A stretch of DNA of 64,000 nucleotides, taken from the NCBI GenBank assembly GCA_965248265.1, contig CBDFJF010000002.1:1792001-1856000 (forward strand). Direction: 5' to 3'. Source of the stretch: Candidatus Latescibacterota bacterium. GTDB taxonomy: Bacteria > Latescibacterota > UBA2968 > UBA8231. Shown in pieces: positions 1-64,000 of the stretch. Each line of letters starts with the position of its first letter. Position 1 is the first letter of the stretch. The notes below the pieces were generated by a model. The model ran no database searches, was not told where the DNA came from, and saw nothing but the letters and a program-made list of their open reading frames with translations. A program made the translations under genes and the position numbers.

Positions 1-591
1 GACTGGAACCGCATTGTCATCTTTCGCAGTAGGGCCTTGCCGGAGATCTCGCAAAAGAGCGTGGCCGAGATCGCTCAGATGTGGGGAGTCGGGGTGTATG
101 ACGCCGTCTTCGACATACTGCTCGCGGAAATCGATGACCTGCATGCGCTGATGGTCATCTGCCTGGCCTACAACGAAGAGGATCTTCACTTGCCCGTCGA
201 ACGGCCGTACTGCATGACGGGTTCCGACGCCATCGCCTTGGCCCCTGACGGCCCGCTGCAGGACGAAACATTTCACGGGGCCTACACCTGGGCCGGCTAC
301 TACTACCGCACGTTCGGCACAGACCATGGCCTGCTCGGTCCCGCAGAAGCGATCCGCCGCATGACATCACTGCCCGCACAGCGCCTGGGCCTCAAGGACC
401 GTGGCGTGATTCGGAAGGGCAACTGGGCGGATATCGCCGTCTTCCATCCTACCGAATTCACCGATCGCGGTACTACATTCGAACCGAATCAGCCTTGCCA
501 GGGAATGCGTCACGTTCTGGTTAACGGCTCGTTCGCTCTACGAGACGGTGAACTGACAGATACGAGGGCTGGCAGAGTCCTGCGCTCTTGA
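1..591 (+). CDS. N-acyl-D-amino-acid deacylase / amidohydrolase, C-terminal part (5' end outside the window)
   Basis: Frame is open from base 1; motifs GSDA, EAIRRMTSLPAQRLGLKDRGVIRKGNWADIAVF and HVLVNG. Confidence 0.85.
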   Translation, partial: DWNRIVIFRSRALPEISQKSVAEIAQMWGVGVYDAVFDILLAEIDDLHALMVICLAYNEEDLHLPVERPYCMTGSDAIALAPDGPLQDETFHGAYTWAGYYYRTFGTDHGLLGPAEAIRRMTSLPAQRLGLKDRGVIRKGNWADIAVFHPTEFTDRGTTFEPNQPCQGMRHVLVNGSFALRDGELTDTRAGRVLRS

Positions 592-618
592 TGGCACTGA
601 AACAACTCGGCGCCTAGA

Positions 619-1011
619 TCAAATCAGCTCTACGCGTGCTGTGTGCGTCGGTGACTCGGCCAGTCGGGTGTCACGGGTGAGAAGGGGTGCATCGAGGGCT
701 TCAGCCAGGGCGACGTAGGCCGCGTCGTAGGCTGTGAGGTTGTCTCGCAGTTCCCAGATGCGCGGTATCAATGGCTCATGTGGATAGCGCGCGATGGGCA
801 GATCGGTGAAGTCTTCGATGGCCATCTCCGCCCGGACGGAGTCGAACTCACCGCCAAGATGGTAGCGCCGCAGTACCTGCAGGACCTCGAGATCGAGCAG
901 GTTCGGGGCGGCGATCGTCTCTTGTGAGTCGAGCAGTCTGTCGGCGATCTGCTCACCAACCGCGGAATTCAGTAATACCTCGACGACGGCGGACGCATCC
1001 GCGACGATCAC
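619..1011 (-). CDS. vapC: PIN-domain toxin (VapC family)
   Basis: IVADASAVVE...APNLLDLEV...NLTAYDAAYVALAEALDAPLLTRD; the GTG start overlaps the antitoxin stop (GTGA). Confidence 0.93.
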   Translation of the reverse strand: MIVADASAVVEVLLNSAVGEQIADRLLDSQETIAAPNLLDLEVLQVLRRYHLGGEFDSVRAEMAIEDFTDLPIARYPHEPLIPRIWELRDNLTAYDAAYVALAEALDAPLLTRDTRLAESPTHTARVELI

Positions 1012-1238
1012 CGGTGGTCTCGTTCAGCGCGCACGGCCTGGGCGGCCGATACACGTGTGCCAACCGGCTGTCGCCGCCGCAGGCGCACTCGGAGTTCCTC
1101 GGGTCTTGGCAGCTCGCTCAGACGTCGCACCTCCCGGAGCAGGTAGTCCGAGAGCGAGAGTCCCTCAAGCGCGGCGCGGGCTTTGAGCTGGCCGTGAATG
1201 TCGTCGGGGACATTGCGGATCTGGATCATGCGTGACAT
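1008..1238 (-). CDS. vapB: Ribbon-helix-helix antitoxin (FitA/VapB-like)
   Basis: IQIRNVPDDIHGQLKARAALEGLSLSDYLLRE; directly upstream of vapC; start taken at ATG 1238 from promoter geometry. Confidence 0.88.
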   Translation of the reverse strand: MSRMIQIRNVPDDIHGQLKARAALEGLSLSDYLLREVRRLSELPRPEELRVRLRRRQPVGTRVSAAQAVRAERDHR

Positions 1239-1273
1239 GTTTGCAGCATAGTTACATGTGATGCACATGTCAA
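1239..1273 (-). promoter_or_regulatory. Sigma70 promoter of vapBC with palindromic operator; probably leaderless
   Basis: Minus strand reads TTGACA-17 nt-TATGCT-6 nt-ATG; inverted repeat ACATGTG-atg-CACATGT at 1254-1270. Confidence 0.85.
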
Positions 1274-1449
1274 GCTATGCCGCATGCAACTGGGTGCGGT
1301 CGCGGAGTTGGCTCGCCGGCGCAGGAGGCCCGCAAGACCCTGCAGACCATATGGCCATGTTGAAGTCTCACGAGCTGGGCAATGTCAGGGTCGATCTGTC
1401 TTGAACACGATTCTGGCGAACAGGAGGTGATTTCGGGGAGATTCCCGGA

Positions 1450-1785
1450 TCAGGACTTCATCGCCAGATACACGATCACCCTCATTTGTCCCCCCTCCGG
1501 CACCTCACCGACGAGCCGCAAATAGGTCCCGAAGTTCGATACGCGCCCGAAGGTTACCTCCGTCCCGTCGCCGGTCAGTCTGAAACCGGTCCCTTCGTCG
1601 CACCACCGCATGCCGTCCGGTGAAATCTGGACTCGCGCCTGCGCCGCTTCGACCAGCCCGCTCGACTCCAGCACGCGGATGAAGAAGATCGCCTCCGACG
1701 CCCACGCCGCCTCGTAGGGCTCGGTCTCGAAGGTCCCGGTCCAGACGACACCGCGCTCCAACACCGCTGTGTGGCTCTGCTTCAT
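1450..1785 (-). CDS. Small conserved hypothetical protein (resembles DUF6385)
   Basis: ETEPYEAAWASEAIFF...VQISPDGMRWCDEG; family name recalled, not searched. Confidence 0.6.
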   Translation of the reverse strand: MKQSHTAVLERGVVWTGTFETEPYEAAWASEAIFFIRVLESSGLVEAAQARVQISPDGMRWCDEGTGFRLTGDGTEVTFGRVSNFGTYLRLVGEVPEGGQMRVIVYLAMKS

Positions 1786-1806
1786 GTCACACCAGAATTC
1801 CCGCGC

Positions 1807-2631
1807 TCAAAAGTCCCCGGACAGCGTCACCGAGTCCACGTAGAGAAACGCGCGCTTGTCGCGGTCCGTCTCCACGAAGAAGGTGGCGTTCAGCATGCAC
1901 CACAGGTTGGCCATCGCCGGCATCGCCATCGGCGCCATCCCGGAGACGTCGTAGTGGCGGTCATTGCACTGAAACGCCGTGAAAGCCATCGACTCGAGGT
2001 TGAGGCCGATGCGGATGTAGTGCCAGTTCTGCTTCGTCGCGATCTCGTTGTAGCACAGAAGCTGCTGGCCGTCAGTAACGTCCTCCCATCCCGATTCTGC
2101 GAGGTGGAAATGCGACCGCGTCTTGCCCGATGCGCCGATGTCGGCGAGCTGCTCCCGCCGCCTCTTGAACTGCCAGCGACCCACGGCTTCCCCGTTCAGC
2201 GCGTTCAGGTATCGCAGGTGTGGCATCACGCGGTGTTCGGCGTCCTGCAGGTCAAAGCAGATCCCGACGGCCCGAACATCCAGCTCCGAGAGCTCGAGCT
2301 CGGTCGCTTCCGGCTTGAAGGTAAAGCGAGCTTCCAGCTGGATCGGACCGGCGTGACGAAACGTCACCCGCTTCACGGCGACGGCGAGGTTGCCCGCGGC
2401 GGGGCGCGTCGCCAGCTTCATGGCGTAGGTCCCGTCCCACGAGCCAGCCGACCCGCCGTCCCACATCGTGCTGTTGCTAAGCATCGGACCGGGCATGTCG
2501 CGGTACTGCGGCAGCATGGAGTCGAGCGATTTCTCGTAATTGCCGACCAGGGTGGTCCATCCCTGCAGCCCGCAGTCGAAATCGTCTGCGTAGATGATGC
2601 GGGACAGGGGATCGAAGTGAGAAGATGTCAT
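1807..2631 (-). CDS. Hypothetical beta-sandwich protein (resembles DUF6772)
   Basis: 274-aa ORF, YADDFDCGLQGW...FLYVDSVTLSGDF; co-oriented with 1450-1785. Confidence 0.6.
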   Translation of the reverse strand: MTSSHFDPLSRIIYADDFDCGLQGWTTLVGNYEKSLDSMLPQYRDMPGPMLSNSTMWDGGSAGSWDGTYAMKLATRPAAGNLAVAVKRVTFRHAGPIQLEARFTFKPEATELELSELDVRAVGICFDLQDAEHRVMPHLRYLNALNGEAVGRWQFKRRREQLADIGASGKTRSHFHLAESGWEDVTDGQQLLCYNEIATKQNWHYIRIGLNLESMAFTAFQCNDRHYDVSGMAPMAMPAMANLWCMLNATFFVETDRDKRAFLYVDSVTLSGDF

Positions 2632-2768
2632 CAGCGTTCAGCCAGCGCCGTCAACGCCCCCAACACGCGAATCCGCGCCTCGTCTGCCAACGTGCGGTCC
2701 TCGGTATCTGATTCTCGGTGACTGCTCAAACTAAGCTCCACCAAGTAGATCGAACAGGGCACGACCAC
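2631..2768 (-). pseudogene. Two fused C-terminal gene stubs forming a 45-aa in-frame micro-ORF
   Basis: PCSIYLVELSLS matches the end of 59776-60831; DRTLADEARIRVL matches the 39974-43267 protein. Confidence 0.8.
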
Positions 2769-2777
2769 CGGCGGCCT

Positions 2778-5700
2778 TCACACCTTCGGCAGGTTCCCGA
2801 TGATCTGAGGGGCGCCTCGCATCGGTGAGCAGATGGTTTTGCCGACGCCGCGGTGCACCGTTGGCGGACGTTGGATCGCCGTCTGGATCCCCGCCTCCAG
2901 CACGCGCTTGAAGCGCTCCTCGCCAGTGAACTGGTACGCGGCAGCCACGCCCTTCAGAATGCGCATGTCAGCGTCGGGGTGGAGTTCGGATTCCGGGCAG
3001 CAGGTGTAGCGGAACGTCGCCCGCTCCGGCACCCACATATGATCGATACAGTACCCCGCCGCCCGCACGATTGAATCCGCCACGTCGTTATCGCCGGTCT
3101 CTTCGTGGAACCGCTTCAGTCCGACCATGAGGATGCCGACCATGAACCCGGCGTTCCCCGTGTGCCGCGGCGGGTCGCAGTAGCAGTGCCCGGGCACCAT
3201 CAGCCGGTCCCACCCACCAGAAGCGCGCTGACGCTCGAGCACGCGGTCGACGATGATCCGCGCGGCGTTCACGAAGACGCGCCTACCCGTCGCCCGATAC
3301 GCCGCAAAGAGGTGTATCAAATGCCAGCCTGATTCCCTGCAATTGTCGAAGTCGAAATCGTTGAGGATCTCACCCGCAAGAACCAGCGACACACGCAGAG
3401 CGCTCTCGCGGCTGCGGCCGCCTCCGGTCAGGAGCGCATGGAGGAACAGCCCTTCCACCCACGTGTGGGAAACCATCGTCATCGCGAAAAACATGGCGGA
3501 TTCGCGGTATCCGTTTGGATAGTACTCCCCGACGTGTCCGACACTGTGGATATACTGGGTGTCGATCGGCGTTGTGCCGCCCTTGGCGTGGTTGGTATCG
3601 ACATCCACGAGGTGACGGGCTGCCTCGTCCGCCCACCAGAAGAAGTCCGCCTCACCGCCCCGTAGAAACTCCTGCAGAAAGCACCACGGCGTATCGTATT
3701 CCATGTTCCCCCAGTTGTACGTCCGCTCGCCGAACCAGTCGCCGAAGTTGAGCATACCGTATGCGCGCGAAGAAACGCGGTCGGCTTTGTACGCCTTGTG
3801 CGCCCCTTCCACCCACGCCTCATACGGTGGGTACGGCGACGGATCCTTCGGAGGCAGCCGGGTCCACGCTTCGCTGTCATTCAGAACCGATAGAGGCACG
3901 CGGTAGAGCGGCGGATCGTTCACGGCGCGCAGGGGCTCCGCGTCAGGCGCGTAGCTGACCCAGAACTCGTGTGTCCTCGACACGCCCCGTTTCAGCTTGT
4001 AGCGCCCGTCCAGCAGGTAGAAGAACAGCCGATCCTCCAGCTCCCCTCCACGTGGATACGCCGACGGATCGAGTTCGGGACAGATATCCAACCGGAACCC
4101 GTCTTCATCGACGGCCAGACCTTTCGGGTAATTCTGCCAGAAGTCACGCATCTCCAGTCGCACCGCAGCCCCCTCGCTCTCGATCGACGCAGATCCATCG
4201 GCATGGCGTCCTTGGCTCACCACTTTCCCCTGTCGGCGAACGATAAATCGGTTGTCCTGCAGTTGCGTGAGATCGAGAGCGCCGTCCTTCCTGCTCGTTC
4301 CACCGAGTTCACACCGTTCGATCGCACCCACGTCGACGGGCAAGTTCAGGCTGAGCGAGCGGATCTGTTCGAATTCAGAGCCGCGCAATCCGGTCCCGTC
4401 GTTGACGAACGTGTGTTCGACGCGGATGCGGCGGCTGTTCCTGAAGAAATGGAGGCGCAGGATCGACTGCATCAGGGTCTTCGTCCCGCGCCGGTGACGG
4501 CACTCGATTAGGATGCACGCACGCTCAGGACCGCTTGTTTCGACCACAACCCGGTCTGGCTTCCCGCTGCGGTAAACCCGACCGGTACCATCGACGACGG
4601 AGATTGCCGGCATGCGCCCGACATCGGGCCCCGCGAAGCACCGGGTGGAACCATCGGAATGCTCGATCTCGACAACACCCGGCAGCACAACCTGGCTCTT
4701 TGGAATGCGAACCGTCATCGCACCGGTCGCCACGACGATCGCTCCCTTGACGGATCGCACCGTGACGCCGCTCTTCGACTCGTCGCTGACCGAGCGTCCG
4801 TACTCGACGGCGTAGCTCGATCGTCCGTCCGAATGAAAATCGAGCAGGGCCCACTTGATCGAGCTGTCTTCCCAACGAGACTGAACCCCCACCTGCACAG
4901 GCACAGTCGCGTTGTCGGAATCCAGCAGGCGAATGCAGTCCGGATCCGAGACTGACCCTGCGGCGAAGGGTACCCCGACCGTTACCGGCCAGGAGTGCGA
5001 CGCCGTCTTGACGATTGGCAGGTCGAAGCTGCCGCTCTGCGCTGACTTGGTCGCACGAGATGCCCCGACCCTGAACCTCCCACGTTTGCTGGCCGTCAAG
5101 CGGCCGGTGCGATCGCGCAGTTCGATTTCGTACGACGTCGACCCACTCGGGATTCCGGGTACAACCACCTCGTGGTTGGTTAGAAACGCGTTGAGCCGCG
5201 TGGCTCTGGCTTTCCCGCCCGAGGGACGGACGAGGATCCGCCCCTTCGCGGGCCGGCTCGTGCGCCACGTCAGGTAAGCGCACTGTCTGTCTCCTTCCGT
5301 GCGCACATCCACACGGGGTGAGAGAACGGCCAACTTTTTCGGAGTTTGTCTTGGCCGTTTGCTCAGCAGAACCACGCTCTCGATCCGACACGGACCGTCA
5401 GATCCGTTCGTGACCAGTCGAATCGTTTCACCACCCTTGAACTGTTGCTTCTCCGGCGTAAAGAACAGGTGAACGCGGTTATCCGGATCCGCGAGCGATG
5501 CACGAGCCACCTGCCGGTGTCCGAACCAGATTTCAATCGCTTCTTCCGCTCTCGCCGTAGCGTACATCGTGAAGCCGAGATAGAAACTCCCGGAGGCCCT
5601 GGTCACCTCGCGTAGCTCGCTCACGAGCCGCGCCTTTTGCACCGAGGCTGGGCGGTAGACGGAGGCGTTCGCGTACTCCGTGAACGTATCATTCACGAAA

Positions 5701-5810
5701 CCGTCGAGGTTCTTGCAGGTGAAGGCTGGAATCACAGTCGCATCAGCCAGGAGCCCGGCAATACGCGCGTCACCGGAAACGGCCTCAGCTGTGGGGATGG
5801 CGGATGTCAT
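2778..5810 (-). CDS. Exo-rhamnogalacturonan-lyase-like (PcRGLX/YetA-like) alpha/alpha-barrel protein
   Basis: WPVTVGVPFAAG...SRWEDSSIKWALLDF, RDFWQNYPKGL, GMLNFGDW...WGNMEYD, ARHLVDVD. Confidence 0.75.
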   Translation of the reverse strand: MTSAIPTAEAVSGDARIAGLLADATVIPAFTCKNLDGFVNDTFTEYANASVYRPASVQKARLVSELREVTRASGSFYLGFTMYATARAEEAIEIWFGHRQVARASLADPDNRVHLFFTPEKQQFKGGETIRLVTNGSDGPCRIESVVLLSKRPRQTPKKLAVLSPRVDVRTEGDRQCAYLTWRTSRPAKGRILVRPSGGKARATRLNAFLTNHEVVVPGIPSGSTSYEIELRDRTGRLTASKRGRFRVGASRATKSAQSGSFDLPIVKTASHSWPVTVGVPFAAGSVSDPDCIRLLDSDNATVPVQVGVQSRWEDSSIKWALLDFHSDGRSSYAVEYGRSVSDESKSGVTVRSVKGAIVVATGAMTVRIPKSQVVLPGVVEIEHSDGSTRCFAGPDVGRMPAISVVDGTGRVYRSGKPDRVVVETSGPERACILIECRHRRGTKTLMQSILRLHFFRNSRRIRVEHTFVNDGTGLRGSEFEQIRSLSLNLPVDVGAIERCELGGTSRKDGALDLTQLQDNRFIVRRQGKVVSQGRHADGSASIESEGAAVRLEMRDFWQNYPKGLAVDEDGFRLDICPELDPSAYPRGGELEDRLFFYLLDGRYKLKRGVSRTHEFWVSYAPDAEPLRAVNDPPLYRVPLSVLNDSEAWTRLPPKDPSPYPPYEAWVEGAHKAYKADRVSSRAYGMLNFGDWFGERTYNWGNMEYDTPWCFLQEFLRGGEADFFWWADEAARHLVDVDTNHAKGGTTPIDTQYIHSVGHVGEYYPNGYRESAMFFAMTMVSHTWVEGLFLHALLTGGGRSRESALRVSLVLAGEILNDFDFDNCRESGWHLIHLFAAYRATGRRVFVNAARIIVDRVLERQRASGGWDRLMVPGHCYCDPPRHTGNAGFMVGILMVGLKRFHEETGDNDVADSIVRAAGYCIDHMWVPERATFRYTCCPESELHPDADMRILKGVAAAYQFTGEERFKRVLEAGIQTAIQRPPTVHRGVGKTICSPMRGAPQIIGNLPKV

Positions 5811-5884
5811 ATCTGCGAACCTCTACGGAGTCCGGGGCGAAATGTCCTTGACCGAAGCTCGGTAATGTTACCATTATCGTTGGC

Positions 5885-6133
5885 GTGTTCAAGTGTTCCA
5901 CCTGCCACAACGTGCACGAAGACGAGACGGACCAGACCGCTATGTTTTCGCGCAAGTGCCTGACCTGTCACGAACAATCCCACACTGAAGAGCCCGAACT
6001 GGCGCAGGGCAACCGCTGCACTCAATGCCACATGCCAGATCAGCAAGCGAGCAATCTGCCGGTGTTCCACGAGGGGGAGGAGTGGTTCCTGTCGATGGCC
6101 AATCACCGCATCGGGATCTTCGAGGACCAATAA
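5885..6133 (+). pseudogene. C-terminal stub of a multiheme c-type cytochrome
   Basis: Three CxxCH motifs (CSTCH, CLTCH, CTQCH) and an NHRIGIF end; no signal peptide or N-terminal part. Confidence 0.75.
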
Positions 6134-6208
6134 CACACCCGAGCTCGTGTCAACGCTGCCGAGTCGGACTGCTCCCCACATGATCGCGAAATAGAGAGGG
6201 AAGCACTT

Positions 6209-7201
6209 GTGATCAAGCACGCATGCGGAATCGCAGTGGCGGTGTTGCTGAGTATCTCACCTTCTCATGCTCTGCAGCGGACCGATACGGAATTCAAGAT
6301 CTTCCAGTTCCCCGCCGACATGATTCCCCGCATCGACGGCCAGACCGACGACTGGGCGATGGTGCCCGACAGCTATGCCTACGGAACGGACCAACTCTCC
6401 GACACGGTCAAGGGAAACTTCACCAACTACGACCCTGAAGACCTGGATGTGACCGTGCGCGTCGGTTGGGTCAAGGGGTTGAACCGGCTCTATTTCCTCT
6501 ACGAGGCCTACGACGACTACTGGAACATGTACTACAAGTACGGAGACCTATTCGAAGTCGCCGTCGACGCCGACCGCTCTGGCGGGCCGAACATCGCCAA
6601 CCCCCAGATCGACGACGAATGGGAAAGCCACTTCCTGTTCAAGGGCGTGCACGCCCAGAACTACCACATCTTCACACCTGCCGGAGAAGGGCGGGATTGG
6701 GTCTTCGTCTGGGGGTGTCAGCCGTGGATCGGCCAGCTGCCGTACGCCAACCACGCCTACTCCTACGATTTCGCGGAGGGCGAGAGCGGCAAACTCGTGC
6801 TCGAATTCTGGATCACGCCCTTCGACTACGCTCCCTACGATGGCCCGGAACGGGCCGCCGTGTCGAAGCTGGAGGAGAGCTCGCTGATCGCCTTGTCCTG
6901 GTCGGTCCTCGACTTCGACGAGGACCACACGGAGTATGAGGGGTTCTGGAACCTTTCGCACGAGACGCACATGTACGACGACGCCTCGAACCTGTGCGCC
7001 TTTCGCTTGATGCCACTGGAGCCGGAGTACCTCAAACCGCTCGAGGCGCAATACTCCTATACGGTCGTCGACATGGATCGTCGGATGGTCGCCTTCACGG
7101 ATCGATCCCGTGGTGAGATCACGTCGTGGTCGTGGGACTTCGGCGATGGCACTTCATCGGCCGAACAGCACCCGATTCACCAGTACGACAGACCGGGAGA
7201 A
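6209..7201 (+). pseudogene. Secreted CBM9/DOMON-like + PKD protein, copy 1, lacking the last ~25 codons
   Basis: Signal peptide, PRIDG..DDW, WSWDFGDG; homology to its paralogs stops at RPGE (7201) and the frame runs on to 7354. Confidence 0.8.
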
Positions 7202-7250
7202 GAGCTACCTAAGTGCACGCCTCCGATCAACATATACGAGTGGGGATCGC

Positions 7251-8315
7251 ATGATCAAGCAAGTTTGTGTAGCACTGATGGCCTTGACCGCCTCATCGAG
7301 TCAAGCCCTGCAACGCACCGACACCGAGTTCAAGATCTTCCAATTCCCCCATGACATGATTCCCCGCATCGACGGTGAGATCGACGACTGGGCGATGGTT
7401 CCCGACGACTATGCCTACGGGACCGATCAGATCTCCGACACGGTCATGGGCAACTTCACCAACTACGACCGTGAAGACCTGGACGTCTCCGTGCGGGTGG
7501 GATGGGTCAAGGGGCTCAACCGGCTCTATTTCCTCTATGAGGCCTACGACGACTACTGGAACATGTACTACGGGCGGGGCGATCTGTTCGAGGTTGCCGT
7601 CGACGCCGACCGCTCCGGGGGGCCGAACATCTACAACCCGCAGATCGACGACCAATGGGAGAGCCATTTCCTGTTCAAGGGCGTGCACGCCCAGAACTAC
7701 CACATCTTCACGCCGCCGGGTGAAGGGCGAGACTGGGTTTTCGTCTGGGGTTGCCAACCCTGGATCGGCAAGCTCCCCTACGCCAATCACGCCTATTCTT
7801 ACGACTTCGAGGAGGGCGAGAGCGGCCGTCTCATTCTGGAATTCTGGATCACGCCGTTCGACTACGCCCCGTACGACGGGCCGGAGCGCGCCAGCATCTC
7901 GAAGCTGGTGGAGAACGCGCTGATCGCTCTGTCGTGGTCGGTCCTCGATTACGATGAAAACGACAAAGAGTACGAGGGCTTCTGGAACCTCTCCCACGAG
8001 ACCCGTATGGACAGCGACGCTTCGAATCTGTGCGCCTTCAGACTGATGCCTCTGGAGCCCGAGTACGTGAAGCCACTCGAAGCGCAGTATTCGTTCACCG
8101 TCGTCGACATGGATCGGCGCATGGTCGCCTTCAAAGACGAGTCCCACGGCGAGATCACCTCGTGGTCATGGGACTTCGGCGACGGATCGACTTCGAGTGA
8201 GCAACACCCGATACATCAGTACAGCGAGGCAGGAGAGTTTGTCGTGACCTTGCATGTCGAAGGTCCGAAGGGAAAGGCGCGTCGCGTCAAGGTGTATGAA
8301 GTGATGGTGAAGTGA
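7251..8315 (+). CDS. Secreted CBM9/DOMON-like + PKD domain protein, copy 2 (intact)
   Basis: Start MIKQVCVA with signal peptide; complete PKD (SWSWDFGDG...HPIHQY...FVVTLHV); tandem paralog of 6209. Confidence 0.85.
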   Translation: MIKQVCVALMALTASSSQALQRTDTEFKIFQFPHDMIPRIDGEIDDWAMVPDDYAYGTDQISDTVMGNFTNYDREDLDVSVRVGWVKGLNRLYFLYEAYDDYWNMYYGRGDLFEVAVDADRSGGPNIYNPQIDDQWESHFLFKGVHAQNYHIFTPPGEGRDWVFVWGCQPWIGKLPYANHAYSYDFEEGESGRLILEFWITPFDYAPYDGPERASISKLVENALIALSWSVLDYDENDKEYEGFWNLSHETRMDSDASNLCAFRLMPLEPEYVKPLEAQYSFTVVDMDRRMVAFKDESHGEITSWSWDFGDGSTSSEQHPIHQYSEAGEFVVTLHVEGPKGKARRVKVYEVMVK

Positions 8316-8686
8316 TGCCGGCGAACCGCGAGTGCGTGCTGACGACGTCCAGACCACCTCGTTGCCACAACGGCAGCCTCGAGCAGACGATTCACGCCAT
8401 CAGCGCCCACCACTTTGGCGAGCGCGTTCCGCGTGATTTGGACGACATACCGGCTGAGTACGACCCGTTCGAACTGTCTGTCGACGAGTACGAGGAGCTC
8501 GACCAGCACGTTCGTGCGGCACTGTACCTCGGCGTTCGTCAGCTGAACTGGGCCGGCACGACGTGGACGGGGGTCAACTTCTACGATGACAGCCGCTGCG
8601 TCGACTACCTGATCAGTCGACGGGTAATACACGCCCGATCGCGCCGCTGCACCCATCGGCCCCTCAGTCCAGCCTCAAATTTCTGA
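8312..8686 (+). CDS. Hypothetical protein, possibly partial
   Basis: 124-aa ORF overlapping the upstream stop; no motif recognised. Confidence 0.35.
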   Translation: MMPANRECVLTTSRPPRCHNGSLEQTIHAISAHHFGERVPRDLDDIPAEYDPFELSVDEYEELDQHVRAALYLGVRQLNWAGTTWTGVNFYDDSRCVDYLISRRVIHARSRRCTHRPLSPASNF

Positions 8687-8766
8687 CTCGACAGCATCTC
8701 CCAGCCGACATACCCTACCCATAACGGCCGCTTATAATTCCTCGTATACGTCAGGAGATTCTGCTC

Positions 8767-10299
8767 ATGTCAGCACAGCAGACCGTGAATATCGGCTCGA
8801 GACTGGAACTCATGGTGGACGACTATCTCATCCAGTCCATGACCGCCAAAGCGGAGTTGCGGCTTCACCAGCCGGTGCGGCGGGAGATCGTGTTCGAGAG
8901 TGACGCACCTTGGGAGGGGAATGCCTGTGGGTTTCAGTCAATCGTCAGTGACGATGGGCGGCATCGCATCTACTACCATGGCCTCCATTACCGAAACAGC
9001 GGAGAGCCGGCGCAGAAGCGCGAGGATCACACGGCCTGCCTGTGCTTCATCGAGAGCGAGGACGGCATCCACTGGGAGCGGCCCGAGCTGGGACTCTTCG
9101 ATTTCACTGGCTCGAAGGCCAACAACATCATCTTGACCCCTGAAGCCGTCGCGGAGGTCGGTGGCGGCCCGGCACTTACCTCGGTGCTCAAGGACGAGAA
9201 CCCCGAGTGTCCGCCGGACGCGAAGTTCAAGATCGTGATGCTTGGCAGTGAGCCCAATGGGTTGTATCTCCTCAAGTCCGGAGATGGCGTGCACTTCTCA
9301 CTGATGAGCAAGACCGCGGCCATCACGCACGACGCGTACGGCGCGTTCGACTCGCAGAACCTGATGTTCTGGGACTCCGTGCGCCAGGAATACCGTGAGT
9401 ACCATCGCGGCTTCAACGAGGGCGTGCGCGACATCATGACGGCCGTCTCGCCCGATCCTCTCCACTTCCCCGACTCGGAGTGGCTCTCGTACCCCGGCGC
9501 GCCGGTGGAGCAACTGTACAACAATCAGATCGTCCCTTACTACCGTGCACCACATATCTTCATGGGCTTCCCGGCGCGCTATCAGAAGCGCGAGTGGTCG
9601 GAACCGCTCTATGCAGTCCCCGGTCTGGAGGAGCGTCTGGCTCGGGCCAAATCCCATGAGCGGCACGGCTCGGCCATCACCGACGCGCTCTTCATGACTA
9701 GCCGCGATGGGCTCAACTTCAAGCGCTGGCCCGAGGCGTTCATCCGCCCGGGGCCGCGGTTGCGGGAGAGCTGGGTCTACGGGGACAACTATATGTTCTG
9801 GGGCATGGTCGAGACGCCGTCAGCCACCGAGGACGCACCCAAGGAGATCTCGATGTACGCGTCCGATGGCTACTGGGAGGGCATCTCCAACAGCGTGCGA
9901 CGGTACACCCTGCGTCAGGATGGTTTCGTGTCGGTCGCCGCGCCGCTGTCGGGCGGCGAGATCGTGACCAAGCCCATTGTCTTTGAGGGAGGCAACTTGA
10001 CGTTGAACGTGGAGACCTCTGGAGCCGGAGGAGTACAGGTAGAGATCCAAGACGAGGCGGGGACGCCGATCGAGGGGTACGGCCTCGACGACTGCCCGGC
10101 CATCTTCTGCGATTCGCTGCGCCGCGTCGTAAGGTGGAAGAAGAAGGGTGGCGATGTCCGACCGCTGTCGGCCAGGCCGGTGCGATTGCGGTTTGTGATG
10201 CGAGACGCAGACCTGTACGCGTTCCAGTTCGTGCCCTACGAGCCCGATCCTGCGGCGCCGGACCTGAGCGGAATCGAGCTGCCCAAGCAGGATGCATAG
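8767..10299 (+). CDS. Five-bladed beta-propeller glycoside-hydrolase-like protein (GH32/GH43 clan-like)
   Basis: IGSRLELMVDD, APWEGN, ESEDGIHWERPELGL, FDSQN..FWD, LRQDGFVS, VRLRFVMRDADLYAFQF; RBS AGGAG. Confidence 0.8.
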   Translation: MSAQQTVNIGSRLELMVDDYLIQSMTAKAELRLHQPVRREIVFESDAPWEGNACGFQSIVSDDGRHRIYYHGLHYRNSGEPAQKREDHTACLCFIESEDGIHWERPELGLFDFTGSKANNIILTPEAVAEVGGGPALTSVLKDENPECPPDAKFKIVMLGSEPNGLYLLKSGDGVHFSLMSKTAAITHDAYGAFDSQNLMFWDSVRQEYREYHRGFNEGVRDIMTAVSPDPLHFPDSEWLSYPGAPVEQLYNNQIVPYYRAPHIFMGFPARYQKREWSEPLYAVPGLEERLARAKSHERHGSAITDALFMTSRDGLNFKRWPEAFIRPGPRLRESWVYGDNYMFWGMVETPSATEDAPKEISMYASDGYWEGISNSVRRYTLRQDGFVSVAAPLSGGEIVTKPIVFEGGNLTLNVETSGAGGVQVEIQDEAGTPIEGYGLDDCPAIFCDSLRRVVRWKKKGGDVRPLSARPVRLRFVMRDADLYAFQFVPYEPDPAAPDLSGIELPKQDA

Positions 10300-10344
10300 G
10301 TATGGCCGCCACAGTGGATCGCAGGTTGGCTATCGTCCTCGTTC

Positions 10345-10758
10345 TCGCGGCCTCAGCGGTCTGCGCCTTCTTCCGGTACGATACCGGCGCGGGAGACCTC
10401 TTCAACTCCTACGACCACAACCCTGGTGGCAATCCGCACGAAACGGCCGACTATTGTGTTGTCTATTCGGACTGGTACCCGTACTATCCCTCCAAGGAAA
10501 AGGCGAAGAAGATCAAGATCATACCAGGGCGTCGTTGGAAGAGCTGGTACCAGGGCACCCAGGACTATCGGTGCGTGTTCATCTGTCGTGAGCTCATCGC
10601 GGAGCTCAGAGAGGCAGGTAAAGACGTAGCCACGTTCGAGACGGTCCTTCAACAGGGCCATCGCGAGCGCGGTTGACCGTTCCGGGGCCGCAATGGATGC
10701 CTCGCGCGAGAAGCTCGTCCGCGCGGCCGTCCAGATGCAGGAACTGCTGGACGAGTAA
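10345..10758 (+). pseudogene. C-terminal ~135 codons of a paralog of 12590-15913
   Basis: IIPGRRWKSWYQGTQDYR..ICRELI and SGAAMDASREKLVRAAVQMQ align to the end of the 12590 protein; +1 frameshift near 10655. Confidence 0.85.
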
Positions 10759-10882
10759 GGCAAGATGACGGAAAGGCCTTTGCCCATCACCTCGAGGGCT
10801 TCCGTGCCTGGCTCGTGAAGATGTGCTGATTGGTGCCTGGATGAGATCCGTCCATGCACACATCCCGAAGAGGACAGACATC

Positions 10883-12418
10883 ATGATCTCACCTTACAGA
10901 AACCTGGGATATCCCTTTACACTCTCCTCCGACATCGTGTACTTTCATGACTGGCGCTACGTGCACCACGGCAGCGTGGGTTGGTCCGAGGACGGCGGCA
11001 GGACCCCCATGTCGACCACTGACCCGGTGCCGCCTATGCGGTTCGAGCCGCGCCTTCTGCCCGTCGGCATTCGCCTGTGCGCGCAGCCGGCACAGAAGAC
11101 CGCGCCTTTCCTCGAACCCCAAATGGATGACGAGATCATCCTGTTCGCCGGCACAGTCATACACGACGAGGGTCGCTATCGCTTCTGGTTCGACTGCTGG
11201 CCCACAGACCACACCCACCACGAGCGTTACAAGACGGGCATGTTCAACCATGTACGCTATGGCGAGTCGGACGATGGGGAGAACTGGACCTTCCCGAAGC
11301 TCAACTTGATCGAACGCCACGGCAGCGCGGACAACAACGTGGTGTACGGCCCGTCGCTCACCCCGGAGACGGGCTACTTCTACGGCTCCGTGTTCAAGGA
11401 TCCGTCCGCGCCTCCTGGGGAGCACTACAAGATGATCTACCAGGGCCATCCCTCCGAGGCGACGAAGGAACGCTACCTACGCGAGCGACCCGACGACGTG
11501 GACAGTATCAACCGGGGACGACCGGATTGGTCCGCCTTCTTCGGCGCGGTTTCACCCGACGGGTTGCGCTGGACTCCGCTGGAGGAGCCGCTGGTCGCCA
11601 AGTACAGCGACACCCACAACATGTGCGAGTACGATCCTGTGCTGGAGCGGTACGTGGCCTACTGCCGCAACTGGTTCTTCTCCCGCCGGAGCATCGGCCG
11701 CATTGTCTCGCACAACTTCCGCCGCTTCCCGCTCTCCGAGGAGGTACTCTGGCCCGATCCCACCATGGACCCCGATGAGCTGTGGTACGCCAACGGCAAG
11801 ACAAAGATGCCTGGCACGACCGACTATCACGTCATGTTCCCCATGCGCTGGAGCATCCGCCACGACAAATTCGACTTCCACCTGTTCACCAGCCCGGACA
11901 ACCTGAGCTGGCACCGCGTGCCCGGGGGACCTGTCTGCGAAGTGGGCGATCCGGGTGACTGGGACGGCGGCGTGGTCGCCCCGGGGATCGGGCTGGTGGA
12001 GCTGCCCGGAGGGCGTATGGGCGTGCCCTTGGTCGGATCGAAGGTGCCACACAAATACCCGCGCAAGGCCCCCTTAGGTGCCATCGGCTGGGCGTGGTGG
12101 CCGAAGGGTCGGCTCGTGGCGCTGAAGGCGGACGTTGAGGCATCGTTCGCGCTCCAGCCGCTCAAGATCTCACAGCGCCAGGCGATCCTCAACTGTCGGA
12201 CCGCGCCGGCCGGCTCGGTGCAGGTGGAAGTGCTCGGTCCGGCCGGCGAGGTGCTGCCGGGGCGCGCTTTTGCGGACTGCGACTGGATCGTCGGTGATCA
12301 CTTGGAGCGGGCGATCACCTGGAAGGGCGAGGCCGATCTAAGCCACAACGGCGACGGTCCCATCACTTTGTGCTTCAAGATGCGCTGCGCCGAGCTTTAC
12401 AGTGTGGCGTTCAGATGA
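10883..12418 (+). CDS. Beta-propeller glycoside-hydrolase-like protein
   Basis: YGESDDGENWTFPKLNL, SVFKDP, SPDGLRW, GDWDGG, AELYSVAF; same family as 8767. Confidence 0.78.
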   Translation: MISPYRNLGYPFTLSSDIVYFHDWRYVHHGSVGWSEDGGRTPMSTTDPVPPMRFEPRLLPVGIRLCAQPAQKTAPFLEPQMDDEIILFAGTVIHDEGRYRFWFDCWPTDHTHHERYKTGMFNHVRYGESDDGENWTFPKLNLIERHGSADNNVVYGPSLTPETGYFYGSVFKDPSAPPGEHYKMIYQGHPSEATKERYLRERPDDVDSINRGRPDWSAFFGAVSPDGLRWTPLEEPLVAKYSDTHNMCEYDPVLERYVAYCRNWFFSRRSIGRIVSHNFRRFPLSEEVLWPDPTMDPDELWYANGKTKMPGTTDYHVMFPMRWSIRHDKFDFHLFTSPDNLSWHRVPGGPVCEVGDPGDWDGGVVAPGIGLVELPGGRMGVPLVGSKVPHKYPRKAPLGAIGWAWWPKGRLVALKADVEASFALQPLKISQRQAILNCRTAPAGSVQVEVLGPAGEVLPGRAFADCDWIVGDHLERAITWKGEADLSHNGDGPITLCFKMRCAELYSVAFR

Positions 12419-12589
12419 CGCCGATGGCATCTCTTCAGACCCCACGTCTTTTCAGACCCGAGTCTTCTTATTGCCCGACGCACGAAACGCTGGCTCAGAC
12501 ACGTAAGAGCTCGGTACTCTCAAGAAACGAAGCGGCACCTGAGATTCCGTAACGTTCCACAATTCATGCGAGTGAGGGGAGGCCCTAAC

Positions 12590-15500
12590 ATGTACGTCTC
12601 AAGGCGATACGTGAATCCGTCGTGGGTCGCGATCCTGGCTGTTTTGTTGCTGCCGCTGTGCGCAAAAGCGGGCCTGCTGTTCCATTGGAGCTTCGACACG
12701 CTGGACGAAAACGGGCAGGCGCCGAACCTGGCGGCCGACGCAAACGCCCTTCCTGTGGCGAAGTGGTCGGCAGACGGCGGCCTCCGGGAGTCAGGCGCGC
12801 TGGTTTGTGGTGAAGGGCTCCGTTCAGCGAAAGCCCACTTCCCGAACCTGCGATGGACGAACGCGACGATCGAACTCACGTTCAAGCCGACGGCGCCGGT
12901 CGAGACGTACAGCGTTCTCTTTTCCTATGGCCGCAGCACTTGGGGGCAAGGCGTCTTCGACCTCTACCTCGACGGGAAGGGTCACGTCGGCGCGCTCTTC
13001 CTGCTCCAATCCGACGACGGCAAGACGACCCTCAAGCGAGTCGAGGTGCTCAGCAAGCAGCGCACCTTTGAAGTCGGGAAATGGTATAACCTGCGTGTCA
13101 CCATGGAGCGGGGCGGTATGATGAAGCTGTACCTCGACGGGCGACTCGACCAGGCAATCACCGGCGGAGTTGGTTTTGCAGACTTCCCGGAGGAAACGCC
13201 GCCGGCCTATCCCATGGTGCAACTTGGCTCGCGGGTGTGGCGCGGCGAGGCGGAGCTGCCCTTTGCCGGTTTGATTGACGAAGTTCGCATTTGGGATCGT
13301 GTCGTCAGCCCGTTCGAATCGCAGCCCAGTTCCGTCACCGGCGGTTCGGGCGAATCAATTGTCGTCTCGAAGTACGTGGACAGAACCCCAACCATTGATG
13401 GAAAACTCGACGACCCGTGTTGGGCGACCGCCGAGAAGACCCGTCGTTTCAAGGTTCTGTCAAGCATAAGCACCGAAGTAACCGGACTCGAACTGGGGGC
13501 GGAGGACAGGTTTGTCCAGAACGCGGCAACCGCTCAGATGTGTCATGACGACGATGCCTTGTACGTGGCCTATCGCGCGCCGGCGCCGGAGGACACGCCG
13601 GCCACGGCCAGGATTACAAGGCATGACGACGAGGTGTGCAGCGACGATTGCGTGGAGCTCTTTCTCGATCCAATGCAACAGATGGGCTACTCCCAGATTC
13701 TGGTCAATGCCATCGGCACTGTAGCGGATCTGGAAAGGCGTCCTGGAAATGGGGCCGTGGATGCCAACTGGGAATCGAACGCTCAAATTGGCGTTCAACG
13801 TGTCGGCGCGGGCTACGTCGTCGAGATGGCCATCCCGTTTGCTTCTTTGGGCAACTACCCGCGCACGGCCGGCACGGCGTGGGGAGTCAACTTCACCCGT
13901 GAGGGGGCCAGCGGCGGCGGCCTGAGCACATGGGCCCCTGAGGTCGGCAGAAGCTTCGGAACGCCTGAACGCTTTGGCATGCTGATCTTTGAGTCCCTGC
14001 TTGCCTATCACGAGGGAAGGCTCAAGGAGTTGCAGGATCGGCTCGCCGGACTTCCCGTCGACGCTTCCCCGGAACTCACTGCGTCGGCGCAGGACATGTT
14101 GGCTTCCTTGGACGCGCGCATCGCACGCGACGGGGCGAAGCGATCCGAATGGTCCGCCATACGCAACCTCTCGATCGAGGTTGACAGTATCCTGCGACAG
14201 CTCGCCATGAAGGGCCGAACCTACTTGCTCTGGCAAAAGGACATCTGGGGCCCAGTTTCCCCTGACGAACGAATTGCCTTGGATGTGCATGAATTGACCG
14301 ACGTCAACGTGTTCTCTGCGCAGAACACCCGTGCTGCCACGGGATTTCTGGTGAGTAACCTCAGCGCCAAACCACTGATGGGGCGCCTCACGCTGTTGAA
14401 GGCGAGCGAGGATGATCCACTTGCGGAAGGGGTCACGCTCCTTGAAGCTGACCGTATTCAGTTCCGGCGAGGGATGTACATTGAGTTGCCCGACGGCGTG
14501 ATGACCCCTGATGCGTTACCGGCGTTGCTGCCCTACCATCTCGTGGAGGTGCCTGCGAGGACGACGGTTCTGCTCTGGACCGAGATCGACACGCGTGACT
14601 TGTCCGCAGGCAGATACACTCGGAAGGTCGAGTTCTTCCCCTCCTATTCGGACTTTCCAAAGACGTCCTTCGATCTGAACCTCGAGGTCGCGCCCGTTGA
14701 CCTGTCTGCCCCGAGGGTCAAGCAGTTCACCTATTTCGTCCCGAACGCGCAGGTCTCTCGGGCCTTGTCGGAAGATCTGGTTCGGCATGGCATAACGATG
14801 GTTCACGCAATGCCGAGTCTACGCCTCCCGGGCCTTGGCTTCCATGGTTGGCCCAAACTGGACGCGGATGGAAACATCGTGTCTGTGGACCAGTTGCACT
14901 CGCTCCGCGATTCGCAGATTGCCAACATGGAAGCCGCAGGGCTTCCGAAGGAACGAATGGACATCCTTATTCATCTTGACTTCTCCCACTCATACAAACG
15001 GGATATTCCCTTATCTAATTTGTACGCTGACAAGGAGGGCCACCTTGTCTACGGGACTGAGGCATGGAAGAGAGGATTCGCCAATTCTCTTAAGTCCTTC
15101 CGCGACCACCTCTTTGAAAAGGGGTTCACCTACGATCAAATCGTCTTCTATATAAGTGACGAACCACATGGAGACCCCGCCGATCCCGAAAGCACGACCG
15201 CCTGGGCGATCAAGGGATCCCGCCATGTCAAGGAAGTGGATCCCAGGTTTCGCACCATGGCGAACCCGGGGCTTTCCGACGGGAAGGAGAAATACCTCGA
15301 TGCGTACTTGAAGGAATTTGACGTCCTCGAACCCTACCGGCCCGACTTGGGCGGCGATCCCGCACTCATTGAGCGACTGCAGGAGAGCGGCCTCGAAATC
15401 TGGACCTACATTATCTTGGTCAAGCAGAATCGCCCAAGTGCCTATCGGAACCAGTCATGGCTGTCGGCACGCGACGGGTTCACGGGTGTTTGTGCATTCT

Positions 15501-15913
15501 GGGCCTATGACAGAAGCGCTAGGGACCCCTTCTACTCGTACGATCACCATCCGGGCAGTCCACGTATGATCGCAGACTACGCCGTCGTCTATGCGAACTT
15601 TGTGTGGGAAGGACATGCAGCACGAGCCACCACGATCATCCCGAGCCGTCGCTGGGAGGCCTCGTATCAAGGCAACCAGGACTATCGCGCGGTCGTCATT
15701 TGCCGCGAACTCATCGGGAAGTTGAAGGCTGCGGGTCGAGACGCATCTATGTTTCAGGCGGTTGTGGAAGAGGCGATTGCAGCCGCCGTCAACCAGTCGG
15801 GTGCCGCCATGGACGCTTCTCGGGAGAGACTGATTCGCGCCGCCGTAGAGATGCAGAAATCTCTTGACGGGCGCCCAACCAACTCGGCACCTGCCACCGA
15901 GGATCGCCAATGA
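12590..15913 (+). CDS. Secreted multidomain protein: LamG + CBM9-like sugar-binding domain + putative glycoside hydrolase (GH123/DUF4091-like)
   Basis: Signal peptide; FAGLIDEVRIW (LamG); PTIDGKLDDPCW...DDCVELFLDP...YVVEMAIPF (CBM9-like); YISDEP. Confidence 0.75.
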   Translation: MYVSRRYVNPSWVAILAVLLLPLCAKAGLLFHWSFDTLDENGQAPNLAADANALPVAKWSADGGLRESGALVCGEGLRSAKAHFPNLRWTNATIELTFKPTAPVETYSVLFSYGRSTWGQGVFDLYLDGKGHVGALFLLQSDDGKTTLKRVEVLSKQRTFEVGKWYNLRVTMERGGMMKLYLDGRLDQAITGGVGFADFPEETPPAYPMVQLGSRVWRGEAELPFAGLIDEVRIWDRVVSPFESQPSSVTGGSGESIVVSKYVDRTPTIDGKLDDPCWATAEKTRRFKVLSSISTEVTGLELGAEDRFVQNAATAQMCHDDDALYVAYRAPAPEDTPATARITRHDDEVCSDDCVELFLDPMQQMGYSQILVNAIGTVADLERRPGNGAVDANWESNAQIGVQRVGAGYVVEMAIPFASLGNYPRTAGTAWGVNFTREGASGGGLSTWAPEVGRSFGTPERFGMLIFESLLAYHEGRLKELQDRLAGLPVDASPELTASAQDMLASLDARIARDGAKRSEWSAIRNLSIEVDSILRQLAMKGRTYLLWQKDIWGPVSPDERIALDVHELTDVNVFSAQNTRAATGFLVSNLSAKPLMGRLTLLKASEDDPLAEGVTLLEADRIQFRRGMYIELPDGVMTPDALPALLPYHLVEVPARTTVLLWTEIDTRDLSAGRYTRKVEFFPSYSDFPKTSFDLNLEVAPVDLSAPRVKQFTYFVPNAQVSRALSEDLVRHGITMVHAMPSLRLPGLGFHGWPKLDADGNIVSVDQLHSLRDSQIANMEAAGLPKERMDILIHLDFSHSYKRDIPLSNLYADKEGHLVYGTEAWKRGFANSLKSFRDHLFEKGFTYDQIVFYISDEPHGDPADPESTTAWAIKGSRHVKEVDPRFRTMANPGLSDGKEKYLDAYLKEFDVLEPYRPDLGGDPALIERLQESGLEIWTYIILVKQNRPSAYRNQSWLSARDGFTGVCAFWAYDRSARDPFYSYDHHPGSPRMIADYAVVYANFVWEGHAARATTIIPSRRWEASYQGNQDYRAVVICRELIGKLKAAGRDASMFQAVVEEAIAAAVNQSGAAMDASRERLIRAAVEMQKSLDGRPTNSAPATEDRQ

Positions 15914-15939
15914 GGGGAAACGCCGAAATCCCGCATCTT

Positions 15940-16172
15940 GACGTGGGGTCTGAAGAGATGCCATCGGCGTCATCTGAACGCCACACTGTAAAGCTCGGCG
16001 CAGCGCATCCTTGAAGCACAAAGTGATGGGACCGTCGCCGTTGTGGCTTAGATCTCATCCAGGCACCAATCAGCACATCTTCACGAGCCAGGCACAGAAG
16101 CCCTCGAGTGCCCTGGTACCAGCTCTTCCAGCGGCGGCCTGGAATGATTATGATCTCCTTCGCCTTCTCCTT
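15940..16172 (-). repeat. Inverted, internally deleted copy of 10494-12448
   Basis: Three colinear blocks match 12335-12448, 10791-10848 and (diverged) 10494-10558. Confidence 0.9.
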
Positions 16173-16174
16173 AC

Positions 16175-16262
16175 AGGCGTCGGCGACGCGCCAGTGACGC
16201 CGCGCTCCGAGCCCAGGCCCTCGAAGTAGCCCACCATCAGCATGCGAAAGTAGACCCCGAGG
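16175..16262 (-). mobile_element. IS1182/IS5-like (DUF772) transposase shard
   Basis: Translates GVYFRMLMVGYFEGLGSERGV then, after a frameshift, WRVAD. Confidence 0.7.
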
Positions 16263-16266
16263 CAAC

Positions 16267-17433
16267 GTGCACAACCCATACGCGCGGGTAGACTGGAAGA
16301 AAGTGAGCCGGGTCCCTTCGGCCTCCCACATGCATCTGGTCAATCAGAGGCAGCTCGACAACGCCTATCGGTATGGCATCCGGCACTTCCCCATATCGAA
16401 CTACTACCCATCGGCACCGTACAGGGCCGACACGAGGCTGAGCGACTTCAAGCTCCGGCAGTGGTGGCCGGCCACACGCGACGGCAAGCGGATCGATCCA
16501 CCGATCGACTGGAATGGGATCATCGACTGGCAGGATGAACTGGCGGACGAATACAGGTCCCAGCTTCCATTCCAGGAGACAGATCCCACCTATTCGGCGA
16601 TCCCCAGTGATGCGATACTGAGCAGCAACGCCGAACACCACGGATTCTGCAACTCACAGGCACACACCTGCAGCCCCGGATCGTCCTTCGCGTCCGGGAC
16701 CTTCGATGTACACAACAACATCAATCTGAACCGCCACGGTTTTCCGGTGGGTTTCGGCGGCATCTGGCAAGAGGCCTTCGAGGGGATGATCGACGGTCTT
16801 GATTACCCCGACGGCGGCGGCATCACGGTCAACCACCCGACGTGGTTCTCGAGGTTCACGGACGAGCAGGTACTGGAGATGCTCGACTTCGACGACCGCG
16901 TTCTGGGAATCGAGATCTACAACGATTACAGCTGGAAGCGAGACTGGTACCAGAAACCCAACTACAAAGCCCCGGACGAGCCAGAGCAAGGCTTCTCCAC
17001 GAACATGTGGGATCGCATTCTGCTGACGGGTCGCCGGAGCTGGGGATTCTGCGTGCCCGACCACAGCGCTGGCGACGGCAACTGGCGAGGCCGATGCGTG
17101 CTGCTCGTTCAGGAATACAGCGAACACGCGTGCCTCAAGGCATACCGGGACGGCAGCTTCTACGGTTGCCTCACCGGCGAGGGCGTGTCACTGACGGGGT
17201 TCGAGGCATCGGAGACAAGCGTCTCTGTGAGTCTGAGCGGGCTTGCAGAGATCCGGTTTGTGGCTGACGCCGCCGTCGTCAAGACTGTTACCGGAGACCG
17301 TGCGGCATTCGAAGTGCCGCAGAGGAACGGTTCGCCGGGAGTGGTCTACGTGCGCGTAGAAGCCCGGGACAAAACGGGCGAGCGGCTGTTCCTTCAGCCC
17401 GTGCGTTTCGGCGCCGGGAGGAGGAACTCCTGA
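16267..17433 (+). CDS. PHP-like metallohydrolase
   Basis: SHMH, NAEHH, NHP, GIEIYN, WDRIL..G...WGFCVPDH. Confidence 0.65.
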   Translation: MHNPYARVDWKKVSRVPSASHMHLVNQRQLDNAYRYGIRHFPISNYYPSAPYRADTRLSDFKLRQWWPATRDGKRIDPPIDWNGIIDWQDELADEYRSQLPFQETDPTYSAIPSDAILSSNAEHHGFCNSQAHTCSPGSSFASGTFDVHNNINLNRHGFPVGFGGIWQEAFEGMIDGLDYPDGGGITVNHPTWFSRFTDEQVLEMLDFDDRVLGIEIYNDYSWKRDWYQKPNYKAPDEPEQGFSTNMWDRILLTGRRSWGFCVPDHSAGDGNWRGRCVLLVQEYSEHACLKAYRDGSFYGCLTGEGVSLTGFEASETSVSVSLSGLAEIRFVADAAVVKTVTGDRAAFEVPQRNGSPGVVYVRVEARDKTGERLFLQPVRFGAGRRNS

Positions 17434-17478
17434 GGGCGACCATCGCCGCTTCCTCGAGGAATGCACGCGGGCCGAGAG

Positions 17479-17523
17479 GCGCGGCAGAGCCAGAAGCTCA
17501 TCATCGGCCCGTGGATTCACGGG
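17479..17523 (+). pseudogene. CocE/NonD hydrolase shard
   Basis: ARQSQKLIIGPWIHG, the catalytic-His motif of this family; very short. Confidence 0.55.
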
Positions 17524-17542
17524 TCGCCGGTAGCGGCGCCGC

Positions 17543-19528
17543 TCAAACTTGTGTGAGAAAGCTGCCGGTGTGGCCGGTGAAGTAGTCGGCCACCAGGAAG
17601 ATGCCGGCGGCGATGATTTCGCCCAGGATCAAGCCCAGAAAGAACGGCCGCAGACTGCGGAACAGTTGGGGACCGCCGTAACGCAGGATCCCCAGTTTGA
17701 GGAACCAGGCCAACAGGGCGGAGCAGAAGATGTGCCCGGTTTTCCAGTTGGCGCTGATCACGTAGCCCAGCGGGTTCAGCGGCCACCACAGGAAATTGTG
17801 CCGCGCCCACATCAGGAACCCCATCACGCTTCCACCGATGCTCATGAACTGCCATGCATCCCAGCGCGGCCCGGTCAACTCCGCGGCGATACGAGGCGCC
17901 ATGTCGCGGGGGGCGTACTGGGGCGCCTGATTGACGAAGAACAGCGGGTTGAGGTTGATGCCGCCGTATTCGTAGGCCATCACGATCGTTACATACGACG
18001 AGCCCGCCAGGCTGACCAGCACCGCGATGACCACGGCCCAGAACAGGCGGCGCTTCGACCCGGTCATGATCTCGCTCATCTTCAGGCCATTGGCGACGGA
18101 CGACATCACGAACGAGCGGATCTCGGCGTGCCAGCCGTAAGAGAACCCCAGGGCCACCAGACCGTTGGCACCCAGGGCCGAGGTGCCGAGCGCCGAGATC
18201 ACGAAACTCGAGGTCATGATAGGCGGCCGCATCGCCGGGATGCCCCCCTGGGCGACCACCCGCGTCAGCCCCATGAACAGCACCATCGCCCCGAACACCA
18301 TCAGCAGGGCCGCCGGAAACGGGATCCCGATCGCCGACAGCCAGAACGCGACCAGCAGCAGCCCGGCAATCAGGCCAAACACCGCCAGCCGGTAGGAGAT
18401 CATCTCGCCGCTGTCGTCGACTGCGGGATCGCCGCGGAACGCCTTTCGCCAGACGTCCTTGAGGTGCCCGCGGGCCATCCACAACCCGACGAGGACAAAG
18501 ACGATCATCGCTCCCATGCCCTGGTGGGCGAGGTAGGGGTCGATCGAGTAGTTGTCGATGCGCTGCGTGCTCTGCACTCCGACGATGTTGAAAATGCCGC
18601 GCTGCAACTGGGTGATGGCGTAGAAGATCCAAATCGAGGCCGAGATATCGAGGTTGACGAAGTAGAAGAATCCGGTCCACGGCGGGCTGAACCAGAAGCT
18701 CAGACCCTGATTGCCCGGCAGGGGCAGTGCGAAGGACCGGTTGAGATAGGGGAAGCTCGGGTAGTATGAATGTATCCCGTTGACAGCCAGCAGGATGAAT
18801 GAGATGGCGAATCCCAGCCACATCGCCTTGTTGGTGAAAAACGACCTGCCGATGATCCCGCCCTCTTCCTTCTGGATCATCTCCATCGGTACTTGGACGA
18901 GGGGGTAAACGAGTTTTTCGTGATCGACCCACTGCTTGCGCAGGATGACCATGCTGCAGATCATGGCGAAGGCCAGCGCCAGGAAGAAGCCGTACCACAG
19001 ACTCAGGGGACCCACCCACGCTTCCCACGGAATCGTGCCACCCTCAGGCAGCCCTTCGAAGAAATAGCGCGCTACGTTCTCGCCCCGCGGGATCATCCAC
19101 TGCGGGATGTACTGGTTGTAGAGGAAGTCCCAGTTGTTCTCGGGGGTGGCGTAGTACGTCGATCCGAGCAGGCAGGGGATCATGAACTGGGTGAAGCCCA
19201 TTCCGGGGATGCAGCAGGCCACGACCAGCATGATGTAGATGGTGATCAGCTCCGACCGTGTGAGCGCCAGGGTGCGGTGGATGAGTCCGACCACGCCGGC
19301 TGCGATCACTACGAAGAAGAAGAAGAAGAGGGCTGCCGGGGTGCTGAAGTTGAGGGTCAGATAGGAGCCGCGGATGATGTTCGTCGCGTACGCGTCTAAC
19401 ACATTGAGCAGGCAGGAGAGCACCCCGCCGATCAGGATGCCCCTCACCGGAATACCCTCGAGGTCGCTCGGGGACGGCTGACCCTGCGACATCGAAGTTG
19501 TATGGGTGGGGGGGATCTGTTTCGTCAC
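17543..19528 (-). CDS. DUF6785/DUF6784-type polytopic membrane transporter (OPT-like)
   Basis: Many TM segments; ELITIYIM, YYATPENNW, ILRKQWVDHEKLVYPL, WWPLNPLGY, LRYGG....RPFFLGLILG. Confidence 0.85.
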   Translation of the reverse strand: MTKQIPPTHTTSMSQGQPSPSDLEGIPVRGILIGGVLSCLLNVLDAYATNIIRGSYLTLNFSTPAALFFFFFVVIAAGVVGLIHRTLALTRSELITIYIMLVVACCIPGMGFTQFMIPCLLGSTYYATPENNWDFLYNQYIPQWMIPRGENVARYFFEGLPEGGTIPWEAWVGPLSLWYGFFLALAFAMICSMVILRKQWVDHEKLVYPLVQVPMEMIQKEEGGIIGRSFFTNKAMWLGFAISFILLAVNGIHSYYPSFPYLNRSFALPLPGNQGLSFWFSPPWTGFFYFVNLDISASIWIFYAITQLQRGIFNIVGVQSTQRIDNYSIDPYLAHQGMGAMIVFVLVGLWMARGHLKDVWRKAFRGDPAVDDSGEMISYRLAVFGLIAGLLLVAFWLSAIGIPFPAALLMVFGAMVLFMGLTRVVAQGGIPAMRPPIMTSSFVISALGTSALGANGLVALGFSYGWHAEIRSFVMSSVANGLKMSEIMTGSKRRLFWAVVIAVLVSLAGSSYVTIVMAYEYGGINLNPLFFVNQAPQYAPRDMAPRIAAELTGPRWDAWQFMSIGGSVMGFLMWARHNFLWWPLNPLGYVISANWKTGHIFCSALLAWFLKLGILRYGGPQLFRSLRPFFLGLILGEIIAAGIFLVADYFTGHTGSFLTQV

Positions 19529-19534
19529 CGACGG

Positions 19535-20723
19535 CTACTTTCGCATCCGGACCAGTCGTGCCCCGAGGGCGCTGAGCTGCTCAAGCTCGGCGGCTACCAG
19601 ACGGTTGCGGGCATCCACCCGGTCGTATTGCTCGAAGGCCCGCTGGGCGGCATATTCGGCTTCCTCGAGTTGTCGTTGCAGTGCCTGACGCTCGTGCGAG
19701 TCCTGTTGCGAGCGGGCCTCGATCGCTTCCACGCTGGCGGCCATGCCCAGCGGCGTGATCACCTTCAACAGTTCCTCCGAAAACCGCCGATCCACCGTGC
19801 TCCCACCGAAGGCAAGGCAGTAGCTACCGCCGCTGTCGTAGTCGCCTTTGCAGGCGTAGCGCGCCGCCGTCCCGGCACGCCCCAGTAGCGCATGTGCAAC
19901 TTTCGTCCGCAGTGCCCACAGCGGAGCAGACGGGTGAGCAGGCCTTGCCCCGAGCGCACCGCGGCCACGGAAGCGTCCGGGTCGATCTTCAGGTTGTTAC
20001 CGCGCATGTGCCGCAGATTCTCCTCAAACTCCGACCAACTGATGTAACCCTCATGGTGCTCGGGGATGAAAACCTTGCACTCTTCTGCCGGGCGCACAGC
20101 GCCGCATCGGCGCACGAGGTTGCCGTCCTCCAGCTTGACCTCGGAAGGACGCTGGCCCCACACATAGGCGCCGGCGTAAAACGGGTTATGCAGGACGTTG
20201 GACACAAACGAGTGGGACGGCAACTGCCAGACGATCTGCATCCCTTCCCGCCGGCTCTTGTTCACCGGCAATTCGACGCCGTGGCTGTGAAACCACAGAA
20301 ACGTCTGCCGTACGCTGCGCGCCTCTCGAAAGATACGGAAGATCAAGCCGATGGCTTCCCGGACGCGCGTGTCCGGGTCTTTGACCGCCCGGCCCTGACC
20401 GTCGCGAACGTACCCGGGCGGTAGCAGTCGAAGCAGCTCCCCGCGAGCGATACCTCGCGACTCAACACCAGGCCTACCTCTCCCAGGGCGATCGAAGCGA
20501 TCAAGCTCTGGAAGCCTTCGCGTTGCCTGGCCCCGATAGACGCACTCGACCCCAGGTCCGTGTCGATGACCTCCACGCGCTCGAATCCCAACGCACGGGC
20601 TCTGTCGACCAGCGCATACTGCAGACGCTGACTCTCCGTGTTCGTCCTGACCTGCTGGTCGGAGGACTGCCGAAGGTAGACGATCGCCTTACGGCTCAGA
20701 TGCAGGTCGGTGATTTTGTTACT
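19535..20723 (-). pseudogene. Large serine recombinase relic (internal deletion, frameshift, truncated)
   Basis: AIVYLRQSS...IDTDLG.S, NPFYAGAYVWG, HEGYISW, LLRCGHCGRKL, VDARNRLVAAELE. Confidence 0.85.
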
Positions 20724-20792
20724 GCGAACCTTCGAGCTGTCCCACGGCCGTAGGCACCATGGGCTCCTGGGGGCGCTGCGCTCGACTTTACC

Positions 20793-20821
20793 TTGAATCT
20801 CCGGATATATTTGCATATAAT
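20793..20821 (+). promoter_or_regulatory. Sigma70 promoter
   Basis: TTGAAT-17 nt-TATAAT in an AT-rich tract upstream of 21086. Confidence 0.75.
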
Positions 20822-21085
20822 GAAGGTTATAATTTCCATAACTGTATGATTCAATAGAGAGAGACGAACGCAGGTCATTCATCCACAAAGACCGTAAGTT
20901 ATTTATTTACAGCGACTAATAAAGCAGTGGTTAGAGCCAGTTTTGCGCAAAATCACCAGCTCCCGTTTTCTCTCGCTCGCTGAGGGCTGAAAGGAGGTGT
21001 TCAAGGGAAGGGCCTCGCATTTCAGAATCAACGCAGTAAGAGAAGTCATTTCTACAGATGACATCAGATGAAAGGAGAACCAACC

Positions 21086-22000
21086 GTGAAGAGGATTATC
21101 ATCATAGCTGCCGTTGTGGGCCTCGTTCTCGCCACCTTCACGGCGAGTTCGGCCCACCTGCGGACAGACCGGAACTGGGCGGCGGTGGAGGTGCCCATCG
21201 GCGTCAATGGAATCAGGCCTGTCCAGATGGACGGTGATATCAGCGAATGGGACAACATACCGTCTGTCTTCTGGGTAACCCAGGATGACCTCATCGAGGT
21301 CGCCAGGGGCGGACCAGACCCGGATGCGGCCAATCTCGCCGAGCGCATCATCTTCGGCTGGAGTTCAGAGACCAACCTTGTGTACTTCATGGAGGATAGG
21401 TTCGACGACCTCTGGTACGCAACCCAAGATGGCACCCACGAAACTGTCGAAATTGCGTTCGATGCCGACCACAGCGCCGAAGCAGCGTACGTGGACGTGG
21501 GAAGTGAAGGACTGGATCCGGAACGATGGGAGGGGGCCACCGCGCAGAACATTCGCTACCAGCTCTTTAAGGGGGAAGGATCAGAAATTTGGTTATGGGG
21601 CGGCGGACAATGGGCTGCTGTAGAGCCTTATTCCGGCGTCAGATGGAGCGTCGACGGCGAGGCCGGTGGCTCCGCTTCCCTCCAAGTGGAGATGTGGTTC
21701 ACCCCGTTCGACGACCTGCCTGCCAGTTCGACTGGTCCTGACGATCCCGACCTGATAGTGCACACCCTGCAGGAAGGCGATATCGTGGGCATCGGCTTCG
21801 CCGTTCAGGACGATGACAATGGCCCAGGCAGCGCGTACAGCGGCTACTGGACCAACAGCGGTGACATCGAGCTCTACTTCAGAGCCACGTCCTTGGTAGA
21901 CTACACCCTACTCGGCTTGGACCGGAACATCTGGGTGTCGGACGCGACCGCCGTCGAGGCAGATGCCTGGGGCCGCATCAAAGCGAGCTTCTCCAACTAG
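21086..22000 (+). CDS. Secreted CBM9/DOMON-like protein with C-terminal TAVE..WGRIK tail
   Basis: AAGGAG RBS then GTG; signal peptide; MDGDISEW, EIAFDADHS, EMWFTPFD shared with the PKD proteins. Confidence 0.75.
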   Translation: MKRIIIIAAVVGLVLATFTASSAHLRTDRNWAAVEVPIGVNGIRPVQMDGDISEWDNIPSVFWVTQDDLIEVARGGPDPDAANLAERIIFGWSSETNLVYFMEDRFDDLWYATQDGTHETVEIAFDADHSAEAAYVDVGSEGLDPERWEGATAQNIRYQLFKGEGSEIWLWGGGQWAAVEPYSGVRWSVDGEAGGSASLQVEMWFTPFDDLPASSTGPDDPDLIVHTLQEGDIVGIGFAVQDDDNGPGSAYSGYWTNSGDIELYFRATSLVDYTLLGLDRNIWVSDATAVEADAWGRIKASFSN

Positions 22001-22041
22001 GGAGAAAGATCGGCTGTAAGGAGCCAAAACGGCTGTTGTTG

Positions 22042-22087
22042 AAGGGGGGCGAGATCGTCGTTGATCCTCCTCGCCCCCCTTTTCTTT
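22042..22087 (+). terminator. Rho-independent terminator
   Basis: AAGGGGGGCGAG...CTCGCCCCCCTT followed by TTCTTT. Confidence 0.8.
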
Positions 22088-22232
22088 GCCGGCGCCTAAC
22101 GGCGCTTCCGACAATGAGCAGGGCGCAAGCGCCTCGAGATACAGATTCGCCTGGCGGCGAATCTGCCAGAGTCCAGACAGATGGGTAAACGGACTGTAAG
22201 CTGACGAAGACGGACGAGGCCAGAGGCCCGGC

Positions 22233-23761
22233 TCACGCATTGGATGATGAGTTCGGCTTGGGCAACTCGATCCCGCTGATGTCTGGCGCCGCGGGATCGG
22301 GCTCGTACGGCACGAACTGGAACGCGTACAGGTCTGCGTCTCGCATCACAAACCGCAGTCGCACCGGCCTGGCCGACAGCGGTCGGACATCGCCGCCCAC
22401 TTCCCTCCACCGCACGATGCGACGCAGCGAATCGCAGAAGATGGACGGGCAATCGGCCAAAGCGTACCCCTTGATGGGTGTCCCTGCCGCGTCCTGAACC
22501 TCAACCTGGACTCCACCGGCGCCCGACGTCTCCACATTCAGCGCCAGATTGCCGCCTTGGAAGGTGATGGGCTTGGTCACGATCTCCCCGCCCGACAGAG
22601 GCGCGGTTGCCGACACAAAGCCATCCTGACGGAAGGTGTATCGCCGGACGCTGTTGGAGATGCCCTCCCAGTAGCCCTCGCACGCGTACATCGAGATCTC
22701 CCTGGGTGCGTCCTCCGTGGCTGACGGCGTCTCGACCATTCCCCAGAACACGTAGTTGTCCCCGTAGACCCAGCTTTCCCGCAGCCGCGGCCCCGGGCGG
22801 ATGAGCGCTTCGGGCCAGCGCTTGAAGCTGAGTCCGTCGCGGCTGGTCATAAACAGAGCGTCAGTGATGGCCGCGCCGTGCCGCTCATGGGCTTTGGACC
22901 GCGCCAGTCGCTCGTCCAGACCGGGCAGCTCGTAGAGCGGATCGGACCATTCGCGCTTTGTGTAACGCGCCGGGAAGCCCATGAAGATGTGCGGCGCGCG
23001 GTAATACGGGACGATCTGGTTGTTGTACAGTTGCTCTATGGGAGCGTCAGGATACGAGAGCCATCTCGGCTCTGGGAAGTGCAGAGGGTCGGGTGACGTG
23101 GCCGTCATGATGTCGCGAACGCCCTCTCTGACGCCACGGTGATACTCCCGATACTCTCGTCGAACGGGATCCCAGAACATCAGGTTCTGGGAATCGAACG
23201 TTCCCTGTGTGATCGCAGGCTGTTCGCCCATCAGTGAGAAGTGGAAGCCGTCACTGGACTTCATCAGGTACAACCCCTTGGACCCGGCCATCACGATCTT
23301 AAATCTCGCGTCCGGCGGACAGTCCGGATTATCATCCCTAAAGACGACTGTGTGCGCAGGCTCGCCGCTAACTTTGGCGACGGCATCCGGCGCTAGGACG
23401 ATGTTGTTGGCCTTGGACCCCGCGAACTCGAACAGGCCCAGTTCGGGCCGACGCCAGTGGATGCCGTCCTCGCTCTCGATGACGCATAGGCACGCGGGAT
23501 GATCGTCCAAGGCTTGGGCCGGCTCCCCGCCGTTCCGGTAGTGAAGGCCATGGTAATAGATGCGATGGCGTCCGCCGTCGCTGACGATGGATGGGTAGCC
23601 ACAGGCATTCCCTTCCCAACGCGCATTGGTCTCGAACACGATCTCCCGGCGTACCGGATGGTGAAGGGTCAGCCGCGCTCCGCCGGCCAGGGACTGGATG
23701 AGATGCTCTCCACCATGAGTTCCAGTCTCGAGCCGATGTTCACGGTCTCCTGTGCTGACAT
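22233..23761 (-). CDS. Beta-propeller hydrolase-like paralog of 8767-10299 with a 1-nt deletion near 23709
   Basis: True start MSAQETVNIGSRLELMV at 23761 is out of frame with the rest; otherwise closely colinear with 8767. Confidence 0.8.
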
Positions 23762-23837
23762 GAGCAAGATCTCCGATTGGTGAGGGATGGCTTCCCTGTG
23801 TTCCTTCCGTCGCGCCGTCTTCGATCACATGCTCCTG

Positions 23838-26549
23838 CTAATCAAGACCGGCGTATACCGCGGCAAAGGCCACTTTGCCCGTCTCGGTCTCGTCATCTAT
23901 CGATCTTCTGGTCAATCTCATACCCATTTTGGTCACCAGGCGGTAACCCAGGTAGCTGGTGTCGTTCGTGAACTGGAGCGCTGTGACGAGCTCGGTGAAA
24001 TCGTCGAGCAGTCCCGCCTTGATCGCGGTCTCGGATTTGCGCAGCTGGTTGAAGATCGAGTACTCGACGCCGGCCTGGACGGAGGAGGAGGCGAGCACCG
24101 GCCATCGCGCCAGCAGGGAGAGCTGCACCGTGTCTTCCCTGCGCTTGGCATCGAATCTGCCCGGCGGAGACTCGAGCCTGAGCTCGTTCTTTATTCTCGG
24201 CATAAGATCGACATGGGCGATCTTGTGCTCGAGGTCCACCTTGTTGATGAGACCGAAGAAGGTGTAGTTCTCCCGCAGATCGGGCTGTCGTTGGTTTTGG
24301 TGCCAGCGATCATATTTGAGTTTACTCACGAAGTTCACATCCTCGATCGCCGTGTACTTGAAGCTCATGAACGTGGAGTTTATCCACGTGTCCCGAGCCG
24401 CCAGGGGATCGCCGGTTGGAAGGTTCCGCCGCTCGATCTCGCTCCACTGGCGAAGACCGTTCGGTATGGTGTCCTTGGCGATTCTCATGTTCTCGAAGAT
24501 CTTCAGCCTTCCGAGACCCGGGTAGTCCTGTTCCAGGACGAAGAGCATGTAGTGGGTCTTGTTTTCCCCCTCGCCGGCGATCAACTTCTCATCCGTTCGT
24601 CCGACGGTGAGCCTGATGCCGGGAAGCACGTTGACACCGCCGTAGATGTTGTATCCCTCGTGGTCCCTGGGGTAGGGGAAATCCGGTTCATCGTCGTTTT
24701 CGAACCGATCCACCCAGAGGTTGTTGTTCATGTCAATGCCGAACAGGTACTCCGGCCTGTCGGTTCCGTATCTCAAGAACGGCTCGTCGTAGTCCGGGAG
24801 GAGATTGCGAAGGTCCCTGGTGTCGTTCTGGTTGAAATCGGATATGAAGTCGAGGTTTTCGTCGTACCCGGGAAACACCTCGATGTCTATGTTTTGGAAT
24901 ATCCTCTGCCAGTCGGGAAATCTGTCCTGATCGTCGTTGTCGTCGACGAGCTCGTAGAAAAACCTGCCCTTGTCCGCGTAGTCTATGTTGGTCTCTCCCC
25001 TGGCCATTATGGCGCTGGTGTTGTAGTTGTGGGCCATGCTGTAGGCTTCGCCGAAGAAGAAGAACGGATGGGCGATCTTCGACAGATTCAACATCCAGCC
25101 GTCGCCTTCGTCAGAGGTCCCCAGGTGCTTGGTGTGCGCCCTGTTGGGGTACTTCCTGTAACTCACGCTGCGGTCCCATTCTCCGTACAGGTCGAATCCC
25201 CAGAGGCGGGTCGCCTCCAGCGTAAATCCGAATATTTCGGTGGCCGTCGGCAGACCATACGGAATCTTCAGGACTGTCAGGTTGGAGCCATCCTTGACGT
25301 TTTCATCGGCCCTGGCAGCCAGCAAGTAGACGTTGGCCAAATTCCTGTCGAACTGGCGGTTCGAGGTCATCTCGATTCTGTAGTCGTTGGCGACTACCAG
25401 CTCGACTGTCACCATTCTTATCTCTGACGGATCCGGGCCCGTGTACGTCCCCACCGAGAAGTCGTAGACCAGCTCGATCTGCTCGGAGCCGCTCGCCTCC
25501 CAGAACCCCGGCTGCTGAAAGCCGCCCCGGGGCGCGGGAATCAGCCCGACTTCGCTGGCCTGGACGGTCTCCCTCTCGAAACTCACATCCCCCGCTTCAT
25601 CGATCGTTTCGACGTCGGCCTCTATGATCATGTCCCACGAGAACAGATAGGTACCGCCTTCGTTGTCCCCTGGCGAGTCGTCCGAGAGTCGCACGAAGAC
25701 CCGGGTGACGTTCTCCGCGCTCTGACTGGAGACGATCGAACCGCTTCGCGGGCTGTCCTCGAAGGCGTCGAGGAGCTGAGAGGAGTTGTGGGCGTTCACG
25801 TAGTTGGCGCCGAGTTTGAGATAATCTCCAACCTGGGCCGTCGCGCGTCCGCCGGTCAGGGTCGTCGAGCTCGTCTGCTGGTTTACAGTGGGGCTTCGCG
25901 GGCCGGCGCCTCCGGGCGAACTGACTCGGGAAAGGAGCGCCGTGACCTCGTACTTGTCGGACTGATAGTCGATCTGGATGCCGTCGAACGCCGGCTTCGA
26001 GAAGGTCATCGGGGTCAGGGTCGACCGGATGTCCTCGCCCACGGTGACAGCCAGATAGTGCTGTCCCTTCTGGTCGGAGGCCACGACCAGATTGCTGAAC
26101 CAGGTACCGAACTTGTCGGTCTTGAACAGGTTGCTTCCCCCCTGCTGGGGCTGGGTCTGGCTCCAGTCGTAGATCAGCCATCCTCTGGTGATGAGCGAAC
26201 CGTAGATGTCGTAGAAGGAGTCCCCCTCGAGATTGGTCGTTACATAGCGAGTGTAGTGATCTCTCGCGTAGTTGCTGTATTCCCACTGCTTCCACTTATA
26301 TTCGCGAAACAGCTCCTGTGGGACGTACCACTTCTTGACCGCGGGGTCTAGAGCGCCGAACAGGACGCCGGGGCCTGTCGGCTCGAACGTGAGCTCGCCG
26401 CCGCGGCGAACCCCCGTTATCCGATCTCGATCGGGACCCTGGGCTTCCGAACGAGTACTGTACAGCAGGATCGCCGAGACGATCGTGCACCATATGGCCA
26501 GCGAACCGACCAGGCGCATCGCGGCTCTGATTGTATGACCGGTCATCAT
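23838..26549 (-). CDS. Putative outer-membrane beta-barrel protein with an Asp-rich Ca-binding-like insert
   Basis: GGAGGAG RBS, signal peptide, alternating beta-strand pattern, C-terminal AFAAVYAGLD; VDDNDDQDRFPD, DENLDFISD, DMNNNLWVD. Confidence 0.65.
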   Translation of the reverse strand: MMTGHTIRAAMRLVGSLAIWCTIVSAILLYSTRSEAQGPDRDRITGVRRGGELTFEPTGPGVLFGALDPAVKKWYVPQELFREYKWKQWEYSNYARDHYTRYVTTNLEGDSFYDIYGSLITRGWLIYDWSQTQPQQGGSNLFKTDKFGTWFSNLVVASDQKGQHYLAVTVGEDIRSTLTPMTFSKPAFDGIQIDYQSDKYEVTALLSRVSSPGGAGPRSPTVNQQTSSTTLTGGRATAQVGDYLKLGANYVNAHNSSQLLDAFEDSPRSGSIVSSQSAENVTRVFVRLSDDSPGDNEGGTYLFSWDMIIEADVETIDEAGDVSFERETVQASEVGLIPAPRGGFQQPGFWEASGSEQIELVYDFSVGTYTGPDPSEIRMVTVELVVANDYRIEMTSNRQFDRNLANVYLLAARADENVKDGSNLTVLKIPYGLPTATEIFGFTLEATRLWGFDLYGEWDRSVSYRKYPNRAHTKHLGTSDEGDGWMLNLSKIAHPFFFFGEAYSMAHNYNTSAIMARGETNIDYADKGRFFYELVDDNDDQDRFPDWQRIFQNIDIEVFPGYDENLDFISDFNQNDTRDLRNLLPDYDEPFLRYGTDRPEYLFGIDMNNNLWVDRFENDDEPDFPYPRDHEGYNIYGGVNVLPGIRLTVGRTDEKLIAGEGENKTHYMLFVLEQDYPGLGRLKIFENMRIAKDTIPNGLRQWSEIERRNLPTGDPLAARDTWINSTFMSFKYTAIEDVNFVSKLKYDRWHQNQRQPDLRENYTFFGLINKVDLEHKIAHVDLMPRIKNELRLESPPGRFDAKRREDTVQLSLLARWPVLASSSVQAGVEYSIFNQLRKSETAIKAGLLDDFTELVTALQFTNDTSYLGYRLVTKMGMRLTRRSIDDETETGKVAFAAVYAGLD

Positions 26550-26585
26550 GTGACTCCTCCCTGCCTTTCGAGTAATTGCGAACAA

Positions 26586-28316
26586 TCAATAGACCAAAGG
26601 CACGATCGCAGTCTTGCTCTCCTTACGTGTATCTGCAGCGACTTCCACGCGCACGAGGTAGACTCCCGGCGATAGCATTTGTCCGTTGTCGTCCGCGCCG
26701 TCCCAGACTCTCTGATATCTTCCACTGATGTCGAGGTCGGAGTAGATCACCCTTCTGAGGCTGCCGGCGAGGTCGTAGACTTGTACCGACACCGGAGTAC
26801 CGCCTGTCAGGTAAGCGATGTCGTAAGTGACAATGGCTTGGTCGTTAACTCCATCGCCATTGGGCGTAAACGGAGCCGGGGCAACCTCGAGGAGGTGGAT
26901 AAGATTCTCAGCGATCAGGACCGTGACGGAAAGGTCATCTCCGCTGGCGAGGGGATCTGAAGCCGCATCTCCGGCGACGATCAATTGAGGCAGATCCTGC
27001 TCCCTCAAACTGTTGAAGACCTTACCGGCGAATACAGTGTTGTACTGCAGCGCTATGCTCTCGAATACCACTGTGAGGGTCCGGTCTCCTCTGATCGCGG
27101 GAAAACTTACCTGAACACCGCCTTCGATGTCTGTCTTTTCCCACTCGACATCGTCTCCGTCGATCTGTACCGAGCGGATCACATCCACCGGTGCCTGAGT
27201 CTCAATTTCGAGTCGATCGAACCCGCGACTGTTGAAGCTCTTGACGGTGTAGGTCAACTCGGTGTTACGCCCGACCGTGGCGCTCTGCGGCCATATCTCT
27301 CCCAGCAGCGAATCGGCCAGCGCTGGCGAGACCTCCACGGCGATCGAATCGACCGTCGCTGCCGAAAGGATGTCGCTGCCCTGGAACAGAACGCGAAACT
27401 GCCAGTACTGGCGGGGTGCAGGTGATACGATCTGTGTACGCACTCCGGCCGAATAGGGAGGAGACCATCCGCTCCACTCCAGGCTATCGCTCGGGTCCGG
27501 CGTGCGGCCACTTCGGGTGGATACGGTAGCAGATACCTTGGTAGGCTCTCCTATCGTCTCCTTTGCCCACGTTATGCCGCCGAAGACGGCGGGCCGATCC
27601 TCATCGAACACATTCGAAGTGTACGCAGCAGCAGATGCGAAACCTTCGCCGAAGATCTGAAACTCGTCGATCTCCCATGCCCCCCGTACTTCCTGCTGCA
27701 CCTGTATGTAACGCACGAACTGCAGCGGCACGTCTATGTCGACGACCGGGTCGCGATTGCGTTCGACTGTCCTGAAGAGTCTGAAATCGGGATTTCCGGC
27801 CTCGGTCGTCTGCTCCTCGCTGCCGTCGTTCAGCCACACTTTGTAACCCCTCAGGAAGAACTCCTCGAACCCCTGGCGGGGGAAAAATCTGATCCTGTTG
27901 ACTCCAAAACGCCCGCCCAGATCAAACCTGAATCGGACCCCTGTGGCCCTCGGGAGCTTGACTTCGAAGGCCGTGCTCTCGTTGTCCGCCATCTTGTTCA
28001 GCAAGGCAGGCAACTCAATCGGCTTGACTCCGAGAACGATGTGCGCATTCGGCGACGTTATTTCCCCCCCCTGTTTGATCACCTTCAGGGAAATATTGTC
28101 TTCAGGATCGTTCTGTGAAGGTTGAATGGAACCGGGATTGGTTTCGAAATCGATGATCGTTGTCTCGTTCTCGGAATACTCCTGATCCCAGGCGCGGGAA
28201 CCCGGGCCACCTCCGAAGACGATCGTCTCTCCATTGCCTGTCGCCGCAAGTCCGAGGAGAACGATAGACAAAACGGGCAGAGCCACTGCTCTATGAGGTG
28301 ATGTCCCGATTGTCAT
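26586..28316 (-). CDS. Secreted protein with discoidin-like domain and C-terminal FlgD-Ig domain
   Basis: FDLGGRFGVNRIRFFPR; PFTPNGDGVND..VYDLAG..WDGADDNG..PGVY; start MTIGT at 28316. Confidence 0.8.
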   Translation of the reverse strand: MTIGTSPHRAVALPVLSIVLLGLAATGNGETIVFGGGPGSRAWDQEYSENETTIIDFETNPGSIQPSQNDPEDNISLKVIKQGGEITSPNAHIVLGVKPIELPALLNKMADNESTAFEVKLPRATGVRFRFDLGGRFGVNRIRFFPRQGFEEFFLRGYKVWLNDGSEEQTTEAGNPDFRLFRTVERNRDPVVDIDVPLQFVRYIQVQQEVRGAWEIDEFQIFGEGFASAAAYTSNVFDEDRPAVFGGITWAKETIGEPTKVSATVSTRSGRTPDPSDSLEWSGWSPPYSAGVRTQIVSPAPRQYWQFRVLFQGSDILSAATVDSIAVEVSPALADSLLGEIWPQSATVGRNTELTYTVKSFNSRGFDRLEIETQAPVDVIRSVQIDGDDVEWEKTDIEGGVQVSFPAIRGDRTLTVVFESIALQYNTVFAGKVFNSLREQDLPQLIVAGDAASDPLASGDDLSVTVLIAENLIHLLEVAPAPFTPNGDGVNDQAIVTYDIAYLTGGTPVSVQVYDLAGSLRRVIYSDLDISGRYQRVWDGADDNGQMLSPGVYLVRVEVAADTRKESKTAIVPLVY

Positions 28317-28335
28317 TGCTAAGCACTGGCTCCTG

Positions 28336-29023
28336 TCAGTAGGCGACGTGCACCAATCGATGGACCGAGGTGTTCTTCTTGGATGTCGAATCCACATCCA
28401 GGTCGATGCGCATCAGATAGATTCCTGAACAGCACGCCGCCCTCACCAAGCGACTGGAAGGCCACTACAACTATTTCGGGGTGAACGGCAATGTCGGCAG
28501 CCTTGTCCGGCTCGTCGAGCACACGAAGCGCGCATGGTTTAAGTGGCTGAATCGCCGTAGCCAGCGAAGTCGCCTGAACTGGGAGCGATTCGAGGACCTG
28601 CTTCGGGATTACCCGCTCCCGCCACCCCGCCGCGTCGTACAGTTGTGGAGTGGTTAGAACCGCGAGCCATATCAGCAAAGGAGCCGGATGGTGGAAATCT
28701 CCAAGTCCGGATCTGGGGAGGGCCGGAGCTGGGCAACTGGCTCCGGCTATTCAACCCTCGCCCTGCCGAAGTCGCTGTCCGTGATCCCCATCCCGACGTA
28801 TCGGATAACGTCGCCGGTAAAATCGCCCAGTGCGTTGGGCCACTTCGTCGGTAGCTGTTTGGTCAGAACAGCGTTCCCAATGCTCCCTGGAATCGACGAC
28901 CACCTTGCCTGACTGCAGCGAATACCCCTCCTGTCCCCGGCACACGCCCGCCGCAAACAATGTCAACACGGAACAGACCAGGGCAGTTCTGATTGAGTTG
29001 AGAGAAAATGCCGCCGATCTCAT
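28336..29023 (-). pseudogene. Collapsed paralog of 29043-31826 (N-terminal 51 aa, a ~37-aa internal piece, C-terminal 28 aa) interrupted by an intron relic
   Basis: MRSAAFSLNSIRT...SREHWER; LTKQLPTKWPNALGDFTGDVIRYVG; IYLMRIDLDVDSTSKKNTSVHRLVHVAY*. Confidence 0.88.
28424..28755 (+). mobile_element. Group II intron 3' remnant (maturase C-terminus, domains V and VI)
   Basis: RLEGHYNYFGVNGN...WFKWLNRRSQR..LNWERF* (28424-28657); DV GAGCCGGATGGTGGAAATCTCCAAGTCCGGATC; DVI hairpin with bulged A, ending TCAAC. Confidence 0.88.
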
Positions 29024-29042
29024 GGCGTTCTCCTGACTAGCC

Positions 29043-31826
29043 TCAATAAGCGACGTGCACCAATCGATGGACCGAGGTGTTCTTCCTGGATGTCGAATCC
29101 ACATCCAGGTCGATGCGCATCAGATAGATCCCCGGTGGCACGATCGCTCCCGACTGATCAACTCCCGTCCACGCCACCGTATGACGACCCGCCGTTATGG
29201 TCTCCTCAGTTATCCGCGCCACCAGCCGGCCGCTCAGATCGTACACTTCCACCTGAACCGGCGTCGAAGCAAGCACCCGCATCAGCGAAAAACTGACCTC
29301 CAGCTCGTCGTTGATGCCGTCGCCATTGGGCGTGAACGCGCTATCGACCTGCAGATCCCCCAGCAGCTCGCCGCGCTCCAGCGCCAACACCACCGTCGTC
29401 TCGCTGTCCACAACCCCGTTGGCATCGCCGTCATCCGCCCGCTGCCACGAGTTCTCGAACTCCGAGTGCCCCATGGAGCCGATGAAAAACGTGTTGTACA
29501 CGAATATGGTCGCCTCGAACTGAAGCTCCACCAGCGCTGATCCACTCGTCGTCTTGATCGCAGCCGGCAGACGCACCCACAGCGAATCTGTCTCCATCAC
29601 CACCTCGAACCCCTCGCTGTCCGCCGTATACGTTACGGCTTCCTGCCCCGTCACATCTACACTCACCTGTCTCAGCGTCATGTCGACGCCGTCGGGCGCC
29701 TCGATGAGGATCTCGTCGAACCCCCTGCTGCCCGACTCGAAGGTCGAGCGGATGAAATACGACAGCTGCTGCTTCGTGCCGATCTCCTCCAGACGCGAGG
29801 GCAGCACCTCGCCCACGATCGTGCCGGCCACCGGCCTCACGAAGTTCAGCGCCACAGAACGCAGCGTGGCCGCTGCCATGGGATCTTCCGTCAGCAAGGT
29901 CGCCCTGATGGCGACGAACTTCCTGGGACTGGGCGAGGTGATCTTTTCGCCTGAATCGAAGTAGGGTTGACTCCAGCCACTCCAGTCACTGCCGGGGATC
30001 GACTCGGGTATGGCCGGGCCCACCGCAGCTTCCCCCCCGAACCACGTACTGTCCGATTTCCAGGCCGCGCGCGCATCCTCTTCGGTGCCCGGGTATTCAT
30101 CCCCGTTCTTCTTGTAGTAGCGGGTTATGCGCTCGACCGTATCGCCGGTTCGGGTTTGTAAGATGAGATTCGTACCCGGCGGCACGTCGGCCTCCCACTC
30201 GATGGAAGCCAGGTTCTGAGGGGTCTCCGCCAGCTCTATGAACGGGGACTCCCCTCCGAACTCAGACAAGATCTGCGACTCCGCCAGGAACCCTTCCCCG
30301 AAAAACTGGACCTCCGACAGCCCGAATGAGTCGGCGACAAACTCGGCCGACCCATCATTGGGCCACAATCGGTAGGTGAACGCGAAAAACTTTGCCTTGG
30401 TGAGCGGAAACTTGAAGTCGTTGTACCTCTCGCTGCTCGGACCCGAGCTAATGTTGAGACTTTTGACCGACCCCACAGTCTTCCAGGCCAGGCTGCCGCC
30501 GGCATTGGTGGAGCCGTCCGCGAGCTGGATTCTGTATTCGGGAAATGGACTGATCCACGTCGACCTGCCGAATATCTGCAGCACCCTGATATTGTCCAGA
30601 AAGAAAGCGCCGCCAAAATCTATGATCAGCTGGCGCTCGATATCCGCCGGCTCTGACGGCGGAAGAAAACTGGGGTTGAAGCCCCCTACGGCGGGCCAGT
30701 ACAGCACGTCACCGAAGTAGTCTCCGTCCACGACCGCGCCTTCAGCGCCGTTGTTGTCGACGCTCGTCACCCTGCCTCCCCGCGCAATTACTCCCGTACC
30801 GATGTTGTCGCCAATAGCCCAGACCTCGATCTCGGCCAGTCTGGGAACCTCGCGGCGGTAGTAGACTACCGGCCCCTGCCTCGCCGTACCCGCCAGGGCT
30901 TCCCAATCCTCCTTCCCCCCTCGCAGTAGCCTCTCCCTCCCGGAAGCGTCACGCCGGAAGTACTCTATGTCTCCCTGCCGGTCGGACGGCAGACTATCGT
31001 ATTCGGACTGGGAAACCTGCCTCGCCTTGCCGTAATCGCTGTCCGTGATCCCGACTCCGACGTACCGGATGATGTCGCCGGTGAAGTCGCCGGTTGTATT
31101 GGGCCACTTCGTCGCCGGCTGTTTGGTCAGATCGATCTCGATTACCCGCTCGTTCTTGATCGGTTTGTCCGTGGTGAAGCGGGTACGGAACAGACGCGGA
31201 CCGATGGTTTTTTCTCCCTGAGAGGTCGTCACCTTGAACTGCAGAAAAGGGTCTCCCAGCTCCTCCCCGACAAACTTGAGGACGATCTTGGTGGCAGATA
31301 CCGTCCGCCCCAGATCGATCTGCACCCACCAGTCTCCCAACAGATCGGACGTGTCCGGTCCCCAGTAGGTGTCCATCCTGCCATCCATGAGGTCGATGTC
31401 GCTCGGGCGATTGGATCCGGCAGCTAATATTCCGCCGCCGAATTCGGCCGCATTGAGGGCGGCGTTGATGCCGGGAACGACGACTCCCTCGCCATCTATC
31501 TCCAGGCTCGTGTGCTTGCGGATGAAGGCGGGCTTCACGCCCTCATCGCTGACCTGGACCGTGTTGGCAGCGGAGTGCCAGCGTTCCCAATGCTCCCTGG
31601 AATCGACGACCACCTTGCCTGACTCCAGCGAGTACCCCTCCTGTCCCCAGCACTGACCTACCGCCGACAACGTCAACGCGGAACAGATCAGTGCCGCGCG
31701 GCACAAGTCCGTTATCAGTTGAGCGTCGACCCATCCCGGCTCGCGGCGCTCACCTTGTGGCAACGTACTTACGCCGCGAGGCACTCGGGTTCTTATCGAG
31801 TTGAGCAAAAATGCCGATGAGCGCAC
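29043..31826 (-). CDS. Large secreted protein with two discoidin-like domains and C-terminal FlgD-Ig domain
   Basis: WWVQIDLGR, IDFGGAFFLDNIR, WSGWSQPY...SPSPRKF, FTPNGDGIND..VYDLSGR..PPGIY; GTG start after AAGGAG. Confidence 0.82.
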   Translation of the reverse strand: MRSSAFLLNSIRTRVPRGVSTLPQGERREPGWVDAQLITDLCRAALICSALTLSAVGQCWGQEGYSLESGKVVVDSREHWERWHSAANTVQVSDEGVKPAFIRKHTSLEIDGEGVVVPGINAALNAAEFGGGILAAGSNRPSDIDLMDGRMDTYWGPDTSDLLGDWWVQIDLGRTVSATKIVLKFVGEELGDPFLQFKVTTSQGEKTIGPRLFRTRFTTDKPIKNERVIEIDLTKQPATKWPNTTGDFTGDIIRYVGVGITDSDYGKARQVSQSEYDSLPSDRQGDIEYFRRDASGRERLLRGGKEDWEALAGTARQGPVVYYRREVPRLAEIEVWAIGDNIGTGVIARGGRVTSVDNNGAEGAVVDGDYFGDVLYWPAVGGFNPSFLPPSEPADIERQLIIDFGGAFFLDNIRVLQIFGRSTWISPFPEYRIQLADGSTNAGGSLAWKTVGSVKSLNISSGPSSERYNDFKFPLTKAKFFAFTYRLWPNDGSAEFVADSFGLSEVQFFGEGFLAESQILSEFGGESPFIELAETPQNLASIEWEADVPPGTNLILQTRTGDTVERITRYYKKNGDEYPGTEEDARAAWKSDSTWFGGEAAVGPAIPESIPGSDWSGWSQPYFDSGEKITSPSPRKFVAIRATLLTEDPMAAATLRSVALNFVRPVAGTIVGEVLPSRLEEIGTKQQLSYFIRSTFESGSRGFDEILIEAPDGVDMTLRQVSVDVTGQEAVTYTADSEGFEVVMETDSLWVRLPAAIKTTSGSALVELQFEATIFVYNTFFIGSMGHSEFENSWQRADDGDANGVVDSETTVVLALERGELLGDLQVDSAFTPNGDGINDELEVSFSLMRVLASTPVQVEVYDLSGRLVARITEETITAGRHTVAWTGVDQSGAIVPPGIYLMRIDLDVDSTSRKNTSVHRLVHVAY

Positions 31827-31859
31827 TTCTTTCTCCTTGCTTCGTGACAGCACCGCTAT

Positions 31860-33785
31860 TCAGTAGGCTACTGAAACGACGCCGCTGCTGGTCTCCTTCT
31901 CTGACTGCACGTCCACCACCAGCCGGTACAGATACAGCCCCGGCGGCACCAGGCCGTTCGAGTCGTCCCGGCCATCCCACGGGTGGCTGTACTCACCCAC
32001 CGGATCCTCCCCCTCATACACCCGCCTCACCAGCCGGCCCGACAGATCGTAGATCTCGAGCGACACCGGCACCGCTGACGTCACCCGCAGCAGCTTGTAC
32101 GAGATGTCAACCACATCATTCACCCCATCGCCGTTCGGCGTGAACGGATTCGGCGAGATCCGAGGCGAAAACACCAGCGAGCTGCTCAGAGCCGTTGTCA
32201 CCGACAGGCGATCGCTCTCGATCTCATCGGCGGCATTGCCCGGGACGATCCGTTGACGTACCTCGTGCGGCCTGTCCGTGTCGAACACCCTGCCTGCAAA
32301 CTGGTTGCCCACTTCTCTCAGTACCGGAGCGGTGAACACCACCTCCACCAGCGCACCGCTGTCAGTCGGCTTCAGCCGGCGCGAGAGCAGAACCTCAAAC
32401 CCAAGACCGTCTTCGTGGATAGTCCACGAGAAATCGTCGTGATCGACCGCGTCTATGCGCAGCGAATCGACCGACACCACCCCTGACGGCGTCGAGATCT
32501 CCACCCCGTCAAAGCTGATGTCGGTGGAGTGGATCGTCGGACTGATGTAATACGTAAACTGCGTCGGCTCGCCCACCGCAGTCTCTATCGGGTGAATCTC
32601 CCCTACCAGTTCGCGTACCAGCGGCGGTACAGACGCTTTGACTTCTATGAAGTCGATCTTGCCCCCGTCTTCGGTAGTCGATGAAAAATCCGTTCTGATC
32701 TGGAAGTATTTCCGCGGCCCTGGGGATACGAAGGCAACCCCGGGATGCTCGAACGCATACGGGGACGACCAAAAACTCCAGTTCTCCGTATCCGAACTGA
32801 CCCAGTCCGCCTCGTCTCGCGGCTTGAAAAGCTTAATGAGCTTTTCGTACTGGCGTGTGTACTCCGTCAGGCTCCGGTCGCCGCCGCCCTGCAGAAACTT
32901 GATGCTGTCCTGCTGCTCGGGGCGGGCTTCCCAGAAAATGACCGGCTGCGGGTCATTGCCCGCCCGGGTGCGGATAGCGACCCGGGCATGGGGATCCTGC
33001 CGCCCCGACCAGCGAATCTCGCCCAGACTGGCGGTGTCGTCTAGCTCGATCACATCCGATTCGTACGACGCCGGGCTCACAAATCCTCCGCCGAAAATCT
33101 CGATATCGGCGATCCCAATCTCCTTCGGCGTAGTGCGAAAAATCCCCAAGCGTATAGACCTGATTTTTGCCCAGTGTGGCAGAGTGACGTTGACGTTGGG
33201 ATCCGTGTTTTCCCTTACCTCGACTAGTCGCGTGAAATTCGGGATTCGGTCCGGAACTCTCGTCCGTTCTCCGCTGACTTCAATCTTGAAATGGGTCACG
33301 AAATGCTCTGGTCTGTCTGCCAGAGGTCGGAACGCCACTTCCCTGATCGAGAAGCGCCCACCCAGATCGATGTAAACCCAGTTGGGCCTATTGAACTCGT
33401 GGAAGACCTCGGGTGCGATGGCTGGCCAAGTGTAAGACGTTCGCGGATCCTGATCGATCAGCGAGTGCACCCGGTCGTCCGAGACAATAGCTGTTCCGGT
33501 TGCTGTCAGGAAGCCATCTCTGGAAAAGAGCGTCGCAGCGATGCTTTCGTCCTCGTCGAAGAAGATGGGCTGCAGAGAACCCGCCTGTAACGAGTCTGGC
33601 TCGAGGGCCTCCTCGAGCTGCGAGGCCGACCACGCGATGTGCCGGAAATCGATACCGAGCCCCTCCAGACTGTCCTTCTCCGCTGCGGTAAAAGGCGCGC
33701 CGATGCGGTAGACGATCACGCCCGAAGCGTCGCGCGCATTGAGAGCGAGGGCAATTAAGATGAGCGGGAACATTCCTGTCGTCAT
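31860..33785 (-). CDS. Secreted discoidin-like + FlgD-Ig domain protein
   Basis: IDLGGRF, WSFWSSPY..SPGPRKY, PNPFTPNGDGVND..WDGRDD..PPGLY; paralog of 61155-63152. Confidence 0.82.
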   Translation of the reverse strand: MTTGMFPLILIALALNARDASGVIVYRIGAPFTAAEKDSLEGLGIDFRHIAWSASQLEEALEPDSLQAGSLQPIFFDEDESIAATLFSRDGFLTATGTAIVSDDRVHSLIDQDPRTSYTWPAIAPEVFHEFNRPNWVYIDLGGRFSIREVAFRPLADRPEHFVTHFKIEVSGERTRVPDRIPNFTRLVEVRENTDPNVNVTLPHWAKIRSIRLGIFRTTPKEIGIADIEIFGGGFVSPASYESDVIELDDTASLGEIRWSGRQDPHARVAIRTRAGNDPQPVIFWEARPEQQDSIKFLQGGGDRSLTEYTRQYEKLIKLFKPRDEADWVSSDTENWSFWSSPYAFEHPGVAFVSPGPRKYFQIRTDFSSTTEDGGKIDFIEVKASVPPLVRELVGEIHPIETAVGEPTQFTYYISPTIHSTDISFDGVEISTPSGVVSVDSLRIDAVDHDDFSWTIHEDGLGFEVLLSRRLKPTDSGALVEVVFTAPVLREVGNQFAGRVFDTDRPHEVRQRIVPGNAADEIESDRLSVTTALSSSLVFSPRISPNPFTPNGDGVNDVVDISYKLLRVTSAVPVSLEIYDLSGRLVRRVYEGEDPVGEYSHPWDGRDDSNGLVPPGLYLYRLVVDVQSEKETSSGVVSVAY

Positions 33786-33982
33786 CTGGCAGCTCCCGTC
33801 GGATTGTGAATGTCCAGGTTCGGCTGGCTGCGCGAGAATCGTCGATGCTGCCAACGCACTACGACTGACAAAAAATATGCAATTGTCTGGGGCGGAACAA
33901 GATACAGGCGGGATGCGGTGGGATTAGCGTGGCAGGCTGTGGAGCGCGCGACCACTCGTCGCCATGACCCCACAGATCTGCT

Positions 33983-34105
33983 CCGAGGCGCGAACAGCCC
34001 TTGGTCAGTCGGAAAACCCTTGAGGAACTTCGTGACGATGACGTCGGCGTGCGAGTTGGGAAAGTATTCCGTTATAATTGCTGCGATTTTCTTCCGGTCA
34101 GTCAT
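33983..34105 (-). pseudogene. N-terminal 41-codon stub of a conserved oxidoreductase-like protein
   Basis: MTDRKKIAAIITEYFPNSHADVIVTKFLKG, after which protein-like character is lost. Confidence 0.55.
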
Positions 34106-34264
34106 ACTGACGCGAATGCCCGAACCGAGCCACGCGAAAAGGGAACCCTCGCACCTCCCACATTGGACGACGAGCAGCGGCGCGGAGGCTGCTGGGAACC
34201 CGCGCTGACCGTGCGGGCCGGTCGGCCGGTGTGATCTTCACGTTTCGTCTTTTCAGAATTTCAC

Positions 34265-34293
34265 TTGAGAATCGACGGCTTTTGACGTAGGTT
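34265..34293 (+). promoter_or_regulatory. Putative sigma70 promoter
   Basis: TTGAGA-17 nt-TAGGTT; GAGGAGG RBS before 34320. Confidence 0.5.
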
Positions 34294-34319
34294 CGTAACC
34301 TCTTCCAGAGGAGGCGGTT

Positions 34320-34868
34320 ATGAAAATTCTACTTGCAGTTGCAGCCTGCTTCGTCCTGGCTGCTGCGGTATGGGCAGGCGAGGGCGAGTGTCTCTATCAC
34401 GACGGGGTCACTGCCGACGAAGCTATTCTCATATTGCCTGGAGTCGACGCGATTGTCTCCACAAACGCCATAACTCCGCCGGCTGAAGTGACGGTCAGCA
34501 CTCTTGACGCTACTTCCATTCTCGTCCGCTGGAACCGGGTCGACGCGGCCAACGCATATCGCATCTATCGGGAGAAGACGGTTGGGCTGGAGGCCAGTGC
34601 CGACGTCCCTGGAGACATCGTCGTGGTGGAGGATGAACGGAGCATCGAAATGATGCCTTGGACCAGGGTTGAGGCCACCCCGGAGGTTGAAGTGCTCGAG
34701 GCCCTTGTCGAGCCCCGCGACAGGTTGGAGACGAGGTGGGGCGTACAGGCTCTCGGTGAAACGGAAGGAATAGAGCTGCAATCGCCCGTGGTTCTGGCGA
34801 TTCCTATGCCGGTACCAACGGGGGTTGAGAACGAAAGCTGGGGACAGGTAAAAGCCGCTACACCCTGA
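34320..34868 (+). CDS. Secreted FN3-like protein with C-terminal TGVENESWGQVK tail
   Basis: Signal peptide; PPAEVTV...SILVRWNRV..ANAYRIYR. Confidence 0.72.
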   Translation: MKILLAVAACFVLAAAVWAGEGECLYHDGVTADEAILILPGVDAIVSTNAITPPAEVTVSTLDATSILVRWNRVDAANAYRIYREKTVGLEASADVPGDIVVVEDERSIEMMPWTRVEATPEVEVLEALVEPRDRLETRWGVQALGETEGIELQSPVVLAIPMPVPTGVENESWGQVKAATP

Positions 34869-34919
34869 TCGCCCTGATCTTACCAAGGCGTGCCTTCTCG
34901 TGCGCCGGCGTGTCTATTG

Positions 34920-34956
34920 AACCTGCAGGTCTCTTACTGAGCCTGCAGGTTTTTTC
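34920..34956. terminator. Terminator hairpin between convergent genes (also in the copy at 63379-63415)
   Basis: AACCTGCAGG...CCTGCAGGTT followed by a T-run. Confidence 0.75.
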
Positions 34957-35238
34957 ATGCGGGGGCCGCCACCGTCAGCCGCCCCTCGACGCCGTGCTTT
35001 TCGATCAGCTCCGACACCAGACCGCTCGCCTTGGTTTCCTCGACGAAATCGCGCAGGAACTCGGCGGCGACCGTGCGGTCGGGTTTCGTGCCGATGGCCT
35101 GCTGGACTGCGGTAAACTGGCCGGCCAGGATCCTTGCGCCGGGAAGCTTTTTCACATCTTCGACCAGCCGCGGTCGTAGACCCGCCAGGACCTATAGACC
35201 CTGCTCGACGAAAGCGTCGAACGACGCGTCGATACCCT
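34955..35238 (-). pseudogene. C-terminal stub of an amino-acid ABC substrate-binding protein
   Basis: GL*VLAGLRPRL...FTAVQQAIG...FVEETKASGLV; in-frame TAG; abuts an IS91 relic. Confidence 0.7.
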
Positions 35239-35239
35239 C

Positions 35240-35522
35240 CAATTGCTGGCGCACGTGTTTTCGATTGACGTCACCGAATGCCCCGACTGCGGGGGGCAGA
35301 TGACTCGTCGCACCGCTTGATCCGACAGGATCGATGTGCCTGAATCGTCCTTGAGGGTCGCAGAAGCGTCAAGAAAACCAGCCGCGGCCTGAAACCACGT
35401 CCGACAGTCCCGTCGAAGTCTACGAAACATCGTTCCACCCTTCACAAAAAACACCAGGTCCTACTCGACACCAGACACCCAAGCGATTTAGACTATCTAT
35501 AATGTCGCTTATCGTTCCTAAC
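35240..35522 (+). mobile_element. IS91/ISCR relic A (transposase 3' piece plus putative ori end)
   Basis: QLLAHVFSIDVTECPDCGGQM; end motif TATAATGTCGCTTATCGTTCCTAAC resembles 52031-52057. Confidence 0.75.
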
Positions 35523-35650
35523 CGTCCGCAGTGACGAGGGTTCGCTTGAAGTTCACGGCTTTGCTGAAGATTCTCTGTGACCGATGTGTTTACCTGCTCT
35601 GAAGTCTAGCGTAGTCTCCGTGCCCGCACAATCGCAAGGATCCGACTCAA

Positions 35651-37633
35651 ATGGCCGATGACCACGAGCCGGCCGGCGAGCTCTCCACGGACTCGCGCGG
35701 TGTCAGTCTGCGTTCCGTCGCCATCGGCGGAGCGGCAGCCCTCTTCATCGGGGTGTCGCTGCCTTACACGAACATGGTCATCAAGGGCGGCCTCCTCGCC
35801 CACAACCACAACGCGCCGGCAGCCCTGTTCGTGTTCTTTCTCTTCGTCGGCCTCGTGCACACGGCCACGGCCGCGATCAAGCGCGGCTGGTCTTACACGC
35901 GCTCGGAGCTCACGACCATTTACGTCATGGCCCTGGTGGCCACAGCGATTCCGACCATCGGCTTCTCCGAGTACCTCCTGCCCATCATCGCCGGTTTCAC
36001 CTACTACGCCACGCCTGAGAACAACTGGCAGGCAACCTTCCAACCCCTGCTGCCGAACTGGGCGGTACCACAGGACGATGTCGCCGTGCGCCATTTCTTC
36101 GAAGGCCTGCCCGACGGCCTGCCCCTGCCCTGGGGTGCCTGGCTCGAACCCCTGCTCTGGTGGGTCGTCTTCATCCTCGCCGTCTACTGGACGTCGGCCT
36201 GCTTGATGGTGATCGTGCGCCGGCAGTGGATGGAACGGGAGAAGCTCAACTATCCCCTCATCCAGGTCCCTCTGGAGATGATCCGCGACGAACCCGGCCG
36301 CCCCTCGTTGCTCAAGCCCTTCTTCCGGAATCCGGTGATGTGGATCGGCTTCGCCGTGCCCTTCCTGCTGGGATCCTACCATTCTCTGCACGAGTACTTC
36401 CCGGCGCTCCCGCGGGAGGGACCGCTGACGACGACCTACCAGCTTTTCCGTGGCACCACACCGCTCGTCGTCATGCTCAATTTCGGCCTCATCGGCTTCG
36501 CCTTTCTGCTGCGGCGCGATCTCGCTCTGGGTCTGTGGGTATTCTGTCTGCTCGCCGTGATCCAGCGCGGCACCTTCAACGTCCTCGGAATCGCCAGCAC
36601 CGAGACCCTGAGCCGCTTCGCCAACCACAGCGGCCCCTACCTGGCCCATCAGGCCATGGGGGCGATGACGGTGCTGGTGCTGTCCGTTCTCTGGCACGGA
36701 CGAGCCCATCTGCTCGACGTCTGGCGCAAGGCCATAGGCCGCGACAACGCCGTCGACGACAGTGACGAGATCCTCTCGTACCGCACCGCCGTATTCGGCC
36801 TGATCTTTGGCGTAACCGTCGTCGGCGTCTGGATGTGGCAAGCGGGACTGCCCGGGTGGCTCGTGCCCGTTTTTCTGTTCGCCGTGTTCGTCGTCTTCAT
36901 GGCGCTGACCCGTGCCGTAGTCGAGGGCGGCGTCGCCGTCATCCGCACGCCCCTTACTCCGGCCGACTTCGTCGTCTCCGGATTCGGCACGAACGCCGTC
37001 GGCGGCTTGGGCGTCGCTTCGCTGGGCCTGACGTACGTCTGGGCAGCCAACATCCGCATCCTCTTCATGCCGGCCTTCGCCAATCTCCTGCGCCTCGTTC
37101 ACGGCATCGACCGCGGCAAGTCGCGGTTGAAATGGGCCGTCGGACTGGCCGTGATCGCGGCCCTCAGCGGATCCCTGTGGAGTGTCTTCGTGCTCTCGTA
37201 CGAGCACGGCGGCGTCAACCTGCACGGCTTCTGGTTCATCGAGGTGCCGCAACTGGCCGGCAACTACATGGTGCAGTTCCTGGCCGACCCGATCCCACCC
37301 GATTGGGGGGGTTGGGGGTTCACTCTGATCGGCGGCCTCGTTCAGATGCTCCTCGTCGTCGCCCGCGCCCAGCTAGCCTGGTGGCCCCTGCACCCACTGG
37401 GCTTCGCCGTCAGCACCTTCTTCATCATGACCTACGTGTGGTTCAGCGTCATGATCGCCTGGGCAGTGAAATCTGCCGTACTCCGGTACGGCGGCCCGGC
37501 ACTCTACCGGAGGACGCGGCCGTTCTTCCTGGGTTTGATCCTCGGACAGATCTCGGTCTCAGGGTTGTGGCTCGTCATCGACCACTTCACCGGAATGGTG
37601 GGCAATGCGCCGATGGGGCAGTCGTTCGTGTAG
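35651..37633 (+). CDS. DUF6785/DUF6784-type membrane transporter (OPT-like), second copy
   Basis: YYATPENNW, RRQWMEREKLNYPL, WWPLHPLGF, RYGG....RPFFLGLILG. Confidence 0.85.
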   Translation: MADDHEPAGELSTDSRGVSLRSVAIGGAAALFIGVSLPYTNMVIKGGLLAHNHNAPAALFVFFLFVGLVHTATAAIKRGWSYTRSELTTIYVMALVATAIPTIGFSEYLLPIIAGFTYYATPENNWQATFQPLLPNWAVPQDDVAVRHFFEGLPDGLPLPWGAWLEPLLWWVVFILAVYWTSACLMVIVRRQWMEREKLNYPLIQVPLEMIRDEPGRPSLLKPFFRNPVMWIGFAVPFLLGSYHSLHEYFPALPREGPLTTTYQLFRGTTPLVVMLNFGLIGFAFLLRRDLALGLWVFCLLAVIQRGTFNVLGIASTETLSRFANHSGPYLAHQAMGAMTVLVLSVLWHGRAHLLDVWRKAIGRDNAVDDSDEILSYRTAVFGLIFGVTVVGVWMWQAGLPGWLVPVFLFAVFVVFMALTRAVVEGGVAVIRTPLTPADFVVSGFGTNAVGGLGVASLGLTYVWAANIRILFMPAFANLLRLVHGIDRGKSRLKWAVGLAVIAALSGSLWSVFVLSYEHGGVNLHGFWFIEVPQLAGNYMVQFLADPIPPDWGGWGFTLIGGLVQMLLVVARAQLAWWPLHPLGFAVSTFFIMTYVWFSVMIAWAVKSAVLRYGGPALYRRTRPFFLGLILGQISVSGLWLVIDHFTGMVGNAPMGQSFV

Positions 37634-37639
37634 CCCCAG

Positions 37640-37860
37640 CTCTAAGACCGAGACTGGCATGCCGTCGTAGGCGAGCTCGAATCCGCGACGCGCGAGTGTG
37701 TCCGCGGCGATGTCGTCATGCGGCGCTACATGGCCGACACTGATATGCGACCCGATTCTGCGCCGGCAAACCGCTTCCCATTCCACACGTTGCCGTCGGC
37801 GAAATCGAGACTGCGGCCGATCGCCTCGCTGCCGTAGACATCGAGCCCGCCGGGAATGCC
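37640..37860 (-). pseudogene. Possible MBL-fold (PhnP-like) hydrolase shards
   Basis: LDVYGSEA... and, in another frame, HVAPH...FELAYDGM. Confidence 0.4.
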
Positions 37861-38497
37861 AAGGGCGTGCACGCCCAGAACTACCACATCTTCACACCTG
37901 CCGGAGAAGGGCGGGATTGGGTGTTCGTCTGGGGGTGTCAGCCGTGGATCGGCCAGTTGCCGTACGCCAACCACGCCTACTCCTACGATTTCGAGGAAGG
38001 CGAGAGCGGAAAACTCGTGCTAGAGTTCTGGATCACACCCTTCGACTACGCGCCGTACGATGGCCCGGAGCGGGCCGCTGTGTCCAAGCTGGAGGAAAAC
38101 AGCCTGATCGCCCTGTCCTGGGCGGTCCTCGACTTCGACGAGGACCACACGGAGTATGAGGGGTTCTGGAACCTTTCGCACGACGCACATGTACGACGAC
38201 GCCTCGAACCTGTGCGCCTTTCGCTTGATGCCGCTGGAGCCGGAGTACCTGAAACCGCTCGAGGCGCAATACTCCTATACGGTCGTCGACATGGATCGTC
38301 GGATGGTCGCCTTCACGGATCGATCCCGTGGTGAGATCACGTCGTGGTCGTGGGATTTCGGCGATGGCACTTCATCGGCCGAACAGCACCCGATTCACCA
38401 GTACGACAGACCGGGAGAATTCGTGGTCATCTTGAACGTCAAGGGGCAGCAGGGGAAAGCCCGGCGCGTCAAAGTGAATCAGGTGATGGTGAAGTGA
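37861..38497 (+). pseudogene. 3' half of a third PKD-protein copy
   Basis: Close match to 6641-7201 plus an intact C-terminus; 2-nt deletion near 38183. Confidence 0.9.
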
Positions 38498-38553
38498 ATC
38501 CAGCCTGAACGGATCGCGGCCCGTGCTCAGGCTTCCTTCTCTCCGCAGCACGT

Positions 38554-39927
38554 CTATACGATCGAGAAGCTGTACAGGCAGGTATTGCTGAACTTGAAGC
38601 GGATGCTGATCTGTCCGGACGGTAGGGCGCTGCTCGTCTCCCAGTGGACGGGCTGACGGACACCATCGTCGGCAACCGGTCGGCAATCCGAGAGGTGATA
38701 CCCCGGCACGGGCACTCCCGATGGGTATAGGACCTCGGCCCTCAGCTCTCCCTTTCCTGCATCGGCGTTGACGATCAAACCCTGACCGCCCGAGGGCATC
38801 AGCGTGGTCTCAACGGCGCCCGGCCTCTCCCCGGCGTCGAGCGACACCCAGCCGTCCAGCCGCCAGGCTGCCCGGGCAATCGTGATCTTCTTCTTCGGCA
38901 TGTAGCCGCCGTGGGTCGTCGTGATGCCTGTGTAGTAGAGCCTGACTTCGTCGTCCGATACGATGGGCCCGTTGCCGACACCGAGGATACAGCCGGCGTC
39001 GTAGTCGTGAGGACCGTTCGCGATGACGGGCGACCGGTCTTCGCACCGGGACCACGAGCGGCCATTCCGGCTGTACGCGAGCTGCACGTCGATGGGTCCA
39101 TCGGCGGGGCTCTGTTCCGGACCCTTCTCGACAGGTGGACCCGTGTGCCGGAAGTGAGTGACAAAACCCAACCACATCCCGCCATATGGGATGACCCCCA
39201 TGTGGTAGAACTGCGAGAATAAACCGCCCTCGCCCTCGGTCTGGGCGTCGTCGGTCTCGTCCGGTGCCATGACCAGTTCGTAGTCGGACCAGCTCTGCAT
39301 ATCGGGGCTGGTTGACAGATAGACCAGGCGACGTCTCTGGCCTCGGTGATTGCCGTAGCGTTTGTGAAAAGCGAGGTAGTCGCCGGTTGCGGGGTCCCGT
39401 GCAAAGCTGCAGGTGTCTCCGCCATCCAGGATCGGGTTCTTCGCGTAATACTGCCAGTTCAATCCGTCAGCGGAATGGGCTACGCAGTAGCCGCGGCTCT
39501 CAGGCGAGCGTGAAACCCCGAGTATCTTGTAGCGGCATGCGGGATCGGGGTCCGTCGGATCGTCGATGACACTGGGGCTGTGAAGACGGATCGGAAGAGC
39601 GTTGTTGCCTGTGCTGCCGGCGCTCTCGACAAGGCCGAGCTCCGGACGGCGCCAATCCACGCCGTCATCCGATTCGGCGTAGAGGACCCAGTCCTGGTGG
39701 CGCATGTACCACATCCGCAGGCCGTCCCCATCCTCGGCGGGCAGGACCGTGCCGTAGACGTAAACACGCCGGTCATCGGAGGGCGCCTGCCAGGTTTCAA
39801 GACCGGATATGACGGGTTGGGGCAGCTTGCGACAGGCGTGGGTACGGCGAACGACGCCCTCCTTGCGGGCGATCATGACGTCGTCGACGAAGAGGTGGGG
39901 TACACTCGATGTGTCTGTTGTGCTCAT
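38554..39927 (-). CDS. Beta-propeller glycoside-hydrolase-like protein
   Basis: HLFVDD, YAESDDGVDWRRPELGL, QLAYSRNG, RLDGWVS, LYSF. Confidence 0.78.
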   Translation of the reverse strand: MSTTDTSSVPHLFVDDVMIARKEGVVRRTHACRKLPQPVISGLETWQAPSDDRRVYVYGTVLPAEDGDGLRMWYMRHQDWVLYAESDDGVDWRRPELGLVESAGSTGNNALPIRLHSPSVIDDPTDPDPACRYKILGVSRSPESRGYCVAHSADGLNWQYYAKNPILDGGDTCSFARDPATGDYLAFHKRYGNHRGQRRRLVYLSTSPDMQSWSDYELVMAPDETDDAQTEGEGGLFSQFYHMGVIPYGGMWLGFVTHFRHTGPPVEKGPEQSPADGPIDVQLAYSRNGRSWSRCEDRSPVIANGPHDYDAGCILGVGNGPIVSDDEVRLYYTGITTTHGGYMPKKKITIARAAWRLDGWVSLDAGERPGAVETTLMPSGGQGLIVNADAGKGELRAEVLYPSGVPVPGYHLSDCRPVADDGVRQPVHWETSSALPSGQISIRFKFSNTCLYSFSIV

Positions 39928-39973
39928 CTTGGGCGATTCCCTGCCAGCTCTCTGACAGTCGTTGAGAATTCCA

Positions 39974-42900
39974 CTATTTCAGCAACAAAAACCTGCGCGA
40001 AGCTACTCGCTCCCCTGCTTGCAGCCTGTACATGTACACGCCACTGGCGAGCTCACGGCCATGATCGCCCCGGCCGTCCCACGTAACCGAGTGATTCCCC
40101 GCATCCACGACCGCGCTCACCAGCTTCCGGGTTTGCTGACCAGCCAGATTATAGATCGCGAGCTCGACATCACCCCGCGCCGGCACCGAAAACCTGATTG
40201 TGGTGGTTGGGTTAAATGGATTGGGAAAGCTCTGCTCCAGCCTGAACTCGTGGGGTACCGTGACTGGCTCCTCCATCACAGCGGTCATCGCCGCCAACGC
40301 CATCAACTCCGACAGCACTCTAATCCGGGCCTCGTCCGCCAGCGTGCGGTCCATTTCGCTCAGCCAGTTGGTCCCATGGCCCGCCGACTCCAAGACACTC
40401 GTCGGCAGGCTCTCCAGCAACCGACGCGCTTCCTCCACCCCAGGACCCGCCGCCCCCTGCGCAGACGCCTCCCGGATCGCCCGATCCAACATCACGAAGT
40501 ACTCGTAGTCCTGCACCCCTTCCCGCGCCGCCTCGAGATGTTTCCCGGCCGTCACCGAGACCTGGTCGATGAACATGGGGGAGTACCCATCCTTTAAAGT
40601 CAGATACTCGTTCCACGATGACGCGCCGCCCGTGTCCGTCAGCGACCACATGTAGAAGGCTGTCGCTCCGTAGCGCCAGCTCGTCCACGCCATGAGGCGG
40701 CCCGCGTACGGATCATAAACGCGACTCGTCCATGCCGTATAGAACTCCAAGCCGATCCCCTGCTCGCGTTTGTCCACGAAGTAGTCGCGATAGTCCTCGC
40801 CCCTGGTCAGGAAGGCCTGGTAGTTGGGGCTCAACACGTGGCACGCATCGATCATCTCCTGGTTCGCCTGGCTCATGTCCTCGTGGGTGACATCCTCCCA
40901 GACGCGGATCCCCGTGTTGGCTTCCCGGATGGCAATCGCCCAGGCCAGAATGCGCTCATCCATCCACGGCTCGTCTGGCTCATCCACCAGCAGCAGCGCC
41001 AGCTGTTCCGGCCTCACGCCCCTGGTCACCGCATGCTCCGCCCAGAACTGGACCCATGCCTTCACCGCCGTCGTGAATTCCGGCGTGCCCATGGGCCACG
41101 ACTCGAATTGATCGCCCACTTTCGCAAACACCATGTACTGGGCGGCATCCGGCCACAACTCGATCCAGGCATCGAAGTAGTCGGTGTCGGGTGGCGCCGT
41201 CATCGCTCCCGTCTCATCGTGCGTGCCCCGCGGCAGCGCCAGCTTGAGGGCCCATGGCGAGTCGACGCGGTGCTCGCGCAGGTGCTCGATGATCGCCGAC
41301 CGGTTCTGCTCTGTGATGAAGGGGAAATGACCGACCCGGTCCGTATAGTCCCATCCGCCAAAGTGAAGCGACTGCTTTTCCGGGAAGTCCAGGGGATACA
41401 AGTGCATGAACAATGGAAACCGCTTGCCTCCGGGCGTCGATGCTACGACGACCTCACCCTCGTAGGTACCGGGCTCCACGTCGACCGGATGGAAGGTCAG
41501 CCACACCTGGCGCGTCATGCCCGAGGGCACGCTCAGCGTGTACAGACCGCTCTCGGCAACAACCTCTGGCAGGGCTGCCGCCACCGCTACGCCAGATCGG
41601 GTATCCGTCCAGGCTACTTCGTGAACCGTTATATATTCCGGATTGTCGCCCCCGGGTAGGCCGCTCAAGCGGAACGTCGCCTGCATCGGCTCGTCACTGC
41701 TGTTGCTGACGTTGAACGCAGCCGCCCGGTGTTCCTTCCGCATCAGGTGCACCTCGACGGCCAGTTCTCCCGCCGTATCCGGCGTGCCGATAAGGGGAAG
41801 CGGATCCCACAGATTCGAGCGCCAGAACGTGAGCGGCTCCAAACCCCTGGCGCGCCAGAGCCACGCCTGCGTGCGCAATACCCGTTCGTGCTGCGAATTC
41901 AGCGGCAGAACCGCCCGGAAGCCGTCCTCGAACGCGGTGGCCAGCCCCAGATCCGCTTCTACGGCCGACAATTCGCCGAGCACGTCAGTTCGTATCTGAA
42001 CCGGGATACCCTCTTCTCCGGCCGTCTGCCGTAAGACCTCGATGTCTCGCATGAGGCGCGTCTGAATCCCGTTCTGGATGGCGATCCCACCCGCATACAC
42101 TCTCAGGTCTGCGATGGCTGGCCCGGGCAGCGGCTCATCCAACCACTCTGGCTCGCCCACGTAGACCTCGATTTCGTCCACGAACGTGAACGGCTCGTTC
42201 CACACCACCAGACCGACATAGCGGCCGTGCGTCCGCAACTGGTCCGTGACATATCGATGAACCCCATACCCCGTCGTCGGGGGTGTGCCGTGTTCGGCGC
42301 TCAATTCCACCAAATCCCCGAGCTCATGGAACTGCCCATCTTCACCCGCTATGAGGATCCGGATCTGCTGCGGCCAACTCACCCCTGCCCTGCCGGCCGC
42401 CGTATGGAACGAAACACCTCGTATCGGCTGCACCGCACCCAGGTCCAGCGTCACGATCACGGGACTCTTTTCCTGCCAGCCCACGGTCGACAGCTTTCCC
42501 CACAGACTCTCCTGCGTGTCGAGCTGTACCCCGTCGGTCAGTTGCTCGTAGTCAGCGGCGTCCGAGCTCAGCCCGTAATTCGGCCCCGGATCCAGTGTGT
42601 AGCTCGCCCCGAAAGCGATGTTCTCGCTCGGATCCTCGATGTCGATCCGGCTCACATATTCCCTCAGGTCCGCAAAGGCCGGCCCCGGCAGCGGCTCATC
42701 CAACCACTCTTCTCCCTCGCCCAAGTAGACCTCGATTTCGTCCACGAACGTGAAAGGCTCGTTCCACACCACCAGACCGACATAGCGGCCGTGCGTCCGC
42801 AGCTGGTCCGTGACAAATCGATGTACCCCATATTCCGTTGGTGAAGGGGTTGGGGAGCGTTCCTCGCTCAATTCCACCAAATCCCCGATCTCATGGAATT

Positions 42901-43267
42901 CTCGGTCTTCACCCGCCGTGAGGATCCGGATCGTCTGTGGCCACGTCACGCCCGCCCTACCGGCCGCCGTATGGAACGAAACACCTCGTATCGGCTGCAC
43001 CGTACCCAGGTCCAGCGTCACGATCACGGGACTCTTGTCCTGCCAGCCGACGGTCGACAGCTTTCCCCAGAGACTCTCCTGCGTGTCGAGCTGTACCCCG
43101 TCCGTCAGTTGCTCGTAATCAGCGGCGTCCGTGCTCGACCCGTAATTCGGCGCCGGCTCCAGCGTGTAGCTCGCCCCGAGGGCGATGTTGGCGCCACGGT
43201 CCGCGGTGTCCTGCGACCACGCCACTGCGACCATCAGCCCTACTACCGCTGCCGATGTCTGTCTCAT
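39974..43267 (-). CDS. Secreted protein: tandem discoidin-like domains, putative hydrolase (DUF4091-like), and T9SS-CTD/FlgD-like tail
   Basis: MRQTSAAVVGLMVAVAWS signal; LVDEP; EAAREGVQDYEY; LEQSFPNPFNPTTTIRF..ASGVYMYRL..FLLLK. Confidence 0.8.
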   Translation of the reverse strand: MRQTSAAVVGLMVAVAWSQDTADRGANIALGASYTLEPAPNYGSSTDAADYEQLTDGVQLDTQESLWGKLSTVGWQDKSPVIVTLDLGTVQPIRGVSFHTAAGRAGVTWPQTIRILTAGEDREFHEIGDLVELSEERSPTPSPTEYGVHRFVTDQLRTHGRYVGLVVWNEPFTFVDEIEVYLGEGEEWLDEPLPGPAFADLREYVSRIDIEDPSENIAFGASYTLDPGPNYGLSSDAADYEQLTDGVQLDTQESLWGKLSTVGWQEKSPVIVTLDLGAVQPIRGVSFHTAAGRAGVSWPQQIRILIAGEDGQFHELGDLVELSAEHGTPPTTGYGVHRYVTDQLRTHGRYVGLVVWNEPFTFVDEIEVYVGEPEWLDEPLPGPAIADLRVYAGGIAIQNGIQTRLMRDIEVLRQTAGEEGIPVQIRTDVLGELSAVEADLGLATAFEDGFRAVLPLNSQHERVLRTQAWLWRARGLEPLTFWRSNLWDPLPLIGTPDTAGELAVEVHLMRKEHRAAAFNVSNSSDEPMQATFRLSGLPGGDNPEYITVHEVAWTDTRSGVAVAAALPEVVAESGLYTLSVPSGMTRQVWLTFHPVDVEPGTYEGEVVVASTPGGKRFPLFMHLYPLDFPEKQSLHFGGWDYTDRVGHFPFITEQNRSAIIEHLREHRVDSPWALKLALPRGTHDETGAMTAPPDTDYFDAWIELWPDAAQYMVFAKVGDQFESWPMGTPEFTTAVKAWVQFWAEHAVTRGVRPEQLALLLVDEPDEPWMDERILAWAIAIREANTGIRVWEDVTHEDMSQANQEMIDACHVLSPNYQAFLTRGEDYRDYFVDKREQGIGLEFYTAWTSRVYDPYAGRLMAWTSWRYGATAFYMWSLTDTGGASSWNEYLTLKDGYSPMFIDQVSVTAGKHLEAAREGVQDYEYFVMLDRAIREASAQGAAGPGVEEARRLLESLPTSVLESAGHGTNWLSEMDRTLADEARIRVLSELMALAAMTAVMEEPVTVPHEFRLEQSFPNPFNPTTTIRFSVPARGDVELAIYNLAGQQTRKLVSAVVDAGNHSVTWDGRGDHGRELASGVYMYRLQAGERVASRRFLLLK
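42120..43190 (-). repeat. Intragenic tandem duplication, period ~561-567 bp
   Basis: NIA.GASYTL.P.PNYG...DAADYEQLTDGVQLDTQESLWGKLSTVGWQ...WLDEPLPGPA occurs twice. Confidence 0.92.
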
Positions 43268-43434
43268 CGCTTGGCTCTCGCTGTCGAATGAGTGCTTGTG
43301 TTCAATCGTCGGTAAGTCCTTCTTTGATCGCCAAATGAATATGAATTGCGGCTTCAGGGAGTGCCACCGGGACTGTTGCGCCAAGCGGTTGGGAGGTGTG
43401 CGGTAGCTGGGAGCACGATCTCGAAAGGGAAGTC

Positions 43435-44718
43435 ATGACGGCGAAACGGTATGTGTTGGTGGGTACGGGTGCGCGCGGACTAGCGATGTATGCAAGGCCG
43501 CTGATGGCGGATTTTCCGGATACGGCCGCCTTGGTTGGACTCTGCGACCACAATGGACTGCGGCTCGAGGCGGCCAACCAGATGCTGGGAACTGACCTGC
43601 CGCAATTCACCGATGTTCAGGAGGCGCTCGCCGCGCTCGATCCGGACGGGGTCATCGTCTGCACCCAGGACCACACCCACGCCGAGTTCATCGTCCAGGC
43701 GCTGGAGGCGGGCAAGCGCGTCTACTGCGAGAAGCCGCTGTGTACGACGGCCGAGCAGTGCCGGCGGATCGTGGACGCTGCCGCTCGGTCTCCCGGCGAG
43801 GTCTTCGTCACCCACAACCTGCGCTACGGTCCGGTCGCGCAGAAGCTCAAGGAGCTGGTGGATGGCGGCAGGATCGGCCGCCCGCTCTCATTGGAGTTCA
43901 ACGAATTTCTCGACCGCAATCACGGGGCGGACTACTTCCGCCGTTGGCACCGGAGAAAGGAAAGCAGTGGCGGTCTGCTGATCCACAAGGCCAGTCACCA
44001 CTTCGACGCGATGAACTGGCTGGTGGAAAGCCGGCCCGAGGTGTTGACGGCAATGGGCAGCCTTTTGTTCTACGGCCGCAACGGAGACATGCGTGGTGAT
44101 CGCTGCTTGGATTGTACCCACGCGTCCGAGTGCGACTTCCACATCGATCTCGGCGCCGACGAGCGCGCCCGCGCCCTATATCTGGAGACTGAAGCGGACG
44201 ATGGCTACCATCGCGACGGATGTGTTTTCGATCAACACATCGACATCGAGGATACCGCATCGGTGTCGTACTCGTATGAGAACGGCGTGCGGGTCAATTA
44301 TTCGCTGTTGGCCTACGCTTCCTATCAGAGTATGGCGCTGGTGCTGGAAGGAACCGAGGGGCGGCTGGAGTACCGGGCTGTGGTGAATACGAGCTTTGTA
44401 ATAGGCCATCGCCCGGTGGCGGGCATGGAGGCATTGGAGGGCGAAACCCTCTGCTACTACCATCCGCGCAAGGGGCATGAAGTATTGGAGGTCCCCCGCC
44501 AGGAAGGCAGCCACGGCGGCGCCGACCCGGCGCTCAGGGCTGATTTATTCGCCCAACCCTGGGACGCGGGAGGCAACGACCGAATGGCCACGCTGGACGA
44601 AGCCGTTCAGGCCGTCCTCGTCGGGGCGGCAGCCAACACCAGTATCGCCAGGGGCGGCTCACCGGTGCGCGTGCAGGAGCTGCTCACCGGAGGCGAGGAC
44701 GCGGAACAGGTGCGGTAG
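43435..44718 (+). CDS. Gfo/Idh/MocA oxidoreductase
   Basis: VLVGTGARG, CEKPL, HGADYFRRWHR..SGGLLIHKASHHFD, HGGAD. Confidence 0.92.
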   Translation: MTAKRYVLVGTGARGLAMYARPLMADFPDTAALVGLCDHNGLRLEAANQMLGTDLPQFTDVQEALAALDPDGVIVCTQDHTHAEFIVQALEAGKRVYCEKPLCTTAEQCRRIVDAAARSPGEVFVTHNLRYGPVAQKLKELVDGGRIGRPLSLEFNEFLDRNHGADYFRRWHRRKESSGGLLIHKASHHFDAMNWLVESRPEVLTAMGSLLFYGRNGDMRGDRCLDCTHASECDFHIDLGADERARALYLETEADDGYHRDGCVFDQHIDIEDTASVSYSYENGVRVNYSLLAYASYQSMALVLEGTEGRLEYRAVVNTSFVIGHRPVAGMEALEGETLCYYHPRKGHEVLEVPRQEGSHGGADPALRADLFAQPWDAGGNDRMATLDEAVQAVLVGAAANTSIARGGSPVRVQELLTGGEDAEQVR

Positions 44719-44759
44719 CCTGGCGTCAGCTGACGACCGCAATGCCCCTGGTCCACGGG

Positions 44760-44887
44760 CGGTAGACGATCACCGCCCAGGTTCTCACTCTACGGCCAGT
44801 CATTCGACTCAAATAGCGTCTCAGTTGACGGGCGGCAAACTGAACCGGCCTGTCCTTGCCCAGGCGGTAGACGGTCAGCGCGCTCAC
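44760..44887 (-). pseudogene. N-terminal stub of a DUF4838/alpha-glucuronidase-N-like protein
   Basis: VQFAARQLRRYLSRMTG motif. Confidence 0.5.
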
Positions 44888-44989
44888 TTGAGGTATACCA
44901 GCAGTATCACATGATCCATATCGGCAGGATATACGGTTTGTCGTGCCAGATCGTGTGTCCTATTCGATACACGCCCGGCTGCTCCAGCA

Positions 44990-45115
44990 CACAACCTGCA
45001 AACAGGAAAGGGGAGTGCGACAGAGACAGGCGCAAGTGGATCGCGAGTTGCTCATGAGCCGGCACTATGCTGGCCGCCGCCATCCGCACACCCGCCTATC
45101 GCCGCCGCCAACCGG
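44990..45115 (+). mobile_element. IS91/ISCR relic B, 5' part
   Basis: Near-identical to 50307-50432. Confidence 0.88.
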
Positions 45116-45286
45116 TCGGATCCTTGTTCTTGTGCATGAAGCGGACCAGGAGGGATGGTAACATCGGTATTTTGACGGCACCAACCCCGTTCAAGCGCTA
45201 TTCGACCGACGGGCCTCCTCCGGGATAGTCCACGGACGACCTGCGGAGGGCGCAGAGCATGGATTATCTGGCTCCGGCTGAAACCA

Positions 45287-45706
45287 TGCCAGTTGCTGGC
45301 GCGCGTGTTTTCGATTGACGTTTCAGAATGCCCCGACTGCGGGGGGCAGATGAAAATAGTTGCTGCCCTGACGGACCCTTCCTCGATTCGGTCTTACCTC
45401 GAGGGCGTCGGCCTGCCGGCGCGACCGCCACCTATCGCACCGGCACGACCTTCGCCCCAGCACGAGCTCGAATTCGCGGCCTGACAGACGCATCAGACGG
45501 TTCGGTATATCTGAATCGCGCTCAGTATCTAAAATTCGCAGCAAACAGATCGATCGACAGCCGCCACTACTCCACCTGCCCGAGCTCAGCAACCGTTCTT
45601 AGCGCCATACCCCCACGACACACCACGAAAACGCGGTTCTTGACTGATTGACGGCGATCGACCACGACGACTTGACCATCGATAACGCTACTTATTTATC
45701 CTATAC
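45287..45706 (+). mobile_element. IS91/ISCR relic B, 3' part plus putative ori end
   Basis: CQLLARVFSIDVSECPDCGGQMKIVAALTDP...ELEFAA*; ends ...TTATCCTATAC. Confidence 0.82.
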
Positions 45707-45816
45707 TCCGTGCCATGATCCAGGCCGTCTATGGCGCGCAAAACGGGTGATCCAGGTTGGCCGCATATCAAGCGACCCATTTCCAGACCTCACGAAAAAT
45801 TTCGCGTGCAATGGTA

Positions 45817-46992
45817 TCACGAAGCAGAGGCGCATGGAGCAACCTGATCGTCCCCGTAGAACCAATCCACGGGTGAAACCCGGAGCCTCATTACATCGTG
45901 CACCTTCTCTCTAACTCCATCGATGATCTTGTACACTCGATGAACATAGACAAGGTAGGCGTTGTTTTGGATAAACTGGACGCGTGGCGCCCTGTTCATG
46001 TGAAATTCATCGGCACGCATCGTATCCACGTCCGCGGGACCTGGCGAGCCGATATGGCCGGGTGGGTCCAGGTTGACAATGCGCGAGATTCGCTCCTGTC
46101 CTGGCGACATCACGACGGTGCGGAACCGCTCCCACGTCTCGCCGCTATCTCTCGAAATAGCCGACGTAATGCGAGACCGATAGTAGCCTCCCTTGATCTC
46201 ATCAGGAGTCGCCTGATTCCATAGACACAACAGATCGCCCGTCGACGGCACGCGCGCCAGGTATATTTCTGAGTTGCTGTTCACTAAATCGTTCAGATGT
46301 ACGTGGCTCCAGGTGCGCCCGTCATCCGTGCTGTAGCTTTGGGCGATGCGTTGGTAATGAGTGCGCATGAACATGAGCAGCCGACCGTCTGTCGTCTCGG
46401 CCACGACAGGGACTTCGCAGTTACCCTGCCGCGCTCCGCCCTCGTCCCACACCCACAGGCTGTCGCGGGACTCGCTCCAGGAATCGCCCTCATCGTCCGA
46501 GTAAAAAGCGCTGCAGATGCCTATACCTACGTGCTGGCCGTTACCCGGCTGGGCGAACCAGTACTCGTTCGGCAGCACGAGTGTCCCGTCGCTGGTCTGT
46601 GCGAGCCAGGTGGCGTTGGTAGGCACATCGGACGGAGTAATGGGAACGGGTTCGGACCAAGTCTCGCCCTCGTTGAGAGATTTGCTGAAGAAGGCGTCGA
46701 GCCGCGTAAGAATACCGGTCGACCCTGGCTGCTGGACCTCGAACTTCAGGCCAATCGCTCCTGAATTCAGACGAACGAGATTCATGATGTACGCCCGCCT
46801 GGGCTCATCGCCCGCGATCGGCCTGCCCCCATGACCGACAAGCCTACCCGCGTCCTGCCACGTCCGTCCGCCATCGGACGACTCCATCTTTGTGATAGAC
46901 CGCCGGTCCAGGCCAAGGAGTCGCCCGTCGCTCAGCCCGATGGGCTCAACAAAGCTCGAAGCCAGGTCAACTTCGAACATCGATTCGGACAT
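45817..46992 (-). CDS. Sialidase-like BNR/Asp-box propeller protein
   Basis: Asp-boxes SSDGGRTW, SLNEGETW, SDDEGDSW, STDDGRTW, SRDSGETW; start MSESM after GGAGG. Confidence 0.85.
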   Translation of the reverse strand: MSESMFEVDLASSFVEPIGLSDGRLLGLDRRSITKMESSDGGRTWQDAGRLVGHGGRPIAGDEPRRAYIMNLVRLNSGAIGLKFEVQQPGSTGILTRLDAFFSKSLNEGETWSEPVPITPSDVPTNATWLAQTSDGTLVLPNEYWFAQPGNGQHVGIGICSAFYSDDEGDSWSESRDSLWVWDEGGARQGNCEVPVVAETTDGRLLMFMRTHYQRIAQSYSTDDGRTWSHVHLNDLVNSNSEIYLARVPSTGDLLCLWNQATPDEIKGGYYRSRITSAISRDSGETWERFRTVVMSPGQERISRIVNLDPPGHIGSPGPADVDTMRADEFHMNRAPRVQFIQNNAYLVYVHRVYKIIDGVREKVHDVMRLRVSPVDWFYGDDQVAPCASAS

Positions 46993-47011
46993 AGGATCCT
47001 CCAAGCGCTTA

Positions 47012-47352
47012 GTGAGGATAAGATAGGTTATCGTTACTAAGTCAGGCGGCGTTTTTTGCAATTTGCCGCATTTTGCCAGCATTGATGGCGGTTCTTTGTG
47101 GGGTGACGGTCGATCGACGAAAGCTGAGGCTTCGAACAGTGTCCTCGGAGCCGCTCTGAGCGAAACGGGCGTTTTCAGCGACAGATCAGGGCACAGCGGT
47201 GACGTTGCTGTGACCGCGAATCGATTTCAGGCGGCGAAATCCAGTTCAGGTTGGGGGTGGGGGCGTGCGGGTGCGATCGGCGGTGCCCGTGATGGCAGGC
47301 CGACGCCTTCCAGGTAGCGCGCAATGGAGCGGGGCTCGGTAAGGGCCGCAAC
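47012..47352 (-). mobile_element. IS91/ISCR relic C (3' piece plus degenerate ori end)
   Basis: VAALTEPRSIARYLEGVGLPSRAPPIAPARPHPQPELDFAA*; end GATAACCTATCTTATCCTCAC. Confidence 0.75.
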
Positions 47353-47453
47353 TCCCTGCTCACAGCTGTTCACCGCGCGGCACCATTCCCAGCCTCAAGG
47401 TTCATCATCATGATCCACTGTTTACCCAGGTCTATCAACGGCAGATCGATCGC

Positions 47454-47610
47454 GGTAAGCACCACCTCGTTGCGCTCACCCACGTCGCCAACAAGATGCT
47501 CCACGTCGTTTTCTCTGTGATGAAAAACAACCGACCTTACACACCTATCCTCAACTGACCGGAGACCCGATATTTGCCCACGATTGGTGTTGACATGTTA
47601 CCGCTTGTCT
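47454..47610 (+). mobile_element. IS110-family transposase C-terminal stub and right end
   Basis: GKHHLVALTHVANKMLHVVFSVMKNNRPY*; followed by TTGACA...TTGTCT. Confidence 0.6.
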
Positions 47611-47638
47611 ATGCTCACCGCTTATTAAGGAATACCCC

Positions 47639-49230
47639 GTGACCCAGCTCAAAGACGTCAACACCACCGACATCCGCGACGCCATCCGTCTCGGCTGCCA
47701 GAACATGTGCAAATCGTTGAATGCGGACGACGGGGACATTCCCTACGGGAGCGCGAGAGTCCGGCCCGAGGCTGGCCTAGGTGGCAGCTCCGAGGCCCAC
47801 TCGCCTGGCCGCCACCTGAATGCCGTGCTGAACGCCGAGGACGCCGCCGGTATCGAGCTGGACGAGGACTGCATAGACAAACAGGCCAACGCAGCCTTCT
47901 TCTCCTACTCTCGGGCCGCGCTGCCCCTCACCGCGTTGGCGACCGGATCAACGGCGAGGGCACCCCGGTCGAGCTGCAAGACCACGACCTGCGTGAGGGG
48001 TTCCACGCCCTCTACTCGCTGACCAAGTATCGCGGCTCCGATCGGGCGCGGGAGCTGGCGGAAGCGAGCATACAGGTGATCTTCGACTACTGGGTCCCCA
48101 CCGAACAGTGGGAGATGGAGCGCATCGAAAGGGACCTGCCAGTCAAGATCATGCGTGAGGGGTACTGGACCTACATACAGCGTCTGGCGCGCTCTATAGG
48201 GCCTCTGGTCAAGTTCTACCGGACGACTGGCCATGGGCCGGCACTTCAGCTAGCCGAGGTCCTCAAGGAGAAGGCGATACGGGAGTTCTTCACGGAGGAC
48301 GGCGCCTTTTCTACCGAGCTGTTCGGTACCCACGCCCACTCGACGACATGCGTGATGTCCTCCCTGGCACAGCTCGCCGACCTCACCCAAGACGCCAGCC
48401 TGTTGGACCGGGTCAAGGTCTTTTACGACAACGGCCTCTGGGACATGCGCGACCAGATCGGCTGGTCCGTCGAGGGAACCTACCCTGTGGGGGAAAACTG
48501 TGGCCGCGGCGAGGCGAACAACACAGGTGACATCGTGGAGACCGCGCTCATTCTCGGCCGCTGGGGTTATACCGACTACTACGCGGACGCGGAGCGGATT
48601 CTCCGAAGCCACCTACTGCCGTCCCAGCTAAGGGACGTCTCGTTCATTGTCGAGCCCGACAACCCTGATGGCGTGGACGGCAAGAAGAATGTCGCTCATC
48701 GCCTGCAGGGTGCCTTTGGCTTTCCAGCCCAATACGGCCACGAGCCGGCGGGTATCTGGGAGTCTGACAAGCCGCGCATCGGCTTCAACCTCGACATCGT
48801 GGGCGGCTCGGTGGCCTCGCTGTGCGAGGCCTATCGCGAGGTCGTTCGGTTCGACGAGACGGGCCATTGGGTCAATATGCTATTCGACCACGAAACCCCG
48901 GACATCGTCGTCCAGTCGCCCTACACCCACGACCGGCTGGCGGTGAAGGTGAAGCGGCCAGGGCCGCTGCACGTGCGCATGCCGCCGTGGATCGAGCTGA
49001 AGCAGTTCAACATCGCGGGACCCGTCGGCATCCCCAGGTCCGCCAACGGCTACATGGTCTTCTCGGACCCCGGCGTGAACCGGTGGATCACCTTCGACTT
49101 CCAGCCGCCCGAATACGACCTGACGCTGACGTGGAGAGATACCGAGACTCGCGCCCGCCTCAAAGGTGACGAGGTCATCGCAATGGAGAACTTCGGTACC
49201 GACCTGACCTTCTTCGACCCGATCGACTAG
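47639..49230 (+). CDS. GH127-like (alpha/alpha)6 protein, split by a 1-nt deletion near 47930
   Basis: N-part HSPGRHLNAVLNAE...ALPL joins (N)RVGDRI...; HAHS, GEANNTGDIVE, AERILRSHLL. Confidence 0.65.
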
Positions 49231-49248
49231 GGTCAGGACAGCGACGCC

Positions 49249-49420
49249 CTAGCTCATCCCCTCGACCCAGTGACGGAAGAGGGGCTTGACGTCCTCTGGG
49301 AACGCGTTGAAGACGTCGCGGGGCACGGGCATCTGCATGTTACGTTCCTTCGTCCCGTCTTCAGCCGTCATGTACTCTCGCTCCGGCCGACCAGGCAGCT
49401 GGAGACCGTCAGTCGTCGGG
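49249..49420 (-). pseudogene. C-terminal stub of an unidentified gene
   Basis: ...VPRDVFNAFPEDVKPLFRHWVEGMS*; coding-like, no credible start. Confidence 0.4.
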
Positions 49421-49454
49421 AATGCTGAAAATTGAGCGCTCAAATATGCGCGTC

Positions 49455-49490
49455 GCTGATTATTCAGCTGATTATTCAGCTGATTACTCA
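49455..49490. repeat. 3 x 12-bp tandem repeat GCTGATTA(T/C)TCA
   Basis: Read directly; 18 bp upstream of ATG 49509. Confidence 0.9.
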
Positions 49491-49508
49491 TCTGGGAAAT
49501 ATCTCGTC

Positions 49509-50237
49509 ATGGACGCAGAAAGCGATGTTTTCGACCTTCTGACCATGCACACCAGCAAAATCCTCGAGGCAGATCATTTCCAATACCACTGTCTGGACCC
49601 GGATGGTGGACGGACTTCAGCAGTCAGCTTCCAGACCGTGTGCCCGGATTACCACATCCTGGACCGGCTCGGCATCGTGTCCGTCCCGTTCGAAACCGGA
49701 TTGCGCTGCACCGGTCTGGCTGTGCTGGCCTGGACTACCGCCTACTACGATGCGATGCGCGCGTCCTACCCGGACGGTTTCTTCAACTACCCGCAGCACT
49801 ATCTCTTCTACACTGAATCGGAAACGCTCACCGACAAGGCCCTGGGAAGCTGGGGGCATCTGGACGTCTGGCCGGACTGCAAGCGAGTCGCTTCTCCGGA
49901 CTCGGTGAGCGGTATCGTTGAGAGGTTGTTCAACTACGAAATCAACCGCTTGCTGTGGCCCCACTCTCTTTGTGCGGTAGGGGGTCAGGCCTCACTGCCA
50001 AACCATGTGAAGCGCATGCTGAGTACCCGGTTGAAGGCCGTCTACCTCTACGACAGCGACTCACCCACATTCGAGATCCACGGTGCCGAACCGGCGATAC
50101 GATTGACGCGGGAAACGTTCGAGCAGGCCGGTCTGGACGGTAGCGACTCGTCAGAGCTGTCCGTCGAGGCCTACCAGCAGATCGACGTCGACCGCTTTCT
50201 CGAGACCTTCCTCGGTTCCGTCTTCGACCGATCCTGA
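49509..50237 (+). CDS. Hypothetical protein
   Basis: TTAYYD..FFNYPQHY..WGHLDVWPD..INRLLWP; no family recognised. Confidence 0.6.
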   Translation: MDAESDVFDLLTMHTSKILEADHFQYHCLDPDGGRTSAVSFQTVCPDYHILDRLGIVSVPFETGLRCTGLAVLAWTTAYYDAMRASYPDGFFNYPQHYLFYTESETLTDKALGSWGHLDVWPDCKRVASPDSVSGIVERLFNYEINRLLWPHSLCAVGGQASLPNHVKRMLSTRLKAVYLYDSDSPTFEIHGAEPAIRLTRETFEQAGLDGSDSSELSVEAYQQIDVDRFLETFLGSVFDRS

Positions 50238-50306
50238 CATCAGCACATCAGCATGTTCGCACGGCTGCAACAGTTCGGACGCTCCATCTTCGTCAAGCAG
50301 GTGTTG

Positions 50307-52057
50307 CACAACCTGCGAACAGGAAAGGGGAGTGCGACAGAGACAGGCGCAAGTGGATCGCGAGTTGCTCATGAGCCGGCACTATGCTGGCCGCCGCCAT
50401 CCGCACACCCGCCTATCGCCGCCGCCAACCGGAGAAGGAGCCCCTCTACCAGGTCCTCGCCGAGCATCTCGAGACCTTTCTGGAGCAAGCGCGCACATCC
50501 GAGCATCGGTTGCCGTTGCAGGTAGAACAGGAGATGCGGGCTTACCTGGAGTGCGGACTGCTCCCATACGGGTTCATGCGGGTACAGTGTGAGGGCTGTG
50601 GGCACGACCGGGTCGTCGCGTTCTCCTGCAAAAAGAGGGGATTCTGCACCTCGTGTGCCGGCCGGCGCATGGCGGACACGGCGGCTCGCCTGGTCGACCA
50701 CGTGCTGCCCCGTGCGCCGGTGCGGCAGTTCGTGCTCAGTTTCCCCTACGAGATTCGCTACCACCTGGCCTGGGACGGCGAACTGATCGCCGCTGTACTG
50801 AGGGTGTTCCAGCGCGTAGTCGGAGGTTGGTACCGGCGCCAGGCGCGGGCGCTGGGGCACAGCGACGGGCGCTGTGGCTCGGTCACCTTCGTGCAGCGAT
50901 TCGGGTCGTCTTTGAACGTCAACCCCCACATCCACGTGCTTTTTCTGGATGGGGTCTACGTCGACGGGGACGATGGGCCGGAGTTCATCGCCGCACCGAA
51001 ACTGATTGACGACGATGTCCAGCAGATTATCGAAACTACGGCCCACCGCCTCATCCGGCTATGCACAAAGCGCGGCCTGCTCGACGATTCCCAGGTCGAT
51101 ACCCTGGCCGACGAAGAGCCCGTGCTCGCCGCCATCACCGCCGCCTCAGTGCGCTGCGTCATCGCCACTGGCGAGCGTGCCGGACAGCGGCTTCGACGGG
51201 TGCTCCGGGACCCGGCCACCGGGGTGCGCACGGCGCCCCTGTGCTTCGCCTCGCGCGGATTCTCTCTGCACGCGGCCACGCGGATCGCGTCCGAGGATCG
51301 GCTTGGCCTCGAGAAATTGTGTCGCTATGTTGCTCGCCCGGCTCTGGCGGCGGGCCGATTGCGCATCCTCGACGACGGCCAGCTCGCCTTCACTCTCAAG
51401 ACGCCCTGGTCAAACGGCACTACCCGCCTGCTACTGTCCCCCCATGAACTGCTCGAAAAGCTGGCCGCCCTCGTACCGCCGCCACGGCTCAACCTGATCC
51501 GGTACCACGGGTGTTTGGCGCCCAACGCGCGAGACCGTGACCGGATCGTGCCCGGCGGCGACGACGAGCCCTCGATGACGGGCGAATCTGACTCACCACC
51601 GTGTCCTCACCGCCTGTCCTGGTGCCAACTCCTGGCGCGCGTTTTTTCCGTTGACGTTACAGAGTGCCCTGACTGCGGGGGCCGGATGAAGATAGTTGCC
51701 GCCTTGACGGACCCAACCTCGATCCGGACCTACCTGAAAGGTGTCGGCCTGCCGGCGCGGCCGCCTCCGATCGCGCCGGCACGACCCGCCCCACAGCCCG
51801 AGCTGGAAACGCTGCACACAGCGTCCGCCGCCTGAGCGGATGCGCCTGGCGTGTTCAGAACGGATCGCCACGCCCACACGGGCCGGTTTTGTGACCACGA
51901 ACGGACCGACAGGCCTCATCGACCCGTTGGCAGGCCCTGATCCACCCCAATCCATTCGCCCATCGCACCCGGCACCCAATCCACCGTTCACATTCCCTCT
52001 CGACACCATCCCGCCGCCAGCTAAACTAATCATAATGGTGCTTTATCGGTCCTATAC
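50307..52057 (+). mobile_element. IS91/ISCR-type rolling-circle element
   Basis: Left limit from homology with relic B (minimum extent); right end motif shared with the relics; no terminal inverted repeats seen. Confidence 0.8.
50384..51835 (+). CDS. HUH rolling-circle transposase (IS91/ISCR)
   Basis: Zn finger CEGCG..SCKKRGFCTSC, QRFGSSLNVNPHIH, GFSLHA, LCRYVARP, IRYHG.LAPN. Confidence 0.93.
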   Translation: MLAAAIRTPAYRRRQPEKEPLYQVLAEHLETFLEQARTSEHRLPLQVEQEMRAYLECGLLPYGFMRVQCEGCGHDRVVAFSCKKRGFCTSCAGRRMADTAARLVDHVLPRAPVRQFVLSFPYEIRYHLAWDGELIAAVLRVFQRVVGGWYRRQARALGHSDGRCGSVTFVQRFGSSLNVNPHIHVLFLDGVYVDGDDGPEFIAAPKLIDDDVQQIIETTAHRLIRLCTKRGLLDDSQVDTLADEEPVLAAITAASVRCVIATGERAGQRLRRVLRDPATGVRTAPLCFASRGFSLHAATRIASEDRLGLEKLCRYVARPALAAGRLRILDDGQLAFTLKTPWSNGTTRLLLSPHELLEKLAALVPPPRLNLIRYHGCLAPNARDRDRIVPGGDDEPSMTGESDSPPCPHRLSWCQLLARVFSVDVTECPDCGGRMKIVAALTDPTSIRTYLKGVGLPARPPPIAPARPAPQPELETLHTASAA

Positions 52058-52060
52058 GTA

Positions 52061-52252
52061 GAAGCCGCGCGAGGCAAAGCACAGCCGTCCCGTGCGTATT
52101 CCCGTAGCAGGATCCCGCAGTACCCGTCGCAATCGCTGACCGGCGCGCTCTCCGGTGGCGATGAGACCGCGCACGGAGGCTGAAGTGATTGCGGCCAGCA
52201 CGGGCTCCTGGTCGTTGAGGGGATCCGTTTGGGTGTTATCGAGCAGGCCGCG
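52061..52252 (-). mobile_element. IS91/ISCR relic D (diverged internal transposase piece, inverted)
   Basis: RGLLDNTQTDPLNDQEPVLAAITSASVRGLIATGERAGQRLRRVLRDPATG...CFASRGF. Confidence 0.85.
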
Positions 52253-52255
52253 ACA

Positions 52256-52363
52256 GAGCTGACGAAGTGGGAATGCTGGAGCCAGCGGCTCGGAGACACA
52301 CAGGTCGAGGACATCTTCCGGAACAACGCGGTGAGGTTGTTCAGGCCGTACCTTGGCTCTTGA
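52256..52363 (+). pseudogene. Amidohydrolase C-terminal stub
   Basis: EDIFRNNAVRLF...* motif. Confidence 0.5.
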
Positions 52364-52418
52364 CGCCAGGGAGGCAAACAGCGGTAGGTAGAGAAGAGAA
52401 ATTCAAAGGAGGTCCAAT

Positions 52419-52769
52419 GTGCCCAACGTAGCATTCCTGGAAGCGTTCGCCGACGCGTGGAATCGGCATGATATCGATACCATCATGGCTGCGATGACGG
52501 AGGATTGCGTGTTCGTCACGTCGACGGGCAATCGAATCGAAGGACAGGAAGCTGTTCGAAAGGTCTTCGAACACATAATCGATTCGTACACCGGATTGAC
52601 GTTCAAGAACGCGCGTCACGCCGTCGATGGGGAGCGCGGACTATCGGAGTGGACCTTCAGTGGTGTCGACGTCGAGGACGGGGAGAAGACGGAAATCGAA
52701 GGGTGCGACGTGTTCACCTTCCGTGAGGGGTTGATCGCGCTGAAGAACAGCTACATGAAGCAGAGCTGA
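52419..52769 (+). CDS. SnoaL/NTF2-like protein
   Basis: FADAWNRHDID..MTEDCVF..SEWTFSG..GCDVFTFREGLI..KNSY; AAGGAGG RBS. Confidence 0.88.
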   Translation: MPNVAFLEAFADAWNRHDIDTIMAAMTEDCVFVTSTGNRIEGQEAVRKVFEHIIDSYTGLTFKNARHAVDGERGLSEWTFSGVDVEDGEKTEIEGCDVFTFREGLIALKNSYMKQS

Positions 52770-52803
52770 ACCTGCCTCCCCGCGCACCCTTTACTGCACT
52801 ATC

Positions 52804-53180
52804 ATGAATGATCTGACTGACGCGTACAGCTGGAGCTGTGTGACCTCGGAGGTGCCGTGGTCGCCTCGCGACGGGGCACAGCTCGTCTCCTTCCAGGATA
52901 AGCTCTTCCTGCTGGGTGGCTGGAATCAGTACGCCAGCGATAGGCCCGACCTCGCTGGCGATGGCGTCGGCTCATTTGAGGCGGACGTGTGCTCGGAGGT
53001 GTGGTGCTCGGATGATGATGGCGCTAGCTGGTCGCTGGCGGCCACTGCACCGTGGAGCGGCAGGCACATGCACGGAGCCGTCGTGCACGACGATCACATC
53101 TGGATCGTCGGGGCAGAGAGCGGGACGGATGACGACGTGTGGAAGTCGAAGGACGGCCTGAAATGGGAGCTGGTACAGCA
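52804..53180 (+). pseudogene. Kelch-repeat protein, N-terminal part only
   Basis: PWSPRDG..KLFLLGGWN, APWSGRHMH..IWIVG..DVWKSKDG; character is lost after WELVQQ. Confidence 0.7.
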
Positions 53181-53322
53181 ATCCGACCCATTCGCACCCT
53201 TCGAAACGCCTCTCGACCAACCCAGATTCTCGTTGTACACTACTGATAACCCTTCTTATCGGCCCTATCCTTTGATTTGGATCGCTTCCAGGTTAGCAGG
53301 ATCGATCGAAGGAACTAACCAG

Positions 53323-53599
53323 CTAGCTGAATTGGAACGCGTAAAGGTCGACGTCACGCATGACGAAACGTAGTCGAATAGGTTTTCCGGCTAGTTCGCT
53401 TATGTCTGATTTGCCTTGCCAGGTTACAACTCTGTTGATTTCGTTGGTTGTGTGAATGCGGTCGCAATCTTCGAGTCTGTAGCCAGCTGATCCAGAGAGA
53501 GTGATAGCTCCCAGCTCATCCAGGATCTCCACCCGAAGTTCTCCTACCGCTGACGTGTCCACGTTCAACATTAGCTCGTTTCCATTGAATCTCAGTACT
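53323..53599 (-). pseudogene. C-terminal ~90 codons of a beta-propeller hydrolase-like gene
   Basis: LMLNVDTSAVGELRVEILD...IRLRFVMRDVDLYAFQFS. Confidence 0.8.
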
Positions 53600-53650
53600 T
53601 GAATCGCCCCGGGGTTGCCGGAGGCTCCATTTCTTGAGAGGATTGGAGTC

Positions 53651-54882
<1,232 letters not shown>

Positions 54883-54912
54883 CCGAGTCTCCGAAAAACC
54901 CGGGGCGATTCA

Positions 54913-55518
54913 ATCCCAGAAACCCACGTTCTGCGAGTCGAAACCGCCCTCGGTAATCAGGGGCCTGTCGCTGACGAGCTCCCAGTGCAAGCCATCGGGG
55001 CTCTGCATGCCGTAAAGCCCTGCACCCTCCCCTGTTCCATGACGCCCGAAGGCCTTGTACCTGCTCTCCGGTTTCAGCCCGGGCCTCTCGTCCCTGAAAG
55101 GGGTGAATCCGTGAGTCCCGACCTGGTCCGGGTCCGCCCCGTCCAGGACGATATTGTTCCTCTTCGAGCCATCGATCTCGCAGATGTCCAGTTCGGGTCT
55201 CTCCCACATGATACCGTCCCGGCTCTCGGCGTAGGCGATACGCAGCGGCGTGAGGTCCTCCCTGTACTTGCCGGGACCGTCCTCCGAGAGGACGCCGTGA
55301 TGGGCCTTGTAGTACATCCTGACGACATCACCGTCCGCGAAGGCGGTTACGTATCCCGCGTGATTCCCTTCCCATGGGGCGTCCGTGACCAGTGCCGCTT
55401 CCCGGGGGACGGGCTCATGGAGCCGGTACTCCGCCCTGCCCTTGAGCTCTTCCGCAAGCCATTCGTCGACGAAGAGCTCCAGACGGCTGCCGATGTCCAT
55501 TACTTCCTTCGGTTCCAT
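54913..55518 (-). pseudogene. N-terminal 202 codons of a beta-propeller hydrolase-like gene, cut by IS3
   Basis: IGSRLELFVD, APWEGN, FDSQNVGFWD, then the IS end. Confidence 0.85.
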
Positions 55519-55615
55519 AGTCCCACTTCCTTGCTCATGACGCCCGAGTTTGCGCAGCTCAGCACGGGCAATACGTCCCTACACCAGCACAACCTTCCCT
55601 CCGTACGGTCGTGAG

Positions 55616-56422
55616 TCAGCGAAGCGCGCCACGCGGCTGCAGGGCGTGTTTGCCGAAGATCACGGGGAAAGCGTCGCCGCTCTCGATGCTTCTCGTGCGC
55701 GCGTCCATGTAGGCGATGCTGAAGGCCCGGCGCGGCCTGTCCGTCGCATTGACCCCAGAGCGATGCAGCATCCAGTTGTGGATCAGCACGGCCTCACCCA
55801 CCGGCACTTCGAGGTCAATCACCCGGTCGGGCGAACAGTGCGCCTGCTGTTCTTGCGATGAGGCGAAGTGACTCTCGTTCAGAATCCCCAGCTTATGGCT
55901 ACCGGGCACGATCTGCATACAACCCGTGTCTACAGTCGCATCGTCGAGGGCCGTCCACACGGTCGTCGTCGGGTTCGAATCGATTCCCCATCCTTTGCCC
56001 ACGTCCTGATGCCAGGGAAGCTCCGTGCCTTTGTTGGCCGGTTTGTTCATGAACATCGAGCGAAAGACGGAGACATTGTCACCGATGTAGCGGCGAGTAA
56101 TCTCACGGAAGAGTGGATGCCGCATGTAGGTGAGAAACAGTTCATCGTGATGCAGTTCGTCGACGCGGCGGTAAGACAGGCTGCGCTCTGAAATACCGGC
56201 GGTAGCCTGTGCCAGGATGTAGCTGCTGCTGTCCCCATCCAGCTGAAATTGAATGCCCTCAATAACGACGTTGCCGAGCATCAGATCGTCGATGCGCGTA
56301 CGAAGAGCTGAGAGTTCGCCGTCCGAGAGCAAGCGGCCGAGACGCGCGTAGCCGTCCTGCTCGAACTGCTCGCCTTGCATGTCCGTGAAGGGCGGACAGG
56401 ATGTCGATGCATTCAGCGTCAT
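55616..56422 (-). CDS. Phytanoyl-CoA dioxygenase (PhyH) family protein
   Basis: PWHQD, WTALDDAT..GCMQIVPGSH, LHRSG.N...RRA. Confidence 0.9.
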   Translation of the reverse strand: MTLNASTSCPPFTDMQGEQFEQDGYARLGRLLSDGELSALRTRIDDLMLGNVVIEGIQFQLDGDSSSYILAQATAGISERSLSYRRVDELHHDELFLTYMRHPLFREITRRYIGDNVSVFRSMFMNKPANKGTELPWHQDVGKGWGIDSNPTTTVWTALDDATVDTGCMQIVPGSHKLGILNESHFASSQEQQAHCSPDRVIDLEVPVGEAVLIHNWMLHRSGVNATDRPRRAFSIAYMDARTRSIESGDAFPVIFGKHALQPRGALR

Positions 56423-56464
56423 TCGCGCAAACCTGCCATCGTGCTCATTTCTCGACGGTGACCT

Positions 56465-56880
56465 TCACCTTGCGCTCGGGGCGCCCAGCTCCCGACGCAC
56501 CAGCCGTGTTCCTTCGACCAGGGCGATGAGCTTGGCATAGGCTACATCTCGGTCAAAATACTTGAGTCCGCAGTCGGGTGCCGGTTGCAGCCGCTGGGGT
56601 GACGTGTGCTCCATCGCCCCACGGATGCGCTCGGCCACTGTCTCAGGCGTCTCGATCTGCCGTAACCGCAGCAGATGTGGATGGCCTTCGTAGCCTGGAC
56701 GCCGTCTAGGGCCGCGTTGAAGGCGTCGATCCCGTACTCGAGCGCCTGCTCGGTCCGTGCTTCCATGTAGGGCTCGTCCAACTGGATCACGTCTGCGCCG
56801 GCCGCAGCCAGATCGTGCATTTCCTCGTTGACGGCACGCGCCAGATCCATCGTCAGCCGGCGAGGGTCTCCGTAGTGGTT
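56465..56880 (-). pseudogene. Cobalamin-independent methionine synthase II relic
   Basis: IQLDEP, HICCGYG joined out of frame to IETPETVA..PAPDCGL; no N-terminus. Confidence 0.82.
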
Positions 56881-57087
56881 TATCAGTATCCCTGTTGTTC
56901 CTCAAAGAAGCTTCAGCGATGTGCATTATAAGGCGCTGTAAACGATGGTCCAACCGAGTATTCATTCTCGTCATCACGGCCTGTCGCCGGGACGGGATCT
57001 CTGCTGAAGCACAAGGCGTTGTTGTCGCCGGCCCTCCGATTCACTACAATGCCCAGCGAGTGTGCTGAAGCAAACCGAGGAAAGGCC

Positions 57088-57912
57088 ATGATCAAGCTTG
57101 GATGGTCGACGAGGGCCCCCGAGCCCTCCGGTTACGTGGAACAGATCGAGTTCGCCCGCGAGCTCGGACTCGACATCATCGATTTCCACCTGCAGGGAAT
57201 TCCCAACGATGTGGAGTTCCTGATGGGACTCAAGATGCAGTGCCTGAAGGCTGGCCTGCCCATTGGTTATCTGGGCGCTGGGAGCCTGGCGGGTCCTGTC
57301 GAGTTGAAAGAGGAGCGGCTGGTCAAGGCCAAGGCAGATGTCGATCTGGCCTCGTACCTCGGTGCCCAGATGGTGCGCGTGTTCGCGCGGGGAAAGTGGC
57401 CGGACGAGCCCGCTGAGCAGGAGGCGGTGTGGGGTCCGATGATCGAATCGTTCCAGGAACTGAGTGACTACGCGGCGGAGCGCGGCGTCGTTCTGGGGCT
57501 GCAGAACCACAACCACGGCGGCTGCGCCAGGAACGCCGATCTGGTGCTGAAGATTCTGGCCGACACCGGCCGGCGCAACCTGACCTTCATCATGGACACG
57601 GGCCAGTGGCAGGGTTCGATGGGAGGGTCTCCTCGAGGCTGGATGGATACCGCCGTGGACATCTACAGAGATTACATGGCGCGCACTGCCCAATACACTT
57701 CCAGCGTGCGGGCGAAGATCTACAAGATCGACACCGGTCGTGAAGAGTGGCTGGACTATCCGCGAATCATGAGGATTCTGAATGACGCCGAGTTCAACGG
57801 CAACATCTCCATCTGTCTCGAAGGCCGCGATCGCAACAGCTGCGAGCCGGACGAGTGCCTCAAGTTGGCGGCAGAGTACCTACGCAAGGTGATTGCCGAC
57901 TTCTCCGGATGA
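57088..57912 (+). CDS. Sugar-phosphate isomerase/epimerase (AP-endonuclease-2 TIM barrel)
   Basis: VRVFA, LGLQNHNH, MDTGQW, LDYPRI..FNGNISI. Confidence 0.85.
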   Translation: MIKLGWSTRAPEPSGYVEQIEFARELGLDIIDFHLQGIPNDVEFLMGLKMQCLKAGLPIGYLGAGSLAGPVELKEERLVKAKADVDLASYLGAQMVRVFARGKWPDEPAEQEAVWGPMIESFQELSDYAAERGVVLGLQNHNHGGCARNADLVLKILADTGRRNLTFIMDTGQWQGSMGGSPRGWMDTAVDIYRDYMARTAQYTSSVRAKIYKIDTGREEWLDYPRIMRILNDAEFNGNISICLEGRDRNSCEPDECLKLAAEYLRKVIADFSG

Positions 57913-57937
57913 GGGCCGTCGAGCGGCAGACTCTGAA

Positions 57938-59089
57938 CTATGGCAGCGCCTCCATGAGGCGGTCGATGTCGTCGTGGTTGTTGTACACCGACGGCGACAG
58001 GCGCATCTTGTTGCCGAAGCGCATGGCGATGTGAACGCTGTTGTTCCGGCAGCTGGCCAGGGTTGCATCCGGATCGGGCGCTTCGAAGGCGACAATCGGG
58101 CTCTCGTTCCCCTTGGGGGTTATCGGTTCGAAACCGCGCTGCGGCAACTCTTCCTGCAGGCGCCCCGTCAGTTCCCTCGCATGGCTTCGAATGTTCTCGA
58201 CCCCCAGGTTCAGGATGTATTTGACGCTTTCCCTGGCACAGACGACTCCTTCGTATGAGGGATAGCTGACCTCGTGGGCGCCGATTCCGGTCCGTGGTGA
58301 AAACGAGAGCTCTTCCCCATCCGGATTCGGATTCTCGCTCCACGGCGGGTAGTGATACGAAACCCCCCCGGTGGGCTGGGACGGCTTGAGTACCGTTCCC
58401 TGTAGATCGGAGCGCACGTACAGAAACCCGAAGCCCTTGACACCCATCAGCCACTTGAAGGTCGAGCAGGCAGCGAAGTCGATGCCCATCGCCTTCACGT
58501 CGATCGGAACACCCCCCGCTGCTTGCATGATGTCGACGTAGAGGTACGCGCCGTGGTCGTGGGCGAGCTTTCCCAGGGCGGTCACGTCCGCCAGGTAGCC
58601 GTTGATATTCGACACCAGCGCCACCGAGATGAGGCGGGTGTTGCCATCGACCGCCTGGCACATCGCCTCCATATCGATCTGCCAGTCGCGATTCCTGACG
58701 ACGCGCACGTCGAGGCCTTCCCGCTCGCGAAATTTGTAGTTGCCGACACAGGGGTTGAAGTTCAGATCGGAGATGACCACGTTTCCGCCCTGGAGGTGGT
58801 CATTCAGTCCATTCAGAATATTGCTTTCCGATTCCACAGTACTGCGCGCGTGGGCGATCTCTTCGGGGTCGGCGTTGATGAGCTGGGCAAAGAGGGTTTT
58901 CGCCTCATCCCGTGACCCGGCCCAGTCCGGCCACCAGGGCTCGCCTACATCATGTGTCACCCATTCCACGTAGCGATGCAGGGCTGCAGCCGACTGCACA
59001 CTGATGGGATGCGACGAGGCGTTGTCGAAATAGGCCATCGTACGCGACCTTGGAAAATCCTCCCGCACCGTGTCGAACAGGCCGCTCAT
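57938..59089 (-). CDS. Class V PLP-dependent aminotransferase
   Basis: YFDNAS, VDIMQAAG, CSTFKWLMG, MRLSPSVYN. Confidence 0.88.
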   Translation of the reverse strand: MSGLFDTVREDFPRSRTMAYFDNASSHPISVQSAAALHRYVEWVTHDVGEPWWPDWAGSRDEAKTLFAQLINADPEEIAHARSTVESESNILNGLNDHLQGGNVVISDLNFNPCVGNYKFREREGLDVRVVRNRDWQIDMEAMCQAVDGNTRLISVALVSNINGYLADVTALGKLAHDHGAYLYVDIMQAAGGVPIDVKAMGIDFAACSTFKWLMGVKGFGFLYVRSDLQGTVLKPSQPTGGVSYHYPPWSENPNPDGEELSFSPRTGIGAHEVSYPSYEGVVCARESVKYILNLGVENIRSHARELTGRLQEELPQRGFEPITPKGNESPIVAFEAPDPDATLASCRNNSVHIAMRFGNKMRLSPSVYNNHDDIDRLMEALP

Positions 59090-59203
59090 GTCTGTCGAGT
59101 GCCCAGCGCTCGAGCCGGTTGGTCGTGATCAGCCACCCTGTATTCCCCACAGGTTTTCCTTGAGTCAGCTGTTAATGTTGATTGACGATCAGGTACAGAT
59201 TTC

Positions 59204-59540
59204 ATGACCCACCCTTCACCTCTTTCCTTGAAGGGACTCCTCATCGGAGCGGCCATGAGCCTCGCCGTCGGGCTGGCGGCTCCGTATGGCCTCGCCTTCA
59301 CGTATTTCCGCATCGGATTCAACCCCTCGTCACCGGGCGCCATCTTCCTTTTCCTCGTCCTTCTCCTCGTCAACGTTCTCTTCAGCCTCGTGCGGTGTCA
59401 ATTCACGCTGTCGCGGGCCGATCTCGTGCTCGTCTATTGCATGCTCCTGATGGCGGTCACCACGCCGACCTGGGGGCTCATGTTCTCTGGTGGCCCTTCC
59501 ACCCCCTCGGTTTCGCCCTCAGCGTCGGCTGGCTAACCGG
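59204..59540 (+). pseudogene. Collapsed third DUF6785 transporter
   Basis: N-terminal ~94 codons joined out of frame to the C-terminal WWPFHPLGF motif. Confidence 0.8.
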
Positions 59541-59775
59541 CGATTTCTACATCGCTGATTCAACCGGAGACCTCTACCAGCTGACTATGGTGCCGCCGGA
59601 GGATCGTCCGTCGGAACAGGATTACGTCAACATCTGGCGTTGAGATCGAACCTTCCTTTTCCTTCTCAGTGCCCGTCAGATCCATACTGCGATTCCCGGG
59701 CGCTGCCTGCTAAACGGCACGCCGTGCGGTGACGGCGGCACTATGGGAGATCCCGGTCAACCGGAAAGGCAGAGC

Positions 59776-60831
59776 ATGACCAGATTACCAGAAATTCACG
59801 TCGATTCGGTGCGCAAGATTTTCGACGACGGGAGTCACAACGGGTTTACCGACATGTGCCGTTTCGGCGGCAAGATGTATCTGTGCTTCCGCTCGTGTCC
59901 AGACGGACACATGGTGTTCCCCACCTCCCGCGTCGTCGTCCTCTCCAGCAACGATGGTGTGGACTGGGAGCAGGTGCATGCGTTCAGCGTGCCTGATCGG
60001 GATACGCGCGATCCGAAATTCCTGAGCTTCAAGGACCAACTGTTCGTCTACACCAGCACCTGGTACTGCGGGGATTTGGCGCCAGAGGGGAATTGGAGGC
60101 ACCCCGAAATGAACCAGCAGCTTGGGTATGCAGCGGTAAGCGCCGACGGCAGCACGTGGAGCGAGCCGATCGTACTGGAAGGAACCTACGGGCATTTCAT
60201 CTGGCGGGCGGCAGCGCACGGCGGAACGGCGTACCTGTGTGGCCGACGAAAGCGCGGATTCGTCGAGCTGCAGGACGACGATCGGTCCTTCCACGAATCC
60301 GCTATGCTGGCAAGCGACGACGGGCTCGTCTGGCGGACACACGCTTTTTTTCAAACGACGCACGGAAACGAGACCGCTTTTCTGTTCGAGCCCGACGGTA
60401 GCGTGTTGGCGGTTGCCCGGTGCACGATGGATAACTCACAACTCTGCCGCTCCAACCCGCCGTATTCCGAGTGGGTCCGAACCGACCTGAATTGCTTCAT
60501 CGGCGGCCCGCTGTTGGTCAAATGGGGTGCCCGGTACCTGGTCGGGGGGCGCAAGCCCTTCAAGCCGGTATCTGGCCGGTATCCATTGGGCTTCTACACC
60601 GACACCGATGCCCTACCACCGGACGATCCCCGGACAGTCCTGTACTGGTTGGAAGGCGACCGTCTGGTCGATGCCGCAGAGTTGCCCAGCGGCGGTGACA
60701 ACTCCTATCCCGGGTTCATCGAACTCAGCCCCACGAGGGGGCTACTTTCGTACTATTCCAGTCACGAGGGCAGCCGGTCGGGGGTCGCGCCCTGTTCGAT
60801 CTACCTGGCGGAGCTAAGCTTGAGCGAGTAA
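59776..60831 (+). CDS. Sialidase-like propeller protein
   Basis: HNGFTD, SNDGVDW, DTRDP, GNETA, LPSGGDNSYPG, SYYSSHE. Confidence 0.72.
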   Translation: MTRLPEIHVDSVRKIFDDGSHNGFTDMCRFGGKMYLCFRSCPDGHMVFPTSRVVVLSSNDGVDWEQVHAFSVPDRDTRDPKFLSFKDQLFVYTSTWYCGDLAPEGNWRHPEMNQQLGYAAVSADGSTWSEPIVLEGTYGHFIWRAAAHGGTAYLCGRRKRGFVELQDDDRSFHESAMLASDDGLVWRTHAFFQTTHGNETAFLFEPDGSVLAVARCTMDNSQLCRSNPPYSEWVRTDLNCFIGGPLLVKWGARYLVGGRKPFKPVSGRYPLGFYTDTDALPPDDPRTVLYWLEGDRLVDAAELPSGGDNSYPGFIELSPTRGLLSYYSSHEGSRSGVAPCSIYLAELSLSE

Positions 60832-61154
60832 GGAGGCCAACACATGCGATTCTTTCACCTTATCACACTCGCCGTCTGCTGCCTGGCCGTCCGTCCGGGG
60901 CCTGTCTGGACCCGTGGCCGCCAACTGGATGAGGAGAACGACCGACAGCTCGCCCAACAGCCTGCCACGCTAATCGCACCGCATCTCGCCTTTATCTTGT
61001 TCCTCCCCCGACAATTGCATATACTTTCATTGTGCGTTCGGCTGCATCAACAGACCATCCTCGCGCAGCAAGCCGCAGCCCGGACATTCACAATCCGAGG
61101 GCGCTTGACATGACATATTCGATGCTATCCACCTCCTCCAAATCCTTCTGCCAG

Positions 61155-63152
61155 ATGACGACGGGAATGCTCCTGCTCGTCTCAATCACCCTCGCTCTCA
61201 ATGCGCGCGTCGCTTCGGGTGTGACCATCTACCGCATCGGCCAGCCCTTTTCCGAGGCGGAAAGGGATAGCCTGGAGGGGATCGACATTGAGCTCAGGGA
61301 GCTCGGGTGGTCGGAGAACTCGCAGCTGGAGGACGCCCTCGATCCGGACTCGCTACAGGTCGGTATCCTGCAGCCCAATTTCATCGGGGGAGACCACGAT
61401 ATTGCCTCATCGATATTGGACAGAGGCGGCTGGGTGGTCGCGCAGCGGCGGGCTGGCAAAGGTACCTTCGACCAAACACAAGCAAATGCAATGCTCGATC
61501 AGGATCCGAATACGTATTACTCGTGGCCGGCCCAAACTCAGGCGTACCTCGACCTTCGCGCCTCCTGTTGTAACGACCCTTTTGCAGCGTTGCATGTGAA
61601 TTTCGATCTGGGCGGGCGATTCCACATCACGGAAGTGAGATTCCGGACTCTACCGGACAGCACGAACCACTTCGTGGAGCGATTCAGGTTCGGTGCCGGC
61701 GACGAGGTTATCGATTGCTGTAACTGGACCGGGGATCTCCCGCTTGTTGCGGAGGTGAAAGACAATACCGAACCCGAGGTCATCTTGAAGCTCGATCCTG
61801 GGGTGACGACCAACTTCGTTCAGTTGCTGATCATGCGGAAGACGCCCAAGGAGGTCGGGTTGGCTGCGTTCGAGCTGTACGGAGGAGGGTACGCGAAGCA
61901 GGCCTCGTATGAATCCGACGTCATCGAGCTGGACGACATCGCCAGTCTGGGCGAGATCCGCTGGTCTGGACGGCAGGATCCCCGCGCCCAGGTCGCTATC
62001 CGCACCCGGGCAGGCGCCGACGCGCACCCGGTCATTTTCTGGGAGGTCCGCCGCGCGCAGAATGACCTCGTCCCGTTTCTGCTGGGGGGCGGCGACCTGA
62101 GTATGACGGAGTACAAGAGCCAGTATGACAGACTGCCAAATACTGCCAAACCGGACCCCGAGCCGCCCAAGGACCTCGGCGGCTTCGTGGGCGGCGTACG
62201 GGGGGACCCGATTACTCTCGACACGGAGCACTGGAGCTTCTATTCGCGTCCGTATGCGTTCGGGAATCCCGGGGTCCCTGTCGCATCCCCCGGTCCTCGA
62301 AAGTTCGTCCAGATCAGTGTGGATTTTGCCTCCACCACCGTCGCGGAGGGGGGCAAGCTCGACTACATAGAGTTCAAGGCATCGGTACCGCCGTTGGTCC
62401 GCCGCCTGGTAGGTGAGATTCACCCGATCCTGACCCGGGTGGGCGAAGCGACGCAGTTTACGTATTACCTCAGTCCGACGATCCGTTCCGGCGACAGCAG
62501 CTTCGATGGAGTGGAAATCGCGACGCCTTCAGGGGTGGTGTCGGTCGATTCGCTGCGCATAGCCGGGGAAGACCAGGATTTTTCGTGGACCGAACACGAC
62601 GATGGCCTGGGTTTTCAGCTTCTGCTCCCGCGCCGGCTGGAGTCGACGGACAGCGGCACGCTGGTGGAGGTGGTGTTCACCGCTCCCGTACTCAGAGAAG
62701 CAGGCACCCTGTTTGAAGGCAGGGTGTTCGACACGACCCGGCCGCACGAGGTGCGGCAGCGGGTTGTGCCGGGCAATGCCAACGATGAGGTCGAGGGTGA
62801 TCGCCTGTCGGTCAGTACAGCGCTGAGCGAATCGCTGGTGTTTTCACCTCACGTTTCGCCCAATCCGTTCACGCCGAACGGCGACGGGGTGAACGAGACG
62901 GCGAACGTAGCGTACAAGCTGCTGCGGTTGACCTCAGCAGTACCGGTTTCGCTCGAGATCTACGATCTGTCGGGCAGGCTGGTGAGGCGGGTGTATGAGG
63001 GGGAGGATGCGGTGGGTGAGTACAGCCACGCGTGGGACGGCCGGGACGACGGAGACGAGCTCGTGCCGCCTGGGCTGTATCTGTACCGGCTCGTGGTGGA
63101 CGTACAGTCAGGTAAGGAGACCAACAGCGGCGTCGTCGCGGTGGCCTATTGA
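61155..63152 (+). CDS. Secreted discoidin-like + FlgD-Ig domain protein (paralog of 31860-33785)
   Basis: Shared MTTGM start, DLGGRF, SPGPRKF, PNPFTPNGDGVN..PPGLY..VAY; alternative start at 61110. Confidence 0.82.
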   Translation: MTTGMLLLVSITLALNARVASGVTIYRIGQPFSEAERDSLEGIDIELRELGWSENSQLEDALDPDSLQVGILQPNFIGGDHDIASSILDRGGWVVAQRRAGKGTFDQTQANAMLDQDPNTYYSWPAQTQAYLDLRASCCNDPFAALHVNFDLGGRFHITEVRFRTLPDSTNHFVERFRFGAGDEVIDCCNWTGDLPLVAEVKDNTEPEVILKLDPGVTTNFVQLLIMRKTPKEVGLAAFELYGGGYAKQASYESDVIELDDIASLGEIRWSGRQDPRAQVAIRTRAGADAHPVIFWEVRRAQNDLVPFLLGGGDLSMTEYKSQYDRLPNTAKPDPEPPKDLGGFVGGVRGDPITLDTEHWSFYSRPYAFGNPGVPVASPGPRKFVQISVDFASTTVAEGGKLDYIEFKASVPPLVRRLVGEIHPILTRVGEATQFTYYLSPTIRSGDSSFDGVEIATPSGVVSVDSLRIAGEDQDFSWTEHDDGLGFQLLLPRRLESTDSGTLVEVVFTAPVLREAGTLFEGRVFDTTRPHEVRQRVVPGNANDEVEGDRLSVSTALSESLVFSPHVSPNPFTPNGDGVNETANVAYKLLRLTSAVPVSLEIYDLSGRLVRRVYEGEDAVGEYSHAWDGRDDGDELVPPGLYLYRLVVDVQSGKETNSGVVAVAY

Positions 63153-63255
63153 GGCAAAACAGAGCTCCCCAGCTCCACCCCCGGAGCGCGCGTCAAGGGA
63201 GCAGCACAATCAGATGACAGCCAGATGACAGCGCGGCACGACCGGCGCCGTATGA

Positions 63256-63365
63256 CCAGAAGGTGTCCATCCTGCCATCCATGACGTCGGTGTCGCTCGG
63301 GCGATTGGATCCGGCAGCTAATAATATTCCGCCGCCGAACTCGGCGGCATTGAGGGCGGCGTTGA
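63256..63365 (-). pseudogene. Internal shard of a paralog of 29043-31826
   Basis: NAALNAAEFGGGILLAAGSNRPSDTDVMDGRMDTFW matches 31362-31468 with substitutions and a 3-nt insertion. Confidence 0.85.
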
Positions 63366-64000
63366 GCGGCCCCCGCATGAAAAAACCTGCAGGCTCAGTA
63401 AGAGACCTGCAGGTTCAATAGACACGCCGGCGCACGAGAAGGCACGCCTTGGTAAGATCAGGGCGATCAGGGTGTAGCGGCTTTTACCTGTCCCCAGCTT
63501 TCGTTCTCAACCCCCGTTGGTACCGGCATAGGAATCGCCAGAACCACGGGCGATTGCAGCTCTATTCCTTCCGTTTCACCGAGAGCCTGTACGCCCCACC
63601 TCGTCTCCAACCTGTCGCGGGGCTCGACAAGGGCCTCGAGCACTTCAACCTCCGGGGTGGCCTCAACCCTGGTCCAAGGCATCATTTCGATGCTCCGTTC
63701 ATCCTCCACCACGACGATGTCTCCAGGGACGTCGGCACTGGCCTCCAGCCCAACCGTCTTCTCCCGATAGATGCGATATGCGTTGGCCGCGTCGACCCGG
63801 TTCCAGCGGACGAGAATGGAAGTAGCGTCAAGAGTGCTGACCGTCACTTCAGCCGGCGGAGTTATGGCGTTTGTGGAGACAATCGCGTCGACTCCAGGCA
63901 ATATGAGAATAGCTTCGTCGGCAGTGGCCCCGTCGTGATAGAGACACTCGCCCTCGCCTGCCCATACCGCAGCAGCCAGGACGAAGCAGGCTGCAACTGC
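63366..64000 (-). repeat. Inverted near-identical copy of 34335-34969 (second copy of the FN3/WGQVK gene, stop at 63467, start beyond the window)
   Basis: Reverse-complement match; I noticed one substitution (GTC/GCC near 63927). Confidence 0.93.

Follow-up and report, generated by a model that had tools for sequence, protein, structure and literature searches.

Gene fragments and ISCR-type origin ends in a fragment-rich island of a Candidatus Latescibacterota bacterium

Introduction

A stretch of 64,000 nucleotides from a Candidatus Latescibacterota bacterium (assembly GCA_965248265.1, contig CBDFJF010000002.1, positions 1,792,001 to 1,856,000), here called the window, raises the question of how its intact genes came to be separated by pieces of other genes. 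A first-pass annotation made from the sequence alone had read these pieces, termed shards below, as a library assembled by repeated import and compaction of one-gene modules.

Results

Gene fragments are concentrated in the window

The picture of whole genes interspersed with gene scraps is borne out both by fragment matches and by density. In a comparison with longer genes of this genome and its relatives, 18 of the 20 coordinates named in the first-pass annotation match a longer gene as a fragment, at 32-100% amino acid identity, and indirect evidence confirms the remaining two: the sequence at 16175 matches the shard at 10489-10577 in inverted orientation (79%), and a frameshifted large serine recombinase (Pfam PF00239, PF07508 and PF13408 on 19768-20888) has its cut end at 19535. 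By the same fragment comparison the described 3' stubs upstream of intact genes and the 5' stub downstream at 60844 are present, and the loss of a middle with both ends kept holds for 15940-16108, 28336-28990, 59200-59541 and 44990-45708. Shard density relative to the rest of the genome, a check that the annotation had asked for, is 30 in the window against a mean of 3.2 per 64 kb (371 shards genome-wide); as one gene with a 1-bp frameshift accounts for two of the 30 through its 5' end and a third belongs to an IS3 copy, the number of true shards is about 27. Among all 147 bins, C2:1.80-1.85 Mb holds the most shards (23), the island around the window measures about 190 kb, and the window is likely part of a horizontally exchanged accessory island. 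Its stubs, shards and relics are:

2631-2711, minus strand: 3' stub directly before the DUF6772 gene 1807-2631 (fragment match).
5882-7201, plus strand: 3' stub (5882-6130), in G065 the native upstream neighbour of the PKD gene, and a PKD gene cut near its end, whose joint with the next PKD gene (7278-8315) spans 4 nt; fragment match, comparison with G065 and G038.
10345-10790, plus strand: 3' shard of a paralog of gene 12590-15913 (about 50% amino acid identity).
10791-12469, plus strand: inverted copy of a one-gene module (gene 10883-12418), 98.3% identical to G038, where the module is intact at the site of relic 15940-16108; a contig of run X6 has the same layout.
12665-14203, plus strand: gene 12590-15913 has an in-frame LamG and CBM9 block here that is missing from G038 and from contigs of X1, X3 and X6, where 39 bp take its place; no DNA donor in the genome or in the three relatives' regions searched.
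15940-16108, minus strand: relic of a module of the 10883-12418 type with both ends kept, about 1.49 kb lost and 3-4 nt overlaps at the joints.
19535-20816, minus strand: frameshifted, truncated large serine recombinase remnant (Pfam, frame reading).
21068-33773, minus strand (21068-22000 on plus): remnant of an ancestral compact cluster (domains, relatives), encoding secreted F5/8 and FlgD-Ig/CHU_C proteins and a protein of 893 aa that matches no Pfam family.
28336-28990, minus strand: relic of a FlgD-Ig gene of which the 3' tip and 5' pieces are left, separated by a foreign shard (28421-28648); shorter than G038 by 5.9 kb and 0.45 kb.
33983-35290: shards 33983-34111 and 34955-35290 around a 739-bp module (34231-34969) that is duplicated, inverted, at 63366-64104 (99.6%).
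37658-38497: shard 37658-37750 and the frameshifted 3' half of a PKD gene (37860-38497).
47409-48075, plus strand: 3' stub (47409-47611), then the following gene's broken 5' part.
49264-50306: shard 49264-49497, then a module (a gene and its neighbour's 5' stub, 87.5% to C1:1257960-1258822) ending at the left end of the ISCR element.
52262-53193, plus strand: 3' stub (52262-52342), SnoaL gene (52419-52769) and 5' shard of a Kelch gene (52800-53193).
53587-54916, plus strand: ordinary IS3-family copy with ALIL frameshift signal, a passenger.
54913-56889, minus strand: 5' shard (54913-55518), PhyH gene and split shard 56483-56889.
59200-59541, plus strand: DUF6785-like relic, its first 86 codons blunt-joined to a 55-bp later piece (domain match, comparison with G038).
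60844-60969, plus strand: 5' stub downstream of gene 59809-60831.
63256-63365, minus strand: internal shard of a FlgD-Ig gene, blunt-joined to the duplicated 739-bp module.

An intact ISCR-type element and its origin ends

An ISCR-type transposase and the origin ends (oriIS) of such elements had been missed by the first-pass annotation, although they are the only specific recombination marks that were found. Six oriIS ends lie in the window beside the intact transposase:

8620-8751, plus strand: orphan oriIS end (profile), 16 bp before the intact gene 8767-10299; 97.6% to an end that sits in another context in G038.
35225-35525, plus strand: 3' tip of a transposase gene with an oriIS end, followed after 126 bp by the DUF6785 gene (35651-37633); end and gene form a single block common with G038 (35458-37692, 95.1%).
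44990-45708, plus strand: non-autonomous relic consisting of the element's left end (99.2% to 50307-50432), a 174-bp foreign gene piece (45116-45289; 98.9% to C2:1147646-1147473), the transposase 3' tip and an oriIS identified by profile.
47005-47357, minus strand: oriIS end of a second family, with the start of a BNR-repeat gene about 15 bp further on; 99-100% to ends at C2:1.134-1.157 Mb.
50307-52059, plus strand: ISCR-type (IS91-family) rolling-circle element (PF04986 and PF14319; alignment, ends).
52061-52276, minus strand: inverted fragment of another ISCR transposase, right behind the oriIS 4-mer.
53239-53272, plus strand: short oriIS tip directly abutting a 3' gene stub (53272-53606; 94.3% to C2:2775323-2774990).

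The complete element extends from a left end near 50307 through the transposase gene (50384-51835) to an oriIS that ends in CCTAT-ACGT at 52059. The transposase is an intact HUH rolling-circle type with Y2_Tnp and Zn_Tnp_IS91 domains in an open frame of 483 aa, is 39-41% identical to ISCR1/ISVsa3, and in the alignment carries the zinc-binding cysteines, the H-I-H motif and the conserved tyrosine. Its LEKLCRYVARP aligns with LERLCRYISRP, an ISCR1/2-like catalytic motif with one tyrosine; IS91 has two tyrosines, in contrast to the one of ISCR1/2. The oriIS lies downstream of the transposase and ends in CCTAT plus 4 nt, as in ISCR elements, and the left end is shared with the copy at 44990, both starting at the same base within different flanks. 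A hairpin at 50297-50317, where a terIS would be expected upstream of the transposase, is half made of flank. The two ends of the element are dissimilar and lack terminal inverted repeats, and no target duplication was found, the flanks being unrelated at all 17 tips that have a donor.

Origin ends join DNA on one side

A profile search of the genome returned 74 oriIS-like ends and none in the reversed genome; the profile was used in place of a bare CCTATAC scan, which is too common (260 matches). A second family contributes 15 more ends. A donor match begins right at 17 of 67 tips, compared with 72 of 1474 control points; a single event seen in two genomes makes up two of the 17, and the donors are paralogs of 74-96% identity and not always the true donor. 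Eight of the 17 matches begin exactly 4 nt after CCTAT in donors that lack the 4-mer, the donor's upstream flank was found within 3 kb on the other side of the tip in none of the 17, and upstream sequence held in common stops at the 4-mer in 25 of 41 cases. The oriIS ends join precisely to arbitrary DNA, and on one side only. No passenger gene upstream of an oriIS was seen at two different targets, the pattern that read-through mobilisation would leave. Elsewhere in the genome a circularly permuted 1.33-kb copy is joined at a tip, which may hint at circular intermediates.

Ends and shards are correlated across 50-kb bins (rho 0.56, 147 bins), which is not the case for other multicopy elements and shards (rho 0.12, p 0.15, 147 bins). 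A shard directly follows 13 of 75 tips as opposed to 3.7% of control points, and 60 of 73 ends face a co-oriented gene (54% of controls). In 43 of the 74 ends a promoter-like motif of two hexamers spaced by 16-18 nt is kept, which may represent a sigma-70-type promoter. Of the 30 shards in the window, only two are found 80 bp or less from an end. No target tetranucleotide or other motif emerged at 115 sharp breakpoints, where the best 4-mer occurs 10 times against 3.0 expected, not significant over 256 words, and the left truncations of the elements show no tetramer either. Ends and shards may also simply gather in the same dispensable DNA, which would speak against an ISCR origin of the shards.

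The patchwork recurs in another genus

Synteny with sister genomes, also proposed as a check, showed that the patchwork recurs, reordered, in G038. This genome is of another genus (rpoB 74% identical); 48% of the window is found in it at 88% identity or more, in a different arrangement, and it holds an intact gene whose relic lies in the window. Positions 12486-33946 (21.5 kb) are collinear with 35.3 kb of G038; five G038 stretches of 0.45-5.9 kb are absent here and one of 4.6 kb is replaced. Such collinearity with gaps supports the proposal that modules with ragged flanks were imported and then compacted, the direction of change being certain only where a window relic corresponds to a gene intact in G038. 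The modules were held to comprise one gene each, but they often span several, with up to 13.3 kb in common at 99.1% identity. An oriIS inside a G038 stretch that is missing from the window recurs at 8620-8745.

In eight relatives, related genes form compact clusters without ISCR ends. Nine such regions have neither ends nor transposase matches and contain 1.6-7.5 shards per 64 kb, with 12.8 in one 20-kb region among them, compared with 32 in the window and 18 in G038. As these clusters were probably inherited vertically, the effect of ISCR load cannot be separated from that of recent transfer. A control region of G038 that has no ends contains 7.2 shards per 64 kb, close to the 7.5 of the ISCR island in G015. 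In G018 the figures are 11.6 for the ISCR island and 1.1 for a control region.

Discussion

Alternative explanations

The strongest competitor, which we nevertheless regard as rather unlikely, is a generic transfer hotspot in which DNA was added by homology-assisted or illegitimate recombination or end joining and then eroded, with the ISCR ends as passengers. Most junctions indeed have neither a nearby end nor a motif. The junction microhomologies, whose tabulation the first-pass annotation had called for, comprise 45 non-tip junctions (ends of ordinary IS included), of which 14 contain fillers of 1-22 nt and 31 overlap, by 0 nt in ten cases, 1 in five, 2 in two, 3 in four, 4 in four and 8-25 in six. 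The genome moreover encodes Ku next to a gene that, judged from its translation, is LigD-like. Yet the tip junctions are precise and one-sided, and the shards do not track other multicopy elements. Ku is insufficient, being present in G044, G059, G017 and G064 with their clean clusters, and unnecessary, since G018 lacks a Ku match and has a shard-rich ISCR island; end joining by Ku as the sole cause was rejected on these grounds.

That the ends are dif-like sites at which XerC/D or a related tyrosine recombinase shuffles modules, as in pdif modules, is improbable in spite of a resemblance: a perfect 11-6-11 palindrome lies at C2:3484647, at a distance of 1.7 kb from the GC-skew maximum, the ends match it at 15-18 of 22 positions, and 68 sites match at 16 or more of 22 with a 6-nt spacer, compared with 7 in the reversed genome. 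However, none of 41 shared-upstream matches stops in the 6-nt central core, on which ground Xer crossover at the ends was rejected, whereas 25 stop at the transposon tip. The palindrome adjoins a tyrosine recombinase gene and, allowing two mismatches, was found in only 5 of 30 relatives, so that its identity as dif is putative. The 18 tyrosine recombinase matches (PF00589) all lie outside the window, in which no integron parts were found, in line with the earlier statement that integron-type att sites are absent, and its spacers have no repeats in common except transposon pieces and paralogs. Two further routes were rejected: the six reverse-transcriptase genes of the genome are all outside the window, and C2 has no tRNA between 1.06 and 2.57 Mb to anchor integration. 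An Rfam search found only the IS3 ALIL signal.

There is equally little to recommend a selected reservoir for new proteins, the function implied by the term library, as no sign of selection keeping or reusing shards was detected. Presence and absence of the in-frame LamG and CBM9 block do segregate among contigs of one sample and between genomes, but the change may be a loss, for relatives carry CBM9 or LamG at that place. The shards are cut at arbitrary places and are smaller than in G038, and a pN/pS of 0.16 (23 changes) against 0.40 for genes cannot tell the two apart.

Assembly or amplification chimeras can practically be dismissed: the runs covering most of the stretch come from one sample, maybe the source of the assembly, but a separately assembled genome of another genus has many of the same shards and junctions, only 5.8% of the window is at least 99% identical to another place in the genome, and short contigs (best 32 of 634 pieces) span the window-specific joints at 5893, 14204, 16108, 19575, 20724 and 20855, refuting chimerism for these six, with read support covering 1200-21000 and genome comparison carrying the joints further right.

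Relation to known elements

The closest known systems are ISCR1 of complex class 1 integrons, ISCR2/ISVsa3 and ISPps1-type elements, with the same kind of HUH transposase (39-41% identity) and the motif L-x-[RK]-L-x-R-Y. In ISVsa3 the oriIS likewise has CCTAT plus 4 nt and ends in the same CCTATACGT, and ISCR1/ISCR2-type elements, as here, have variable DNA on the oriIS side. ISCR elements carry outward promoters facing co-oriented genes, according to the available portion of PMC6218425, where our sequence offers only a promoter-like motif, and the accessible part of PMC3575428 describes them as making no target duplication, likewise the case here. Unlike in these systems, there is no class 1 integron and there are no resistance genes; each chromosome has dozens of orphan, left-truncated ends that resemble a dif-like palindrome, and the cargo consists of glycan-use, transport and secreted proteins.

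IS91, IS801 and IS1294 belong to the same Pfam families as the window transposase, but their insertions lie beside a tetranucleotide in the target, and their one-ended events terminate at tetramers of this kind. In the present case the 4-mer is part of the element itself, left truncations occur without a tetramer, and the donors lack the 4-mer, eight of 17 matches beginning right after it. In the parts of the sources available, orphan ori ends of IS91 type can be acted on in trans, with deletions and rearrangements as a result (PMC6354349), and failure of termination in 1-14% of events mobilises adjacent DNA in one-ended transposition (PMC13181058). Helitrons, which capture gene fragments in eukaryotes, share the HUH chemistry and, as far as the material available describes them, non-autonomous copies with a foreign gene piece like that at 44990-45708; unlike in Helitrons, there is no helicase domain, most shards lie outside element boundaries and captured DNA is beyond the origin end. 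With integrons and pdif modules the island shares accessory-gene arrays, a platform-supplied promoter and dif-like sites, but the window has no tyrosine recombinase or cassette repeat, its modules are ragged rather than bounded by sites, and no crossover falls in the dif-like core as it would in pdif.

Proposed origin of the shards

We consider it probable, at about 0.6, that the shards are the residue of one-sided joining at oriIS followed by unselective trimming, in an exchanged island that bears ISCR elements. First, an ISCR element would end 4 nt after CCTAT and be blunt-joined to a site without sequence preference, often inside a gene, and whatever DNA lies downstream of the end would thereby become part of the island, headed by a ragged stub; this junction pattern is directly observed, and its enzyme we infer. 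Deletions, inversions and short insertions without motif would then remove DNA, including transposase genes and oriIS ends, leaving joints with overlaps of 0-4 nt or fillers of 1-22 nt. Comparison with the G038 sequence shows such trimming. Genes behind the promoter-like motif of an end may tend to be kept, and blocks also move between genera. As only two of the 30 shards touch an end and most junctions are free of motifs, the shards are likely residue and not a library.

Transposition of ISCR elements had not been shown experimentally as of 2018, by the available text of PMC6218425, and a 2026 report states that they 'may transpose' (PMC13393415). These elements are blamed for moving resistance genes, and the island makes sharp, testable predictions, namely an end 4 nt after CCTAT, no target preference and one-sided joining. 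The system itself is not new; rare are before and after comparators for an ISCR-type island, and here an intact transposase, joints resolved to the base, identifiable donors, compact related clusters and the layout of another genus come together. The 13 kb at 99% identity between genomes whose rpoB is only 74% identical record transfer between genera. More tentatively, and with the odds against it, ISCR origin ends might be portable, promoter-bearing capture points that build Helitron-like gene-shuffling islands in bacteria, a single-tyrosine transposase making just the joint on the origin side, whatever the acceptor sequence, and the host's end joining closing the other side. If so, repeated rounds would swap protein domains in frame and pass blocks of more than 10 kb between genera.

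Shard content of the window and its relatives

The genome under study, G000, comprises 7.32 Mb in two contigs, C1 and C2, and the window corresponds to G000:C2:1792001-1856000. Bare coordinates below are window positions. With genes called by a purpose-built hexamer model, the intact window genes were found to encode secreted proteins of the PKD, LamG/CBM9, F5/8 and FlgD-Ig/CHU_C types, together with DUF6785 membrane proteins, BNR and PcRGLX-like enzymes and small catabolic enzymes. The first-pass annotation had described intact genes amid gene fragments, or shards, and the 20 spacer places it named are indeed pieces of longer genes, 18 matched directly and two indirectly. The patchwork is also locally dense: counting as a shard any match of at least 45% identity that covers less than half of a protein of at least 250 aa, we obtained 30 in the window, three of which do not qualify as true shards, versus 371 genome-wide (3.2 per 64 kb), and the most shard-dense of 147 genome bins lies in the window. 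Shards, transposon ends and matches to G038, a genome of another genus, set the island limits at about C2:1.76-1.95 Mb, edges at which no tRNA was found. Note that at 2631-2634 the start codon of a DUF6772 gene overlaps the stop codon of a 3' stub, to which the gene could be translationally coupled, and that the secreted FlgD-Ig protein of 39974-43234 is internally repetitive, with a repeat unit of some 190 codons at 42074-43145, and measures 1086 aa versus 773 aa for its homolog in the relative G065.

In the gene maps of G065 and a further relative, G044, the same families form compact clusters with short spacers, which we take as the ancestral state. In G065 the PKD gene is preceded by a gene whose tail survives in the window as the stub at 5882-6130. 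Regions of this type, nine from eight relatives, were compared, two mapped gene by gene and the rest picked from DNA matches. In none of them is there a match to an ISCR-type origin end (oriIS) or transposase, and shard density is 1.6-7.5 per 64 kb, apart from a value of 12.8 in one region of 20 kb. The same measure gives 32 for G000, 18 for G038 (7.2 in a control region of that genome), and 11.6 and 7.5 for ISCR islands elsewhere, in G018 and G015. Y2 transposase matches are numerous in G018 (40), G038 (25), G015 (19) and G000 (16), and few in G017 (3), G044 (2), G065 (1), G059 (0) and G060 (0).

Comparison with a second genus

In GTDB, G038 is placed in another genus than G000, and rpoB identity between the two is 74.0%. 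At an identity of 88% or more, 48% of the window has a counterpart in G038, and 13,288 bp just outside the window are common to both genomes at 99.1% identity. In G038, the segment collinear with 12486-33946 measures 35.3 kb; relative to it, the window stretch lacks pieces of about 2.3, 1.5, 2.0, 5.9 and 0.45 kb, while a recombinase remnant stands in place of another 4.6 kb. The gene whose two ends remain at 15940-16108 is intact at the same place in G038, and the window keeps an inverted copy of this gene at 10791-12469. The agreement with G038 shows that the shard patchwork is no artefact. In the first 21 kb, where joints were also checked in sequencing runs, six window-specific joints are bridged by contigs of runs X1 and X3; these two runs stem from a single sample, from which the assembly itself may derive. 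A 10.3-kb contig of X6, from a separate study, has the longer layout. The LamG+CBM9 block at 12665-14203 is replaced in G038, and in contigs of all three runs, by 39 bp in frame; CBM9 or LamG is present in four of the five homologs identified, so loss of the block is as likely as gain. A 1-bp deletion versus G038 at 23708 shifts the frame in the 5' end of gene 22233-23761, marking either a pseudogene or a sequence error. The two ends of C2 (the end at C2:4131971 and C2:1-9859) share 9.9 kb at 99.98%, either an unresolved assembly overlap or a repeat.

ISCR-type ends and their distribution

Selected features of the window and its edge
23838-26519, gene for an 893-aa protein
50384-51835, intact IS91-family transposase gene
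8751, 35525, 45708, 52059 and 53272, oriIS ends
47005, minus strand, oriIS end
64148, further oriIS end just beyond the window

The transposase shares 39-41% identity and the catalytic motif with those of ISCR1 and ISVsa3, and the last nine bases of the element's oriIS, which ends in CCTAT plus a 4-mer, are identical to those of ISVsa3. A profile search returned 74 ends in the genome versus none in the reversed genome, and a second family adds 15. As evidenced by the 147 bins, shard numbers follow oriIS ends (rho 0.56) but are uncorrelated with the remaining multicopy elements (rho 0.12); the mean is 7.4 shards where a bin has at least two ends, versus 1.4. A co-oriented gene is faced by 60 of 73 ends, three window ends sit 15-126 bp upstream of intact genes, and a promoter-like motif is retained in 43 of 74.

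Elsewhere on C2, eight co-oriented second-family tips occur within 23 kb (C2:1134270-1157884) on the downstream side of a single near-complete transposase, and behind most of them comes the stub of a gene from a different locus; window end 47005 is a 99-100% copy of these tips. Tips also occur as tandem mini-duplications 11-24 bp apart (C2:2796042-2796053, 2691316-2691340 and 1156213-1156231). Two 100% copies of 1.33 kb (C2:2709432-2710763 and 2728428-2729758) are circularly permuted, and one of the joints coincides with a tip resembling oriIS; the arrangement may record a circular intermediate.

The ends do resemble a candidate dif, and no breakpoint in the 41 matches with shared upstream sequence falls inside the core of the dif-like palindrome. 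The candidate, a perfect 11-6-11 palindrome at C2:3484647-3484674, neighbours a tyrosine recombinase gene and is separated by 1.7 kb from the maximum of the GC skew. A group of four similar sequences, remote from all ISCR transposases, is found at C2:3430611-3431488.

Joining at the ends and away from them

A donor match begins at the tip for 17 of 67 tips, against 72 of 1474 control points. In eight of these matches the donor starts exactly after the 4-mer and lacks it, and upstream shared sequence ends at the 4-mer in 25 of 41 cases; the 4-mer thus belongs to the element. For none of the 17 tips with a donor match does the sequence that precedes the match in the donor reappear across the element, and element copies keep a constant right end with variable left truncations of 71-503 bp, so that joining, judged from sequence, looks one-sided. 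All three tip junctions with both donors identified are blunt, and no target preference was seen at tip junctions. IS91 and IS801 use a target tetranucleotide (PMC13181058, PMC6354349), unlike the element-borne 4-mer here, whereas the variable DNA on the oriIS side of ISCR1 (PMC6218425) fits the one-sided joining. Our literature search, with most subscription journals outside its coverage, returned no paper dealing with islands of ISCR ends in Latescibacterota or with ISCR ends that resemble dif.

Only two of the 30 window shards abut an oriIS end. The generic breakpoints, ordinary IS ends included, show no motif and have overlaps of 0-4 nt, a few longer ones, or fillers; they are illegitimate events. 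Ku is encoded in G000, yet comparison with relatives shows it to be neither required nor sufficient for shard-rich islands. Its gene (C2:400343-403685) adjoins a 773-aa LigD-like gene, and Ku occurs in 18 of 60 relatives, patchily by genus. One G038 oriIS end falls within a stretch absent from the window, so later deletion can erase ends. No passenger was found that had been carried upstream of an oriIS to two different sites. Six reverse-transcriptase frames of 449 aa in two near-identical groups (C1:647745-726240, C2:784615 and C2:3892011) are presumably mobile introns.

The main rival, a generic hotspot that carries oriIS ends as passengers, we consider rather unlikely. We favor, at a probability of roughly 60%, an island built by ISCR-type one-sided capture and illegitimate erosion: the ends would capture DNA on one side, illegitimate events would erode it, and later deletion could remove the ends themselves. 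The window lies in a real inter-genus island under active remodelling.
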